A DNA stretch of 64,000 nucleotides from Thecamonas trahens ATCC 50062 (lineage: Eukaryota > Protista > Apusomonadida). Position 1 is the stretch's first letter. Every line of letters starts with the position of its first letter. Under the pieces are notes generated by a model that was not told the DNA's origin, ran no database searches, and was given only the letters and a program-made list of their open reading frames with translations. The stretch is taken from the NCBI RefSeq assembly GCF_000142905.1, contig NW_013657657.1, forward strand, positions 186,001-250,000, in the 5' to 3' direction. Both the position numbers and the translations under genes were made by a program. Below, in pieces: positions 1 to 64,000 of the stretch.

Positions 1-430
1 CACTGTTCGAGGCATTACTGCTGCTGTCCGAGCCATCATGGCGGGTCTTGGCCTTGGTCTTGGTCTTGCTCTTGGCCTTTCCCCTTCCCTTGCCCTTGGC
101 CTTGCCCCTTCCCTTGCCCTTGGCCTTGGCCTTAGATTTGGCCTTTGCCCTGCCCTTGCCCTTGGACTTGGCCGCATTGCCGCTGTTCGAGGCATCACTG
201 CTGCTGTCCGAGCCATCATGGCGGGTCTTGGCCTTGGCCTTGGCCTTGGCCTTGCTCTTGGCCTTGCCCCTGCCCTTGCCCTTGGACTTTGCATCATCAC
301 TGCTGTCCGAGGCATCACCACCGGCGGTACCCCTTCGACGGCCCTTCCCCTTGCCGCCCGCCCTGCTCCTGTCCTTCCCCTTACCCTCTGCCCTGCTCCT
401 GTCCTTCCCCTTGCCCTTGCCCTTGCCCAT
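1..430 (-). CDS. 5' part of a Lys/Gly/Ala-rich repetitive protein; runs off the window edge
   Basis: Manual minus-strand translation from ATG at 430: MGKGKGKGKDRSRAEGKGKDRSRAGG...AKAKAKTRHDGSDSSSDASNS..., open to position 1, with a repeated KAK/KGK-RHDGSDSSS unit. Divergent from the BTB gene. Absent from the ORF track because there is no stop in the window. Confidence 0.6.
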   Translation of the reverse strand, partial: MGKGKGKGKDRSRAEGKGKDRSRAGGKGKGRRRGTAGGDASDSSDDAKSKGKGRGKAKSKAKAKAKAKTRHDGSDSSSDASNSGNAAKSKGKGRAKAKSKAKAKGKGRGKAKGKGRGKAKSKTKTKAKTRHDGSDSSSNASNS

Positions 431-584
431 CCACACGCCCTCCTCCTCACACCAACCCAGTGCAGTGTACCAGTGTGCCCCCCCCACCCCTCCCCTCCCC
501 TCCCCCCTCCCCTGCCCCCTCCCCCCCCCTCCCCCCGCCACCGGCCCCATTCGCCCGCTCCCTGACACGCCACCCAGCCGTTGG

Positions 585-675
585 CCACCACCACCACCAC
601 CACCACCACCACCACTACCACTACCACAGACACCACCACACCACACCACTCCACACACACACACACACACACACA
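585..675. repeat. (CAC)n and (CA)n microsatellites upstream of the BTB gene
   Basis: Direct reading. Confidence 0.85.
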
Positions 676-735
676 CCACTCCACAAACTACCACCTCTGC
701 CACTGCCACCCCCACATCTGTCACCATACCCCCCC

Positions 736-2511
736 ATGGACCCGCACACCTTGCGCAATGGCCGCCACCACCAACCCGCTCACGGCACCCCGCCTCCACG
801 CTCCTCGGCTGGTCCGGCTACCTCGACGACGTCAACTACTCCCTCGGCAACACCCTCGGCCACGGCAGGCTCGGACTATCCCTACCCGTCGTCGTACTCG
901 GCTAGGTACGGAGTGGCGCAGGCGGAGAGTGGCAGCCAGGCCAGGCTAGCGAGCAGTTACACCCTCGCCCACAACCCGCCGCTGCCCCACTCGGCTTCCT
1001 CGGCCAGCGCACATCGCGCCCAGCCGCAATCGCCTGCGGTTGCCTCGTGGTCGGCTCTCCCGGGCTACGTCTCGCCATATGCCACTCGGACTACGCCCGG
1101 CTTGCACATCGGCGGAAGCTATCGTCCCGGCGAGATCCAGGGCCCCACCGCAGCTGGCGCGGGTGCTGGCGCTGGCGCTGGCGACTCGTACCGGGTCCGC
1201 GGCACCGCGCCGGGCTCACAGCAGCCACTACATCCATCGCCGCTGAAGGAGACTATGCCCAAGCCGTCGCCGTATGCATCGTACTTGGCCAGAAACTACG
1301 GCGGTGGCCAGTCGCTGACGGCCTCGCAGATCGGCGGGGAGCCCATGCGCGACGCTACCGCCGACCAGGCACCGTCCAGTCCTGTGGCCAAGGCTCCGCA
1401 GCACACTCCGTTCTACACCTCGCACGCCGGCGAGTGGTCGTCGGCGCCGCCGGCCAAACCGCAGCAGCCGCGCGCCTCCGACGCCATGCTCCGGCCGACA
1501 CGCAACTATGGCGAGTCGAACACCGCCATGCCGCTCTCGGCCTCGGCTCTCGGCGGACCGGCCCTCGCCGTCCGCGACAGCGACGACAGTCCGGCCCCGG
1601 CTAGCCTGGACAAGATCCAGGCAGAGTCGCGGGCGCGAGCAGCGACTGCTAGCCCTGGGCTAGTCGCTTCGCCCGCTGACGTCGATCATACCCGTCGCGA
1701 GCGCTCGCCGTCGCCGATCCGGGCCGAGCCAACGTCCCCGGGCTCGCCCGGCGTCGACGCGTCGTCAGTGGTCGACGGCGATGGGCGTCAGTCGAACCTG
1801 CCGCCGCTGTTTGGCGCCTCCTTCCTCGACGCCGACATGTACGGCCACCCGGAGAAGGTCATTCCGGGCGTGCCCAAGCCGGCCAAGAAGCGCGGCATGC
1901 TCGCACGGCTGCTCAAGCCCAAGCCCAAGCAGCTGCTCGCGCCAGACGAGAAGATTTTGGTCAAGGCGCAGCCGGACCATGCCGAGTTTCCAGACTTCAC
2001 CCCGCTCCATCGTGACATGCGTGAGCTTCTGCTCGACCCTATCTACGCCGATGTCACCTTTTTCGTCCAGGGCCGGCCCATCCGCGCCCACCGTGCCGTC
2101 CTCGCCGCGCGCTCAGCCAAGTTCCGCGAGATGTTTGCCGAGACCGGAGCAACTGAGTTTGAGCTCGACATGTCGCTTGAGGCCTTTACTGCCCTCCTCG
2201 CCTTTGTCTACATCGACCGGACGGAGATCTCCCTGCTACAGGCCATGGAGCTCCTGACGGCTGTCAACCTCTTCGAGCTTGCCGATCTCAAAGCCATGTG
2301 CGAGTCGGTACTTCTCAACAACATTTGCGTCGAGAATGCAGCGTGGATGCTCCAGGGCGCCGTCGAGCACGAGTGCGCTCTTCTCCACGAGGCCTCGCTC
2401 AGCTTTATCGTCGCCCACTTTGACGCCGTCTCCCAGACCGAAGCCTTCCAGGAGCTCGAGCGCGGACCCATTGTCCACGTCATCCGCGCCCGCGCCTCTC
2501 GCGGCAAGTAG
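736..2511 (+). CDS. BTB/POZ(-BACK) domain protein with a long disordered N-terminus
   Basis: YADVTFFVQGRPIRAHRAVLAARSAKFREMF is a BTB signature, followed by LKAMCE...ICVENA. Likely start MDPHTLR at 736. Confidence 0.85.
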   Translation: MDPHTLRNGRHHQPAHGTPPPRSSAGPATSTTSTTPSATPSATAGSDYPYPSSYSARYGVAQAESGSQARLASSYTLAHNPPLPHSASSASAHRAQPQSPAVASWSALPGYVSPYATRTTPGLHIGGSYRPGEIQGPTAAGAGAGAGAGDSYRVRGTAPGSQQPLHPSPLKETMPKPSPYASYLARNYGGGQSLTASQIGGEPMRDATADQAPSSPVAKAPQHTPFYTSHAGEWSSAPPAKPQQPRASDAMLRPTRNYGESNTAMPLSASALGGPALAVRDSDDSPAPASLDKIQAESRARAATASPGLVASPADVDHTRRERSPSPIRAEPTSPGSPGVDASSVVDGDGRQSNLPPLFGASFLDADMYGHPEKVIPGVPKPAKKRGMLARLLKPKPKQLLAPDEKILVKAQPDHAEFPDFTPLHRDMRELLLDPIYADVTFFVQGRPIRAHRAVLAARSAKFREMFAETGATEFELDMSLEAFTALLAFVYIDRTEISLLQAMELLTAVNLFELADLKAMCESVLLNNICVENAAWMLQGAVEHECALLHEASLSFIVAHFDAVSQTEAFQELERGPIVHVIRARASRGK

Positions 2512-2689
2512 CACCCGCCATCCGCTGTCCTCGTACCCGTCCGTAAAGCACGCCGCTCCCATCCGTCCGTCCTTCCATTCGCCATCCGATGCCGTGCTCC
2601 ATCGAACGCCGCGAACTCGTCGAAGCCCGCGCTCACGCCGCTCACCGGCCCACTCGACGCAGCCCAAGCCGCGGCTCCGACCCCCCGCC

Positions 2690-5493
2690 ATGCTGGACTA
2701 CTTTTGCATGCTGTTTCCGGACGAGGAAAGCAGGGCGCCCGGTGGGCCCGGCCAGGCATGCTGGGAGCAGGCGCTGGCCGAGGCCCGGGCCGAGGAGACC
2801 GTCCGCCACAGCTCGGAGAACCTGGTGGCACTGGCCGCCCAGGAGACCGCCCTGATCGACATCCGCAAGAGCCTGGCCCAGTGGGAGGTTGCGAGGCAGC
2901 GCATGGCTCGCGAGAGGGCCAAGGCCGATGCATCAGGCACCGCAGGCCGCGTACGTCTCGCCGCCCGCGCTGCCAATGACGTCGTCATCGTCCAACGTCG
3001 CATCGCCGCCACATCGCCCGAGAGCCTCGCCGCCGGGCTGGCCGGACTGGCGGAAGACGCCGATGCTGCTGGAGTGTGGGCCGATGTTGATGCCGTGCAT
3101 GACTTTGCGCGTGATGTCGATCACCGTCTCGCGGTCAGCGTCTCGGTCCTCCACACCATCGAGGTGCGGGCAGCCGAGGCGTCTGCGTCACTGGCGCGGC
3201 TATCGGACGCGATTGCTCGCATTGTTCGCCGTCAGTACCGCCGAGTTGCGCTCCGCTACCATCCGGATCGTTTTGCCGGAGCAGAGGTAGACGAAGCGCA
3301 GGCCGCCGAGGCCGCGTTTGCTGATCTGGGCGAGGCGTATGTGACGCTGGCCAACGCCGCGCTTCGGCGCGAGTACATGGCCATGTGCAACCACGAACTG
3401 TTCAAGCTTGCGCATGCCAACGATGTCGATGCCGATACCGCCGCCGACCTCGGACGTGCCCAGGTGCTGGCCATCGAGTCGGGTGCGCCGGACCAAATGC
3501 GCAAGGTCGAGGTTTGTGTTGCCCGCGGCGAGCGCAAGCTTCAAGTACGGTGGAGCACAGCGCCACGAGCGGCGATGATCGAGATTGCACTCATTCCGCC
3601 CACCGACGCGCTCCGGACGCTGCACCTCTCACCGTCGCCACTCGGCGGCTCAACCGTGGTCGCTGTTCACTCTCCGAGCGTCGGCCTGCATCAGGTTGTT
3701 GCCCGCGGCGTCAACTCGTCAGGCGACGGACCGTGGTCGTTCCCGGCCGAGTTTACTATCGACGAGGAGACCGGCGAGCTGACAGCCATGAGTGCGGCGG
3801 ATCTGGCAGCGGCGCAGCAGGCAGCCGCGGCGCAGGCAATAGCAGAGATCAAGACCCGAAACCGCGCCCGCCGCAAGGCGCGGGCCAAGGCGCGGGCCCA
3901 GGCAGCGGCAGCGAGCACAGCCGAGCCTGACCCGCCACATCTCGTAGCCATCCACAAGGCAACGCGCACACTGTTCAAGGCTGCACGCAAGCACTCGCCA
4001 GCGATGATGGTGCGAGCGTTGGCCGGGCTTCCATGTCAGCGCGCAACAGCGGCGGCGGTCAATGGCGCAAATCGGGCCGGCGACGCGCTGCTAGTTGTTG
4101 CCACTCGTGAGGGTGACGAGGACGCCGCCAAGTGGCTGGTGGATCACTTTGGTTCGTGCGGCCTCGACTGCAACGCGGTCGATAACGCGACGGGTCGGAC
4201 GCCGCTGGCATGGTCGATTGTCTCGGGCGCCGAAGACGTGACCGATGCTCTGCTGAGGCTCGGACGTCGAACGATTGATCTTGACCTGCCGGACTTTGCT
4301 GGATGGACGCCGCTGCACTTTGCTGTCCGCGCAGGGAAGCCGCGGCTTGTCGAGCGGCTGATCCGGATGCGCGCGCCGCTGAATGCGGCGTCGTACGAGT
4401 GCCCGAGTGTGACGCCGCTGCATGTGGCGGTCGAGCACAGCGACGCAGGCATGGTTGCGCGTTTGCTTGCCGCAGGCGCGAGCGTGGTCAGTGAGAGGGA
4501 ACTCACCTCCGCTCCAATCGATTGGCTCGATCTAGATGCGCTGGCCGAAACCGACGTCTCGCCGCTGGGTCTGGCGCTGATGAAGGGCAATGATGAACTG
4601 GTGAGCACGCTCTGGACCGCGGGCCGGGGCGAACAGGTACTCCTCGCCGAGCTAGTGCGACTCACGCTTCTGAGCGACCGGGTCGAGCTGCTGCTTCAGC
4701 TTGTGGGGAGCGAGACACTGAACGCGAGCCGTGATGACGCAGGCAACAGTGTTCTGCACGCAGCGGTAGCACTCGGAACCGAGCATGCCCAGGCCGTGCT
4801 GGGCGAGGCTGTTGGCGCCGGCGCAGAGTGCGAGAACGCCGCGGGCTTGCTGCCGAAAGACATCACAGCAGTGACGCTCGAGGATGTGCTGGGTGTCCGC
4901 GAGGAGGAGGCTGGCGACAACAGCGGCGATGAGGCGGCGGAGTCCGAGTCGGACTCTGAGGAGGGCAGTGAGCATGTGGCCGGACCGAGCGGGAGCAAGG
5001 ATGTTGTTGAAAGGATGGAAGACGAGTCTGGAGCCGGTAGCCTCGACCTGCTCCCTGTCGAGATCATCTTTGAGGTTCTGCGCCTTTTAGAGATGCGCGA
5101 TGTAGTTGCGCTCTCGCAGACATGCCGCGCGATGCGGGCGCTCCTCGTCGACAACATACTCTGGCGCAAGCTGTTCCGGCGGGCGTTCCCGGGGTAGTGT
5201 CTGGAGCGACGTCGCGACTACGGGTCGGGCACTGGCGGAGGCAGTTTATCAAGATGGTGGAAGGCAAGGCGTTTTGCGGGCTGTGCGGCTCGCTAGCCAA
5301 CCTCCGAGTGTGTTCCGGGTGCCAAAGTGTGGCGTACTGCGGGGTAGAGCACCAGGTTATGGACCGGGCACGACACCGCGACGCGTGCTCGGGCGCGCGA
5401 GCGATGATGCGGTTGCGGCTTGCGCGCAAGGAGCGGCGGCGTCGGGTGGCGATGCTGCGGTGGCGGGTGGCCGGCGAGGCGGGCGCATGGTAG
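2690..5493 (+). CDS. Multidomain protein: J-domain, FN3-like, ankyrin repeats, F-box, MYND zinc finger (frameshift at about 5188-5194)
   Basis: YRRVALRYHPDRF (HPD motif); GWTPLHFAV and VTPLHVAV ankyrin repeats; LDLLPVEIIFEVL...LWRKLF F-box. After TAG 5195-5197 the -1 frame continues into CGLCG...CSGCQSVAYCGVEHQ..DRARHRDAC (zf-MYND). Confidence 0.8.
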
Positions 5494-5501
5494 AACGTGG
5501 T

Positions 5502-6593
5502 TTACTCGGCAGCTGGCTGGTCGTCGGCAGCGAGTTGCAGCGAGTCTGCAGGCTCGTCGTAGGCGGCGAGCAGGTCGTCGTTGGCGAGAGCCTCGACGAC
5601 GTCATCCTCAAACTCGACGTCGAGCTCGTTGTCATAGGCCGAGATGAGCTCGCGGAGCTGTGCGTTCTCGCGCTCGAGGGCCGACTGGCGGACTGAGGCC
5701 TCGAGCTCGGCAGCCTCCTCCATGTCGGCGGCCTGGCGCATGACGGCGGCCATCTGCTCAACCTGCTGCTCGAGGGCGAGCGACTTGTCGGAGAGCTGTG
5801 CGTTGCGCGCGCGCTCGAGGGCCAGGTCCTCGGAGAGAGCAGCGATGGCCTCCTCGCGCTTGGTCTGGAGGACAGAGACCTGGTTGCGGTGCATGTCCAT
5901 AATCTCCTCCAGTGCCTCCTCATACTCTTTGAGGGTCCGCTGCAGGGCAACGTTGTCCGACTCGAGCTGGGTGATCATGCCGTCGCGCTGCTCCAGCGCG
6001 GCCTCGTACACGGCCTGCGCATCGGTAAAGTCCTCGACCGAGATGGAGCGGTCGGCGTCATGGCCAAGGCCCTCGTCGTCCGCAGCCTCGTCGCCCCGCG
6101 CCGGCTTGTCGACCTCGGCAGCAACGTCCTGTGGCGGGCTTGCGGGCTGTGTCTGCGCCGGCGGCGGCGTCTGTGTCCCGGCCGACGCCGTCGTTGTCGC
6201 CGCCTTGGCGGCCGCCTTTGTCGGCGTCTCGAACACAGGGGAGGCGTCAGCGGGAGCCGTAGCAATGGTCTCGGCGGGAGTGGTGGCGGACGAGACGGAC
6301 TCGGGCGCGGGCGTGGGCGAAGGCCGCAACGGCGAGTCGATGAGGTGCAAGGCATGCTGGTTCTCCTGGCGCTGGCGGACGATGCGCTCCTTGAGCTTGT
6401 TTGCGCGGGCCAGCAGCTGGGTGGTTGTGGCGTAGTTCTTCTGGATCTGCTCCTGCAGGCGAGCTGTCTCGCTCCACAGTCCATTCACGGCGTGCTTGAC
6501 CGGCGTAACCGGCGTGACCGGCGAAGCAGGCGCCTCGCCTGCGCTACCGCCGGCTGCTCTGTGTCCGTGGGTCGGGGTCGACACGCTCTCCAT
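5502..6593 (-). CDS. SIKE/FGFR1OP2-family coiled-coil protein (STRIPAK component-like)
   Basis: LQRTLKEYEEALEEIMDMHRNQ, QVEQMAAVMRQAADME and LERENAQLRELI resemble SIKE family motifs. Start MESVSTP at 6593. Confidence 0.7.
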   Translation of the reverse strand: MESVSTPTHGHRAAGGSAGEAPASPVTPVTPVKHAVNGLWSETARLQEQIQKNYATTTQLLARANKLKERIVRQRQENQHALHLIDSPLRPSPTPAPESVSSATTPAETIATAPADASPVFETPTKAAAKAATTTASAGTQTPPPAQTQPASPPQDVAAEVDKPARGDEAADDEGLGHDADRSISVEDFTDAQAVYEAALEQRDGMITQLESDNVALQRTLKEYEEALEEIMDMHRNQVSVLQTKREEAIAALSEDLALERARNAQLSDKSLALEQQVEQMAAVMRQAADMEEAAELEASVRQSALERENAQLRELISAYDNELDVEFEDDVVEALANDDLLAAYDEPADSLQLAADDQPAAE

Positions 6594-7114
6594 GGCGAGG
6601 GGGGAGGGGGGGGGGGGGGGGGGGGGGGGTGGGGAGGGGGGGGAGGGGAGGGGGGTAGGGGGAGGGGGGTAGAGTGCAGTGGGTAGTGGGGTGGGCTTAG
6701 GGGTGACAACCGTGGTGGTTGGAGGGGGGGGGGGGCTGCCTGCTGCCGGTCTGCTTGTCACAGTGGCTGGCTGCTCTGCCTGCCACGGTTCGCCCACTGT
6801 TTGCCATCTGTTTTCAGCCACCGCAGGCCACTCTCACAGGCGGCCACCAGTGGCTGGAGGTGCAGCTGCTACCACTCGATCGATTGCACCACTCCACTCG
6901 ACTTGATACGCCTGGGTCTTGTTTGGGTCTTCTTAGGTACGGACACAGGCTGGAACGGCTTCCTTTCTTCCTCTCTTCCCAGAAGTGCATGGCAGAGCAG
7001 CCACGCCACTCATCTTCTCCTGCGGGCAATGGAAACCGAAGCGACGAGAGAGGCCATCCGATAGAACCATCCATCGAAGCCAAGGCCGGTGGAGTAGAGG
7101 TGAAACAGAACATC

Positions 7115-7852
7115 ATGGCAGCGGCGACGGCGGCGGAAAGACTCGAGTATGTGCTTGTGGTCGACTTTGAGGCGACGTGCGACGACGATCGGACGTTTGG
7201 CCCGCAAGAGATCATCGAGCTCCCGGTGGTGTTTGTCAAGATGGCCGGCGACGGCGACGGCGACGGCGGGCCGCAGATCGTGGACGAGTTTCACAGGTAC
7301 ATCCGCCCGACAAGCGTGCCTCAGCTGACCCGGTTCTGTACCGAGCTCACGGGCATCAAGCAGGAGACGGTCGACGCTGGGATGACCATCGACGAGGCAC
7401 TGGACGGGCTGGCGGAGAAGATCGACGAGGTGCTCGGCGCCGAGCTGGCGGGCGAGAGCACGCGGTGGGCGTTTTGCACATGCGGCGACTGGGATCTCAA
7501 GACCATGTTGCCCAAGGAGGTGCGCAACAAGGAGTTGCGGCTCGCGCCGGCGCTAGCTGCTGGCGTCGAGTCGTGGATCAACATCAAGCACGTGTACTCG
7601 GCCGCCACCGGCAGCCGGGCCCGCGGCATGAAAGGCATGCTTGATGCGGTTGGCCTCGAGCTTGTGGGCCGGCATCACTCGGGCATCGACGATGCACGCA
7701 ACATTGCGGCGCTCCTAATCGAGCTGGTGCAGCAATATGGGGCAACAGTGGGAGTGACATCGGGCAAGAGATGGGGCGGACGCGGAGGCGGACGCGGACG
7801 CAACCGGCGGCGCGGCGGGCGCGGGCGCGGCGGCCAACAAGGTACGACGTAG
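7115..7852 (+). CDS. ERI1/ERI3-family DEDDh 3'-5' exoribonuclease with a C-terminal RGG tail
   Basis: VVDFEATC, EIIELP, FCTELTGI, TCGDWDL and GRHHSGIDDARNIA motifs. Alternative start at 6989. Confidence 0.9.
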   Translation: MAAATAAERLEYVLVVDFEATCDDDRTFGPQEIIELPVVFVKMAGDGDGDGGPQIVDEFHRYIRPTSVPQLTRFCTELTGIKQETVDAGMTIDEALDGLAEKIDEVLGAELAGESTRWAFCTCGDWDLKTMLPKEVRNKELRLAPALAAGVESWINIKHVYSAATGSRARGMKGMLDAVGLELVGRHHSGIDDARNIAALLIELVQQYGATVGVTSGKRWGGRGGGRGRNRRRGGRGRGGQQGTT

Positions 7853-7918
7853 GGTGGGGAGGCTGTGGATGAAAAACGATTGCCTTTAAACTCGCAAAAC
7901 ATGGCGCACGACATCTAC

Positions 7919-10343
7919 TTAGACGGAGGCCACAACCTTGATCGAACCACGCTGGGAGCGGTTCGAGAAGTGGTTGTTGCGGGTGTTGAGGAAGTAGTAG
8001 TCGCCGACCTGGCCACCACCCGGCTGGATGAGGCCACCGTCATAGGTGGCAGGCGCATTGTTGAGGAGCTCATCGATGGTAGCACCGCCGACGCCGGCGG
8101 TGGCGAAGTTCTCGTGCTGGGCAAAGGTGGTGAAGAGGTTGCAGGCCTCGTCGGCAAAGGTGAGCGGGACCGAGTGGCCGGCCGAGGCCGTGCACACAAG
8201 GTTGTTCTTGTCCGAGTTGGCGGCACCCTGACCAGCACCATCGGGCGACGAGAGCGAACCAGTCCAGGCAATGTGGACGTAGTCAGTCGGCGTGACGACG
8301 AGCTCGCGCGGGATAAAGTCGTACTCAACGGCCGGGTAGACCTGAACGATGTTGCCGCGGCGGCCGCGCACGTTGAGGTTGTAGATCTTGGCCTCGGCCG
8401 GGATGTCCGCAGGGCGGTCCTTGATGATGAACGTGTGCGAGCGGTCCTGGAAGGTACGGCCAAACTGCGAGACGTCGACGTTGAGCTGGACGCCCGCGGC
8501 GCGGCCGGTGCCCTTGAGCAGGTTGACGTTCGGGTCGTCCGTGATCGGCGAGATGACGTCGCCGTCCTCGTCCTCCTCGTAGAACTGGTTCCAGCCGTCG
8601 TAGTCGTCGGTCGAGATGTTGTAGCGGCCGCGGAGAACGCACTTGGCGTCGTTAGTGACCTCCGACGGGATGGTCCAGTTGAAGTGGAGCGGCTCGCCGC
8701 CGATCGAGTTACCGAGGTGGTTGTCGCGCGAGAAGGCGAGCGGCTCGCAACGCGGAGCGGGGATGCCCCACGGCGCAACCTCGTACCACTGCGAACCGTC
8801 GTCGATGCAGTCATCACGGTTGTTGTGCTGCTGGTCGACGCAGAAGCCCTTGGCCATCACGTTCTGCGACTCGGTCTGGTACAGCTCGCACTGCGTCATG
8901 TTCGAGGTCAGCACAATGATGTCCTTCCACGGCGTCGGGTGCCAGTACGGGTAGTAGTCGCGCTCCTCGGGGCACTCCGAGCCGTACTGCGTGCCGGCGT
9001 TGTCCTGGCGGGTACGCCGCGCCGAAGCGTTGTCGGCGATGTTCTCCGTCGCAATGAAGAGCCCGCGGTTGCGGTTCCGGGTCGAGCAGTGCTGGTAGAA
9101 AGCAATCGGCTCGTGGCGACCACGCTGGGTCTGCGTGTCATCCTGCACGCGCTGGTTGGCAGCGTTGCCGATCGAGCCGTCACCATCGCGGAGAAGGTCC
9201 GTGTTCCACAGCTCCTGCGTGACAGAGTTGCTGTCGACGTACGTCGCAGACTGGTCGTCGCACATGTACTGGAACACAACCTGAGTGTTCACGTTGGGGT
9301 TCTCACCACCATGCTGGTTGGTCCACTCGACGCGAAGGATCGACGTCTTGTAGTACGTGAGGATGCCGGTGCCATCGCCACGGCCGTTGCCGTTCTTGGC
9401 AGTGTTGCTGTCGCCAACGTTGTAGCCACCACTGCAGTGTGCCGTCAGAGCGAGGTAGTGTGTGAGTTAAAAAAATCGGCAAGGCTTCAGCCAGCGGCAA
9501 AAGCCGTCTCTTGCCACCAAAAAAAAAGGGTGTCGGCAAAAATCGGTCCAATTCAGGGGAATACCAATAGTCGGCGGCACGTGGCCTGGGCACGTGCACA
9601 CAATGTTCTCGACAAAGCTCCGCCCCGTCGGCAACCTCTTCCGCCCCCTCAAGATACCAGACCATGACTCTGGCGGCTTGCTGCTACCACGCGTGCGTGC
9701 GTTTGTCTGCCGCGACGCCAAAGGCGCCGCACTCCGCCCTCGTCTGCCCCACCCGCCGCCCTGCGGAACGCGGTCGCAACCGCTACCATCCTAACCCAAG
9801 CGTACCGGTTGTTGTTCTGCGAGTCGAAGAGACGGTTCGCGTTGTTGCGGTTGTTGTTGTCCTCAGAGAGGCGGTTGTTGGAGCCACGCGGGTTGTGCAT
9901 GTACTGTTTTCCGCCACCCAATCGCCGTCGCCGTCTGCCCTGTGAGTCTCGCCGCCGCCTTTCCACCCCATCCGGCTGCCGTTGCTGGTCGTCAAAGGCA
10001 AAACGAGGGGCCAAAAAACGTTCCTGGCGGGCACGCGCAACTCCACCACCTACAGAGCCGGCTACAAGGCCAAAGCATGCTCCGGTCGCTCTCACACAGG
10101 CACCTCCTCCTCTACCTCCCTCCTCCTCCGCGCTGTACCCCTGTCTCCGCCGTCTCCGGCATCTCCTTCGCCGCCACCGCCGCCGAGTGTCGGGGCGACC
10201 CTCGGTTGGAAGCGAAATTTTCTGCCTCGCCACCACTCCCCCGTCCCCCACCCTGCACCGCCCCTCCGCGCCCCTCAACGTACAAAGTCAGCCCGCACCA
10301 CAGCCACAATGGCGAGGAGCACAAGGCACGTCACAATCTTCAT
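7919..10343 (-). CDS. Secreted DD3-3-like protein; 3 exons (10343-10284, 9903-9806, 9431-7919)
   Basis: Spliced reading MKIVTCLVLLAIVAVVRADF|YMHNPRGSNNRL...NNNR|GGYNVGD... with a signal peptide, GTACG donors and CAG acceptors. ECPEERDYYPYWHPTPW, SRDNHLGN, GRRGNIVQVYPAVEYDF and TRNNHFSNRSQRG are typical of DD3-3. Confidence 0.85.
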
Positions 10344-10614
10344 CGTCAACTACGTGAGAGAAGGAATGCGTTTTCCCGACACCTAGTCCTCCCACTGCCG
10401 GCCCCCCGCTTCTCCAACTTCCGTTCCGACGCATTCGATCGCTCGCCTCCCGCCCCGCACCCCCCCTTCCGCCTCCACCTACCATCCGCTCTGGCCGGGC
10501 CACTCGTCGACCACAAATTTTGGGATTCACCTGCGCGCCACACGGCACAACCGCACAACCGCCCCACCTACGTACACACACACACACACACACGCAATCT
10601 CTATCGCACGCACA

Positions 10615-11637
10615 ATGTTTGACCGCGCACATCTCGAGGGTCTCAAGCGCAAGGAGCTGCAAGCCCTTGCCAAGGAGCACGGCATCAAGGCCAATGGAAA
10701 GGTACGCCACGGCGCGCCGACCCTCGTGACGACGCACGGTTTCCCCCGCTGCGTCGCTCACACCAGAACCAGCCCACTCTGCCATAGTCACTCACTCTCA
10801 CTCTCACTCTCGCTCTCCGGATTCTGCTGCCCCTGCGGCTCGCAGTCGACTTTCATCATCGAGAGCCTGCTCGAACTGAACGAGACGGCGAACGAGCCTG
10901 TCGTCGAACCCGAGACTGAGCCCGAGCCCGAGACCGAGCCCGAGGCCATGGTCGTGGCCTATCCCGAGACAGACATCGCCACAGACGACGTGGCGCTGAG
11001 CCTCGACGATCTCGAGTCGCCGGCGCCTACAGCGCGCGCCGCGCCGGCAACCACGAGCGTGACGGTGCCGCTCGCCGGCGAGGCAAGTGGCAAGGTGGCT
11101 GATCGGCTGCTTAGGCCGGCAGGCAAGCCGCGCGCTGGCAAGTCCGCCAAGTCCACCACGTCTACCAAGAGCGGGGCTGGCCCGCGATCGGTTCGCGACA
11201 AGTTTGACGCCATGCACGCCAAAATGTTCTCGGGCATGGCGTCGATCGGCGAGAAGCGCAGCCGCAAGCCGGTCGCCAAGCCTGCCGGCCGCAGGGCAGT
11301 TGCACCGGCTGCCGCTGTCGCCGCCGCCGGTCCGTCGTCGCGCAAGGCCGCCGGCAAGGCCGCCGGCCGCCGCAAGCCCAACCTCAACCCGAAGCGGGTC
11401 CCCATCTCCTTCCGCTCCAACAAGGCATACAAGAGCGCGCTGAGCAAGTCGACAACAACCAAGCCGGTTGACGAGAACAGTGCAGCACCGCTCAACCAGC
11501 GCAAGTCAGTCCGCGACGTCGGGTGCAAGACGCCCAAGGCCGCCGCCAAGGCCAAGGCCGCCGCCTCGTCGGCCCGCAAGAAGCGCGCCAAGATCGCTTC
11601 CTCCCGCCGCGCTGCGCTTGTCGCCTCCAAGGCGTAG
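10615..11637 (+). CDS. NuSAP-like basic protein with an N-terminal SAP-like motif; intron 10702-10845
   Basis: LKRKELQALAKEHGIKANGK|STFIIESL; FDAMHAKMFSGMASI resembles the NuSAP conserved helix; GTACGC...CAG intron in phase 0. Confidence 0.65.
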   Translation: MFDRAHLEGLKRKELQALAKEHGIKANGKVRHGAPTLVTTHGFPRCVAHTRTSPLCHSHSLSLSLSLSGFCCPCGSQSTFIIESLLELNETANEPVVEPETEPEPETEPEAMVVAYPETDIATDDVALSLDDLESPAPTARAAPATTSVTVPLAGEASGKVADRLLRPAGKPRAGKSAKSTTSTKSGAGPRSVRDKFDAMHAKMFSGMASIGEKRSRKPVAKPAGRRAVAPAAAVAAAGPSSRKAAGKAAGRRKPNLNPKRVPISFRSNKAYKSALSKSTTTKPVDENSAAPLNQRKSVRDVGCKTPKAAAKAKAAASSARKKRAKIASSRRAALVASKA

Positions 11638-11758
11638 TCGAGCTCAGCTCACAATGCTTTGTACCCAAACACGCCACACACACACACACACACACAACTA
11701 TCACACATTTATTACTCTGCGCTCCCGCAGCTAGACACATCATGCACTGACGGCCGCT

Positions 11759-12811
11759 CTACGACTCGGGAACCACCACATGCGGGACCGGGCTCGCCAG
11801 GATGGCGGCGATAGCATCGTCGAGCGCGCACGGATGTGCGGCCTCTGGCAGCGCCGCCCATGTCGCGTCCGAGTCGAGCGCAAGATCGCGCGGCCGCGGC
11901 GTCTTGACCACTGTGGCAACCTCGACGCCGCAGAACGCGGCGCTGGCGTCAATGCCAACAGCCCGCGCGAGCGCCTCGCCCATCGCCCACCGCGAGACCT
12001 TGTCCGGCCCGCCAAAGTGGTGCAAACCAGTCAAGCCAATAGCAACGGCAGCAAGTAGTCCACGCACAGCGCCTAGCCCGGAAAGCGGTGTGCGGAACTC
12101 ATCGGTGAAGAGTGTCATCGGCTCGACGGCTTGGCCAGCGACGGCGGCGGCGGCCTCGCGCGCCTTGGCAATCATTCCGCCAAAGAACGCGCCGTCACCG
12201 TAAAGGAGGGGGAGGCGGACAACCAAGAGCCGCACGCCATCACCAGCTGCGCCATCGCGCAGCAGAGCCTGCTCGCCAGCCGCCTTGGTCGCCCCATAGT
12301 GGGTAAGTGGCGCTGGCGGCGAGTCGACCGAATACGGCGCGGCGTCGCCGCCAAACACCATGTCGGTCGAGGTGTAGACAAAGAGTGCACCATCTGAGGC
12401 AAGCACATCGCCGAGCTCGCGTGCCAGTCGACCAGGCGCGCTGGCGTTGAGCTCGGACATGGCCTGAGCCTCCTCCGGATGAGTCTCGGGTGCAACGGCA
12501 CCCGACGCCAGCGCGGCCAGAAAGAACACCGCCTTGAGCGGACGGCCCGAGCTGGTGCGGGCATTAGCCACCGCCTCGACTACCGCCGCCTGCCCAGCGC
12601 TCGTCGTCACGTCTGCACGCACTACCGGGACCGAGAACGAGCCGTCTGCAGCGTCAATGGTCGTCCCCTTGGGCCGTGCCGCCGAGCCGACCGCCACCAC
12701 CTCCTCGCCTCTCGCCACCAGCTCGCCCACCAGCCGGGTTCCGAGGAAGCCTGTGGCGCCAACCACCACCACCACGCCAAGCCCATCTGCCAAGCCCGCA
12801 TCGGAGGCCAT
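11759..12811 (-). CDS. RmlD / MAT2B-like extended SDR (dTDP-4-dehydrorhamnose reductase family)
   Basis: GATGFLG Rossmann motif, STDMVFGG, YGATK (YxxxK), FTDEFRTP, RPRDLALD. Confidence 0.85.
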   Translation of the reverse strand: MASDAGLADGLGVVVVVGATGFLGTRLVGELVARGEEVVAVGSAARPKGTTIDAADGSFSVPVVRADVTTSAGQAAVVEAVANARTSSGRPLKAVFFLAALASGAVAPETHPEEAQAMSELNASAPGRLARELGDVLASDGALFVYTSTDMVFGGDAAPYSVDSPPAPLTHYGATKAAGEQALLRDGAAGDGVRLLVVRLPLLYGDGAFFGGMIAKAREAAAAVAGQAVEPMTLFTDEFRTPLSGLGAVRGLLAAVAIGLTGLHHFGGPDKVSRWAMGEALARAVGIDASAAFCGVEVATVVKTPRPRDLALDSDATWAALPEAAHPCALDDAIAAILASPVPHVVVPES

Positions 12812-12937
12812 GCTGTCTGCTTTGTTGCTGAGAGAGTCAAATGGTCTCGTCTCAGGCGAGTGCTGACCAGCGAGTGCCGCTGTGCCGCTGTTCACTCGCT
12901 CTCCACGCCACCGGTCAAGTTTGGCTTCAGCACTGCG

Positions 12938-14764
12938 CTACATGCGCGCGCGCCAAGCAGGCATCGACCGACGCGAGACGACAGGAGCCGCGTCAAAGAC
13001 AGTCTGTTCATCCTTGCCGGCTTCGATGGCTGCGGCGCGGGCGGCAGTCGCCGCAGTTGGCTTAAGCAGCCTGTTGGGGTCGCGTGGTCCGCGGGTAACA
13101 CTCGCCTGCGGCAGCGGATCGTAGACATGAACCAGAGCCTTTTTGACTCTGCGAGCCTTCTTGGCCCGTGCGGCGTCGGCGCGAGCGCGGGCAAGCTCCA
13201 GATTCCGGGCGTGCATACGGGCGAGCTCGGCTTGCGTGAGCGGCACGGCATCGGCGGCGGCAGCCGAGTCGGCCTTGGCTGCCGCTCGTGCCTGCTGGGC
13301 GGCGCGGGCCTCAGCCCACGCCGCAACTTGCGCTCGCTTTTGCTTCTGCATTGCGCGCTTGGCTGCAGCTGCCGCCGCCCGCGCCCGCCGGGCAGCCCTG
13401 CTCAGCAGCTCGTCGTGGACCGCCGACTTGGCCTTGCGCACCTTGTACTCGAAGATCCGCGCCTTGGTCGCCGACCGCGACTCGGTCCGGAGCGCAGCGG
13501 CGGTTGCTGGCCGCGCTCGTGGCGGTGTGGCCGGCTCGCTGGTGGTGGCTCGCTCGCCGCTCTCTGCCCGGGCCGCCCGCCACTGCGAGATGGCCCGCCG
13601 CTTGGCACCCAGCAAGGTAGTGTACTGGGTGTACCATGCATCGTGGCTGGCCACGTCAGCGCGACTGTGCATCGGCAGCGCGCTGGCAACCCGGTCGAGC
13701 ATAGTGTCGAGTGCTGCTGCGTACCGTACCGACGATGGAGGAGGCAGTGCAGCCTTGCGCCGCAGCTTGACATACAGTGCGTGGTCAGGTTCGTCCCAAC
13801 CGCCGCTCGCCCCGCCGTGGGCGGCGACAAACTCGTCAAACGCCACGACTGCAGGCGGCAAGCGCCGATCGCCGGCTGGCGAGCATGCCGGGACTGCCTC
13901 TCGCGAGCTTCGCGGCGGCGAGGCCATGGCCACCGCCGTAGCCACCGCCCGCTCGTTGGCCGTCTCGTTCCAAGCGTCAAAGTGGCGGGCGTAGACGGCG
14001 AGCTCGCGCTCCAACCGTCGCTCATGGACGAGGAGCTCCTCAAATGTATCCCGCCCCGCAGCCTTGACGCCACCAATGTGGCTCTCTGCACGGTCCATCA
14101 GTCGCTGCAGCTTGGCCACAAAGTCATCCGACGCAGCTGCCCGCGCCGCATCGGCCGAGAGAAACGTCTCCAGCCGGTTCACCGCCGCCGCCGCCTGGCT
14201 CAGCCCGCTGGCCAGCGACTCGGCCTCGGCCACCCGCTCCGAGTCAGCCAGTGCCGATGCGTCGCGGGCTTCACTCAGATCCTCCATTGCCGCCATTGCG
14301 CGGCGGACAGAGGTCTCGGCCGACCGGACGGCTTTGGCCAGCGATCGCGCCCGCACGCCCCACTGCGCTGCGCGGTTCTTCTCCTCGGGCTTTCGCACCG
14401 GCCCGCTGCTTGTCTTGGTCCTCCGCGCCCGCGCCCTAGCCTTTTGCGACGCCCGCGCCCGCCCGCCAGTCTGCGGCCGCTCGCGCCTGCTCTGCGCTCG
14501 CCTCCCAGCGTCCGACACCGGCTCGACCGGCCGCAGCTCGTCGTCCGTCACCAGCCTGGCGCTCCCATGCGATCGGCCTGGCTTGGCCGCACCCTGCTGT
14601 CTCCTTGCACCCGAGGCTGAGACAGACCGCCGCCCTCGCCGTGGAGCCCGCCGCCGCTGCTGCTGCTTCGGCCCTTCGGTGACCTTGGCGCCGACCGCGC
14701 CAACCGCGCCCTCCACCCGCCGCTCCGGACTGGCAGTCACGCCCACCACCACAAGCTCCTCCAT
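12938..14764 (-). CDS. CCDC112-like coiled-coil protein
   Basis: GGASGGWDEPDHALYVKLR, HDAWY, DPNRLLKPT and C-terminal MPAWR motifs. Confidence 0.65.
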   Translation of the reverse strand: MEELVVVGVTASPERRVEGAVGAVGAKVTEGPKQQQRRRAPRRGRRSVSASGARRQQGAAKPGRSHGSARLVTDDELRPVEPVSDAGRRAQSRRERPQTGGRARASQKARARARRTKTSSGPVRKPEEKNRAAQWGVRARSLAKAVRSAETSVRRAMAAMEDLSEARDASALADSERVAEAESLASGLSQAAAAVNRLETFLSADAARAAASDDFVAKLQRLMDRAESHIGGVKAAGRDTFEELLVHERRLERELAVYARHFDAWNETANERAVATAVAMASPPRSSREAVPACSPAGDRRLPPAVVAFDEFVAAHGGASGGWDEPDHALYVKLRRKAALPPPSSVRYAAALDTMLDRVASALPMHSRADVASHDAWYTQYTTLLGAKRRAISQWRAARAESGERATTSEPATPPRARPATAAALRTESRSATKARIFEYKVRKAKSAVHDELLSRAARRARAAAAAAKRAMQKQKRAQVAAWAEARAAQQARAAAKADSAAAADAVPLTQAELARMHARNLELARARADAARAKKARRVKKALVHVYDPLPQASVTRGPRDPNRLLKPTAATAARAAAIEAGKDEQTVFDAAPVVSRRSMPAWRARM

Positions 14765-15173
14765 CCCTCCAGCCGTTTTCGCGGTCGAGTCAGGTGGCCC
14801 CACCTGCTGTCATCCTCTCGCCACTACGCCATGCTGACTGTCCTCGCACTCGTTGTTGACTTGGCACCCGCCTGTCGCCGGCCAGCCGCCACTGCCTGCC
14901 GGCCACCGACCGACTGACCGACCGGCTGACCGAGCCAGCCACCGGCCCACCGGCCACCACCCGCCAGCCACCACCAGCCAGCGGCCTTTCTCGCGCCGAC
15001 GACGACCGACAGCACCACCTGACGCAGGCACAGCGGGGGATAGTCCGGCAGGAAGGAATTTTGAAAAGGCAACCAAGGGGTAGTTGGAGAGGTATACTTT
15101 GTCTGTGACAGAGTTTGTGGTGGACTACTCGCCTACCCGTGGCGTGCGTGTACCCGGTCTCCCCTCACCGGTC

Positions 15174-16913
15174 ATGGCCTCGCCATCCACCGAGCCTACC
15201 AAGACGAACCAAGGTGAGGTCCCTGCCGACCCGCAGCAGCTGCTGTCAGACGAGGCCTCGCCGCCGTGGTATGTAGTGTCTGCGCTGGGCGCGCCTGAAC
15301 ATGCCGCCGAGTATGACGCATCTTTCCTTATTCCCCTCCACCACCCGGATGCCGAGCAGCGGGCGCTCGGCCTCGGTGACGTGCTGGGCGAGCTGGAGGC
15401 TTCCATCCCCGTGCGGGACGAGGAAGACGTGGCCGAGAACGAGGTAACTTCATGCCTCGCGAGCGGGTATGTGGCGCGGGTGGCCGAGATGAGCCGACGC
15501 GCGCCCTTTGAAGACGTGCGCGTCGGCGTGGCTGCCTGGCTGGCCTCGCTCCCGCGGCCGCTCAACTCTGTGGATGCCCAGCTGTGCATCGGGCCGGCGT
15601 CTATGTTCCTGGCAGGTATCGAGGCCTTTGCACCTGCGCGGTTCGAGACGGGCTCGGAGATTGCGGCCATGTACGGACGCGAGTTCTCGTGCGCCGGGCG
15701 GGTGGCGCACTTGTACCAGGTCCTTGCGTGGTTCCCCGACTACGCGGCACGGCACTCTGCGCTCATGCACGCTGTCACCCGCGAGTCAGGCCCGCTGCCG
15801 CAAGACTGGCGGCACTTTATTGCGCTCATGGCTGTTGCGCTCCACGACTGTTACCCAGTGCTGGAGGTGCAGGCCGAAGAGTTTGTGGCGTGCGGCGGCG
15901 ATCCCGAGTGGCTTGCCCGCGGTCTGGAGGCTGTGCCGACCAAGCTGGCCAAGCTGGCCAAGCTTGTGGGCATCATGGTGCGCAAGCCGTGGCGGCTGCG
16001 GCGGTTGCATGTGGCAGAGCTTGTCGAGGGTGACGAAGTCTGGTCCATTGCCGAGCTTGTCCATGCCATCACCCTCATTGCCTCGTTCCACGGCGTGGCG
16101 TCGCTCGTCGCCGGCACTGGTGTGACGTGCGAGCCGGACCTGTGCGTGGGTGGACACGCACAGGCGCCGTGTACCGCCGCCGCCGCCGGCCCGCTGGCCG
16201 CCCCGGCCGCCGACGCCCTCGGCGTCGTCCGCCAGAACATTGTGTCGGACATGCAGAGTCTGGCCTCTGCCGACGAGCTGCCTGGCGAGCAAGAGGACGC
16301 GTTCGCCAAGCTCGACAAGAACACTGGGCGCCTCGCCGACCACACGCCGTTGGTCTCGGAAGCCGCCGCCGTGTTTGTTGATCCGGCTGTGAGCCAGTCC
16401 AAGTACGAAGATTTTGACGAGCGGGAGAAGGCCTCTCGCGGCGACTCGCACATGCTCAAGATGCACGCCTACTCGTGGGCGGCCCAGGGCTACTCGCTCG
16501 TCTCGCAGTACTACGCGGAGGCGGCCGACATGCTCGACGCCACCTTTAACCTCGCCTTTGAAATGACCGACGAGTCGGTCAACGACGCCCAGGCTGTTGA
16601 CACAGCGCCATTCCGCCAGGCCATCTGGTACTACACCCACCGCCTCTACGGCCTCTACAATGATGACCACGACTACCGCGCCTCGTCTGCGCTCCTCAAA
16701 AAGGGCACCAAGACGTACATCAAGAAGGTCGCGCGCTTCCCAGAAATCGTCACCATCGCCGACCTCCACCGCATTGAGATCGAGCTCCGCGAGGACGAAA
16801 AGGTCCACATCGCCGTTCTTGTCGCTGAGGCACGCAAGCAGGCCGAGCTTCTCCGCGGCCTCAACGCCGTCATGTCGTACATGATGCCCGATGACGAGTC
16901 GGATGACGACTAG
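15174..16913 (+). CDS. SESN: Sestrin (PA26 family)
   Basis: GPLPQDWRHFIALMA...C, WSIAELVHAI...FH, YSW..QGYSLV, VDTAPFRQAIWYY, DDHDY and EKVH...EARKQAELL align collinearly with sestrins. Confidence 0.9.
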   Translation: MASPSTEPTKTNQGEVPADPQQLLSDEASPPWYVVSALGAPEHAAEYDASFLIPLHHPDAEQRALGLGDVLGELEASIPVRDEEDVAENEVTSCLASGYVARVAEMSRRAPFEDVRVGVAAWLASLPRPLNSVDAQLCIGPASMFLAGIEAFAPARFETGSEIAAMYGREFSCAGRVAHLYQVLAWFPDYAARHSALMHAVTRESGPLPQDWRHFIALMAVALHDCYPVLEVQAEEFVACGGDPEWLARGLEAVPTKLAKLAKLVGIMVRKPWRLRRLHVAELVEGDEVWSIAELVHAITLIASFHGVASLVAGTGVTCEPDLCVGGHAQAPCTAAAAGPLAAPAADALGVVRQNIVSDMQSLASADELPGEQEDAFAKLDKNTGRLADHTPLVSEAAAVFVDPAVSQSKYEDFDEREKASRGDSHMLKMHAYSWAAQGYSLVSQYYAEAADMLDATFNLAFEMTDESVNDAQAVDTAPFRQAIWYYTHRLYGLYNDDHDYRASSALLKKGTKTYIKKVARFPEIVTIADLHRIEIELREDEKVHIAVLVAEARKQAELLRGLNAVMSYMMPDDESDDD

Positions 16914-17339
16914 AACTGGGTGCTGAAGGTTATGGCGAGAGGAAGAAAAGATAAACGCGTTCCAGCCCAGCGCATGGTCGTTCTCCACCACTTGTCGAGC
17001 TAGCGCGGCGTGTTGTCCAGCCCGCCGCGCAGCCGTCGCGCGCCCGTCGGCTCACGCCTCCCGCCGGCCGGCGGTTTTCCTCATTGGCAAGGCACTTGTA
17101 GAACCAGTCCCATGTGCGCAACGCAACTACACAGCATTGCGCTATCTGCCACACCATCGGAGCCATCCAAGGCTGCATGAGACTAGGATTCGGCCTCCCA
17201 CCGCGTCCGTCACATCGTGGTTGGTCCGAGATCAGCTGATCACATTGCCGTGTCATAGTAAGCATCGCCCGCCTTACTCGGACACAGCACGGATCAGCTG
17301 CATCCACCGTCGCCACCAACATCGCGGTTCTGCGCGTAG

Positions 17340-17340
<1 letters not shown>

Positions 17341-17383
<43 letters not shown>

Positions 17384-17396
17384 CTCTCTCTCTCTC
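17341..17396. repeat. (TTTC)n(CT)n microsatellite
   Basis: Direct reading. Confidence 0.9.
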
Positions 17397-17701
17397 CCCC
17401 TTTCACCCCCCCCCACACCCGCCTATCCACCATCTGCTACCCAGAAAAGACTTGGTAACCGCTTCTCAAGTCCTGATCATGCTCTGCAACTGGCTGCCAT
17501 CGACCTCTACGGCAGCTGCGATGACCCTTCTTTATCTCGTAAGCCTTGCCAGCTTTATCAGATCCTGTCATTCCGCCTGTGTGTGGTAGACTGGCAAGTT
17601 GGTAGCGAGCGGACGGGGGGGGGGGGGAGGGGAGGGGTGAGCGGGTGTCGGTCGCGGCCAACGACCAGCGGAAGACGCACCACTCGACGCAGACCGGCAG
17701 C

Positions 17702-18937
17702 ATGGACGGACTCTCGCTCTCTCTGGACGCGCTCATCAAGGCCGAGAACCAGGAGAAGAAGGCGAAGCAGCGTGCTGCGGCTGCCGAGAAGAAGCGCAAG
17801 CTTGCTGCGGAGAAGGCCAAGAAGAAGGCTGCTGCTGACCGGGCCCGCAAGGCCAAGGAGGCTGCCGACCGCAAGGCGGCGGCTGGCCGCAAGGCTGCTG
17901 CCGCCCAGGCCCAGCAGAAGCGCCGCTCGGGCAAGGCCCGCAACCAAACCGGACGCAACCAGCGCCGTGGGGACGCCGGACCATACAAGGTACGTCCTCT
18001 CTCCCTCCCCTTGCCCCCCCCTCCCCCTCGCGCGCCGCCCCATGCTCTCCTCGCCGCTCGCTGCCTCGGTCGTGTCGCCGTCGATCGGGCGGTCGGTCAC
18101 TCTGTTTATTTTTTTCAAGGGCGAGTCCAATGTGCTGCGCCTGTGGTGTGATGGCCAGCGGCGGAGGATACGGGCAAGGAGCAGGTGTTGGCGCGGGTGA
18201 TGGCACACCCAGCTGATGGCGACTCATGCATGTGTCTGGCGGCGGTGGTTTAGGTTGTCTTTACTCGCGACAACGACGATCCGTTCGGCATCGGTGCCGG
18301 CGGCGCTCGCAAGGGCAAGCAGCGCGGCGGTCGTGGCAACAACAACAGCAACAACAACAACAACAACAACAACAGAGGAGGCAACAACCGCCGCGGTGGT
18401 CGTGATGGCCGCAATGATCGTAACGATGGTGGCCGTGATACCCGCGAGCGTGGCCGTGGCGGGCGCGGCGGCGATCGCGGCGGCGACCGCGGCGACCGCG
18501 GCGACCGTGGTGGCGACCGTGGTGGCGACCGTGGCGGCGACCGTGGCGGCGACCGTGGCGGACGTGGCGGCGACCGCGGTGGGCGCGACGTTGGCCGCGG
18601 TGGGCGCGACGCTGACCGCGGCCGCCCGGCGCCGTCCGGCCCGCCGGCTCCGGCCGTGGAGCCGTCGGCCAAGCTGGTCGTCTCGAACCTGGCCCCGACC
18701 GTCACCCAGACCGATGTCAACGACCTCTTTGCCGACCTTGGCGAGCTTGTCAAAGCTGTTCTGGCCTTTGATGCCGAGGGTAACTCGACTGGTGTTGCCC
18801 ATGTCACGTACTCGTCTCCGGACGAGGCCGCCCTCGCCGTCGCAAAGTACAACGGCGTCGCCCTCGACGGCCAGACCATGCTCATCGAGTACGTGGGCAC
18901 CGTCAAGAAGCTTTCTGTTCACGACCGTCTTGTCTAA
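17702..18937 (+). CDS. ALYREF/THOC4-like RNA export adaptor (RGG repeats plus RRM); intron 17990-18253
   Basis: N-terminal LSLSLDALIK (UAP56-binding-like), (GDRG/GGRG)n region, RRM KLVVSNLAPTVTQTDVNDLF...AVAKYNGVALDGQTMLIE. The GTACGT...TAG intron keeps frame. Confidence 0.8.
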
Positions 18938-19118
18938 ATCCAGTCATTGCTATTGCTGCTGTCATTCCTTGGCTCCTCCTACGTGCCATCATCCCTTACC
19001 ATCGCTGAGGCGCAGACCGAGCTGTGCGTGGAGCCTACCAGCAACGTCTTCCCCCAATGCAGTCTAGCATACTAATATGGTTTTCAATTCCGTATATTTC
19101 AACGTTCTGAGAACGAAA

Positions 19119-19191
19119 AGCGGCGTGGCGCAGCGGTTAGCGTGTTGGGCCCATAACCCAAAGGTCGCCCGATCGAGACGGGCCGCCGCTA
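19119..19191 (+). tRNA. Initiator tRNA-Met (CAU), copy 1
   Basis: Full cloverleaf, A1-U72, three G-C pairs in the anticodon stem, ATCG T-loop (A54), oligo-T terminator. Confidence 0.95.
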
Positions 19192-19211
19192 CTTCTTTTT
19201 TTGTTCCTGGC

Positions 19212-19219
19212 GCCACCCT
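19212..19219 (+). promoter_or_regulatory. GCCACCCT element 9 nt downstream of the tRNA oligo-T terminator (also at 19651-19658 +, 19949-19956 -, 54064-54071 -, 55295-55302 +)
   Basis: Same octamer at the same spacing after all five tRNA genes. Function is inferred. Confidence 0.6.
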
Positions 19220-19558
19220 CGCCTGTGCATTGTCTCTGTGCACAGCGTATCAGTTGATGTAGTGCTGCTGTGGGTGATGTGGGTGCTCGTTAGGAGCGGC
19301 CGAGTAGTCGCAGCGGCGGCGTGGCAGCTCGTCCAACATCAAAATCTCCCCCACACAAGGCATTTTTTTCTCCTCCCTTTCCCCTACCGGTCCTGATCCG
19401 TCTCTGACATAGCACCCGCTAGGCAGAGGATAGCATTGGAGCAAGGACGCCACCGATCGCCTCTAGAAGTGAGATGAGGGGTGTGACGAGGTGAGGTTGG
19501 TGCGGGCCAACTAAATTGCGTGCGGCCACTGTCAGTCAACATCGTTCTGAGAACGTGC

Positions 19559-19631
19559 AGCGGCGTGGCGCAGCGGTTAGCGTGTTGGGCCCATAACCCA
19601 AAGGTCGCCCGATCGAGACGGGCCGCCGCTA
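19559..19631 (+). tRNA. Initiator tRNA-Met (CAU), copy 2
   Basis: Identical to copy 1, offset by 440 bp. Confidence 0.95.
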
Positions 19632-19983
19632 CTTCTTTTTTGTTCCTGGCGCCACCCTCGCCTGTGCATTGTCTCTGTGCACAGCGTATCAGTTGATGTA
19701 GTGCTGCTGTGGGTGATGTGGGTGCTCGTTAGGAGCGGCCGAGTAGTCGCAGCGGCGGCGTGGCAGCTCGTCCAACATCGAAATCTCCCCCTCCCTCTGG
19801 TCATTTTTTCGTTCCTCCCTCCCCCCCCCCCCTACCCATCCTCATACCAATCCGACGCAACGCACAAGCGGTGCGTAGCACTCGCCAAAGTGCAATCCTA
19901 GAGAGGAGGCGATCGCTTCCGTGGAAGAGAGGTGGAGAGGGGATGACAAGGGTGGCTTTGGGCGCAAAAAAAAATTAAAGAAG

Positions 19984-20057
19984 CGAACCTGGCCGGGATC
20001 GAACCGACGATCTTCTGGATCAAAACCAAACGCGCTAAACCTCTACGCCACAGGTTC
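19984..20057 (-). tRNA. tRNA with anticodon UUG (nominally Gln), atypical body
   Basis: GAACCTG/CAGGTTC acceptor stem, GCGT/GCGC D-stem, TTTGG-TTTTGAT-CCAGA anticodon arm, GTCGG-TTCGATC-CCGGC T-arm, G73, T9 terminator. Confidence 0.85.
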
Positions 20058-20119
20058 GTTAACATTTACCGAACGAGGGCGAGAATATCAGTATTTTATC
20101 CGTACACCGGATTGGGCGA

Positions 20120-21043
20120 CTACTCGGCAATCGCCGCCACCACCTCTGGCGGGACCACAGCCTCCAGCGCGGCAACAATGGTGGCATGACCGTACTTGAG
20201 TGCCCACTTGAGGGCGTAGTCGTCTTCAGCTCGTGGATCGCAGCGTCCGTCGTCGAGAAGGAGCCGGACAGCGGTTGCGCAGCCGACGTGCGCCGCCTTG
20301 CGCAGGGCCTCCGAGTTGTTGGCGGTCGGATCGACCCGCGGATCAGCAAGAAGCAGGCGAAGCGTGGCGATCTGACCGCACATGCCGGCCCAGCGGACGG
20401 CGCAGTTGTTGTCTGCCGCCGGGTCGACAGCGGGATGGGCGAGGAGAAAGCGGACCACATCGACACGCCCATAGCGGGCTGCCCAGCGGACGGCATAGTT
20501 GTTATACGCACCGGCATCGACGCCCTCTTGAGCTGCCAGAAACTCAACAATGTCCAGATGGCCACACTGTGCCGCCAGCCGGAACGCCAAACAATCGTCG
20601 TCGGTGGGCGAGTAGCCGCTGTGCTTGATGAGCGCGGCAACCGCGAGCGTATGTCCGCGCTTGCACGCCCGCGCCAGCAGCTCATCCTTACTCAGCACCT
20701 CGCTGTCTGCAAAGGCTTTGATGGCTGTTGCCGCCGCCTCGGACCACTCCAGCGAGTCAGCCACCACGTCGCGCTGTGGGACGAGCAGAGCCCACAACGC
20801 CGCAAGCCCGTCGCGAGCCGAACACCACCGCAACGCCAGCTGTGTCGCCCGCCATCGCCGCCTACACGCGCACCACGATGCCCCACATAAAGAGTACGCC
20901 CGGTCGCGCGAGTACCGATCACCGAGCAGCACCGTCGTCAGGCTCTTGTTCACGCACGCCAGGTTGACCACGTCGCGCGGGCTGAGGATGAGCACGTCGT
21001 ATGCAATGCGGTGGACGAGCTCAGCAGGGAGTTTGTCGAGCAT
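20120..21043 (-). CDS. F-box-like plus ankyrin repeat protein
   Basis: MLDKLPAELVHRIAY...LACVNK N-terminus and repeated N.A(V/L)RWA...G...VV..LL..P.VDP ankyrins. Confidence 0.85.
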   Translation of the reverse strand: MLDKLPAELVHRIAYDVLILSPRDVVNLACVNKSLTTVLLGDRYSRDRAYSLCGASWCACRRRWRATQLALRWCSARDGLAALWALLVPQRDVVADSLEWSEAAATAIKAFADSEVLSKDELLARACKRGHTLAVAALIKHSGYSPTDDDCLAFRLAAQCGHLDIVEFLAAQEGVDAGAYNNYAVRWAARYGRVDVVRFLLAHPAVDPAADNNCAVRWAGMCGQIATLRLLLADPRVDPTANNSEALRKAAHVGCATAVRLLLDDGRCDPRAEDDYALKWALKYGHATIVAALEAVVPPEVVAAIAE

Positions 21044-21254
21044 GGTGAGGAAGAGAGCGAGCGAGCGAGCGAGCGAGGTGTGTGTGTATGTGTGTGTGCG
21101 GCGGGGGGGGGGGGGGGGGGTAGGGGGGGTAAGGGGGTTCGAGCTCTGTGCCTGTTTTCTGGTTGTTCGCCGGCCCGGCCCGCACGCCATCCCTCGATCG
21201 TTCTTCGCCACCCGCACCTGCTGATGATCAACTGTGTCTTTGCAGCTTTAGAGT

Positions 21255-24200
21255 CTACAGCGTCGACAAAGTTGATGACGATGACATCGGCATTGCACCC
21301 GAGTACGTGTCGAGATCTTTCGAGTCCGAGCTCGAGCTGGAGCCCGAGACGACTGTCTTGCCTCTTGATGTGACGACGACGAGCTCGGTGGCCGACACGT
21401 TGTCGCCTGACTCGGACCCGGGCTCGGATTGCGAGTAGGAAAGCGGAACGATCGCGCTTGCCGCCCGTCGCATGGTAAAAACGAGCGAGAAGAGCCAGAG
21501 AAAGTAGCCCGCAATGGCAGCGAGCGCCGAGTACTCCAAGAACGACACAAACTGGGAACGCGCGGGCGTGGCCCGGCCGGCCGACTCGACGTCGGCGTCT
21601 GTCCGGTCCCGCGAGAAGATCGCAAACGTAGCCAAGACGACGTAGATGCAGACGGCAACGCCCCCGGCTTCGGCATTGTTGAGCTTCCGCAGAATCAGTG
21701 GCTGCGCATACAGCTGCGCGCCAAGCACAACAATGAGCACCAGGCTCGTCATCACCAGCTGCTCCACTGCGCGCCGCGAGTACACCGCAAGCGCGGTCAT
21801 GCCCACCTTGCGAATCAGAATGGCCCACTCCCAGAACCACACTCGACTGCGGTATTGGCCGGCAAAGAACGACCATCGCGAGTAGCGATCCGCAGGCGCC
21901 GCACGAAGCGCAAGCAGGAGCGCCAGAGGCGCTCCCACAACATACACCACAATGGCCACCACAGCGACGCCTGCATACACTGCGTGGCTCCCCACAAAGC
22001 ACTGGATGTCGAGATCGTCAGCGAGCCAGAGCCCAGACCGGAGCGAGAACGCTCGGCAAGCAAGCATTGACATGGCCGAGCGTGCCACCGCAGGATAGGC
22101 GAGGAAAAACCCTACCGCAGCAATAGTCGCAGCTTGTCGTGCCGCTAGTGCAGGCTGTGTCGGCGACGCGACCAAGCTGCACAGTCCTGAGACAAACACG
22201 ATGGCGATTGGCACAAGCATCGTCGCCACAAACGACTGGTACACGCTCAAGTTGCTCAGGCACCGGATCGGCACAATGTCCATCGAGAGCGCTGAGAACG
22301 TGAGAGCTTGCGCAGCCGTCGTCGCCAGCAGCTTTGACGTCTGCGCACGTAACGCAAACACCACTGCGAGTGTTTGCGCAGTATTGATCGCCGTCTTGAC
22401 AATTTGCGGCACAACAGAAAGCGAGCGCACACGTCGTTGCGTCTTCATCCGCTGCGCTCGCACCACGAGGGTGATAACAACAATTCCCACCGCAATTCCC
22501 ACCGCCACCAGCGCGATCACAATCACCACCGAGACCATGTCTCCCGGACACTCAATGCACTTCTCCCCGCGCGCGCGTACCCGGTACTGCACTTGGAGCA
22601 CGCAAAGTTGTTTGCGTATCCTGGAGCACACTGCGTGTATCCGGCTCCGCCTGGACATGCCTCGGCCGGCTCGCACGCCAGGAACGCACCCATGTCTAAT
22701 TGCGCACTCGCATTGCCATATGGGTACCAGAAGCCAGGCGCAGCAAGGATCCGCGTTGGATCCGAGCAGTCGCCACCAATCGGACACACCCGACACGCCG
22801 CAGCGCCACCAAACGAGAACATACCCCCGGGGCATGTACTGCACAACTCCAGCTGGTGCCTCGCGTCCGACCGAAACGTCCCTGGCTTGCAAGCCAAACA
22901 CTGCTCGCCGTCGAGGTACTCGCCAGCGGTGCAAGCAACCTCACACGTGACCGTGCTGCTAACCACCGTGATCTCATTCTCCTTGCATGGCATAATCGCC
23001 ACCACCATCGGCGTCGCAAGCCTCACACAAGTCATGTCTTCCATCTCCACGCCCACCACGTAGCTCGTAGACAGATCGTCTACAGTCAACGCAAGCACGC
23101 GCGCCTGGCTCAGCTCGCACCTGCCGCCCGCATCACTGCTGCACGTCGCCGTCGCCACGCTCATCTGTTCGGCCGACCCCACTGGAATATAAGCCGGTGC
23201 GAGCGCGAGCGCGGCCGCACCGCCTGCATCTGCGACTGCCACCAGCCGCGCATTGTACGCAAACAGCGACATCGCCCCATACGAATCCACCGCGTGGACA
23301 GCAAGACTGGGAAACGGCGCCTGGCCTGACGAGATCGTGGCCACCATGCCTGTCGTCGTGCCGTCCGTCTTGACAAGAGCCACCGGGTCAGATGCAAGGT
23401 TTGACGGCGTGTTGAGCGTCGTCTGCGCCGCAGCGTCCGCAGGTGAGATGCTCTCAACGTATGTCATGCTGCTCACGTCGCCACTTCCAACTCCATTGCA
23501 CGGCGAGGCAAGAGTCTTGCCACACGCCTGCGAGAGGAGACACTCAAACACGCCACCGCCCGCAATCTCAGCTCGGTTGCCTGACACCGCCACGTCTCCC
23601 GCCGCATACGTCAGCGTGCCCGACGAGACGAGCGCGCCGCCGCCGTACCGGCCCGCAACGTTGCCAGTAATCGCGCATCCAGACTGCAGTAGACATGTCG
23701 TACCCTCTGCAGCAAGGCCTCCGCCATACTCCGCAGTGTTGCCCACAACCTGCGTATTGTCCAGCTGCAGGATGGCCTGATCAGCGACGGCCAGCCCGCC
23801 ACCGCGCATGGCGTGGTTGCCGTCAAAGGTCGAGTTCGAGACAATCACCAATGCAAGGCCAGCAATGCCTGTGCCTCCACCACTCGTGCCAGCCGTGTTG
23901 CCTGCAGCGACTGCTTCACGGATCACTACCCGAGCATCGGCCGAGCTTGGCGAAGCCACACTCAGGCCGCCGCCGACACCGACGGCGATGTTGCCCCGCA
24001 GCTCGAGTCCAAGTAGCTCAATCAGCTCAATCGATGTCGACGTCACCGCTGAAAGGGCCAATCCACCACCGCTCGGTGCCTTGTTGTTCGAAAGAGCAAG
24101 CGATGGGCCAATGAATGTCGACGCCGGCCGTAGCGCGGTGTCGGCAAAGAGCATGCCGCCACCGGCAAGCTGGCTTCCAGACACTGAGTTGCCGTCAGCT

Positions 24201-26584
24201 GCCACCGACGCAACGATAATCAAGCCGATGTCAACCGGAAGAGCTGCAACGGCCACACCACCGCCCCCGCCGATAGCTCGGGACGACGGTGTCATCACCA
24301 AGTTGCCAACCGCAGTGAAGTCTTCGATGACCACGCCTCGACTGCGTGGGTCATCAACGGCCGCGTCATACGATGCACCCACCATCTGGTCGAACATCAC
24401 ACCGAGCCCTCCCCCATACATTCGCGGCGTGCGCAAGAGCGACGATGCAAAGACCGGAAGGTATGGCATGGTCACGCTGCAGAGCTCTATCCGGACTCGC
24501 GAGACCCAGACGTCGGCCGTGTTGACCACGCCAAGCCCGCCACCAACAAGCGTCACATCGTACTCGACATCGGCGTTGCTCGTCGAGGACCGCGGCACTT
24601 GCTCGGTTGCCTCGCTCGTCACAGTGCAGTTGGAAAGCGTTGCATCCTGGACGTGTACCCATACGCCGGTGCCTGCAAAGTCGATGACCGCCACACATCC
24701 ACCCGCCACAATGGAGCCAGCCGCGGGCACCGCAGCTGCGACCCACCCGTTCTTGATTGTCATGTCGGCCAAGACAACCGAGCCCGCGAGCTCGGCATGG
24801 GGCGCCAGTCCTGTGCCGTTGAAGACAAACGCACGACCGGCGCCGGCGCAATCGACAACTGTGGCACCCTGCCCATCGCCCGCAAGCGTGAGCGCAAACG
24901 GAATCGTCACGCCTTGTGGCGGGCAACCGGTCCACGTCCCGGCCGGGAGCCGAATGTGGAAACCGTGGTTGATAGCCGGTAGGTCGTTGACAGCCGGTGC
25001 CACGAGAGCAGCAGCAAGGCACTCCAGATTGAAAGCAGGCGCACCGAGCTCACTGCACCGCACTGGGTCAAGCACGATGCGATCACGAGAGAGGGCAACG
25101 TGGGTATAGCCAAGGTACGTCTCATAATGGACTCGATACATGATAGCAGTTTCAAAGGCCGAGAACAGGCCCGGTGCAAATCGATGTGGAACTCGAGTAC
25201 CAGCACGCAACGCCGTTGCATCCATCGTCATGCTCGGCGGCACCGGCATGTCTGCTAGCGGCGAAGTCCGCAAAACGACGTTCGTCTGCGAATTCCAGTC
25301 AAAGCCGGACACGTCAAGCGAGAACGAGGCAACGTAGTGCTTTGCCACACCAGCGTCGGACAAAAAGGTGACGCCAAAGGCGAGAAAACCATCCTCCACA
25401 AAGACAGCGACGTCATCTTCGTCATTTCCCGTGTCTATCACGCCCTTTCCCACCACAAACTCATCTGTGAGTGGCTCACCGTCGGAGCGGAAAACCCGAG
25501 CAATGACGCCGCTCCCGCCGTCGTCATCGGGATGGCCAGGGTGCACCCATGCGAGGACATAGCCACCTGGATCGAGAGCGACAATGCGAGACGAGCCAAT
25601 CATAGTTATGGCTCCGGCTGGCGACCAATACTGTGCCGGATCGCGCGCCGTGACGACCACGTTGGCGCCGGACACTTGCTCTATGATGAAAAGCACGAGC
25701 GTTTTCGTGCCCTTGTCGTACGCGAACATGGCGTAGTAATTATCGGATGGATCTTGCGACTTGACCGAGACAATTGGAGTCAGCTGGCCCGTCGACGAAT
25801 AGCCACACGAAGTTGTGGCAACTGCGGCTCCGGGCGGCCACACGCCTTCTGGTGGCGTGGCGTAGACCTTGCACTCGACGTTGGGTGTCTGGGTAGTGAG
25901 TGCGAAAAAGTAGCCGTCTTCCATCTCGACCATACCAATCCCGTTCGCCGGAGTGATGTACCACAGCGGATCAGCGACTTCCCACGTTCCCGGCGAGGTC
26001 CGCGTATGGAGGCGGACACCGGTGTGGTTCGGGACGGCGGCGGCGATGGTGATGCTGCTGTTGCCGAGAGTGGCAATGTTGTGATCGCCAATATGACCCA
26101 CAATACTGTATCCGGCCTCTTGATATGAGCCACAATTAAGATACTCTGAATCGAGACCAAACGCTGTGCCTGGGGTGTACGCAGTAAAGACGGCGCGCAA
26201 TTTGGTGTCTCCGTGACTACCGCCCGCAGGTAGCGGGCAGTACCCTTTCTCGTAGGAGTCGGTAATCTGGATCATCACTCCGGCTTTGTTGGTAAAGATC
26301 ACCCGCGGCGCGCTGTGCACATACTTCAGCACCCGAGCATAGGGTGCCCAGTAGGGGACTTGATTGAGCGGCGTTGGCGGCATGAACATCGATACGTATC
26401 CGGGCGCCGACGAAATATTCGCAAACGACGGCCGCGGGCGGGGAAATTTGACCGAGCCCACGACTCCACCCGCCGTGGCGAGAACCGCGTCAATGGTTGC
26501 AAAGGAGCAGGCTCCGGGCTGCGGGAGCACAGCAGCGGTGGCAAGAAGTAAAGTTGCCACAAGCACTAGCCTCTTCGCGAGCAT
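21255..26584 (-). CDS. Giant surface receptor-like protein: signal peptide, unique N-domain, Pmp/beta-helix repeats, Cys-rich (GCC2/GCC3-like) region, TRP(PF06011)-like multi-TM C-terminus (frameshift at about 22565-22568)
   Basis: MLAKRLVLVATLLLA signal; N.A..GGG(L/A) repeats; CxxCxPG repeats. ORF 21255..22934 continues in the -1 frame with about 9 hydrophobic segments, QYRSRVWFWEWAILIRK and a Ser-rich tail. Confidence 0.8.
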
Positions 26585-26632
26585 GTTCAATGAAGGTTTG
26601 CAAACAGAGTTGAATGTCGGTGCTCCCGTGCT

Positions 26633-26660
26633 TGGGCGTGGGCGTGGGCGTGGGCGTGGG
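26633..26660. repeat. (TGGGCG)n hexamer repeat upstream of the receptor-like gene
   Basis: Direct reading. Confidence 0.8.
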
Positions 26661-26868
26661 TGGGCACGGAAACGACGTTTGCCCGGCTGTTCTCTCTGAA
26701 GTCGCACGGAACCTTTTTGCGTCAAGTCGCAGCGCCCAAAAAAATAGTAGCGTGCTGTTTGACGATGACAGCATCTCCAACCAATTCTGGTGGCAACTGC
26801 CAATGCGATCGATGAAGAGGTGTGGCGGGTATGGGCAAACACGGCGTTCAATCGTGACGGCTGCCTGG

Positions 26869-28521
26869 CTACTTGCTCTCGGACGGCCAGAGCGGATCGG
26901 CCTGGGCAAAGCGAACGGCGACACGTGCGGCGACGCGTGCGTTCTGGACAAGGGCATCGTAGGCGATGTTCTCGAGCGTATCGCACGGCGAGTGGTAGCA
27001 CGGGTCGTACGGCGCGTCGGCAAAGCCGCCAAAGATGGTTCGCTGCTCCATGGTCTTGAGCCCCCCGGCACCGGTAAGGAGGCCGCCGGTCGGCTTGTCG
27101 GCGATGAGAAACGGAAGAAAGTCCGAGCCGGCACGCATCGACGAGAGCTCGTAGGTGAGGCCTTCGGCGGCAAACGCGTCGAGGTAAGCTGCCTCGATGG
27201 CCTCGGCACGGCGAAGGACGGTACCTGTGGCGATCGAGTCGTTAGCCTGGTGAACAAAGCGAACATAGTTGGGCGAAGCAAGCATGTCGTAGTTGAGGTA
27301 CAGTTCGATGGCGTCCCAATCCGCTGGCTCGTTGGCCTGCAGCTGGGCCACGTACTGATATGAGCCGATGAGGCCGAGTTCCTCGGCTGCCCACCAGCAG
27401 AACCGGAGCGTGTGCGGCGAGCGGATGGCGGCGGCCTGCTTGCGGTACGCCAGTGCCAGCTGGAGCACAACAGCCGAGCCGGAGCCATCATCGTTGATTC
27501 CGGGACCCTCAGCGACCGAGTCGAGGTGCGCACCCATGACGATGATGGCGCCCGACGGTGTGACGCCGGGAGGCGGCGGCACGTCGGCGCACACGTCATA
27601 AGTGTCGGCGACAACGGTCTCGGTGTTGGTCGCGATTGTGACGCGGGCGGCGGCACCCTTGGCGGCAATCAGCTGGTACACGGTGTCGGTGACGCCGATG
27701 ATAGGCACCGACGCTAGCCATGAACCGGGGTACCACGGCGACGGGCGTGCGCGGCTGCCCGGCAATGAGCGCGAGCCTGGCGACGACGAGAGGAGAACCG
27801 CGGCAGCCCCGGCGGCCTCGGCAGCCATAACTCGGCTCGCATAGTCACACGAGCCGCCGGCCACCGAGTAGGTGACAAAGACGGCGCCCGGCGTTGACGG
27901 ATACGCCGTGGCGTTGCAGGCGTCCGCGGATGGAATAACTACCAACGGCGCGTCGTTGACCGTCTGGGCCCCATTTCCGCCCGAGTACCGGACGCCGGCA
28001 AAGTCGGAGCCGTAGATGAGCTCAATGCCGTCGAGGACCAGGCTCGGAACTGCGATCTGGGTGTAGACCGGAGCCTCGACCGGGAAGGTCCTGATGTCGG
28101 TGTCGGCGAAGCCGCCCTCGGTGAGGCGAAAACGTACAAACTCGGCCGACTCGTTGTACCCATTCAGCACCGATCGGCACGGCACGCCTGCGGCGTTTGG
28201 ATGGTTCACCGCCGCCGCCATCAGCTCGGTCAGATGCGTCCGCATCTCGTCCTCCACCATGGCATCGGCAAGACCAGCGCGAGTGCCTGCCGGCGCCGGA
28301 CCGGCGCCAGTGGGAGCATGATCGTCGTCCTTATCGTGGGCAACGACCACGCCGACGGCTGTCGCAGCCGCCGCCACCACCACCACCACCACCACGGCGA
28401 GGATGACTATCGTGCGCCGGCTCATGCCGCCGCTGCTTCGTCCCCGACCCTGCCCCGCGCCCCGCAGCGGCGTCTCCTCGTCACCCGAGACCAGTGCCAC
28501 ACCCTTGTCAGCTCCACCCAT
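26869..28521 (-). CDS. M28 family PA-domain aminopeptidase (aminopeptidase Y-like), type II membrane anchor
   Basis: GAHLDSVAEGPGINDDGSG, WWAAEELGLIGS, YLNYDMLASPN and YDPCYHSPCD motifs; N-terminal hydrophobic stretch. Confidence 0.92.
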   Translation of the reverse strand: MGGADKGVALVSGDEETPLRGAGQGRGRSSGGMSRRTIVILAVVVVVVVAAAATAVGVVVAHDKDDDHAPTGAGPAPAGTRAGLADAMVEDEMRTHLTELMAAAVNHPNAAGVPCRSVLNGYNESAEFVRFRLTEGGFADTDIRTFPVEAPVYTQIAVPSLVLDGIELIYGSDFAGVRYSGGNGAQTVNDAPLVVIPSADACNATAYPSTPGAVFVTYSVAGGSCDYASRVMAAEAAGAAAVLLSSSPGSRSLPGSRARPSPWYPGSWLASVPIIGVTDTVYQLIAAKGAAARVTIATNTETVVADTYDVCADVPPPPGVTPSGAIIVMGAHLDSVAEGPGINDDGSGSAVVLQLALAYRKQAAAIRSPHTLRFCWWAAEELGLIGSYQYVAQLQANEPADWDAIELYLNYDMLASPNYVRFVHQANDSIATGTVLRRAEAIEAAYLDAFAAEGLTYELSSMRAGSDFLPFLIADKPTGGLLTGAGGLKTMEQRTIFGGFADAPYDPCYHSPCDTLENIAYDALVQNARVAARVAVRFAQADPLWPSESK

Positions 28522-28737
28522 TCTTGCGCAATACACACAAGTGTGCAAAAGTGTGTGTGGTGTGGTGGTGGTAGTGGTGGTGGTGGTGGTGGTGGTGGCG
28601 GCGGGCGGTATGTCACGCGCCTGGCGAACTTAGCAGGTGACTGGGGGGGCGGGGGGGGGGGAGCATGTCACAGATGAGGCTTTGCTCATCCACCACACAC
28701 AGCAACTGTTGCAAACAGACAAGCAGACCGGGCTGGT

Positions 28738-28895
28738 TTACTCGATAAGGCCAAGCGAGGCCTTGAGGGCGCGGATCTTGCAGTTGGCGCGGTCCTTGCG
28801 CTGCGAAGAGTGCAGCTTGAGGCGGCGGTAGTACTTCTGCTTGGCCGGGACGTTCTTCTTGGTCGGCTTGAGGGCCGGGTCGGCGCGGATGGCGG
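28738..28895 (-). CDS. RPL5: 3' end of 60S ribosomal protein L5 (uL18); the remainder lies in the gap
   Basis: Manual translation AIRADPALKPTKKNVPAKQKYYRRLKLHSSQRKDRANCKIRALKASLGLIE* matches the L5 C-terminal pattern (AIRxdP...KlsxxQRKdRv). Confidence 0.75.
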
Positions 28896-28995
28896 NNNNN
28901 NNNNNNNNNNNNNNNNNNNNNNNNNNNNNNNNNNNNNNNNNNNNNNNNNNNNNNNNNNNNNNNNNNNNNNNNNNNNNNNNNNNNNNNNNNNNNNN
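28896..28995. other. Assembly gap (100 N); true size probably several kb
   Basis: It must hold the rest of RPL5 and the 3' part of FG-GAP paralog A. Confidence 0.9.
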
Positions 28996-31900
28996 CCACG
29001 TCGACCATCACCTGGTCGTCACCCGGCTCGCTCGCCCGGCACCCGCGGATCGTAGCGTTGCGCAGCTCGAGCGCCGCACCGTTCCCGTTCACCCGAAGCC
29101 CAGGCGTACCATGTAGCTCGGCTAGTGCCGTCTCCATCCCGCGCACCTCAACGCCATCGAGCACCAGTCGCCCGACCGTCGCCACCGTCGGCTGCGGATG
29201 TTCTGCCACCGTGAACAGGACCCGGCCACGCCCAGCTGCAGCGTCGGCGCACTCAAAGATCACCGAGCCAGGCACTGCCGCACGCAGCACGACCGAATGC
29301 GTGAGGACAAAATGCGCGTCAGCAACACACGAGTAGACACCTGGCTCGAGCATCAGCGTGTCGGCGACGCACCGCGAGGAGGCGGCGATGTTGGCGGCGA
29401 CGCAGGCAAACGAGAAGCGATCCAGCATACACGGCGCTAGCCGTAGATCCAGCGGTCTGGTCTGCGGCGTGTAGACCGTGTCCGCGTCGCGACCGCTCTG
29501 CAGGGCAACGCGAACACCGCCCGAGCTATAGGTAACGGCGTCGAGTAGTCCGTCGCCGTTGACATCTGCTACTGCTCTCCAGGTGCGAGTTCCACTCACG
29601 GCTGCAGTCATCGCAGACCAGACCAATCCGTCCTTGGTACTGAATACAGTGAAGCTTGCGCTCGAGTACGTGTTGCTGGAGGTAGCAACAACATCGAGCC
29701 GTCCATCGCCGTCGACATCGACAATCCCCACGTAATCCATGGCTTGCCCATAGTTCTGAATGTGCTGAATGCTGAACCCACCACTACAGTTCGACTTCCA
29801 CCACGTAAGCATCAGGGGCTTGCCTGGCACTACCTCACCGTTGCCTCCGCTGACAACTAGATCGGTGCAGCCGTTGCCGTCCATATCTCCGCTGGCAGCA
29901 GCAAAGCCACTTGAGGTCACTCTCTTGTTGAGCACCGTCGTCCGCGATGCCTCCCTGTACCCACCGGCATCCGCCACATACACGACAACGTCGGTGTGTG
30001 GCGTTACGTCCTCAAACACAACGACGTCCACAGCTGAACTCAAGTTATCAAACTCTCCCACGTACACCTTAGACGACCCGGTGCCGGTAACAGCTAGCTC
30101 GCTTGCAATCCCGGTACCGGTGTAGAGAAACAATGCTGTGAGACTGTCGCTCGAAGTCAACACATCCGGGCTTCCGTCACGATTCGCATCAACGATCAAG
30201 ATCTTGCGGATGCCGGTGAGCGTCGTCAGCGGGCTTGAGATGGCGCGGCCACTTCCGAATCGCCCCCTCCCATCCTGATTGGCATGCCACGCCAGTGCCG
30301 CCGCCGCCACAACCACGTCCAAATCGCCGTCATCGTCCATGTCAGCTACGGCAACGTACGACGCCGTCGTCGTGCTCACCGGTGTCAACGCACCAAACGA
30401 GACTTCGCCGTTGAGGTTAGGAAGCCAGCCGACGACGTCGGGCGTGCGGATCACCGCATCAGTATCGCCGTCGAGGTCGAGATCGGCCAAGACAACATCC
30501 AAGACCAGCTCATGGTACACATTCGTTCCGCGCGCAAAGCCAACACCTGACATAGGAAGCGCATCAGCCGTCTCAAACCACGTGACGGTACTAGAAGTTG
30601 CGACAAACAAATCATCATCGCCGTCGCCATCCATGTCGACAACCGTCAGCTTTCCGCCGTTGTCCGCAACTTGCTCGACCTCGGCCACTGCGCCGCCGCG
30701 GAATGCATATGTGTTCGACTTGGTGCTGCTGCTCGATGCTGACACTACCAGCCCTCGCGCAGGCGTAATGGCAACGTCAACAGGTACACCCAAAGGCACA
30801 GAGACCTGCAGGAGCGGTCCAAATCCGCGCGCTCCATCGCCGCGCATCCATCCCCCACCACTGGACGAGACAACACCGATATCATTCGTGCCATCGCCGT
30901 CAACGTCGCCAACCGCGACGCCCACAAGATTCGAGAGAGGCACATCCACCACAGCACTGCTCCAGGTGCCAGCAGCTTCAGCGTACCACACAACAACTGC
31001 TTCATCGTTCCAAACCAGCACGTCTGGCGCACCAGCTCCATCAACATTGCCGCATACCGCCCCTCGCGCACCAAAGAGCCGAATGGACGAGTCTGGCAAC
31101 GCAATGCCTGAAGAGCCGTTGCCAGGTATCCAGATCACAGTCCCGTTGCTGGTCACGGCCGCAACGCCGGAGCCATCCGGCACTGCACACAGTGCGGCAA
31201 TGCTCGCGCTCGTGTCAGACACGTTGGCAAGCGTAGAAATGTTCCACGCCAGCCCGTCGCTCGCTGCCAACACTACCGCGTCTGCGCAGGCAGCAACAAT
31301 ATCAGCAGAACCGTCGCGGTTGACGTCGACGAGCTCAAGTCCCACCACCGCCCCCGCTCCAGACAGTCCGGCATCCACATGCCGCGGCCCGGCGTAGCTG
31401 TTGATCGTAAGCGCCTCGACAAGGACCACACTGCCATCTGAAGCAAGGTAGACTACATCGCCGTCGCCGTCGCCGTCCACATCGCCAGCTGCTACAATCG
31501 ATCCCGTTGGCGTCACAAACGGCGCTTTCGTTGTAGTACCCACCTGTTGCCGCGGCGTCGTTATCCAGTCGGACACATTCGATGGCGAAACAATCAGTTC
31601 CATGGTGGAATCTAAAGCAACTATAACATCGCGAACGTCGTCGCCATTGATGTCGACTGAGACAAATGACCAGCTGCCGCGGTTGGGTAGCACGTACTCG
31701 TGGACGTCAAAGTTGCCTGTCCCGTCATTAACAGCCCTCACGAGCCGGGCCTCGGACGATGACTGCCTGTACACGTACTCAATATCCACATCGGTGTCGT
31801 TGTCGAAATCTGCAGCAATAAACCGAGACTCGACGGCGCGGGTCGTGAACGACGGCATCTGTGAAAACGAGGCCCCGTTGTTACGGAACCAAGCTACTCC

Positions 31901-32764
31901 CCAATCCGATCTCGTACCCAGCACCACATCGTCCAGGCCATCCCCATCGATGTCGGCAGCACCCATTGACGACAGAAGCTTAGAAATTGGAAACGCCGTC
32001 ATCTCATCTTGTACACCGCTTGCCCCATACGACCCATAAAGGATGGCATCTGGGGTGGCACCGATGCCGTCTTGATAGTAGATGAGCTCCAGCTGCCCGT
32101 CACCATCCAAGTCGCCCATCGTTACGATAGTTCTCCTCCTGGACGCCCCCATCACAACTTCTGGAAACCGACCATCGACGTTGAGCGCCCACCAGAACTT
32201 GCCAGCATCACCCAATGACCACACCAGGTCTAGATCGCCGTCCGCATCGATGTCTGTGGCCAGAATGCGTGGGTAGAAGTTCATGGTAGAATCAGTCCCT
32301 AGGACTCGCCGCCGTGCAAACTCGCCGCCGCCCCGGTTCTCATACCACACAATCGCCCGCAATGGTACAAATGAGCACGCCGCCACGTCCACTACTCCGT
32401 TCCCGGTCAAGTCTGCTACCACCAATGCAGCAACACGGAGGTTGCCAGATGTGGTATCGGCCGCCTCGATGACGCCATGGCCCGAGAACCCGAGCGCTGG
32501 GTGAGCGTTGGCCAACCACATAATGGCGGCTCCTGTGCCAGTCACCACCACGTCAATGTCACCATCGCCATCCACATCGCCAGCTTCCATCGGAGTAGTC
32601 AGCGAGTATATGCCCGGCCACACGACATGCTTCGCCAGCGGCGAGGCCGCTCTACATTGGCCGATTTGTGGTGTCGCCAACTCGGCAGCAACGACACCAC
32701 GTGCAGACCCCAGCACCACGAGTGACACTAGCACCAGCACCGCGTACAAAGGAAACAACCCCAT
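28996..32764 (-). CDS. FG-GAP/VCBS-repeat giant surface protein, paralog A (3' end lost in gap)
   Basis: Signal peptide MGLFPLYAVLVLV... and more than 15 GD(V/L)DGDGxxD(L/V) repeats. Its last ~497 bp are shared with paralog B. Confidence 0.85.
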
Positions 32765-33076
32765 TGCCACAGTTGGAAGTGAAATGAGACGAGTGTGTCG
32801 ATTGGTCTTCAAGACAGCTGTCTGTCATCCGTGAGTGCCCATGCCCGCACCGCTCGTCCCTCGTCACCCTGGTGGTGGAGCCAGCACGTGCCGTCGCCAT
32901 CTTCACTGGAAGAACAGCGAAGTTTTATATTTTGAAACGGACGTCCACGACAGCAACGACATCACAAAGCATTGAACCAGTCTGCACCACCGCTGTGTGT
33001 TACTTGGCCTGCGGTGGGGTTCGCCTGCGGTGCTAGCTGGCACGGTGTGCATCTCACGTCAAACAAGGAGCCGGCC

Positions 33077-36000
33077 TCACGAGGCCGATGAACTCGACGA
33101 TGAACTGGACGACGAACTGGATGATGAGTCCGACAACACCTGTACGCCCTCCACAACCAGCGTCGACGGTGCAAGAGCAGAGTCAAGCGTACTCAATTGC
33201 CCAAACGACGGGTGTGGTGAGACGGTGTGGCCCGGGCTCGCCCCGACCGACGACAGCGCAAGCTCATTGCCGCTGCCGAGCGTCTCCCACGCCACGCCTT
33301 CAACCATCACCGTGCCCATCTCCACGCTTGCGCTCCGCGGCCTCTCGCCAGACGCACTCGCAAGCGCCGTCGCAAACCCGCCGGCCACAAAGTACTCCGC
33401 GTCCTCGATCGCCTTCTCGCTCCGCTGCATCCGCCACAAATCGTACCCGTTGCCGCTGACAAGCGCAATCAGAATCACCACCACCCATGTCGAGACCCAC
33501 GCCATCCGCAGCGGTGCGTCCTCAAACGTGCCCGCATAGAGAACGAGCGTCGTCGCCGCCAGCACTAGCATCGCCAGCCGATTGTGGAAGTCCGACGCAT
33601 ACGGCCGGACGTACACGAGGTGTGCAAGAGCGAGCCCGAGCGCAATCACGCCCATCCGCGCCTTGCCCTCATCGGTAAACATGAAAGTCATGCAGAGGAC
33701 CAGGCCCGCCTTGCGCGCCATGATCGCCGTCTCGAACCACCATCCGCTCTCGCTGAACCGTCCCACAAGGAACCCATACCTGAGCACAAACGACACGGGC
33801 TCCATCGCCCGTCGCCGTGACATCAGCACCCAGCCCACAAGCAGCGGCAGCCCAAACGCATACACTCCGATTGCAGCCAGGCTTGGCCCAAGCAGTCCGC
33901 GCACCCATGCGCTGTTGTAGCAGCTCCGTGACGGGTCCGCGCTCAGCTGCCACCGCCCACTCGCGTCGCGCTTGCACCCGAATGGCGCCATCGCCGCAGA
34001 CGTCAGCGGCAGGTACAGCAGCACCACAATCTGAAACTGCGTCCGCCAGCACGCCGACACCAGCTGCCGCAGATTCTTGCTTCCGAACCAGCTCACGCCC
34101 TGGGCGATGAGCAGCCCGTACACCGCTGCCGCCCCGCAGATCGCCAAAGCCACAAACACAGGCAGGATGAGCGTGAGCGCCCACTTGAGCACCCATACGT
34201 CCGCCCCGCGAACCAGCGAGCACTCGGGACTCGTCAGCTCCACGTCCAGGTTCACCGCAGACGCAATGTCAAAGTACACCCGAGCCACAGGGCCCCACTC
34301 AAAGTCGAGCCGCCCGTAGATCGCGCTCATCTGCAACCCGTTGAGCCCAATCATCGCCGCAACAAACTTGTATCGCAGACCCTCCGTCAAGTTGAACGCC
34401 AGCAGCACGCCGGTGACCACCAGCGCTCCAATCAGTAGCGCTACCGTCACCATCGCGTTGGCCACCGGTCGGCACTTGCGGCACCGCCCGCCGAGCGCAA
34501 AGTAGCCATCCGCACACTGGGCGCACAGCCGCGCAGTGTATCCCGCCGCACATTGCCCGCTCCCGAGACATGCCTCGCTCGCCGGACACGCCACAAACAC
34601 CGCTTCGCTGTCCGCGTCAGGGAAGAAGCCGGGCGCCGCACGCGGGCTGTCCAGCCCGCCATCGCACACGCCGCCGCGCGGGCACGCATCGCATGCCACT
34701 CCACTCCGTCCGGTTCGCGACCAGAACCCAGGCTTGCATACGCAGTCGTCAACCCCGCTGCCGCTCGTCACGTTGATCGCACCGCTTCCTGCAAGTCGCT
34801 GCGTGTTGAGTGGGCAGCTCGGCACCGCCACGCATCCGTCCAACGACACGCTCGTCGACATCGTGCCCTCCACACACGCCGCGCACACCACAACGTCCAC
34901 AACCATGTTGCCCGACACTGTGCTCTGCACCGACGCTCCGGCCCCCATCCCGCACCCGGTCACTTCGAACGCTGCTGCCAATCCGCCCACTGTGTGTCCG
35001 CCGCTCCGGCTCGTCACTGCCTCCACCCGCATCGACACCGGCGCAGGGAGTGGCACCGACGATGCCACTGACGCTAGCACAGACACGCTCACGCCTGGCA
35101 CCGCCGTCACTGCCTGTGACATGGCACTCGTGGTCTCGCCGCTCACAAGCATCCCGCTCGGTGCGTCTACAACAACCGCCACATCAAGCTCCGGCTCGAT
35201 GTGCTCGCGCCCGAGCCAGTCAACTCCGACCACCGTCGCTCGCGGCCCGTCCCCGCTCGTGACCGTGCCGGCCGGCGCCGTCACCCACTCGAGCCGGCTC
35301 AGAGGTGCCGCGATGCGGGTCCCCGAGCTGGCTGTCAGCACCTCAGCTGCTGCATCGCTCGCCACACGCAGCCATGGCACTGTCTCGGGCCCTGCCAGCG
35401 ACGCCGCCACTCCCTCGGCTGCGCACACAAACACGTCGTCGCGCCCGGCGTTGTCGCGCCACCGTGTCGCTGCTCCGGACACCCCCACGCCCTCGCCGCA
35501 AACAGCAAGCCCGTGTCCAAACGTCCCGGCCGTGTTGCCCGTGATCACGCAGTCGCTGAGCCGGTTCGCCGCAGCGTAGCCCGCCTTGGCCCGCTCGGCA
35601 TCGCCACTTACAGCCGTCACCTCGGGCACGTCAACCGAAGCCCGCGCCACCGCCAGTCCGCTCGACACGCTGCTCGCCACAATCGCGAGCCCGCCGCCAG
35701 CTGACCCAGCCCGGTTGCCGCGGACAGTCACCCCGTCGAGATCGGCCTGTGATCCGCCCACAACATGCAATCCGCCGCCGCTACCGATGCCCCCCGCCGT
35801 GTTGTCGCTCACCTCGCCGCCGACCATGGCTAGCGCCGCCCCGCCCGGCCCCACCCACGCCCCGCCGCCGTCGCCGCTTGCTGTGCAGCCGCGGATGACC
35901 GTCCCGTCACGCACCTCCAGCCTCGCGCCACCGCTGACAGACACCCCGCCGCCGCGCCCTGCCATGCTGCCGTCGATCACACTCTTTTCGAGCTCGGCCA

Positions 36001-39000
36001 CAGTCCCGCTCCCGCGCACCGCCAAGCTTCCGCCCTCGCCCGCTGCGCTGTTGTCGGCAAACAGGCTCCCGGTCGCCGCCACCCGTCCACCGCCCGACGC
36101 CAGCACCGCTCCGCCCACGCCCACGTCGACCATCACCTGGTCGTCACCCGGCTCGCTCGCCCGGCACCCGCGGATCGTAGCGTTGCGCAGCTCGAGCGCC
36201 GCACCGTTCCCGTTCACCCGAAGCCCAGGCGTACCATGTAGCTCGGCTAGTGCCGTCTCCATCCCGCGCACCTCAACGCCATCGAGCACCAGTCGCCCGA
36301 CCGTCGCCACCGTCGGCTGCGGATGTTCTGCCACCGTGAACAGGACCCGGCCACGCCCAGCTGCAGCGTCGGCGCACTCAAAGATCACCGAGCCAGGCAC
36401 TGCCGCACGCAGCACGACCGAATGCGTGAGGACAAAATGCGCGTCAGCAACACACGAGTAGACACCTGGCTCGAGCATCAGCGTGTCGGCGACGCACCGC
36501 GAGGAGGCGGCGATGTTGGCGGCGACGCAGGCAAACGAGAAGCGATCCAACATACACGGCGCTAGCCGTAGATCCAGCGGTCTGGTCTGCGGCGTGTAGA
36601 CCGTGTCCGCGTCGCGAGCATTCTGCAGGGCAACAAATAATCCATTTGAGAACGTCGACGACCGAGAAAAGACATCCAAATAGCCGTCGCCGTCAACATC
36701 GACTGCCGCAGTTGCTACTCGAGACTGGAGCGAAGCTGTCTGGCGCCGCACGGCGCCGAACCCGTCGACGCTGCTGTATACGGTCACTGTGTCTTCTGTC
36801 GAGACGACAATGTCCAGGTTGCCGTCGGCATCCATATCTGCAAGTACAATTTCGGATACAACGTCCGCATAGTCAAAGTAGGTGGCAATGTCAACCGTGT
36901 CGTCAAAGCCACCCAAACAGTTCGACGGGAGCACCAAAAGGGACCGCTTCGGCTGGCCTTCAGTAGACGCACCAACAGTCACCAGGTCCAAACAGCCATC
37001 GCCGTTCACATCGCCGACATCGGCAACTGGAAGGAAGCACAATGACGTCTGGAAAGCCATCCAGGTTAAAATCACCGACAGAAACCGAGGATGTAACGCC
37101 CATGCCGAGCGTGAATGAAACTTTCAGGCGGCGACACAAGCGACACAACAAGGACGTCTAGATGTGAGGTGAGCGCGTCCATGTGACCCAGGAAGACTTG
37201 GTACCTGACAAAAGCCGCATCAGGCACAGGGGCCAGGCTTCCAACATGAACAGCATCAGCAAAAGTGGCTCCAACGTTGCGATAGTACACGACGTCGTTG
37301 GTGGCACCAGAGGAGCCGATGGCCACCACATCTGGCCACGAGTCGGCATCGACATCGCCCACAGCAATGTGGTTGATGGAGACGAGCCCGGCCGGGTGGA
37401 ACTGCTGCTGTGAGCCAAAGCCTCCACGTCCGTTGTCGTTGAATAACAAGACCAGAGGGTCAACCGAGGCAGATCCGACAACCAGGTCAAGGTCGCCGTC
37501 GTGGTCAAAGTCGGCAGCAGCCAGACCAAGTGGTGAAACAAAGGCGGCAATGTCATTGAAAGACGAGAATGACGAAAGGCCGTCAAGGTTGGCGAGCCAG
37601 CCAAGAGTTGAGCCTACAAAGCCGACCACATCCAGGTCACCATCGAGATCAAGGTCGACAATGACAGGTGAGAACGGCACGCTGGCAGTGACGAGTTCTG
37701 GCTCGGAGAACTCCAGCTGCCTATCCTCAACGGCAAGGACGGCCTGGGACTCAAGCCAGAACACGGCCGAGCCCAGGTTCCAGCCGATGACGTCGTCATG
37801 GCCGTTGCCGTCGGCGTCGGCAAGAGCAATGCCGTCGGCTCCAATAGACGAGGTGAGCAAGGAGTTGTCGTCAGTCAAGCCGTCGCGGAAGGCATACATG
37901 CCCTTGTTCCTTTGCGAGACAATGATGCCGCGGATCGGATCGACGGCGAGTCCTTTCGGACTGCTGAGCGAGTCTGGCAGGTCTAGTCGGTGGAAGTCCG
38001 AGAAGGCGGCCGAGCCAAGGTTTCGCCGCCACGCAACGGCGGCGTTTGTGGTGGAGAGCATGACCAGGTCTGCGAGGCCGTCCCGATCAACGTCGCCAAG
38101 AACCACTGCTGAGACAGAGGTGAACGGCAGGGATAGGTTCATCGGCGCACTCGCCGACGAGATCCATAGCACGAGCTGTGCATCCGTCCAGCCCACGACA
38201 TCAGGCTGTAAGTCGGCGTCAATGTCGCCGCAGGCCAGGCCGCGAAGAGTCAGCGAGTCGAGGATGGTGTGCTCTAGGAGCGAGATTGCACCACTCGACG
38301 TGGGAATCCAAGCGATTGATCCGTTGGCGAGGCCAAGCGCAGCGGCCGAGCCGTCCGGCGCAACAGTCAGGGCCACAAACGTGGTGCTCCACGGCAATCC
38401 AGAGGCAAGAATACTCGGTGGGCTCCACACACGCCCTTGCCCATCGCTGTTGGTGAGCGCGACAAGCGTGGTGGCCGACGCCGCCATCACATCGACATCG
38501 CCGTCTGCGTCGACGTCGACGAGAGCCATGCCCAGAACCGGCTGGCCATCGAGGCCGAGCTCGACAACGGTGGTCACATCGTACCAGTCGGTCTCGAGAG
38601 TGTGGACAATGAGTGCGGTTCCGTCGTCTTTGGCAACGACAATGTCTGCATGCGAGTCGGCATTCAGGTCCGCGACACTGACGGCAACTGCGTTGGCTGC
38701 TGGATCGGTCCAGGTGGTGAGTGGGAACGGTTGAACAGCACCCCAATCGGTCGATGAGTTGCTACGTGGGTTGATGAGGACAAGCGGAGTGATGCCTCCT
38801 TGCACAATGACGTCTGGAAAGCCATCCAGGTTAAAATCACCGACAGAAACCGAGGATGTAACGCCCATGCCCACATCAAAGGCGGAAAAGACTCCGTTGC
38901 CGTCGTTGACAGCGATCTGGACGCTATCACCAGGCGCAGATGAGGCCTTTGGACCTGTGCCGTACATAAGATCGAGATCGCCGTCACTATCAACGTCGAC

Positions 39001-39951
39001 TGCGTGGATCTGTGACAAAGAGGCCGGCCTCCTGTTAGAGGCAAAGGAAACTGTACCTCCCGTGGCGAAGCTTGAGCCGGTGCTTCTGCGCCAGATGAGG
39101 CCAGTTGAGTGAAGGATGGCGACGTCGTCTAGGCCGTCGCCGTTGAAGTCGCCGATGACTGTGTCCCTGATGTAGTACTCGACAGAGTGGACCTTAGCAT
39201 TGCTCGTTTGACCAAGGATGACGTAGCGAAGGGGGTCTCTGAACGAGCTGGTGTAGTACAGCTCGGGCACTCCGTCGTTGTTAGTGTCTCCGACATCAAC
39301 AGAAAAGAGAGCGAACGCGCTTCCGCCATAGATGCGTGCGGGAAACGAGCCATTGACATTGTACGCGTAGAACATGTCGTCGATGTTGTCACTGGTCCAG
39401 ACGAGGTCAAGATCGCCATCGTTGTCCAGGTCATAAACGACAACATCGACGTCGCCAGAGATTACCGAAGAGTCAATGGCGCGGCGGGATGAGAAGCGGC
39501 CGCCACCGAGATTGGCATACCAACTCAGCCCGTGCTTTGGATTAGGTATACCAACGACAAGGTCCGGGCCATGTTGGCCAGTCAGATCTCCAGCAGCGAG
39601 CCCTGCGATGCGCAAGCTGTCGCCATCAATAGCCGAGACAACGACACGCGAAACGTTGGCAAAGCCAACGACGGGAAAAAGGTTCTCGACCCAGACGAGA
39701 AGCCCAGCATATGTGCCGAAAGCCACATCGATGTCGCCGTCGGAATCAAAGTCAGCCGTCACCAATCGCATGACTGCGGTCATTCCCCCAACCGAGTGCA
39801 GCGGTAGCGCCACTTGGGGGCGACACTGGGCGATATTGGGTGTTGCTGAAGACAGCGAGGCAGCGGCCACCAAGGAGCCCGACAAGACTGATGACTCTGC
39901 AGCAATGAGGAGAAGGAGAAGAAGCGAGAGAAAACATGTTGGAGCACCCAT
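33077..39951 (-). CDS. FG-GAP/VCBS-repeat giant receptor-like protein, paralog B: FG-GAP repeats, beta-helix, Cys-rich, TRP-like multi-TM, Ser tail; frame broken at 37037-37106
   Basis: ORF 37072..39951 (signal peptide plus FG-GAP) and ORF 33077..37075 (FG-GAP, GGG repeats, C-C-PG, YGFLVGRF..WWFE..RK, RPY..N) are collinear with paralog A. Confidence 0.8.
36121..36617. repeat. About 497-bp near-identical direct repeat of 28996-29492
   Basis: Offset 7125 bp; I found only one mismatch (tccagcat vs tccaacat). Confidence 0.9.
37037..37106. repeat. 70-bp exact copy of 38802-38871
   Basis: gcacaatgacgtctggaaagccatccaggttaaaatcaccgacagaaaccgaggatgtaacgcccatgcc is present at both sites. Confidence 0.92.
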
Positions 39952-40148
39952 GGTGGTAGTGATGGAATGGTAGGGGAAGAAGGTTGAAGGGGGGGGAGTT
40001 GGGTCTGCTTATGCTTGTGTTGGTGTGGTAAAAGGACTGGGGAAAGGGGAGGGGGGGGGGGGGGCAGGTGGTCCGCACGTGCTCGTGCTCCACCACCGAA
40101 AAAGGGGGAGGGGGGGAGACAGCTATCGAGAAACGTATTTTGGGGAAT

Positions 40149-40868
40149 TCATGAGAGGAAAGGATGCGAAGCTGGCGATGGGCGGAGGAGGGAGGTCGGA
40201 CATGGATCGAGGGTGCAGTACGGCGGAAGAGTAAAGACGGAGGCAGGGATGGGCTTGGTCGAGTACGAGTGGGGCGAAAACCAGTAGTCCTGGGTGGCGT
40301 TGGGGAAGGAGAAGCGGAGCGGGATGGCCGGGTTGCCTGCCGGAGCCACCTCGTTCCAGTATCCGTGCCTACCGTAGAGCCATTGATCAGCGGCGACGCC
40401 ATCGATGGTGGCTGAGCCGACGTAGTCGAGGACTGCTGTCCAGTCGGGCGGGTTTGGGCCGACGCCGGGGACGGAGAGGCAGCACGAGCGCTGGTGTGGG
40501 AGATCGATGACCATGCCGCGTGGGAGAAAGTACTCTGTGCATGCTGCCGAGGTGTTGTAGAAGCGGATGCACTCGTGGGCGCCCGGCCCGTGGTCGATCC
40601 GCACCGCCCTAGTCGGATAGTCGTAGTACATCATGCCGGTGTTGACGGCACTGGCTGCGTCATCGATAACCTCGATGGCATCACCTGCACCCGTGCTGGT
40701 CGTGGCCGGAATGCCCGAGACAAAGGCGATGGTGAAGGTCGATGCCCATGGAGCGCAGGTACGCGGCGAGGATGCGGTGGTGGCGGCGGTGAGGACAGCA
40801 AAGACAGTGAAGAAAGCGAGGACGGGGAGGAAGAGGTCGGGTTTGGGACGGGGAAGAGGAAGAAGCAT
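40149..40868 (-). CDS. Secreted protein, ependymin-related / At4g14100-like
   Basis: Signal peptide; GMMYYDY...RIDH, CC and PPDW..LDYVGSATIDGVAADQW pattern. Confidence 0.55.
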   Translation of the reverse strand: MLLPLPRPKPDLFLPVLAFFTVFAVLTAATTASSPRTCAPWASTFTIAFVSGIPATTSTGAGDAIEVIDDAASAVNTGMMYYDYPTRAVRIDHGPGAHECIRFYNTSAACTEYFLPRGMVIDLPHQRSCCLSVPGVGPNPPDWTAVLDYVGSATIDGVAADQWLYGRHGYWNEVAPAGNPAIPLRFSFPNATQDYWFSPHSYSTKPIPASVFTLPPYCTLDPCPTSLLRPSPASHPFLS

Positions 40869-41101
40869 GGTGTAGGGGAATGGAGGGGTTGGGGGGAGTA
40901 GGTTGGGGGCGTGGGGGGAGGGTGACGTGGGCGGCGTGCAGCACTGCTGCCGGCTAGCCGGCTGACCACGGTAGCTAGCCACGCTGGTCTGCGGGAGATC
41001 GGAAGAGGAGATGGGAGAAGTCGGACGAGATGGAGAAAGGGGGGAGGAGGATGTGAGCGCGTTCTGTTGTTTTGGTTTATCCCTAGAGGGACGACCACGA
41101 C

Positions 41102-41266
41102 TTAGCGGTACTTGTGGAAGCCGATGTCGTTGGCCTTCTCGCGGAAGCACTGACGGCAGATCATGAGGCCGTACTTGCGGATGATGGCATGGCCGTTACC
41201 GCACACGCGGCACGAGCGCGAGCCAGGGCCAAAGTTGCGGGGGTGCGAGCGCCAGAGGTTGGTCAT
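41102..41266 (-). CDS. RPS29: 40S ribosomal protein S29 (uS14)
   Basis: [22 protein letters not shown]...[26 protein letters not shown]. An upstream CTGAC...CAG suggests a 5' UTR intron. Confidence 0.95.
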
Positions 41267-41673
41267 GATGCACTGTAGACGCGAGGCCCCGACGAGGTCA
41301 GACACAAGCACACAACAGCAGCACCAAGAGCAGCATCCATCCAGATGATGCACATGGAAGGAGTGCGAGCAGACGAGCAGACGAGCATATGACCACCGAA
41401 TGGAGAGCAAGGATAAGGGAGGGGGGGGGAGGAGGGTGACGCGACGAGGTTCAAGAGTGAGTGGGAGGTCCGAGGTAAGAGGGAGGGGAGGGGGAAGTGT
41501 GGATGCCGAGGGTGGGCAGGGGAGGAGGTGAACCCACAGTATGCACCCGGTGGGGAGGGCGCGCAGGGTGCACATAGTCGGGCCCGGGCAGGAGGAGGGC
41601 GAGAGGGTGGTGCGGGGTGCGGGGTGCGGGGTGTGGGGTGCGAGGTGGGAGCGCAAGGGTGTCTGATTAAAAA

Positions 41674-41915
41674 GTGTATGCATGGCGTAGACGAGCGGGC
41701 CCAAGGAGGCAAAGGCAGATGGTTGTGGCAAAGCAACCACACTGAGGCCAAGCATACATGCACAGCTATGCGTCGTGCAAGCTGTGCCTGTATGGCTTGG
41801 ATATTTCATGCGTATGGGCCCCTAGACTGGGAGGAGGCGGGCGAGGCAGGCTCCGATCCCGAGGCAAAAATACCCTCCCCGAGTCCCACCACGGCCAGCC
41901 ACAGCTGGTATGCAC
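41674..41915. ncRNA. Candidate structured non-coding RNA upstream of (or in the 5' intron of) RPS29
   Basis: Nested helices read by eye: 41748-41800 (about 22 bp), 41720-41739, enclosing helix 41697-41703/41815-41821, and 41825-41834/41874-41885. On the minus strand it ends ACA-CTTTTT. Confidence 0.35.
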
Positions 41916-42104
41916 AAGCGAGAGAGCGAGACACGAGGACATACAGCTAGGCTGGCTGTTCATGGGACGAGGAAGGGGTGGGGTGGGGTGGGCATGTTGT
42001 CGCGGTCGGCAGGTCGCCGGTCGCATCATGCAACTTACAGTCAGCGAGAGAGGGATGGCCGACTGAGGAGAATGTTGGAGGAGACCAAAGGCGAGCAGTC
42101 ATTT

Positions 42105-42229
42105 AATCGATGGATGAGGATTGGAAAGAGGGAGAAGAAATGAATGGCTGCCATTGGCGACAATAATCGATGGCAGCCGACAATCGATGGCAGCCGACAA
42201 TCGATGGCAACCACACAATAATCGATGGC
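42105..42229. repeat. Five copies of AATCGATGG in the divergent RPS29/OCA2 intergenic region
   Basis: Copies start at 42105, 42165, 42182, 42199 and 42220. Confidence 0.8.
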
Positions 42230-42464
42230 AACAATCAACGGATGACTAGCTACGGAGCTACAGAGTGGGGATGGAGAACACGATGGCTGCAGGGCCGAGG
42301 AGGTAGCTGGCTGGGATCGGGGACCAGACTGGGCATCGGCAGACGCGTGTCAGTAGTGAACGGTGGCAATTGCCCTGCGAGTGGGCGAGTGTCACACGCC
42401 ACTGCCCCACGGCCGACGCCACGTGACTCGCTCCCTGGTCTGGACGGAGGACGGGGTGGCAAGG

Positions 42465-44857
42465 ATGCTGAGGACACTCCGGTCATCGTCGTCGTCGTCG
42501 TCGACGGGAAGCATAGCGGCTTTGCCGAGGTCTGCGTCGACTTGTTCGTCGGATGGTGGCTCGCCGTTCCCCCTGCCGGCAAGCACGGCAGGCGGCCGCA
42601 GAGCGCGTGGCGGTGCGGCGGCAGAAGCAGGAGTCGGGGCGGGGACTGTGGCTGGGCTAGGGGATGGTGCCGGTGCTGGGGCTGCAGCTGGAGTGACGGC
42701 AGCAACGCCGCTGCTGGCGGGAAGCGGGCGCGGCGGAGGCGGTGATGGCGAGCTGGGCCTCGGGCTCGGGCTCGCCGGTGAGGGCGGCGGCGGCTACGGG
42801 CTCGCTGGTGGGGACGAGGTGCTGGTGCTGGAGCGGCGAAAGGCGCCGCTGGTGGCGTCGTGCATGGCCGTGGTGGCACGGTTCAAGTTCCGACTCGGGC
42901 TGACGGCCGGCGTGCTGGCGCTGCTGCTTGTGGGCGCGGTCTTCTTCTCGTCGGCGTCGTCGGCCGAGACAGAACCGGGCGACGAGCTGATCGGCGTCGG
43001 GCGTGGCATGCCGTACAAGTGGATGGTGGACATGTCCGGCCCGCTAGCATACTTTAAGGTTGTCGTCACCGGGCCGCCGCGCGAAAAGCTAGGTGGGAGT
43101 GGGAACGCCACGGGCTCGGCCGTCCACATCGACGTGGCGCTCATTGCGGTGGTGGACGGGGTGGAGAGCGCGGTCGGCGACGCTTGGCGGATTGAGCTCG
43201 AGAGCGAGGAGTCGACCGAAGAGGAGAAACGGATTCCCGGGCCCGACACGCATTTTGACGCGCTGCCGGGCGCGCCGTACCTGTTCTTTGAGATCTCGAC
43301 CAACTCGCCGACCCCGATCGGCCTGCAGCTGCATGTGGTGCAGCTCTCCGAGGCCGCGGCGTACCAGGTCCTGTTTGCCGCTGTCATTCTTGTGGTCGTC
43401 TACGTCTTTATCGTCTTTGAGCTCCTGCATCGGGTCATTGCCGCCATGCTCGGCTCGTTCATTACGCTCGCCACGCTGGCGGCGATCGACGAGCGGCCAT
43501 CGCTCGAGACCATCATCGGGTGGATCGAGTACGAGACTGTGTGCCTCTTGTTTGGCATGATGGTCATGGTGGGTATTTTCTCGACAACCGGCTTCTTCGA
43601 GTGGGTGGCGGTCAAAGCGTACAAGTTCTCCAACGGCGACATCAACCGCCTTGTGGTTGTCCTCTGTGTCTTTACGGCCATTCTCTCGGCGTTTCTGGAC
43701 AACGTGACCACCATCCTTCTTCTCACTCCGGTCACCATCCAGCTCTGCACGGTGCTTTCGATCGATCCGGTGCCGCTGCTGGTGGCCGAGGTTGTCTTTT
43801 CTAACATTGGTGGGACGGCAACCGCCATCGGCGACCCACCCAACGTCATCATTGTCTCAGACTCGCGGGTCTCGGCCGCTGGGGTCGGCTTTCTGGACTT
43901 GACGCTCAACCTCGCACCCGGAGCCATTTTGGCGACGCTCGCGGCGTATGTCTTCCTCAAGTGGCAGTACGGCGGGCTGTTTGACAACGTCAAGCCGCTC
44001 ACGCCGCTGGAGCAAGAAGTGGAGGTCTGGCGCAAGACGCTGAAACGGACGCCGGTCGGCTCGACGCCCGAGGAGGCGCGGGTCCGCGAGCTTCTTGTGG
44101 CGCACATTGAGCAGCTCGAGGATCTGGTGGCGGCCGAGGCGAACGAGGGCGGCGGCGGCAACGTGTCGATTGCGGCGCTCGAGGCCAAGTACAAGATCCA
44201 CGACGCACCGCTGTTTGTCTCGTGCGCCACCGTTCTCTTTGTGGTTATTCTCCTCTTCTTCCTCCAGTCTGTGTTCAAGATCAATCTCAACTTGGCGTGG
44301 ATCTCCATCCTGGGCGCGCTGACAATGCTCATCGTCTCTGGCATCCACGACATTGAGGAGGTTCTGGAAAAGGTCGAGTGGGGCACGCTCCTCTTTTTGC
44401 CTCGCTCTTCATCCTCATGGAGGGTCTCGGCGAGCTCGGGCTCATCACGTACATTGGCGACGTCACGTCCGAGGCCATCAAGTCGGTGCCCGCCCAGTCG
44501 CGGCTCGCCGTTGCGCTACTGCTCATCCTCTGGATCTCTGCGCTTGTCTCGTCGTTCCTCGACAACATCCCGTTTGTGACAGCCATGATTCCGGTGGTTC
44601 TCCAGCTCGGCTCGGACCCAGAGGTGAACCTCCCACTGGCGCCGCTGGTCTACGCACTTGCCTTTGGCTCGTGCATGGGCGGCAACGGCACCCTCATCGG
44701 TGCGTCGGCAAACGTGGTTGCTGCCGGTCTTGCCCTGCAGGCTGGCCACGACATCTCGTTCAACCGCTACTTCCGGACAGGCTTTCCGGTCATGATTGTG
44801 AGCGTATGCGTGGTGAGCCTTTACCTCATGGTGGTTCACGTCTGGATCCTGGGCTGA
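42465..44857 (+). CDS. OCA2: P-protein/OCA2-like ArsB/NhaD-family anion transporter (frameshift at 44394-44398; start uncertain)
   Basis: LSAFLDNVTTILL, SNIGGTATAIGDPPNVII and VEWGTLLF; the -1 frame gives FASLFILMEGL...SSFLDNIPF...GGNGTLIGASANVV. Confidence 0.88.
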
Positions 44858-45116
44858 TGAGAGGTCTTGCACAGTTACACACAACCCGCGAGTAAATATG
44901 TGCAACTTGTGTTTGTTGGTAGGATAAGAGAGACGGCGAGAGCTTGGGGTTGGTTGTTTGTTTGTTGGTACACTCTGTCGCATGTCGGCTCCGACGACGG
45001 TGTGTCATCGCCGCGGACGGAGGCGGCAACGGCACGGCAAGACACGGCAAGACAGGGCAAGGCAGGGCTTGGGCGCGAAACCGGGAGTTCGACAGTAGCG
45101 GCAGGGAGGGAGGCAT

Positions 45117-47179
45117 CTACTCGTAGTACTCGTACTCCTCCTCGTCGTCATAGTACTCGTACTCGGCAGCAGCGACAGGGGCGGCATCGTTGGACGCCTT
45201 CTTGGTCGAAGTCGGGCTGTCGCCGCGGTTGGTCGAGTCGCCGACGCGGTAGAGCCAGCCCAGAGCAAAGAACGGGATGGAGGCGCCGGCGGCGAGAACG
45301 CCGATGGCCAGGTCGTACTTGTAGGCGCCGTCGCCAAAGAGCAGCTCGTTGTTGTAGATCATCTCCGAGTCAAAGGCATGGAGGATGCCGACAATGGCAG
45401 CGACGAGAACCGGGGCGATAAAGGCAAACGGACGAACGCCAGAGACGAGCTCCATAAAGACAATGGGCATGCCGAGGCCGAGGGACATGATCGGCGTGAG
45501 GGCGACGTTGGAGACGTCGACGAGCCAGTCGTCACCAATGGCAAAGACACCGACGCCGACAACAGTGAAGAAGACCATGGCGAAGCGGGCGTACTTGACG
45601 CGGGCCGGGTCGACGGCAGCCTTGGAGAACGGCGACACGGGCTTGTGCTTGTCACCAAAGATGCCGGCGAGGTCAAAGGCCACAAACTGGCCAGCCGAGA
45701 CCAGGGTAGCGGTGAGGGCGGTGACGCAGAGAATGAGCTGACCGTAGCCGATCATGGCATAGGTCAGGTTGTCAAAAGCAAAGAGCGAGTAGTAGGTCGG
45801 CAGAATACCGCTCCACACCGAGCCGGTGCTCTGCACAACCTGGAGGAAGGCATGGAGGCCGGCGGTCGAGTGAGCAGCAATGACAACGATGGCAGCGACA
45901 AAGGCCGAGCAAAAGGCCCACGCCATCTTGAGCGGCGACGCGAGGAACGCGTGGTCCATGATGACCGGGTCGTGCCACGGGTAGGCAAACAGGCCCTGGA
46001 TACCGGTGAGAATGAGGAGGTCCATGCCGTACAGCTGCGAGTCGGGCGTCTTGATCGAGAGGGACATGTAGTCGACGCACGAGGCCTCGCTGCGGTTGCA
46101 CAGCTCGACATCTTGCAGAGCGAGGACAACCACAAGAACAAACGAGAGCGCAGCGGCGACAAGCATCGACCAGCGGCGGCCGCCCGTCATCGCCGCCACA
46201 AGCGGAATGCCGGCGAGGAGGCCGACGGCAATCCAGTAGTCGGTGTTCCGCTGCGACGAGACATCAGCGAGCGAGACGCCCGTCGTGACGACGGACGCCT
46301 CAGTCTGCGAGTAGGCGCCGGCCGCACCAAACATGGCGGCGCCGGCGGCAATGTTCTGCCAAACGAGCTGGTGGATGCGGTAAGCAAAGATGAGCGCGTA
46401 GAGAACGCAGGCGTAGACGCCGTAGCGGTCGTGGACAGCCTCAAAGATCGATGTGTAGCCGTAGTTGGTGCGGAGGCGGTAGACCACAACGGCGACGACA
46501 AGGAAGCCGACAAACCAGCCGGTGTAGGCCATGGCGCCGATGGCGCCCCAACGCGAGGCCTCGAGGCCCGAGCTGGCCACAATGTACCCGGTGACGGTGC
46601 CCATGACGAGCGAGAGCGTGGTGAGCACGTAGCCCGGCTTGGAGGCGGGCGTGGCACGCGGCGAGGTCGGCACAGCTGCGGCAGCCGGTGCCGGCGCTGC
46701 CTCCTCGTCGTCGTAGTAGTACTGGTACTCGTCAGACTCCTCGTACACGTACTCGTACTGCTGCTCCTGCTCCTCCGAGTAGTACTCGTACTCGCCCTCG
46801 TCCGAGTAGTACTCGTACTCGCCCTCGGGCTCGGTACCGTACACGGCCCGGCCTTGTCGTCAGCACCTGCAGCGCCGACCACGGGCACGGCGTAGCCAAG
46901 GAAGAACGATGCCGGGTAGATGAGGTGCGGGAACGGCGCGAGCGCCAGGAGCACCAGGCCCACAAACAGCATGCCCTGCCACATCAGCTGCTCCTTGACG
47001 TAGTTGGTCTCAGTGTCCGGCAGGAGAAAGTACAGCACAAGCTCGGTGGCGATGATCGCCACCGCCACAAAGTAGGTGCGAACGTTGAGGAACATGGCCT
47101 TGATATGCTCACCGTCACACCCGTACCCAAGGTACCCGAGCGGACGCCCGCAGCAGGACCCATCCTCACCTCCAGCCAT
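45117..47179 (-). CDS. Sodium:solute symporter-like membrane protein with an extra N-terminal TM region and Tyr/Glu-rich segments (frameshift at 46847-46849)
   Basis: GYTSIFEAVHDRYG and QGLFAYPWHDPVIMD motifs, more than 12 hydrophobic segments. ORF 46187..47197 joins ORF 45117..46844 if one G is added. Confidence 0.7.
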
Positions 47180-48314
47180 CTTCAGTCGTGCGAGCAAAAT
47201 GTGAGTGGGGAGTGTCTGCGACGAGTGTCGGCTGGTAGAGAGAGAGAGGGGGGGGGGGAGAAGATGGAGGGAGAAAGGGACTAGGACCCGCTGGGGCAGG
47301 GCCTGGCTGGAGGGGCTGGGCCACCGACCGCGCCCAGCAAAACGGCCACAAAATTAGTGACATTGGCCAACTGCCTCCGCCAACGGTCGTTTGATCAAGA
47401 GCGCCAGCATCCCAGAGTGGGGGGGGGGGGGGGGAGAGAGGGACAACGGCGGGTGTAGGTAGCGGGTGCAGAGGGGAGGTATGGCAGAAGAGAGCTTGCC
47501 ATGTGGATGTATATGTCATGGATGTGGTCTTTGGGTGGTGTCCAGGACTCTGGCTGTGGTGGTGGCGCCAGTGTAGCCTTAATTGGGGTGCACTTCTAGG
47601 TGGCTTCCGGGCGGCTGGAGAGGGAGCGTGGGAGCGTTTCCTCGGCTGGGCTGGAAAAATGTATGGAGAACATGTATAGCCATGGCGATGGGAAGAAGAG
47701 AAGCCCAGAGAAGGAGAGGGTATAGCAAGAGGGAGGGAGTGGGAGGGGGAGATGAAGGGGGCTAGGGTATTGGGTGGCTCTTGGTGGACATGGCTAGAGT
47801 CGCGGGAGTGGGGGCGGGGAAGTGGAAAAGGCTCCCTCGGGGTGGCGTACATTCAACAAGCGCGGGAGAGAGGTTCAACCGTCAATTCGAACACTTTGGT
47901 TTGGACGGTCTCTTGGCTGGTTGCCGCGCCCCCCCCTCCCCATTAATGGCAACGAATCCAATGATTCATATTGATTGAAGAACCTTACATTCATGGAACC
48001 TCCCCCCACACACATCCTTCCTAGCCTTCCAAAGATGTTGGAGACTCTACCGATGATGCCCATAATCCAGGTGGTGGTGGATAGGAGGGGAGATGGGATA
48101 CACGACATACGGCATGTTGTTCTGTTGCTTCTGCCGCCAAGACAAGGTCCGTGTCGGGTAGGGACACCGTGGCGCTGCCAGGCTCGGGTCGTGACAAAGT
48201 TGATGCGTTGCGGCGTCGTTGGCGGTGATTCGGCGCATTCACGCGTCGACGATGTTCTCAACCACCTGTCGTTGCTATAGGCAAGACTTGCACACACACG
48301 CATACACGGCAACG

Positions 48315-50006
48315 ATGGTCAAGGGAGAACGGTCCGTGAGCGGCTACACCAACATGGCAGACAAGGCCGCGGACAAGTACATTCAGGTCCGCAAGATTGG
48401 CGCCGGCGCCTTTGGTGAGGTTCACGTCGTTGTGTTGCGTGACGACGTCGCAGGCGACGGCCGGCCGCGGCTGGTGCGCAAGACGATTCCACTTGCAGGC
48501 GGGTGTGGGAGCGGGCGGCGCGACAACAAGAAGACAGAGGCTGCAGAGGCGGCACGCGAGGTGCGACTTCTCGCCCAGCTCGACCATCCGCACATTGTTC
48601 AATTTGTCGAAGCGGTGCGGAATGCCGAGGCCATGCAGATCGTGATGGAGTACTGCCCGGGCGGGGATCTTGCGGGCGTCATTGCAAAGGCACGCAAGGC
48701 GCGGGCGCCGCAAGTCGGATTTTCTGAGGCGCGCATCATGCGGTGGACGTGGCAGATCGGCTCGGCGCTCGAGTACCTCCACGCCCGGCGCATTCTCCAC
48801 CGCGACCTGAAGGCTCACAACGTGTTTGTCACTGCGAGCGGCGATGTCAAGCTCGGCGACTTTGGCATTGCGCGCCGCCTAGCCTCTCACGACTTGGCAT
48901 CGACCATGATCGGCACGCCACTGTACATGGCGCCCGAGGTGCTGGCCGGCAAGCCGTACGGCTTCAAGTCGGACGTCTGGTCGCTCGGCTGCATCGTCTA
49001 TGAACTTGCTTCGTTCAAGCACATTGTGTCGGCACGGTCGCTGCCCGAGCTGCGCGCCAAGGTCCTCCGCGGCGCCATTCCGGGCATTGGGCCACAGTAC
49101 TCCCGCGAGTTTCGCTGCCTTGTCCGCAGCCTGCTCTCGCGGAGTGTCGCGTCGCGGCCAACTATCGCCAAGGTCATGCAGAGCGACGCAGTCCGCACCT
49201 GGGCACCTGCTCCGCTCCGGCGATCCAAGTCGGAACCGGCCCGAAACATTGTCTCTCGCGTTGCTGCGCCACGGGCTAGACGGCGGGCGAGCCTCAGCGG
49301 CGGGAGCGTGCCCGGCTGTGCGCCGGGTCGCGCGGCTAAAGCCGCAGCCGTAGCCTCCGCGCAGCAGCCTGTTCCGGATCCGCCGCAAAACGCGCGAGAT
49401 GCGGTTCTCGCCCGCAAAGAGGCCCGGCGGCGTGCTGACGAGGCCGCGAGGCTGGCGGATCTGGAGGCTGCCCGCCGCGAGTACTTTGAAGAACGGATCG
49501 ATGCCCGGGCCCGCAAGTGGGGCGCGCAGCCGCGCAGCCGTCGTCGGCGACAGTGGATGCCGCCGCAGCCAACACCGCGCCTTCCGGTCATCGCCGACAC
49601 CCGCGCGCCGTCGCCGGTTGTGGCGTGGGAAGCGGCCGAGCCCGTCGGAGAGCAGCTAGTCCAGCCGGAGCCAATCTCAAGCGACCGGCGGCCGCGATAT
49701 GCACCATCAGCGGCGCCAGACTCGCCGTCGGCGTGGGCTGAGTTCCCGGCTGTCGCCGGACGGCTCCAGTCGCGAGTGCAGCAGCTGCGACATCGACTCG
49801 CGAGCCTCGTGGGCAACAACGCCAGCGTTGTCGCCGAGCGCGCCATGTGCAGCCTGGCGCCTGAAGCGGTCTCGACTCTCGGCCTGCACGCGCTCGACGA
49901 CCCAGGCATTGCTGCCATTGTGACCGGGGCGCGGACGCCGGCAGCGGCCGAGAACGCGCTCGAGGTTGCCCGCCAGCTACGGTTCTTGCAGCTGTATGTG
50001 TCGTGA
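48315..50006 (+). CDS. NIMA-related (NEK) Ser/Thr kinase
   Basis: IGAGAFG, HRDLKAHNVF, KLGDFGIAR, IGTPLYMAPE, KPYGFKSDVWSLGC. Confidence 0.92.
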   Translation: MVKGERSVSGYTNMADKAADKYIQVRKIGAGAFGEVHVVVLRDDVAGDGRPRLVRKTIPLAGGCGSGRRDNKKTEAAEAAREVRLLAQLDHPHIVQFVEAVRNAEAMQIVMEYCPGGDLAGVIAKARKARAPQVGFSEARIMRWTWQIGSALEYLHARRILHRDLKAHNVFVTASGDVKLGDFGIARRLASHDLASTMIGTPLYMAPEVLAGKPYGFKSDVWSLGCIVYELASFKHIVSARSLPELRAKVLRGAIPGIGPQYSREFRCLVRSLLSRSVASRPTIAKVMQSDAVRTWAPAPLRRSKSEPARNIVSRVAAPRARRRASLSGGSVPGCAPGRAAKAAAVASAQQPVPDPPQNARDAVLARKEARRRADEAARLADLEAARREYFEERIDARARKWGAQPRSRRRRQWMPPQPTPRLPVIADTRAPSPVVAWEAAEPVGEQLVQPEPISSDRRPRYAPSAAPDSPSAWAEFPAVAGRLQSRVQQLRHRLASLVGNNASVVAERAMCSLAPEAVSTLGLHALDDPGIAAIVTGARTPAAAENALEVARQLRFLQLYVS

Positions 50007-50024
50007 GACTCGCGAAAGAGAGCA

Positions 50025-52006
50025 TTAGACAGAGCGGAAGCCCATAAAGGCAGCAAAGACAGCGGGTGCAAAGAGGAGTTCGACGTGGTTGTAGCCAAAG
50101 GCGTGTGCGCCGGCCACGAGGTGGTCCGGGTAGCCCGAGCCGACCGCCGACGAGACGGTAACGAGCATGTCGCCGGAGCGGCTCGTCGCCGACCGCGGCT
50201 CGGCGTCGACCAGGGCAGCCTCGGAAGGGACGGCGTCGCGAAAGACCAGACCAGCAGGCGTCGGGATGCCATCGCCGTAGAGCACCAGCTGGCGGACGCC
50301 GTGGATGTCTGCCGCAGCAGCCTGCGCCTTGCGCATAGCTCGGCGCGAGTCCATGGCCCGGTCATAGAGATTCCGCCGAAAGGCAGTGGCGCCGAGCTCG
50401 GACGTTGCCCGCTCGAGCAGTGCCACAATGTCGGCGTCATTAGTGAGCCGAACCGGACGCTGGCCCTCGAGCTGGTAGGCAAGCCAGGGCGCTTGATCGT
50501 CGCCCCAGGTGGCGCCAGGCACCGCAAGCGTCTCGTACAAGATCGGTGCCTTGATGGCCATGTTGCGGACAACCTTCGGTCGAGGAGCGGAATCTGGAAG
50601 TTGTACCCGCTGAGCGCGGCCTGCAACGCCTTGACCGGCGCGCCATTGAACGGCACGCCGATGGCGGTCCAGCTCTCAACAAGCTCTGCAGCGCGGTGTG
50701 GAGAGAAGGCCAGGAAGTACTGGGCTACAAGGCCGCCATACGAGTGGGTGATAAGATCAACCTTGGCTCCGTCGGCTGCTTCGACGGCCATCTCGAGAGA
50801 GCGCTCAAAGGCAGCCTGGGTCGAAGGCGCCCACGGCGCCTGCCGCCAGTCGTACGGCGCGCCAAACAGCGTTTTGCCGCGGGTGTAGCCGACGCGCTCA
50901 AGCCTGGCAATGAACGAGGCGTAGTATGGGACAAGGCCGCCAAGCGGGCCGACTCGACATAGGTGCTCGATAGCAGCGAGGCCGGCATCGCCTTCCTCGG
51001 GGCGGATGGTAAATTCGCCGTCGACCTCGCCGTGTGAGACATACTCGCAGGCGTCCCAGTCGTAATCGCCGCCGAGGTACTTTGTAAAGTGCGAGTTGAA
51101 CTCGGTGAGTGAGAGATAGACATCGCGTGGGACGCCGGGAACCGATGACGACGACGACGACGGTGGGTACGCCATCAACCGCGAGCCGCCGACGCCCGGG
51201 ACAAGGACGACCGGGCGCGGCGGAGGAGCGTTAGCTAGCGTCCCCAGCCACTTTTGCTCGACCGACTCGTCAAAGGTGTGCGAGACAAAGCGTGGGAGCA
51301 TGGCGGCGGCAGCCTTGAACACCTCCAGCTCCTCGGCGTCGAGGCGAGTGGCCCGGGCAAGGTAGCCGTCGATGCGGGCGCGGGCGGTGGCAACGGCCTC
51401 GCGCGCCTCGGCTGGCATGGCCGCTGCCGAGCTGAGCCGATCCAAGAACCGTGAGGTCTCGAGCGCCTCGCTTAGCGCCGCAGGGCGCGGCGCAGCCTTG
51501 TGGACTGCCAGCAGCATGGCCGAGACCCGCGCGCGGGCATCGGCAAGCGCCGGGTTTCCCGCCGCCGCCGACGACGCAGACTGCAGGCCAGCAACCAGCG
51601 AGGCCAGCCGAGACCGCAGCTCAGCACCCACCGCAGCCTTGCCGACGTCGATCCTGTCCGAGAACGAAGCCCAAGCCGCAGCAAGAGCCGATCGCGGTGC
51701 TTCAAGCGCGCCCGGGCGCTCGCCCAAGAGGGTGAAGAGGGTGCCTGGCGCCGCTGGCGTATCCTCCACCTCGAGCGTGTCTGGCAGCGCATCGGCCAGA
51801 AAGTGCGGCACATTGTAGCTTTGCGAGCTTTGTACGTCATCGGCGGAGGAAGGAGGAGCAGGAGAAGGGCGATCGGAGAGAGACGACGGGGGCGAGGTGG
51901 GAAGGGACGGAGCGGACGGGGCGGCGGGGAGCTGCGGCAGCGTCGTGCTCCGCCTCTGTGCAGCTAGTGTGCGGGCACACGCTGCGGCTGTTCGCCACCA
52001 CACCAT
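50025..52006 (-). CDS. LCAT-family acyltransferase/phospholipase A (frameshift at 50578-50579)
   Basis: PVVLVPGVGGSRL, GAPYDWRQ and ITHSYGG nucleophile elbow; the -1 frame supplies GDMLVT..S and HVELL (Asp/His of the triad). Confidence 0.85.
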
Positions 52007-52079
52007 TGCCCTTCCTAGGCGACGGCTGGTGAGGGGTGAGAGGGGGGTGAGGGGTGGGGTGCGAAGAGGGGGGAAGGGT

Positions 52080-52540
52080 NNNNNNNNNNNNNNNNNNNNN
52101 NNNNNNNNNNNNNNNNNNNNNNNNNNNNNNNNNNNNNNNNNNNNNNNNNNNNNNNNNNNNNNNNNNNNNNNNNNNNNNNNNNNNNNNNNNNNNNNNNNNN
52201 NNNNNNNNNNNNNNNNNNNNNNNNNNNNNNNNNNNNNNNNNNNNNNNNNNNNNNNNNNNNNNNNNNNNNNNNNNNNNNNNNNNNNNNNNNNNNNNNNNNN
52301 NNNNNNNNNNNNNNNNNNNNNNNNNNNNNNNNNNNNNNNNNNNNNNNNNNNNNNNNNNNNNNNNNNNNNNNNNNNNNNNNNNNNNNNNNNNNNNNNNNNN
52401 NNNNNNNNNNNNNNNNNNNNNNNNNNNNNNNNNNNNNNNNNNNNNNNNNNNNNNNNNNNNNNNNNNNNNNNNNNNNNNNNNNNNNNNNNNNNNNNNNNNN
52501 NNNNNNNNNNNNNNNNNNNNNNNNNNNNNNNNNNNNNNNN
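52080..52540. other. Assembly gap flanked by poly-G
   Basis: N run. Confidence 0.95.
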
Positions 52541-52838
52541 GGGGGGGGGGGCGTGGCTGGGTGTATTGCACCAGATCTGAGTTTGGGAGAAGACATCAAG
52601 GCCCATAGACCTGCCCCGATATGTGCGCGAGCACTGGTGCGGCTGGTTGGTGCAGGGCTGGGCCATGGTCAGGGCAGGGCAACACCACTCGTTGAGCGGT
52701 CGTCGACGCCAAGTTGAGCGTACACATGCGTCCCCTTGCTTGCAGTCTTGACTTCGATTGCACACTACGTATGTCGGCTGAGATCACGATCGCCGAATAG
52801 CCAGACGAGCTAGTCATGCGGCCGGAGAAGACGAGCGA

Positions 52839-53618
52839 TCAAAAGAACTTGTAGCTGTCGCCATCCAGGACTGGCGGCTGATCCCGGACTGGGGCGCCGT
52901 CCCAGACCAGCATGTCGTTGTGGTCGGTGTATTTGCTGCCACCGCGGCGCTTGCCGCGAGCGCGCGGCTGCGCGTCAGGCCCGGGCACAGGTGCGGTGAC
53001 ATGCCCGTTGAGGATGTCGTAGGTGCGGCGAGAAGGATGGGCCGACGAGTATGCGGCCGAGACCGAGGGTGGTGGGCGTGCAGCCTGGCTGGCGTCGTCG
53101 GTGGTTGCCGGCGGGCGGCGACCAGCGCGGACAGACGGCTCGATTGACGCGTGGTCGCGCGGCTTGGGCTCGCCGGTGATGACGTCAAAGTCGTAATGGG
53201 TATGGTTGGCGGTTGTCCGCTCGGCATCCACTGGTGGATCGAGGAAACAAAGCGAGTTGGGCGGGATGGGCTTGGACGTCTCGTGCGAGACGATGTTGTA
53301 GCCGGATCGATCCTCGATACTCTGCAGGCGGGCATGTTCGTGAGCACGAACCTGCGCTGCATGCCGCGCTGCCTCCTCTGCCCTCGCCGCAGCCTCCTTA
53401 TCTGGTGCCCGATACGACTGCGTCAGCGTGTCAAAGTCGTACTGCTCCTGCAGGATCTGCGCAGACGTCCGCTGGCCGGGCCCTGCCCCTGCCGCACCGA
53501 CTGCAGGGCCCACCACGCGCCCAAAGCTCGCAGTCTCGGCCTCGGCCGTTGGCACCAGCGACGATTCCAGGTTGTCCCCCGTCTCCGAGCTCCCGCGTGC
53601 AGCCAGCCGCCGTCCCAT
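52839..53618 (-). CDS. Hypothetical protein with repeated [YF][DN](I/V)(I/L/V)(S/T/N) motifs
   Basis: ORF with YDFDTLTQ, YNIVSHE, FDVITGE and YDILNG; start uncertain. Confidence 0.55.
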   Translation of the reverse strand: MGRRLAARGSSETGDNLESSLVPTAEAETASFGRVVGPAVGAAGAGPGQRTSAQILQEQYDFDTLTQSYRAPDKEAAARAEEAARHAAQVRAHEHARLQSIEDRSGYNIVSHETSKPIPPNSLCFLDPPVDAERTTANHTHYDFDVITGEPKPRDHASIEPSVRAGRRPPATTDDASQAARPPPSVSAAYSSAHPSRRTYDILNGHVTAPVPGPDAQPRARGKRRGGSKYTDHNDMLVWDGAPVRDQPPVLDGDSYKFF

Positions 53619-54090
53619 GGCCGCACGCTGCGCCACCTCCCGCTCTCGTTGCTGTCAGCCCGTCCCACGTTGGTGTGGTGAGTCTCTAGCAGGGCCGTCA
53701 GCCCCGTGTTTGGCCTGCTCGCACACACCTGCAACCTACGCGAGCCTCCATGTCTGCGCTCTTGTACGTCTGAGTGATGGGATTGAGCCCAGACTCGCGG
53801 TACGGATCCATCGCTCTCTCGCGTCTCACTCCAACAGAGTTCGGTGTCTCGAGGCGCGAGCCCTAAAGCAGTCCGTTGTCTCGCTGCCGCAGAGTCGGCT
53901 CCCTCCAAGCCCAGCTCGATGGGGCATTTTGATCGCAGGGAGATTGGGCACACGACGCAAGGCAAAATGGCAGAGGAGAGGCGGAACAGGGTGTAGGCGG
54001 GATAGCAGGGTGCTTGTGAGCAGTGCGAAATGGCGGTTTGGGGGAAGGAGGTGCCGGGTGAGGAGGGTGGCGTCGTCGACAAAAAAAATG

Positions 54091-54163
54091 AGGTCCCAAC
54101 CGGACTCGAACCGATGTTTTCAGGATCAGAACCTGATGTACTAACCACCTATACTATGGGACC
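54091..54163 (-). tRNA. tRNA-Gln (CUG)
   Basis: GGTCCCA/TGGGACC acceptor stem, TCAGG-TTCTGAT-CCTGA anticodon arm, U73, T8 terminator. Confidence 0.95.
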
Positions 54164-54367
54164 GCTTGAGTGCAAGGGGGCAAGCCAGTATATTTGAAAC
54201 ACTCACTGCGTTCCCAGGTGTGGCAGTCACCCAGCCTGTGGCGCCCTTTGGTCTCAGTAACCGGCTACAATGTAGCTCTGGTTCTTTAGGCTTGTCTCGC
54301 CATCGGACTTGTACCCGATGGGCTTGCTATTTTGAGACAGTCGGCAAGATCGGTATGATCGCCGTGC

Positions 54368-55078
54368 TCAGTGGTCGTGGTAGGCGGCCATAAAGTTGCC
54401 CTTGACTTCAAAGCCGAGCTTGCCGTAAAAGCCGACAACCTTGTCAGCGCAGTCGAGGATGGTCTTGTAACAGCCTACGACGACCGAAAGTGCCTTGAGC
54501 TGCTCGATGATGACACGGCCGAGCGAGAGGCCGCGGGCGGCCTCGACGACGACAATGTCCTCGATGTGGCCGGCGCGGGCGCCCCCGTGGATGAACTTGC
54601 GCTCCACAACGAGGGTGCCCGAGGCGACGACCATGCCAGTCGCATCCTCCTCCACCACCACCACGTAGTACTTGCCGTCGGCTGCCATCTCGTCAAAGAC
54701 CTCGGCCCACGTCGCGGCGTCCATGTCGCCGACATCGGTCAGGTCCGCCAGCACGCCGCAGTGCCCAGCGGCGTAGTCGCTCCGCGCCAGCGGTCGCACA
54801 GTATACCCGTCACCCGGCTGGGCATCGGCGGCCTCGGAGAGCAGGCTCGGATCAAAAAGGTGTGATGCCGCCGCCGATGCCGCTGCCGTCGCCGACGTTG
54901 CCGGCTGCGGAACAGCGCTGCCACTGCTGTACTCCAGCCGAGTCGGGTACGGGCACAAACCGGTAGGACGATAGAAGCCGGCGGCTCCCACGGGAGCACC
55001 GTAGCCATACCCGGGGCTTGGGTGTGCCGAAAATCCCTGGCCATATCCGTACCCGTGTCCGTATCCGTATCCGTTCAT
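54368..55078 (-). CDS. GNA1: Glucosamine-6-phosphate N-acetyltransferase with a Gly/Tyr-rich N-terminal extension
   Basis: VRPLARSDY, LVVERKFIHG...GHIEDIVV, GCYKTILDC...FYGKLGF. Confidence 0.92.
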   Translation of the reverse strand: MNGYGYGHGYGYGQGFSAHPSPGYGYGAPVGAAGFYRPTGLCPYPTRLEYSSGSAVPQPATSATAAASAAASHLFDPSLLSEAADAQPGDGYTVRPLARSDYAAGHCGVLADLTDVGDMDAATWAEVFDEMAADGKYYVVVVEEDATGMVVASGTLVVERKFIHGGARAGHIEDIVVVEAARGLSLGRVIIEQLKALSVVVGCYKTILDCADKVVGFYGKLGFEVKGNFMAAYHDH

Positions 55079-55203
55079 GATACAGTGCAGTGTGACAGGC
55101 CTATCTGTTCTGCGGCCAGCGAACAGAGCCTTGGTTTGTTTGCTGCCCTATGACCAACCCAATGTATGCTATTAATAGCTCAGTTTTCCCCTGTGTTTCC
55201 AAC

Positions 55204-55276
55204 GGTCCCATAGTATAGGTGGTTAGTACATCAGGTTCTGATCCTGAAAACATCGGTTCGAGTCCGGTTGGGACCT
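55204..55276 (+). tRNA. tRNA-Gln (CUG)
   Basis: Identical to 54091-54163 in inverted orientation; T7 terminator. Confidence 0.95.
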
Positions 55277-55690
55277 CATTTTTTTGTCGACGCCGCCACC
55301 CTCCTCCTTGTGGCAAGACTGGCTCTGCTCACAGGACGTGTGTGATAGATAGATAGACTAGGCATTCCCGAGTACGGGATCTGTGGTCCTTGAGCTCCTT
55401 TACCTCCCGAATTCCACATCACAACCGACTCCGCCCCCCCCGTCCGAAGCCGTGTACATCAATCACACCATCCGTATCGGCTGCACACCGCATCGCCTCG
55501 TCAGGTCTGCCAGGTCGGGCTGGCTGAAGTGCACCGGTGCAACGCAGCGCCAAGAGATCGCGGCACGCACAGGCAGCGACAGCAAAGAGCAGACCCACGG
55601 GTTGGTGGATCTATGCATGTTGCATATTCTGCCACAGCTCCACAATGCGCTTGCCTCGCTTCCTGCAAGGCCCAGCACGGTGGTCGTGGG

Positions 55691-55807
55691 CTACGAGTCG
55701 CGCGAGACGGTGAGGCCCGCAGCGCGGAAGGGCACGACAACCGTCTTGTACAAGTAAACCAGCATGCCAAGCAGGGCAACAAAGGCCAGCAGCTGCTCAA
55801 ACTCCAT
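55691..55807 (-). CDS. Possible 38-aa single-TM microprotein
   Basis: MEFEQLLAFVALLGMLVYLYKTVVVPFRAAGLTVSRDS*; below the ORF-track length cut-off. Confidence 0.35.
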   Translation of the reverse strand: MEFEQLLAFVALLGMLVYLYKTVVVPFRAAGLTVSRDS

Positions 55808-55923
55808 GACTGGCGAGAGTTTTGGCGGAAGCGTGTGCTGCAACTATGCCGAGTGGGGTGTCGAGTGGCTCGGCTGAGAACGAAGCTGCAGCTTTTGTAG
55901 TGTGTACTGTCGGCTGCTGCTGG

Positions 55924-57859
55924 CTACTGCCACGACGGCCGGGTGCGATCGGCGTCACCGCCGACGACCAGCGACTTGCTTACCCTGCGCGACGCGGCGA
56001 TGCGCTTGACATACTCGGGCGCGTCGTGGACGCGCGGGCGGAAAGTGCAGTCCTCGAGCTCAGCGGCGGCGCGCTGGGCGGCGGCAGCGCGCTTGGATGC
56101 CTCGCGCTTGGCGCGCGCCCGCTCGACGCGCTCGACATACGAATGCGGGTCATCGCGGACGCGGAGGGCACCCTGGACACGGGCGTTGGCGCGGAGATTG
56201 AGCGCCGGCTCAAAGGTGAGCTCGTCGTCCTTTTCGGCCTCAAGGGCGGCGGCAGCAGCGGCCTGCTCGGCTTTGCGCTTGGCAAGGTCGCCGTGCGAGA
56301 GCTCCTGGACCGTCCGCGGCGCGCGCTTGGCGGCCTTGCGCGAGATGCGAGGACGGAAGGTGCACTCGGCCGGCACGCCGCCAAGTCCTGCGGCCTCGAG
56401 GTCCGAAAGCGTGCGTGAGAGCTCGCGCTTGGCGGCCGACGAGTAGTACCGCGAGATGAAGGAAGACGAGCCGGTCGATGCCACAAGCTTGGACGCCGCC
56501 GCCGTGATGACCGGCTGGTGGGTGAGCGCGGCAGCCTGCTCGGCCTCGAGCGCAGCCACCGACTTTTGCCGCCGCGCCACTGTCTCCTGCTGCCGCTTCC
56601 AGAACGAGTCAAAGCCTGCCGCCGACGGCTGCATTCGGCGCGACCGCTGCCGCCCCCTGTCAGCCGGCTCCACCGCCGGCCCGCGTGTTCGCGACAGCGC
56701 CCGCGAGCACGCCAATCGCTCGTGCGCCGGCTGGTCGAGATACATCTTGGCGCTCACAAACGACTCAGGCAGCTCGTTGATTCGCGGGTGGTGCGCCTGC
56801 GGATCTGCCGCAGGTGCCTCGACCTTGCGCGCCGGTGCCGAATACCGCGCCTTGGCCGCCGCGGCCTTGCGCGAGATCTTGGGCTTGAACGTGCACGCCG
56901 CGGCCTCCCTTGCGGCCTCGGCCTCGCGCATCTTCTTCTCCTTAGCGGCCTTGCGCGCTGCCCGTGCCGCCATCCGCTCCTGCATCGACGACCCACGCGC
57001 CGAGCGCGACGAGACCATCGACTTGGACCGCGGATTGATTCGCGGCTTGAACGAGCAGCCGTCGAGCTCAGACTCGGCCTTGACTGCCCGCTCCGATGCA
57101 ATCCGCGACTCGCGCTTAGCCAGCCATTCGTTCTCGCGATCGAGGAACGTTCCGGCCACCCTGGCCGCCTTGGCCGCGTTAATCTTGGGCTTGAACGTCA
57201 GTTCAGCCTCGGCCGCAGCCCGCACCTCCTCCGCCACCCGCTCCGACCGCATCACCGTCGGTGCAGAGTCGGTGAGCGCAAACTCGTACTCGTGCGGCAC
57301 TGGCGGCCGCGTCACCCCTCCTCCAGCGCCGGCCCCGGTCTTGGGCCTCCCAGCTGATGCCGCCAGCTTAGCCGCCGGCTCGGCGAGAGCCTCATCGCCC
57401 GGCGCAACCAACGTGCCCGATCGCGCTGCCTCTGACCGAGAAGCCACCGCCGCCGCCATCGCATCTGGATGGAGCGCGGCGGACGGATTGGCAGCAACCA
57501 AGTGCGAGACTGCTGCCGCGTGACTGTTTCATCCCCCATCACCAGCCGATACCAGACGCCGCCGGAGTTCTCGCGCCAAAAGTTAGTGCAAAGCCGAATG
57601 GCAGTGGCGCGCAGGGGGAGGGGAACATAGCGGGATGGGGAGGACGGAAGGGAGGGATACATAAGTCGCAAACTACATACGTAGAGGTAGAATGATGAGA
57701 AGAACTTGGATGGCTTTGTGTGGCACTGTTGCTGGCCTTCGACCGGCCGCGCGCCAGCTTCTGGATGCGGGCCATCATCTCCTTCTTGGAGATCTCGCCC
57801 CGCTTCAACTGCGAGGCGAGGTCAAAGAGCGCCTGCGCACGGGTCGGGGACGATGACAT
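55924..57859 (-). CDS. Basic repeat protein with (C)TFxP(K/R)I motifs, probably microtubule/cilium associated; intron 57680-57524
   Basis: LTFKPKIN, CSFKPRIN, CTFKPKIS, CTFRPRIS, LTFEPALN and CTFRPRVH; the GTATGT...CAG intron in phase 2 restores frame; CTAAC branch site. Confidence 0.75.
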
Positions 57860-58995
57860 GGGCTCGGCAAGGGAGTGGGTTGGAGTCACCACGCAGCCTT
57901 GGGCTTGCCCACAGAGTGCTCGAGTGGGGTGGGCTGGAGGCTTTGCTTTAGCAGGAAGGGGGGGGGGGGGGGGCGGGGGGAGGGGGGGGGAGCCAAGTCG
58001 GGCCTCGAGTCGGGATCTGGCGCGGAGGAGCAGGGGAGACGCAGAGGGGGGAAGGGGGGAAGGACGAAGAGGGATCGGGATCAGTATGGGTGACTGGCGA
58101 GCAAAGAGAGATATATCCAATGGACAGGATGGGTAGTGGAGGCAATACGGGATGAGGTAGTTGGTGATGGCTGTGATCGGATGGAATCATCGGCCTATTG
58201 GCTGTAGGGAGGGGCTTGCCCCCCCCCCGTCCCCTACCAATCACCAGCCGTAGCCCAGGTAGTGCAGCCCGCCTGGTGCTGCACAGATCAGATAATGTGA
58301 TCGAGTGACAGTGTGGTGTGATAGTGATAGTGAAGGAATGGTATTGATGTGTCGATCAACCCCTCCCCATTCCCCCCCCCTCCCCCCTCCCCGTCGATAA
58401 GCCCCCATACCCAGCTGTGTCGGCTTGTGCACGGCATTGGCTGGCACACGCGACTCGCAGGCGGGGAGGCCGAGACAGCGAGCGTGGGTGCGGGCGGGGA
58501 GAGACCGCAATCATGATTGTACGCATGGCATGGAAGTGGGTATCGTGACATGGGAGGAGGGAGGGAGGGGGGGGGGGGGGGAGCGGGGAGGGGGGGGGAG
58601 AGGGGAGGGGGGGGAGGGGGGGGGAGGGGAGGACTGTCGTGGTCGTCATCACACACTTGTGGGAGAGGAGGCACTCGCGGTGGAGCGGATAGATGATGTG
58701 GTGTGGGTCAGTGAGAGGAACAAGGGGAGGAGGGAGGCGAAGGAGGCTGCATGGTTGTTGTGGTTGTACTCATATCCTCCGCCCTTGCATCATCTGGTCG
58801 GTCTGTTCTTGTCGGCACAACTCGGGTGTGTGCCTCTCTCCTGTCTCGCCCGTCTCGCCTGCTGCATCGCATCATCTCTTTGCCTCTCTGCCTCTGCCTC
58901 TGCCTCTGCCTCTGCTTCGGCCTCGGCCTCGGCCTCTGACTGGGTTGGCTTGCTGTGTCATGCGTGGCAAATCAACACAGTCCAAAGTAGCCAAG

Positions 58996-59919
58996 ATGTT
59001 CCTGATGGTGGTGGCGCTAGCGGCGCTGACTGTGGCGGTCTTTCAGGTTCTCCGGCTCAACTCTGCGCTCAAGTCGTCGACGTCGGACAATGATCGTGAC
59101 GTGGGTGTGCTGTACGGCTCGCTCCTCCTGTTCTCGCTCCTCTTCTACGTCTACTTTGCAGCCGATGGAGTGCTTAACGAGAACTTTATCCAGGTCCTGG
59201 CCTTTATGGCCTTTGCGGCGCTCTTTACCTTTTATGTTGTGTATCAGGTTGTGGAAGAGTCGAGCGCCGCGGCGATTGTACAGCTGGTGGTGGTGGCTGT
59301 GGCAGACATTGTGCTCGCTGGACTTGCGTACAAGCTGTACCTCATCTTTGGCTGGCAGGTGTACAAGCGGATCGGGTCCGACCGCGCCATCCGCTCGGCG
59401 TACAAGACATACCAGATCGCGCTGGCGCTGCTCAAGATCGACTTTCAGTTCCAGATTGTGCTTGTGGCTCTCAATCTGGTCCTCATTCTCGACGTCGACG
59501 ATCCCGAGTTCTACGTCAACGTAGCCGCCATTCCGCTCATCATTGCAGCGGTGGTGGTGGCGGTCCTCGGTCTGCGGCACGAGAACAAGCCGGCAACGTT
59601 GATCTTTGTCGTCCTCGCCGCCCTCGAGCCGTCCTACATTGTCTTCCGCGTCTACCGCCTCCTCACCCGCTCCAAGTACTCGGGACTGCCGCGGCCGCAG
59701 CTCGTCGCCATGGCCGTCATCGCCGTCCTCCTGAGGTACGTATTCCTGGCCGTCATCGCCGTCGCCTACTCCAACTTTGGCTCGGGCCTTCGCGAGCAGC
59801 TGTCGTCGTTCGGCATGTCCGCCGGCTCGGGCTCGCGAGCCAGCTCGGGCCGCGGCGGCAGCGGCCCTGGTCCCGCCGCAGGCGGCAAGTTTGAGGACAG
59901 AAGAATGACCGTGGTGTAA
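58996..59919 (+). CDS. UPF0658-like multi-TM (Golgi) membrane protein; possible upstream exon
   Basis: ENFIQV and FGWQVYKRIGSD...YQIALALLKIDFQF motifs; about 8 hydrophobic segments. Confidence 0.7.
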   Translation: MFLMVVALAALTVAVFQVLRLNSALKSSTSDNDRDVGVLYGSLLLFSLLFYVYFAADGVLNENFIQVLAFMAFAALFTFYVVYQVVEESSAAAIVQLVVVAVADIVLAGLAYKLYLIFGWQVYKRIGSDRAIRSAYKTYQIALALLKIDFQFQIVLVALNLVLILDVDDPEFYVNVAAIPLIIAAVVVAVLGLRHENKPATLIFVVLAALEPSYIVFRVYRLLTRSKYSGLPRPQLVAMAVIAVLLRYVFLAVIAVAYSNFGSGLREQLSSFGMSAGSGSRASSGRGGSGPGPAAGGKFEDRRMTVV

Positions 59920-59950
59920 ACGCAATGCCCTGTACATGGCCTACTGCGCT

Positions 59951-61017
59951 TTACCGCCTCTTGCTCAGAATCAGGTCCACGGCTTCGACAATCGAGGGAA
60001 CGACGTGGTCGGCCGGATGATCTGCCGCGTTCTCGCCGGGCGCCCCACAAAAGACCCCAGTGTGGACCAGAATCGAGGTCCACGCCTCGCCAGCCGCATT
60101 GGCGCCCGCGATGTCTGACGCAGGATTGTCGCCGACCGCATAGATGGCATCAAACGGAGCGCGGGCGCCAGGCCGGCGACTTTGCGGAGCATGGCCTCGG
60201 CGTACGCGTACGTCGTCGCCTCGGGCTTGCCAAACAGCGTTGCCTCGAGCTCCTGGCTGCCGCCGGTCGCGCGCGCATACAGCGCCGTCAGGCAGGTGAG
60301 GAATGCTCCCGAAGTCAGCCGCGGATGCGCCCACGCGTCGGTGTAGGCAAAGTCCGGGTTGGCGACGTAGAGCGGGACCGGCTGCTTCGCCGTCGTGGGG
60401 AACTGCCGTCGACTCGAAGGCGAGCCGTCCACAGAAAGGAGCACGTCCAGCAGCAACTGGAGCACCGGGCCCCAGTCTTCGGGCTCATGAATGATGAGGA
60501 TGGCGTCGAACGGTTCGATCGGATCGTCGGGAGACGCGAGCGTCGGCGGCGCAGCCGCACCTGGCGCGTCTTCTCCCGCGCCATCGGCCGCCATCAGCGA
60601 CGGATTCGACGTCCACTGTGGGACCAGGAACGGGCATTCGGCAAGCAGATCCTGGGCGGTGACGACGTTGGTGAAGCCGTAGTTGGCGAGGACGCCAGAG
60701 ACAAAGTCGGACGGCCCACGGCCGACCGCCAAGACCCGGGCAGAGCCGAGCTCTGGCGCGAGCGAGGCCATCGGCGACGATGAGAGCAGGATGCGATCAG
60801 GAGGTGTAAGCTCCGGCACACCAAGCGCCTTGGCCAGGACGCCGGCCTTGAGTGCCTCGGGCGCGCCTCCGCCATTAGTCACAAACACATACGCCAGTGA
60901 GGGCGACGCCGCTGCCAGCCGCTGCAGTGCCTCAGCTGCTCCAGGCACCGCCTCGCCACCGCGGAGCAGCACGCCATCGATATCGAGCACAACGCCCGTC
61001 TGTGCTGTCCCTGCCAT
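59951..61017 (-). CDS. HAD-superfamily IIA hydrolase, HDHD5/CECR5-like (frameshift at about 60152-60165)
   Basis: LDIDGVL, FVTNGGG, NPDF and FGKP; the -1 frame gives IYAVGDNPASDIAGAN...SILVHTGVF. Confidence 0.88.
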
Positions 61018-61514
61018 ATGGAGTGTGTGGTGTTGTGGGTACGGGGTTGGGGGTAGGGGGGGGGGGAAGGGAGGTGGTGCGGGTCCGGGGATGGCGTCGG
61101 CTGCACTGCTGCGGCAGCGGGGGGGAGGGGGGGGGGGGAGGGGGGGGACGGGCATAAGGTGAAGAAGATCAACGGAAGACAGAGCTGGAGGTAACTCAGT
61201 TAAAGATTGCCATCTCTACCACTCGATCCGTCTTCCACACATCAATGGCTTTAGTGATTGATCACAGTATCGTCACAAGGAGTGCGTCCGGGTGGCAGGC
61301 GGGTGGCCTTGCAGATGGCGCGGAGACGACATGGTGGCCCCAAGTGGTGGCGTGACGAGTCGTGGTGGTGGTGGTGGCGGGTTTGTGGGGAGTGCGAGGA
61401 ACACGACCCAGACAGACAGGCTGGTGTGTAGCAGGGGGGGTAGGGGGGCACTTCACCCACACCACCCACATCACACACTTCCATCCCACAGGCACCACAT
61501 ACAAGCATACAACC

Positions 61515-62583
61515 ATGGAGGGGGTGCAACACATCGACCTGCACACAGGCAACGTCATGAGCATGCCCGGCGTGGCCACATGGGGTGCACCCAAGGAGTC
61601 GGTACGCCCTCCCGCCCTCCCGCCCTCCCGCCCTCCCGCCCTCCCGCCCTCCCGCCCTCCCGCCCCGTCTTCCCCCCCTACCTCCCTCTTGCACTCACAC
61701 CTCAACTCCCCCCCCCCACCTCGTACAGCTTCATGCGGCTGTGGATGCGCTGCTCTCGGCGCCGGATACCGTCGAGGTTGTGGCCTCTGGGCCGGCAAGG
61801 GTGGTTCTCGGACGCAGGCACGTGCCGACCACCCACATCTCAGCACCGTTCTCGGGCATCCGTGAGGTCGCAGTCACGCTCTTCCTCTCAGACAAGGCCT
61901 CAGCTGATCAGATTGAGGATGCCATCACTGCAGCATGTGCAAGCATCCCGCCACCCGAGCCGGCCGAGTCGCCGGATGTCCGCCCGATGTGCGCGTCGGC
62001 AGAATCGATCGCCGCCGCCCCGCGAGTCGCCCGCGTCGCCCTTGCCCTGCCGAGCCCGGACATTGCCCGCCTCACAGAGCTCTGGCCGGCGCTGGCAAAG
62101 GCGGTGGCGGATGGCCTTGTTGGAGAGCTTGCAGTTGTCGACGTCTCGGCCGGCGATCTCGCCACCCTCTGCGACACCGTCACCACCCCGCCTACCATGG
62201 TCCTCATCTCCAGGGACTCGGGCCTGTACAGTCCCGATCTTGTGGACATCGCCAAGGCTCGCAACATTACCATCGCCGCCCACAACATGGCGCCGTGCGC
62301 AGAGATGCTCAGCAAGCTCCCGCTCTCCAGCCTCTGCTCGCTCCTCGCTCAGCGCGGTGTCTTTTCGCCGTCGCCGCTCGCGCCGCCAGTCTGCCCGATC
62401 TCCTCTACCGCCGCCACAGATGCAAAGCCCGCCTGGGTCCCCACCTGGCTCGCCATGGAGCAGACGCTCAACGTCTGCCGCTCGCTCATCGCCTCGCGTT
62501 CGTTTGTTGTCTCACTCGACATCCCGGAAATCTGCACTCGCTCGCTCGTCTCGGCGCCCGAGCCGAACCCGTCGCAGGAGTAG
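61515..62583 (+). CDS. GCLM: Glutamate-cysteine ligase modifier subunit-like; intron 61602-61728
   Basis: IDLHTGNVM N-terminus, VTLFL, LWPALAKAVADGLVGELAV, PDLVDIAKARNITIAAHN and PAWV...RSLIASRSF; GTACGC...CAG phase-0 intron. Confidence 0.6.
61605..61662. repeat. (CGCCCTCC)n octamer repeat within the intron
   Basis: Direct reading, about 7 copies. Confidence 0.9.
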
Positions 62584-62698
62584 ACCAGCCATGCCACGCT
62601 ACCTCTGCCTCCTCTTACTCTCTCCTTCCTCTTCTTACCCTGTTCCGCCAAAAACAAACGACCACAGCAATCGACGACGGCCTCGCCAGGCGTTCAGT

Positions 62699-63670
62699 CT
62701 ATGGCGGCGTGTACGGCGGCGCAGCCTCGTAGTCTGGCGCTTCTAGACCAGCAGGCGCCTCAGCCCACACGCCCGTCGTCAGAAACGTGATCATTGTCTC
62801 TAGCGCCGGCGCCACCTGCCCGCATCGCGCCACAGCCTCATCCGTGGCAGCCAGCACGCCGTCATAGTCAAAGCCCATTTCCAGCAGCTGCGCCACTCGC
62901 CCATCGACCCACACCGGGCCCGTCGCAGTGGCCAGTGCCATCACTCCGTCATCATCCCATTCCTCGTCCTTACCCTTACCCACGGCTGGTGAGCTCACCG
63001 GCACCCCGATGTGGATCTTTGGCCCGGCCGGCGGCGTGTAGACCGGCAGCTCTACGCTGTCGTCGTCACGCCGACTGCCACCGCCAACAGGCGCAACATA
63101 CGCTGGTAGATCCACATCCTCCTCGTCAACCACCTCCTTACCCTTGCCAACCACGTCCGGCGGTGGTGCCAAGGCGCCTGGCCCCAGCCGGACCGGCGGC
63201 GGACCGACCGGATCGCACGCATCGGCCTCGGCGTACGCCGGCGGCAGGACGGGACGCCGGATAGAAGCCGGGACCGCAGCAGATGAAACAGGCGCAACAG
63301 CCACGCGCTCTCCAGGCACATCAGTGGTGTGAGAGCCGGCTGTGCGGTCCGGCAGGCCACGGCCGCGCTGCAGAGTGGCAACGTGATCGGCGACCTCTCG
63401 GTAGCTGGCATCAAAGGCCTCCCACGCCGGTGCGGCATAAGGCGGTGGAAGACCAAGCAGGGCTGCACGGAGCGCACTAACAGCCTCCTCCCGGTCGTGG
63501 CGGGCGATGTGGATGCGGCGGGAACAGGACGATCGGCCGCAGCGGAGGGCAAAGACGGCGGTGGGCGAGGCGGCGCTTAGCGCCGAGAGAACGTCGGCGG
63601 CGGCAAGAACACAGCCACAGCCAGGAAAGGCAACCGTCTCTGCTCCAGGCGGAGCATCAGCCGAGGCCAT
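62699..63670 (-). CDS. Protein with a Cys/His N-terminal motif, multiple PY-like motifs and a UBA-like domain
   Basis: CGC...C...C N-terminus; PPPY, PPAY, LPAY, LPVY, APDY, APPY; VAQLLEMGFD UBA signature. Confidence 0.65.
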   Translation of the reverse strand: MASADAPPGAETVAFPGCGCVLAAADVLSALSAASPTAVFALRCGRSSCSRRIHIARHDREEAVSALRAALLGLPPPYAAPAWEAFDASYREVADHVATLQRGRGLPDRTAGSHTTDVPGERVAVAPVSSAAVPASIRRPVLPPAYAEADACDPVGPPPVRLGPGALAPPPDVVGKGKEVVDEEDVDLPAYVAPVGGGSRRDDDSVELPVYTPPAGPKIHIGVPVSSPAVGKGKDEEWDDDGVMALATATGPVWVDGRVAQLLEMGFDYDGVLAATDEAVARCGQVAPALETMITFLTTGVWAEAPAGLEAPDYEAAPPYTPP

Positions 63671-63774
63671 GTTCCAGAGCGGAGCGGGGCGAGAGAGAGC
63701 GCGCGAAAGAGAGAGAGAGAGAGGTGCGCCACGACAGTGGTACAGGAGGTTGCGATGTACGGGTGCGGGGGGGC

Positions 63775-63955
63775 NNNNNNNNNNNNNNNNNNNNNNNNNN
63801 NNNNNNNNNNNNNNNNNNNNNNNNNNNNNNNNNNNNNNNNNNNNNNNNNNNNNNNNNNNNNNNNNNNNNNNNNNNNNNNNNNNNNNNNNNNNNNNNNNNN
63901 NNNNNNNNNNNNNNNNNNNNNNNNNNNNNNNNNNNNNNNNNNNNNNNNNNNNNNN
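63775..63955. other. Assembly gap
   Basis: N run. Confidence 0.95.
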
Positions 63956-64000
63956 CTCCCTCCCCCCCCCGGAACTACACACACCACTCATGGAATCATT

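Follow-up and report, generated by a model that had tools for sequence, protein, structure and literature searches.

Nearly all Pol III genes of Thecamonas trahens end in a two-part module, in which a T-run is followed at a fixed distance by the box ACCCTC. The presence of the box, its orientation, its 12-nt spacing, its restriction to the ends of Pol III genes and a boundary of conservation at +21 are observed directly. Very probably the box is functional, a cis-element coupled to the terminator of Pol III units. The conserved unit consists of T(5-10), then G-C-Y-N9, then ACCCTC(C/G), with the box starting 12 nt past the last T. The conserved positions are G at +1, C at +2 and ACCCTC at +13 to +18. 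A first-pass annotation had described the motif as GCCACCCT at +10. The GCC of that motif is not generally conserved, and the corrected description is G-C-Y-N9-ACCCTC, in which the box begins at +13.

The window, the whole stretch of 64,000 nt that was analysed, holds five tRNA genes with their modules (Table 1). ARAGORN reproduced these genes at the positions given in the first-pass annotation, and GCCACCCT does lie 9 nt past the last T at all five. The octamer is found 7 times in the window versus 3.2 expected, an unremarkable count, so its position rather than its number carries the signal. The copies at 57155 and 62161 lack a T-run and lie in coding-like sequence, in agreement with the earlier caution that the octamer also occurs by chance. 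The two Met genes, which arose by recent tandem duplication and have 94.7% identity over about 280 nt, were counted once. The flanks of the two Gln-CUG genes show no relation past +21. Assembly gaps at 28896-28995, 52080-52540 and 63775-63955 overlap no element, the nearest element being 1.5 kb away, so continuity across them is irrelevant to the window modules.

Table 1. tRNA genes and terminator modules of the window (with the GCCACCCT site of each module), and genome-wide strict matches without an assigned gene
Feature	Position	Strand	Details
tRNA-Met(CAT), copy 1 of tandem duplicate	19119..19192	+	ARAGORN
Met copy 1 terminator module	19196..19220	+	T7 19196-19202, 12-nt spacer 19203-19214, ACCCTC 19215-19220; octamer 19212-19219
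tRNA-Met(CAT), copy 2	19559..19632	+	ARAGORN; duplicates copy 1
Met copy 2 terminator module	19636..19659	+	T6 19636-19641, spacer 19642-19653, box 19654-19659; octamer 19651-19658
tRNA-Gln(TTG)	19983..20057	-	ARAGORN
Gln-TTG terminator module	19948..19974	-	T9 19974-19966, spacer 19965-19954, ACCCTT 19953-19948; octamer 19949-19956
tRNA-Gln(CTG), minus-strand copy	54090..54163	-	ARAGORN
Gln-CTG minus-strand terminator module	54063..54088	-	T8 54088-54081, spacer 54080-54069, ACCCTC 54068-54063; octamer 54064-54071
tRNA-Gln(CTG), plus-strand copy	55204..55277	+	ARAGORN
Gln-CTG plus-strand terminator module	55279..55303	+	T7 55279-55285, spacer 55286-55297, ACCCTC 55298-55303; octamer 55295-55302
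Strict match without assigned gene	C6:614216		
Strict match without assigned gene	C8:536429		
Strict match without assigned gene	C10:43106		
Strict match without assigned gene	C13:502673		
Strict match without assigned gene	C28:284799		
Strict match without assigned gene	C61:109907		
Strict match without assigned gene	C63:125265		
Strict match without assigned gene	C73:69294		

Genome-wide counts against reversed controls confirm that the module is enriched far beyond chance. The strict pattern T5-V-N11-ACCCTC has 85 matches in 28.7 Mb versus 0 for the reversed control, and at least 77 of the 85 lie where an identified Pol III gene ends; the other eight are listed in Table 1. The pattern TTTTGCY-N9-ACCCT matches 86 times genome-wide versus once for its reversed control, and two genome-wide counts of the motif with a B box upstream gave 51 versus 0 and 6 versus 0. 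In 260,749 bases, T4-V-N11-WCCCT has 32 matches, each directly 3' of a tRNA gene; the other spacings from 5 to 20 gave 0-3 matches each and the reversed pattern gave 2. Two exact matches to a looser pattern (L091 and L093) were dismissed as chance on account of a T4 only and coding-like surroundings.

Outside the module the hexamer is not enriched, with 155 copies of ACCCTC observed in 260 kb versus about 177 expected. This count bears on a chromatin explanation, according to which a general factor on the box would fix a downstream nucleosome, keeping the terminator accessible or insulating Pol II neighbours, while Pol III release itself would not be directly affected. Pol III recycling in yeast is under the control of the downstream nucleosome, which encroaches on the terminator (PMC13475603). 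The gene density of the genome also speaks for such a barrier, as does the fact that the box forms the outer end of the conserved unit. However, the hexamer differs from sites of general regulatory factors in its lack of enrichment elsewhere in intergenic DNA, a barrier has no need of single-base spacing from the last T, and the orientation of the box always matches the Pol III gene. A barrier of this kind is rather unlikely to be the function of the box.

The box is anchored to the terminator and not to the tRNA body, as the window genes had suggested. In 29 of 31 unique flanks, exactly 12 nt separate the last T from the start of WCCCT. The standard deviation of the box position is 0.9 nt when measured from the end of the T-run, 2.0 nt from its start and 3.6 nt from the tRNA end. 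The distance from the tRNA end to the box varies from 19 to 33 nt and reaches about 130 nt. Where the T-run is displaced, to 53 nt past tRNA-Leu-CAA and to 114 nt past a tRNA-Met that is followed by a hairpin RNA, the box still tracks the T-run. A TFIIIC-anchored element at a fixed distance from the B box does not agree with these displaced T-runs, with the standard deviations (3.6 versus 0.9) or with the non-tRNA Pol III genes that have the module. The box could alternatively be an extra site for a promoter factor, such as the terminator-proximal subunits of TFIIIC, TFIIIB or a SNAPc-like Myb factor, which would facilitate recycling by looping terminator and promoter together. In yeast, recycling that depends on the terminator is established (PMC13475603). 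The same genes carry conserved upstream boxes, which favours a contact of this type, but the distance between B box and box is not fixed, the box is not a B-box copy, and the module is common to 5S, RNase P RNA and SRP RNA genes. The internal promoters of these three classes differ from those of tRNA genes. ACCCT is presumably compatible with the ACCNT core of the vertebrate PSE, a lead only, which we counted in favour. On balance, contact with a promoter factor appears very unlikely.

A survey of tRNA, 5S and 7SL genes, as proposed in the first-pass annotation, and of the RNase P RNA gene extended the module to four RNA classes: tRNA, 5S rRNA, RNase P RNA and SRP RNA. Among 63 tRNA genes taken from the Rfam list irrespective of the motif, the exact module is present at 51, and near-variants are present at 6 more. 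It is exact behind 23 of 24 5S rRNA genes, most of whose flanks are recent duplicates. The RNase P RNA gene ends at C12:254723 and its module lies at 254740-254762. The SRP RNA gene in L082, which was found by the Protozoa_SRP model (the Metazoa_SRP model gave no match), has T5 and the box downstream. Module carriers span 22 anticodon families and 37 distinct spacers, and about 80-95% of terminators are accompanied by the box. It is absent from the upstream members of tight tRNA pairs, which have T5-T8 without a box. Ala-TGC and the first Leu-CAG gene likewise have no box. The tRNA-Sec gene (C41:226744-226829, minus strand) has no strict module, and none adjoins the LSU rRNA gene (C44:6027-9688, minus strand) or occurs elsewhere on C44. 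RNase MRP gave only a partial, sub-threshold match (C10:271928-272016, minus strand) with no strict module nearby. U6 was not found with the Rfam model and two conserved-core patterns, and searches for U4 and U5 found neither. Strict-pattern matches further point to a tRNA-Met-plus-hairpin dicistron and to a structured RNA of about 240 nt in L081.

In principle, such a likeness could arise without any function, through mutational bias, gene conversion or the copying of flanks. There are recent duplicates among the copies, namely the Met pair and most of the 5S flanks, and spacers within families are 35-80% identical. However, 22 anticodon families, 37 spacers and four RNA classes have only the box and its position in common, and reversed controls give 0 or 1 match. 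In old paralogs the box is kept, with flank identity high up to +21 and about 25% (random) from +22 onward. An origin without function is hardly credible and is already effectively refuted by the counts. The distribution of the module hints weakly at the lineage specificity claimed earlier: none of 11 other tRNA genes had it in a metagenome sample of 60 contigs that was seeded with the pattern and included many bacterial-looking contigs. No relative was identified among these 60 contigs.

The explanation that we tentatively put first, at a probability somewhat short of even, is a roadblock, in which a predicted factor bound to the box would pause or block Pol III where the T-run ends. The box would then form the downstream part of a bipartite terminator that closes nearly every Pol III unit of the genome. 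Its putative reader would be either a domain associated with Pol III or a sequence-specific factor that may be Myb-like. Since the site begins 12-13 bp beyond the T-run, Pol III would run with its front edge into the bound factor while its active site sits on the last T residues. The polymerase would be held on the unstable rU:dA hybrid, and release would be enforced. Read-through into closely packed neighbours would be prevented, and the enzyme might be handed back for re-initiation. In favour of a roadblock, only 4 of 32 genes have a back-up T-run within 100 nt, Pol I terminators set a precedent for the geometry (PMC12366685), and Pol III T-tracts do not suffice in every case (PMC9278858).

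Several observations count against a roadblock. The T-run measures T5-T10 at 32 of 32 module-bearing genes, with a median length of 7-8. A T-run is visible 3' of all tRNA genes examined, and runs of T5 or longer are avoided within Pol III genes. The T-run alone may therefore terminate, making a roadblock unnecessary. The upstream genes of tight pairs, with their boxless T5-T8 runs, also count against it, and a roadblock has no need of exact base-pair spacing. The box holds about 7-9 bits of information against the GC-rich background, and composition predicts, by our own estimate, about 19,000 copies of ACCCTC genome-wide, so that a protein binding on its own would require additional context. 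This low information content would suit a context-dependent reading by Pol III itself, whose subunits might sense the G/C step after the T-run together with the ACCCTC duplex at the cleft front and tune pausing or release without a separate factor. Pol III appears to sense the downstream untranscribed duplex (PMC9278858). The exact spacing and the presence of the module in all Pol III gene classes, irrespective of their type of promoter, also argue for such an intrinsic signal, but it would need a lineage-specific change in a conserved enzyme. We know of no eukaryotic polymerase that reads a specific hexamer 13-18 bp ahead of its active site, and consider sensing by Pol III itself quite unlikely.

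A stronger form of the roadblock explanation would make Pol III termination factor-dependent in this lineage, the T-run being insufficient and a box-bound protein being required to stop the polymerase. This is doubtful. If it were true, the boxless T5-T8 runs in tight pairs would be read through, yielding dicistronic precursors, and the textbook rule of an autonomous Pol III stop at oligo(dT) would be broken.

In the textbook view, Pol III needs nothing but a T-run to terminate. The exactly spaced box behind tRNA, 5S, RNase P and SRP terminators offers a case in which accessory and possibly factor-assisted termination or recycling by Pol III can be tested directly, in an organism whose lineage is close to the root of animals and fungi. 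Since the 23-nt strict pattern has 0 reversed matches in 28.7 Mb, it can also serve as a flag for Pol III units. Our literature search found no description of a two-part Pol III terminator composed of a T-run and a box.

Canonical Pol III termination uses a T-tract only, aided by RNA structure and Sen1, and T-tracts are not always sufficient (PMC9278858). Like the canonical oligo(dT) terminator, the module has a sense-strand T5-T10 run directly 3' of the gene and T5 or longer is avoided within genes; unlike it, a second box is conserved at an invariant position. The G/C after the T-run recalls the GC-rich context of Xenopus 5S terminators. Other extragenic elements downstream of Pol III genes include the Dictyostelium ex-B box and the downstream B box of yeast SNR6, which are B-box copies that bind TFIIIC at a variable or long distance. 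In contrast, the box described here is fixed to the T-run and is also found at 5S, RNase P RNA and SRP RNA genes. The ACCCTC box and the variable spacer rule out a B-box copy (GGTTCGANNCC) or an ex-B box, and the unlikeness to the ex-B box noted in the first-pass annotation holds. In Pol II systems, Reb1 and general-factor roadblocks and the snRNA 3' box likewise place a DNA element just past a short RNA gene, where it sets the end of transcription. The 3' box acts through RNA processing and, unlike it, the box here is located past the T-run and probably remains outside the transcript.

Pol I terminators, which combine a T-rich element with a Reb1, Nsi1 or TTF-I site, resemble the module in that an oriented protein site, which in the module is a predicted one, follows a T-rich release element at a short, fixed distance. 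They differ in the polymerase, the motif and the location at the end of the rRNA gene; since the assembled LSU rRNA gene has no strict module next to it, nothing ties the box to a Pol I terminator factor. We take ACCCTC to be distinct from the Reb1 and TTF-I motifs. The arrangement expected of a Pol I roadblock terminator, with a T-rich element at a fixed distance of 11-15 bp upstream of an oriented site, recurs here as the 12-nt gap of 29 of the 31 flanks. The pause of Pol I in the T-rich element lies 15 bp upstream of the roadblock site and just downstream of an RNA hairpin (PMC12366685). The corresponding gap in the Thecamonas module measures 12 bp and, in a manner comparable to the Pol I hairpin, the T-run is preceded by a terminal helix, either the tRNA acceptor stem or another one.

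ARAGORN recovered all five tRNA genes that the first-pass annotation had placed in the window. The octamer GCCACCCT is present at all five sites claimed for it, 9 nt past the last T of the T-run in each case. Seven copies occur in the window against 3.2 expected, and seven were reached in 3 of 100 shuffles. The octamer count is by itself unremarkable, and its position is what counts. The two tRNA-Met units share 94.7% identity over about 280 nt and are a recent tandem duplicate, so they were counted as one instance. No element is closer than 1.5 kb to an assembly gap; the gaps in the window fall between the loci and have no bearing on the finding.

The conserved sequence was defined from 20 loci at tRNA genes scored by the Rfam tRNA model with flanks ignored, whose 3' flanks were aligned on the T-run end. 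The conserved unit consists of the T-run, G(+1) C(+2) Y(+3), N9, and the box ACCCTC at +13 to +18, where +1 is the first base after the last T; C/G then C often follow the box. The octamer is therefore not the conserved unit, since its GCC (+10 to +12) varies among the aligned flanks. Among 31 unique flanks, 29 have WCCCT beginning exactly 12 nt past the last T. The box position scatters least when measured against the T-run end (standard deviation 0.9 nt; 2.0 nt against the T-run start and 3.6 nt against the tRNA 3' end), which bears out the proposal that the terminator and not the tRNA end is the anchor. In 260,749 bases, T4-V-N11-WCCCT has 32 matches, all immediately 3' of a tRNA gene; other spacings from 5 to 20 give 0-3 matches each, and the reversed pattern gives two. 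Bare ACCCTC is not enriched (155 observed, about 177 expected by composition in the same bases). The special feature is the terminator context only, not ACCCTC itself.

The window corresponds to C23:186001-250000 of a GC-rich assembly (28.7 Mb, 131 contigs), and genome-wide searches of this assembly returned 85 matches to the strict pattern T5-V-N11-ACCCTC and none to its reversed control. TTTTGCY-N9-ACCCT gave 86 (control 1), and the loose T4-V-N11-WCCCT gave 172 (control 43). With a B box 10-40 nt before the loose pattern, 51 (GTTC type) and 6 (GATC type) matches were found, with no control match for either. These counts exclude the reading that the box has no function. Of the strict matches, at least 77 were assigned: about 51 to tRNA genes, 21 to 5S genes, two to tRNA-Met-plus-hairpin units, and one each to a 5S-like copy, RNase P RNA and SRP RNA.

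Positional enrichment across tRNA genes, a check proposed in the first-pass annotation, was evident in an Rfam list of 63 genes that is unbiased as to the module (62 readable): 51 carry it exactly. Six have near-variants (spacing 13 or 7; box ATCCT, ACCGT or AGCCT; a shifted box), three are upstream partners in tight tandem pairs with the next tRNA 18-27 nt on, and two, Ala-TGC and the first Leu-CAG, lack it. Counted over 56 distinct tRNA genes for which sequence was available, the exact module spans 22 anticodon families and 37 different spacers, and thus represents dozens of independent instances. In the tight head-to-tail pairs (Lys, Ile, Val-CAC, Val-AAC), two identical genes stand just 18-27 nt apart. 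Behind the upstream gene come T5-T8, then C and A/T-rich sequence, but no box; the full module is present only at the downstream gene. Five clustered tRNA-Gly(GCC) genes of alternating orientation, each 96 nt by ARAGORN and presumably containing introns, all carry it. Upstream, tRNA genes have a conserved box of GCAA-W-G-Y-A-R-TG type at about -50 and, nearer the gene at about -30, a TATA-like box rich in A/T. These resemble a PSE-plus-TATA promoter and precede genes with internal promoters.

The module lies at the end of the transcription unit. In 20 old-paralog pairs with randomised far flanks, high identity begins at the T-run, persists through +21 and gives way to about 25% at +22; upstream flanks of old paralogs reach only 25-65%. 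This pattern indicates that the constrained tRNA gene unit has the box as its end. Flank similarity of the two Gln-CUG copies likewise ends at the box. At a tRNA-Leu(CAA) gene, T7 and the box come after a trailer of 53 nt that is unstructured and unusually long, and an elongator tRNA-Met is followed, without an intervening T-run, by a 114-nt RNA and then T5 and the box. The element therefore marks the unit's end at no fixed distance from the B box, which counts against a TFIIIC contact anchored there. The 114-nt RNA matches no Rfam family, and its predicted fold is a single long hairpin (-50.4 kcal/mol, z = -3.2); together with the tRNA it probably makes up a dicistronic Pol III unit. A second copy, in locus L084, is broken by an assembly gap.

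The module extends to other Pol III genes. A check proposed on 5S, U6 and 7SL was positive at 5S genes (23 of 24, at constant offset) and at the SRP RNA gene; U6, U4 and U5 genes were looked for in the assembly and not located. Spacers of a 5S copy on contig C34 and of a truncated 5S-like copy are quite unlike those of the main 5S family. The 24 5S genes are dispersed, many of them no further than about 3 kb from a contig end, an indication that they belong to a repeated unit at which the assembly breaks. The genome-wide pattern search found no strict module near tRNA-Sec, a partial MRP match or an LSU rRNA gene. One sequence of about 240 nt ends in T4 followed by a spacer and box that agree with the SRP RNA gene's at 20 of 21 positions. 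Outside spacer and box it has no similarity to that gene, and it has no Rfam match; it has a stable predicted fold and is a candidate for an unknown Pol III RNA.

Coordinates of the features (unprefixed, window positions; C, contigs of the assembly; L, loci cut from it)
Feature	Position	Strand	Remark
tRNA-Met units	19100-19378; 19540-19820		alike between ~19 nt before the gene and ~186 nt past it, divergent beyond
Third assembly gap in window	63775-63955		
tRNA upstream boxes	19050-19118; 19490-19558; 20058-20110; 54164-54210; 55130-55203		also L001-L020
Tight tRNA pairs	L001:7121-7295; L005:2238-2404; L019:410-583; L019:4942-5113		
tRNA-Gly(GCC) cluster	L098-L100 (C64:78000-80600)		
tRNA-Leu(CAA)	L097:1358-1521 (C62)		
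tRNA-Met + hairpin RNA	L085:1314-1521 (C14:431563-431769)		T5 + box after hairpin
Truncated 5S-like copy	L086 (C16)		25.6 bits; own terminator module
5S near contig ends, examples	C57:430; C59:1257; C79:1916; C49:1548; C6:2055; C22:456756		
RNase P RNA gene	C12:254430-254723	+	module 254740-254762
SRP RNA gene	L082:1199 to ~1499		ends in T5 + 12-nt spacer + ACCCTC
Candidate ~240-nt RNA	L081:1501-1760 (C2:395422-395681)	-	predicted fold stable, z = -2.9

Metagenome contigs were scanned for B box, T-run, GC, N10 and ACCCTC. On the 60 seeded contigs, among which no apusomonad relative was identified, the module occurs at none of 11 other tRNA genes, so on this sample it is not a feature of eukaryotes in general. 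Literature searches found neither such an element nor the Pol III signals of Thecamonas trahens described. The element is best described as a Pol III terminator with a conserved and exactly spaced downstream box.

By analogy with Pol I, we infer that the box may be a roadblock site that pauses Pol III. A putative factor bound at +13 would contact the front of Pol III while the active site is at the last T residues. Release is inefficient at very long T-tracts, the downstream duplex appears to be sensed by Pol III, and read-through is removed by back-up terminators and Sen1 (PMC9278858). In this genome the T-runs are long (median 7-8), and few genes (4 of 32) possess a back-up T-run; a positioned block could stand in for back-up terminators and Sen1 in a compact genome. 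Several points count against a roadblock. T5 or longer is avoided within Pol III genes, so the T-run probably works alone; upstream genes of tight pairs have T5-T8 and no box; a roadblock would hardly need single-base spacing; and the information content of the box is low. Alternatively, the box could act as a chromatin barrier that holds off the downstream nucleosome, which in yeast encroaches on the terminator (PMC13475603), be sensed directly by Pol III itself, or serve as a recycling contact with promoter factors. On every one of these readings the element still goes with the Pol III terminator.

The roadblock proposal draws on the layout of these gene ends, where a structured RNA end precedes a T-run and an oriented box follows the run after exactly 12 bp. 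At Pol I terminators, Reb1, Nsi1 or TTF-I forms the roadblock, the polymerase pauses 15 bp upstream of the roadblock site, within a T-rich element, and an RNA hairpin sits just behind the paused enzyme (PMC12366685). The Pol III module has the same layout, with a gap of 12 bp as opposed to 15 bp.
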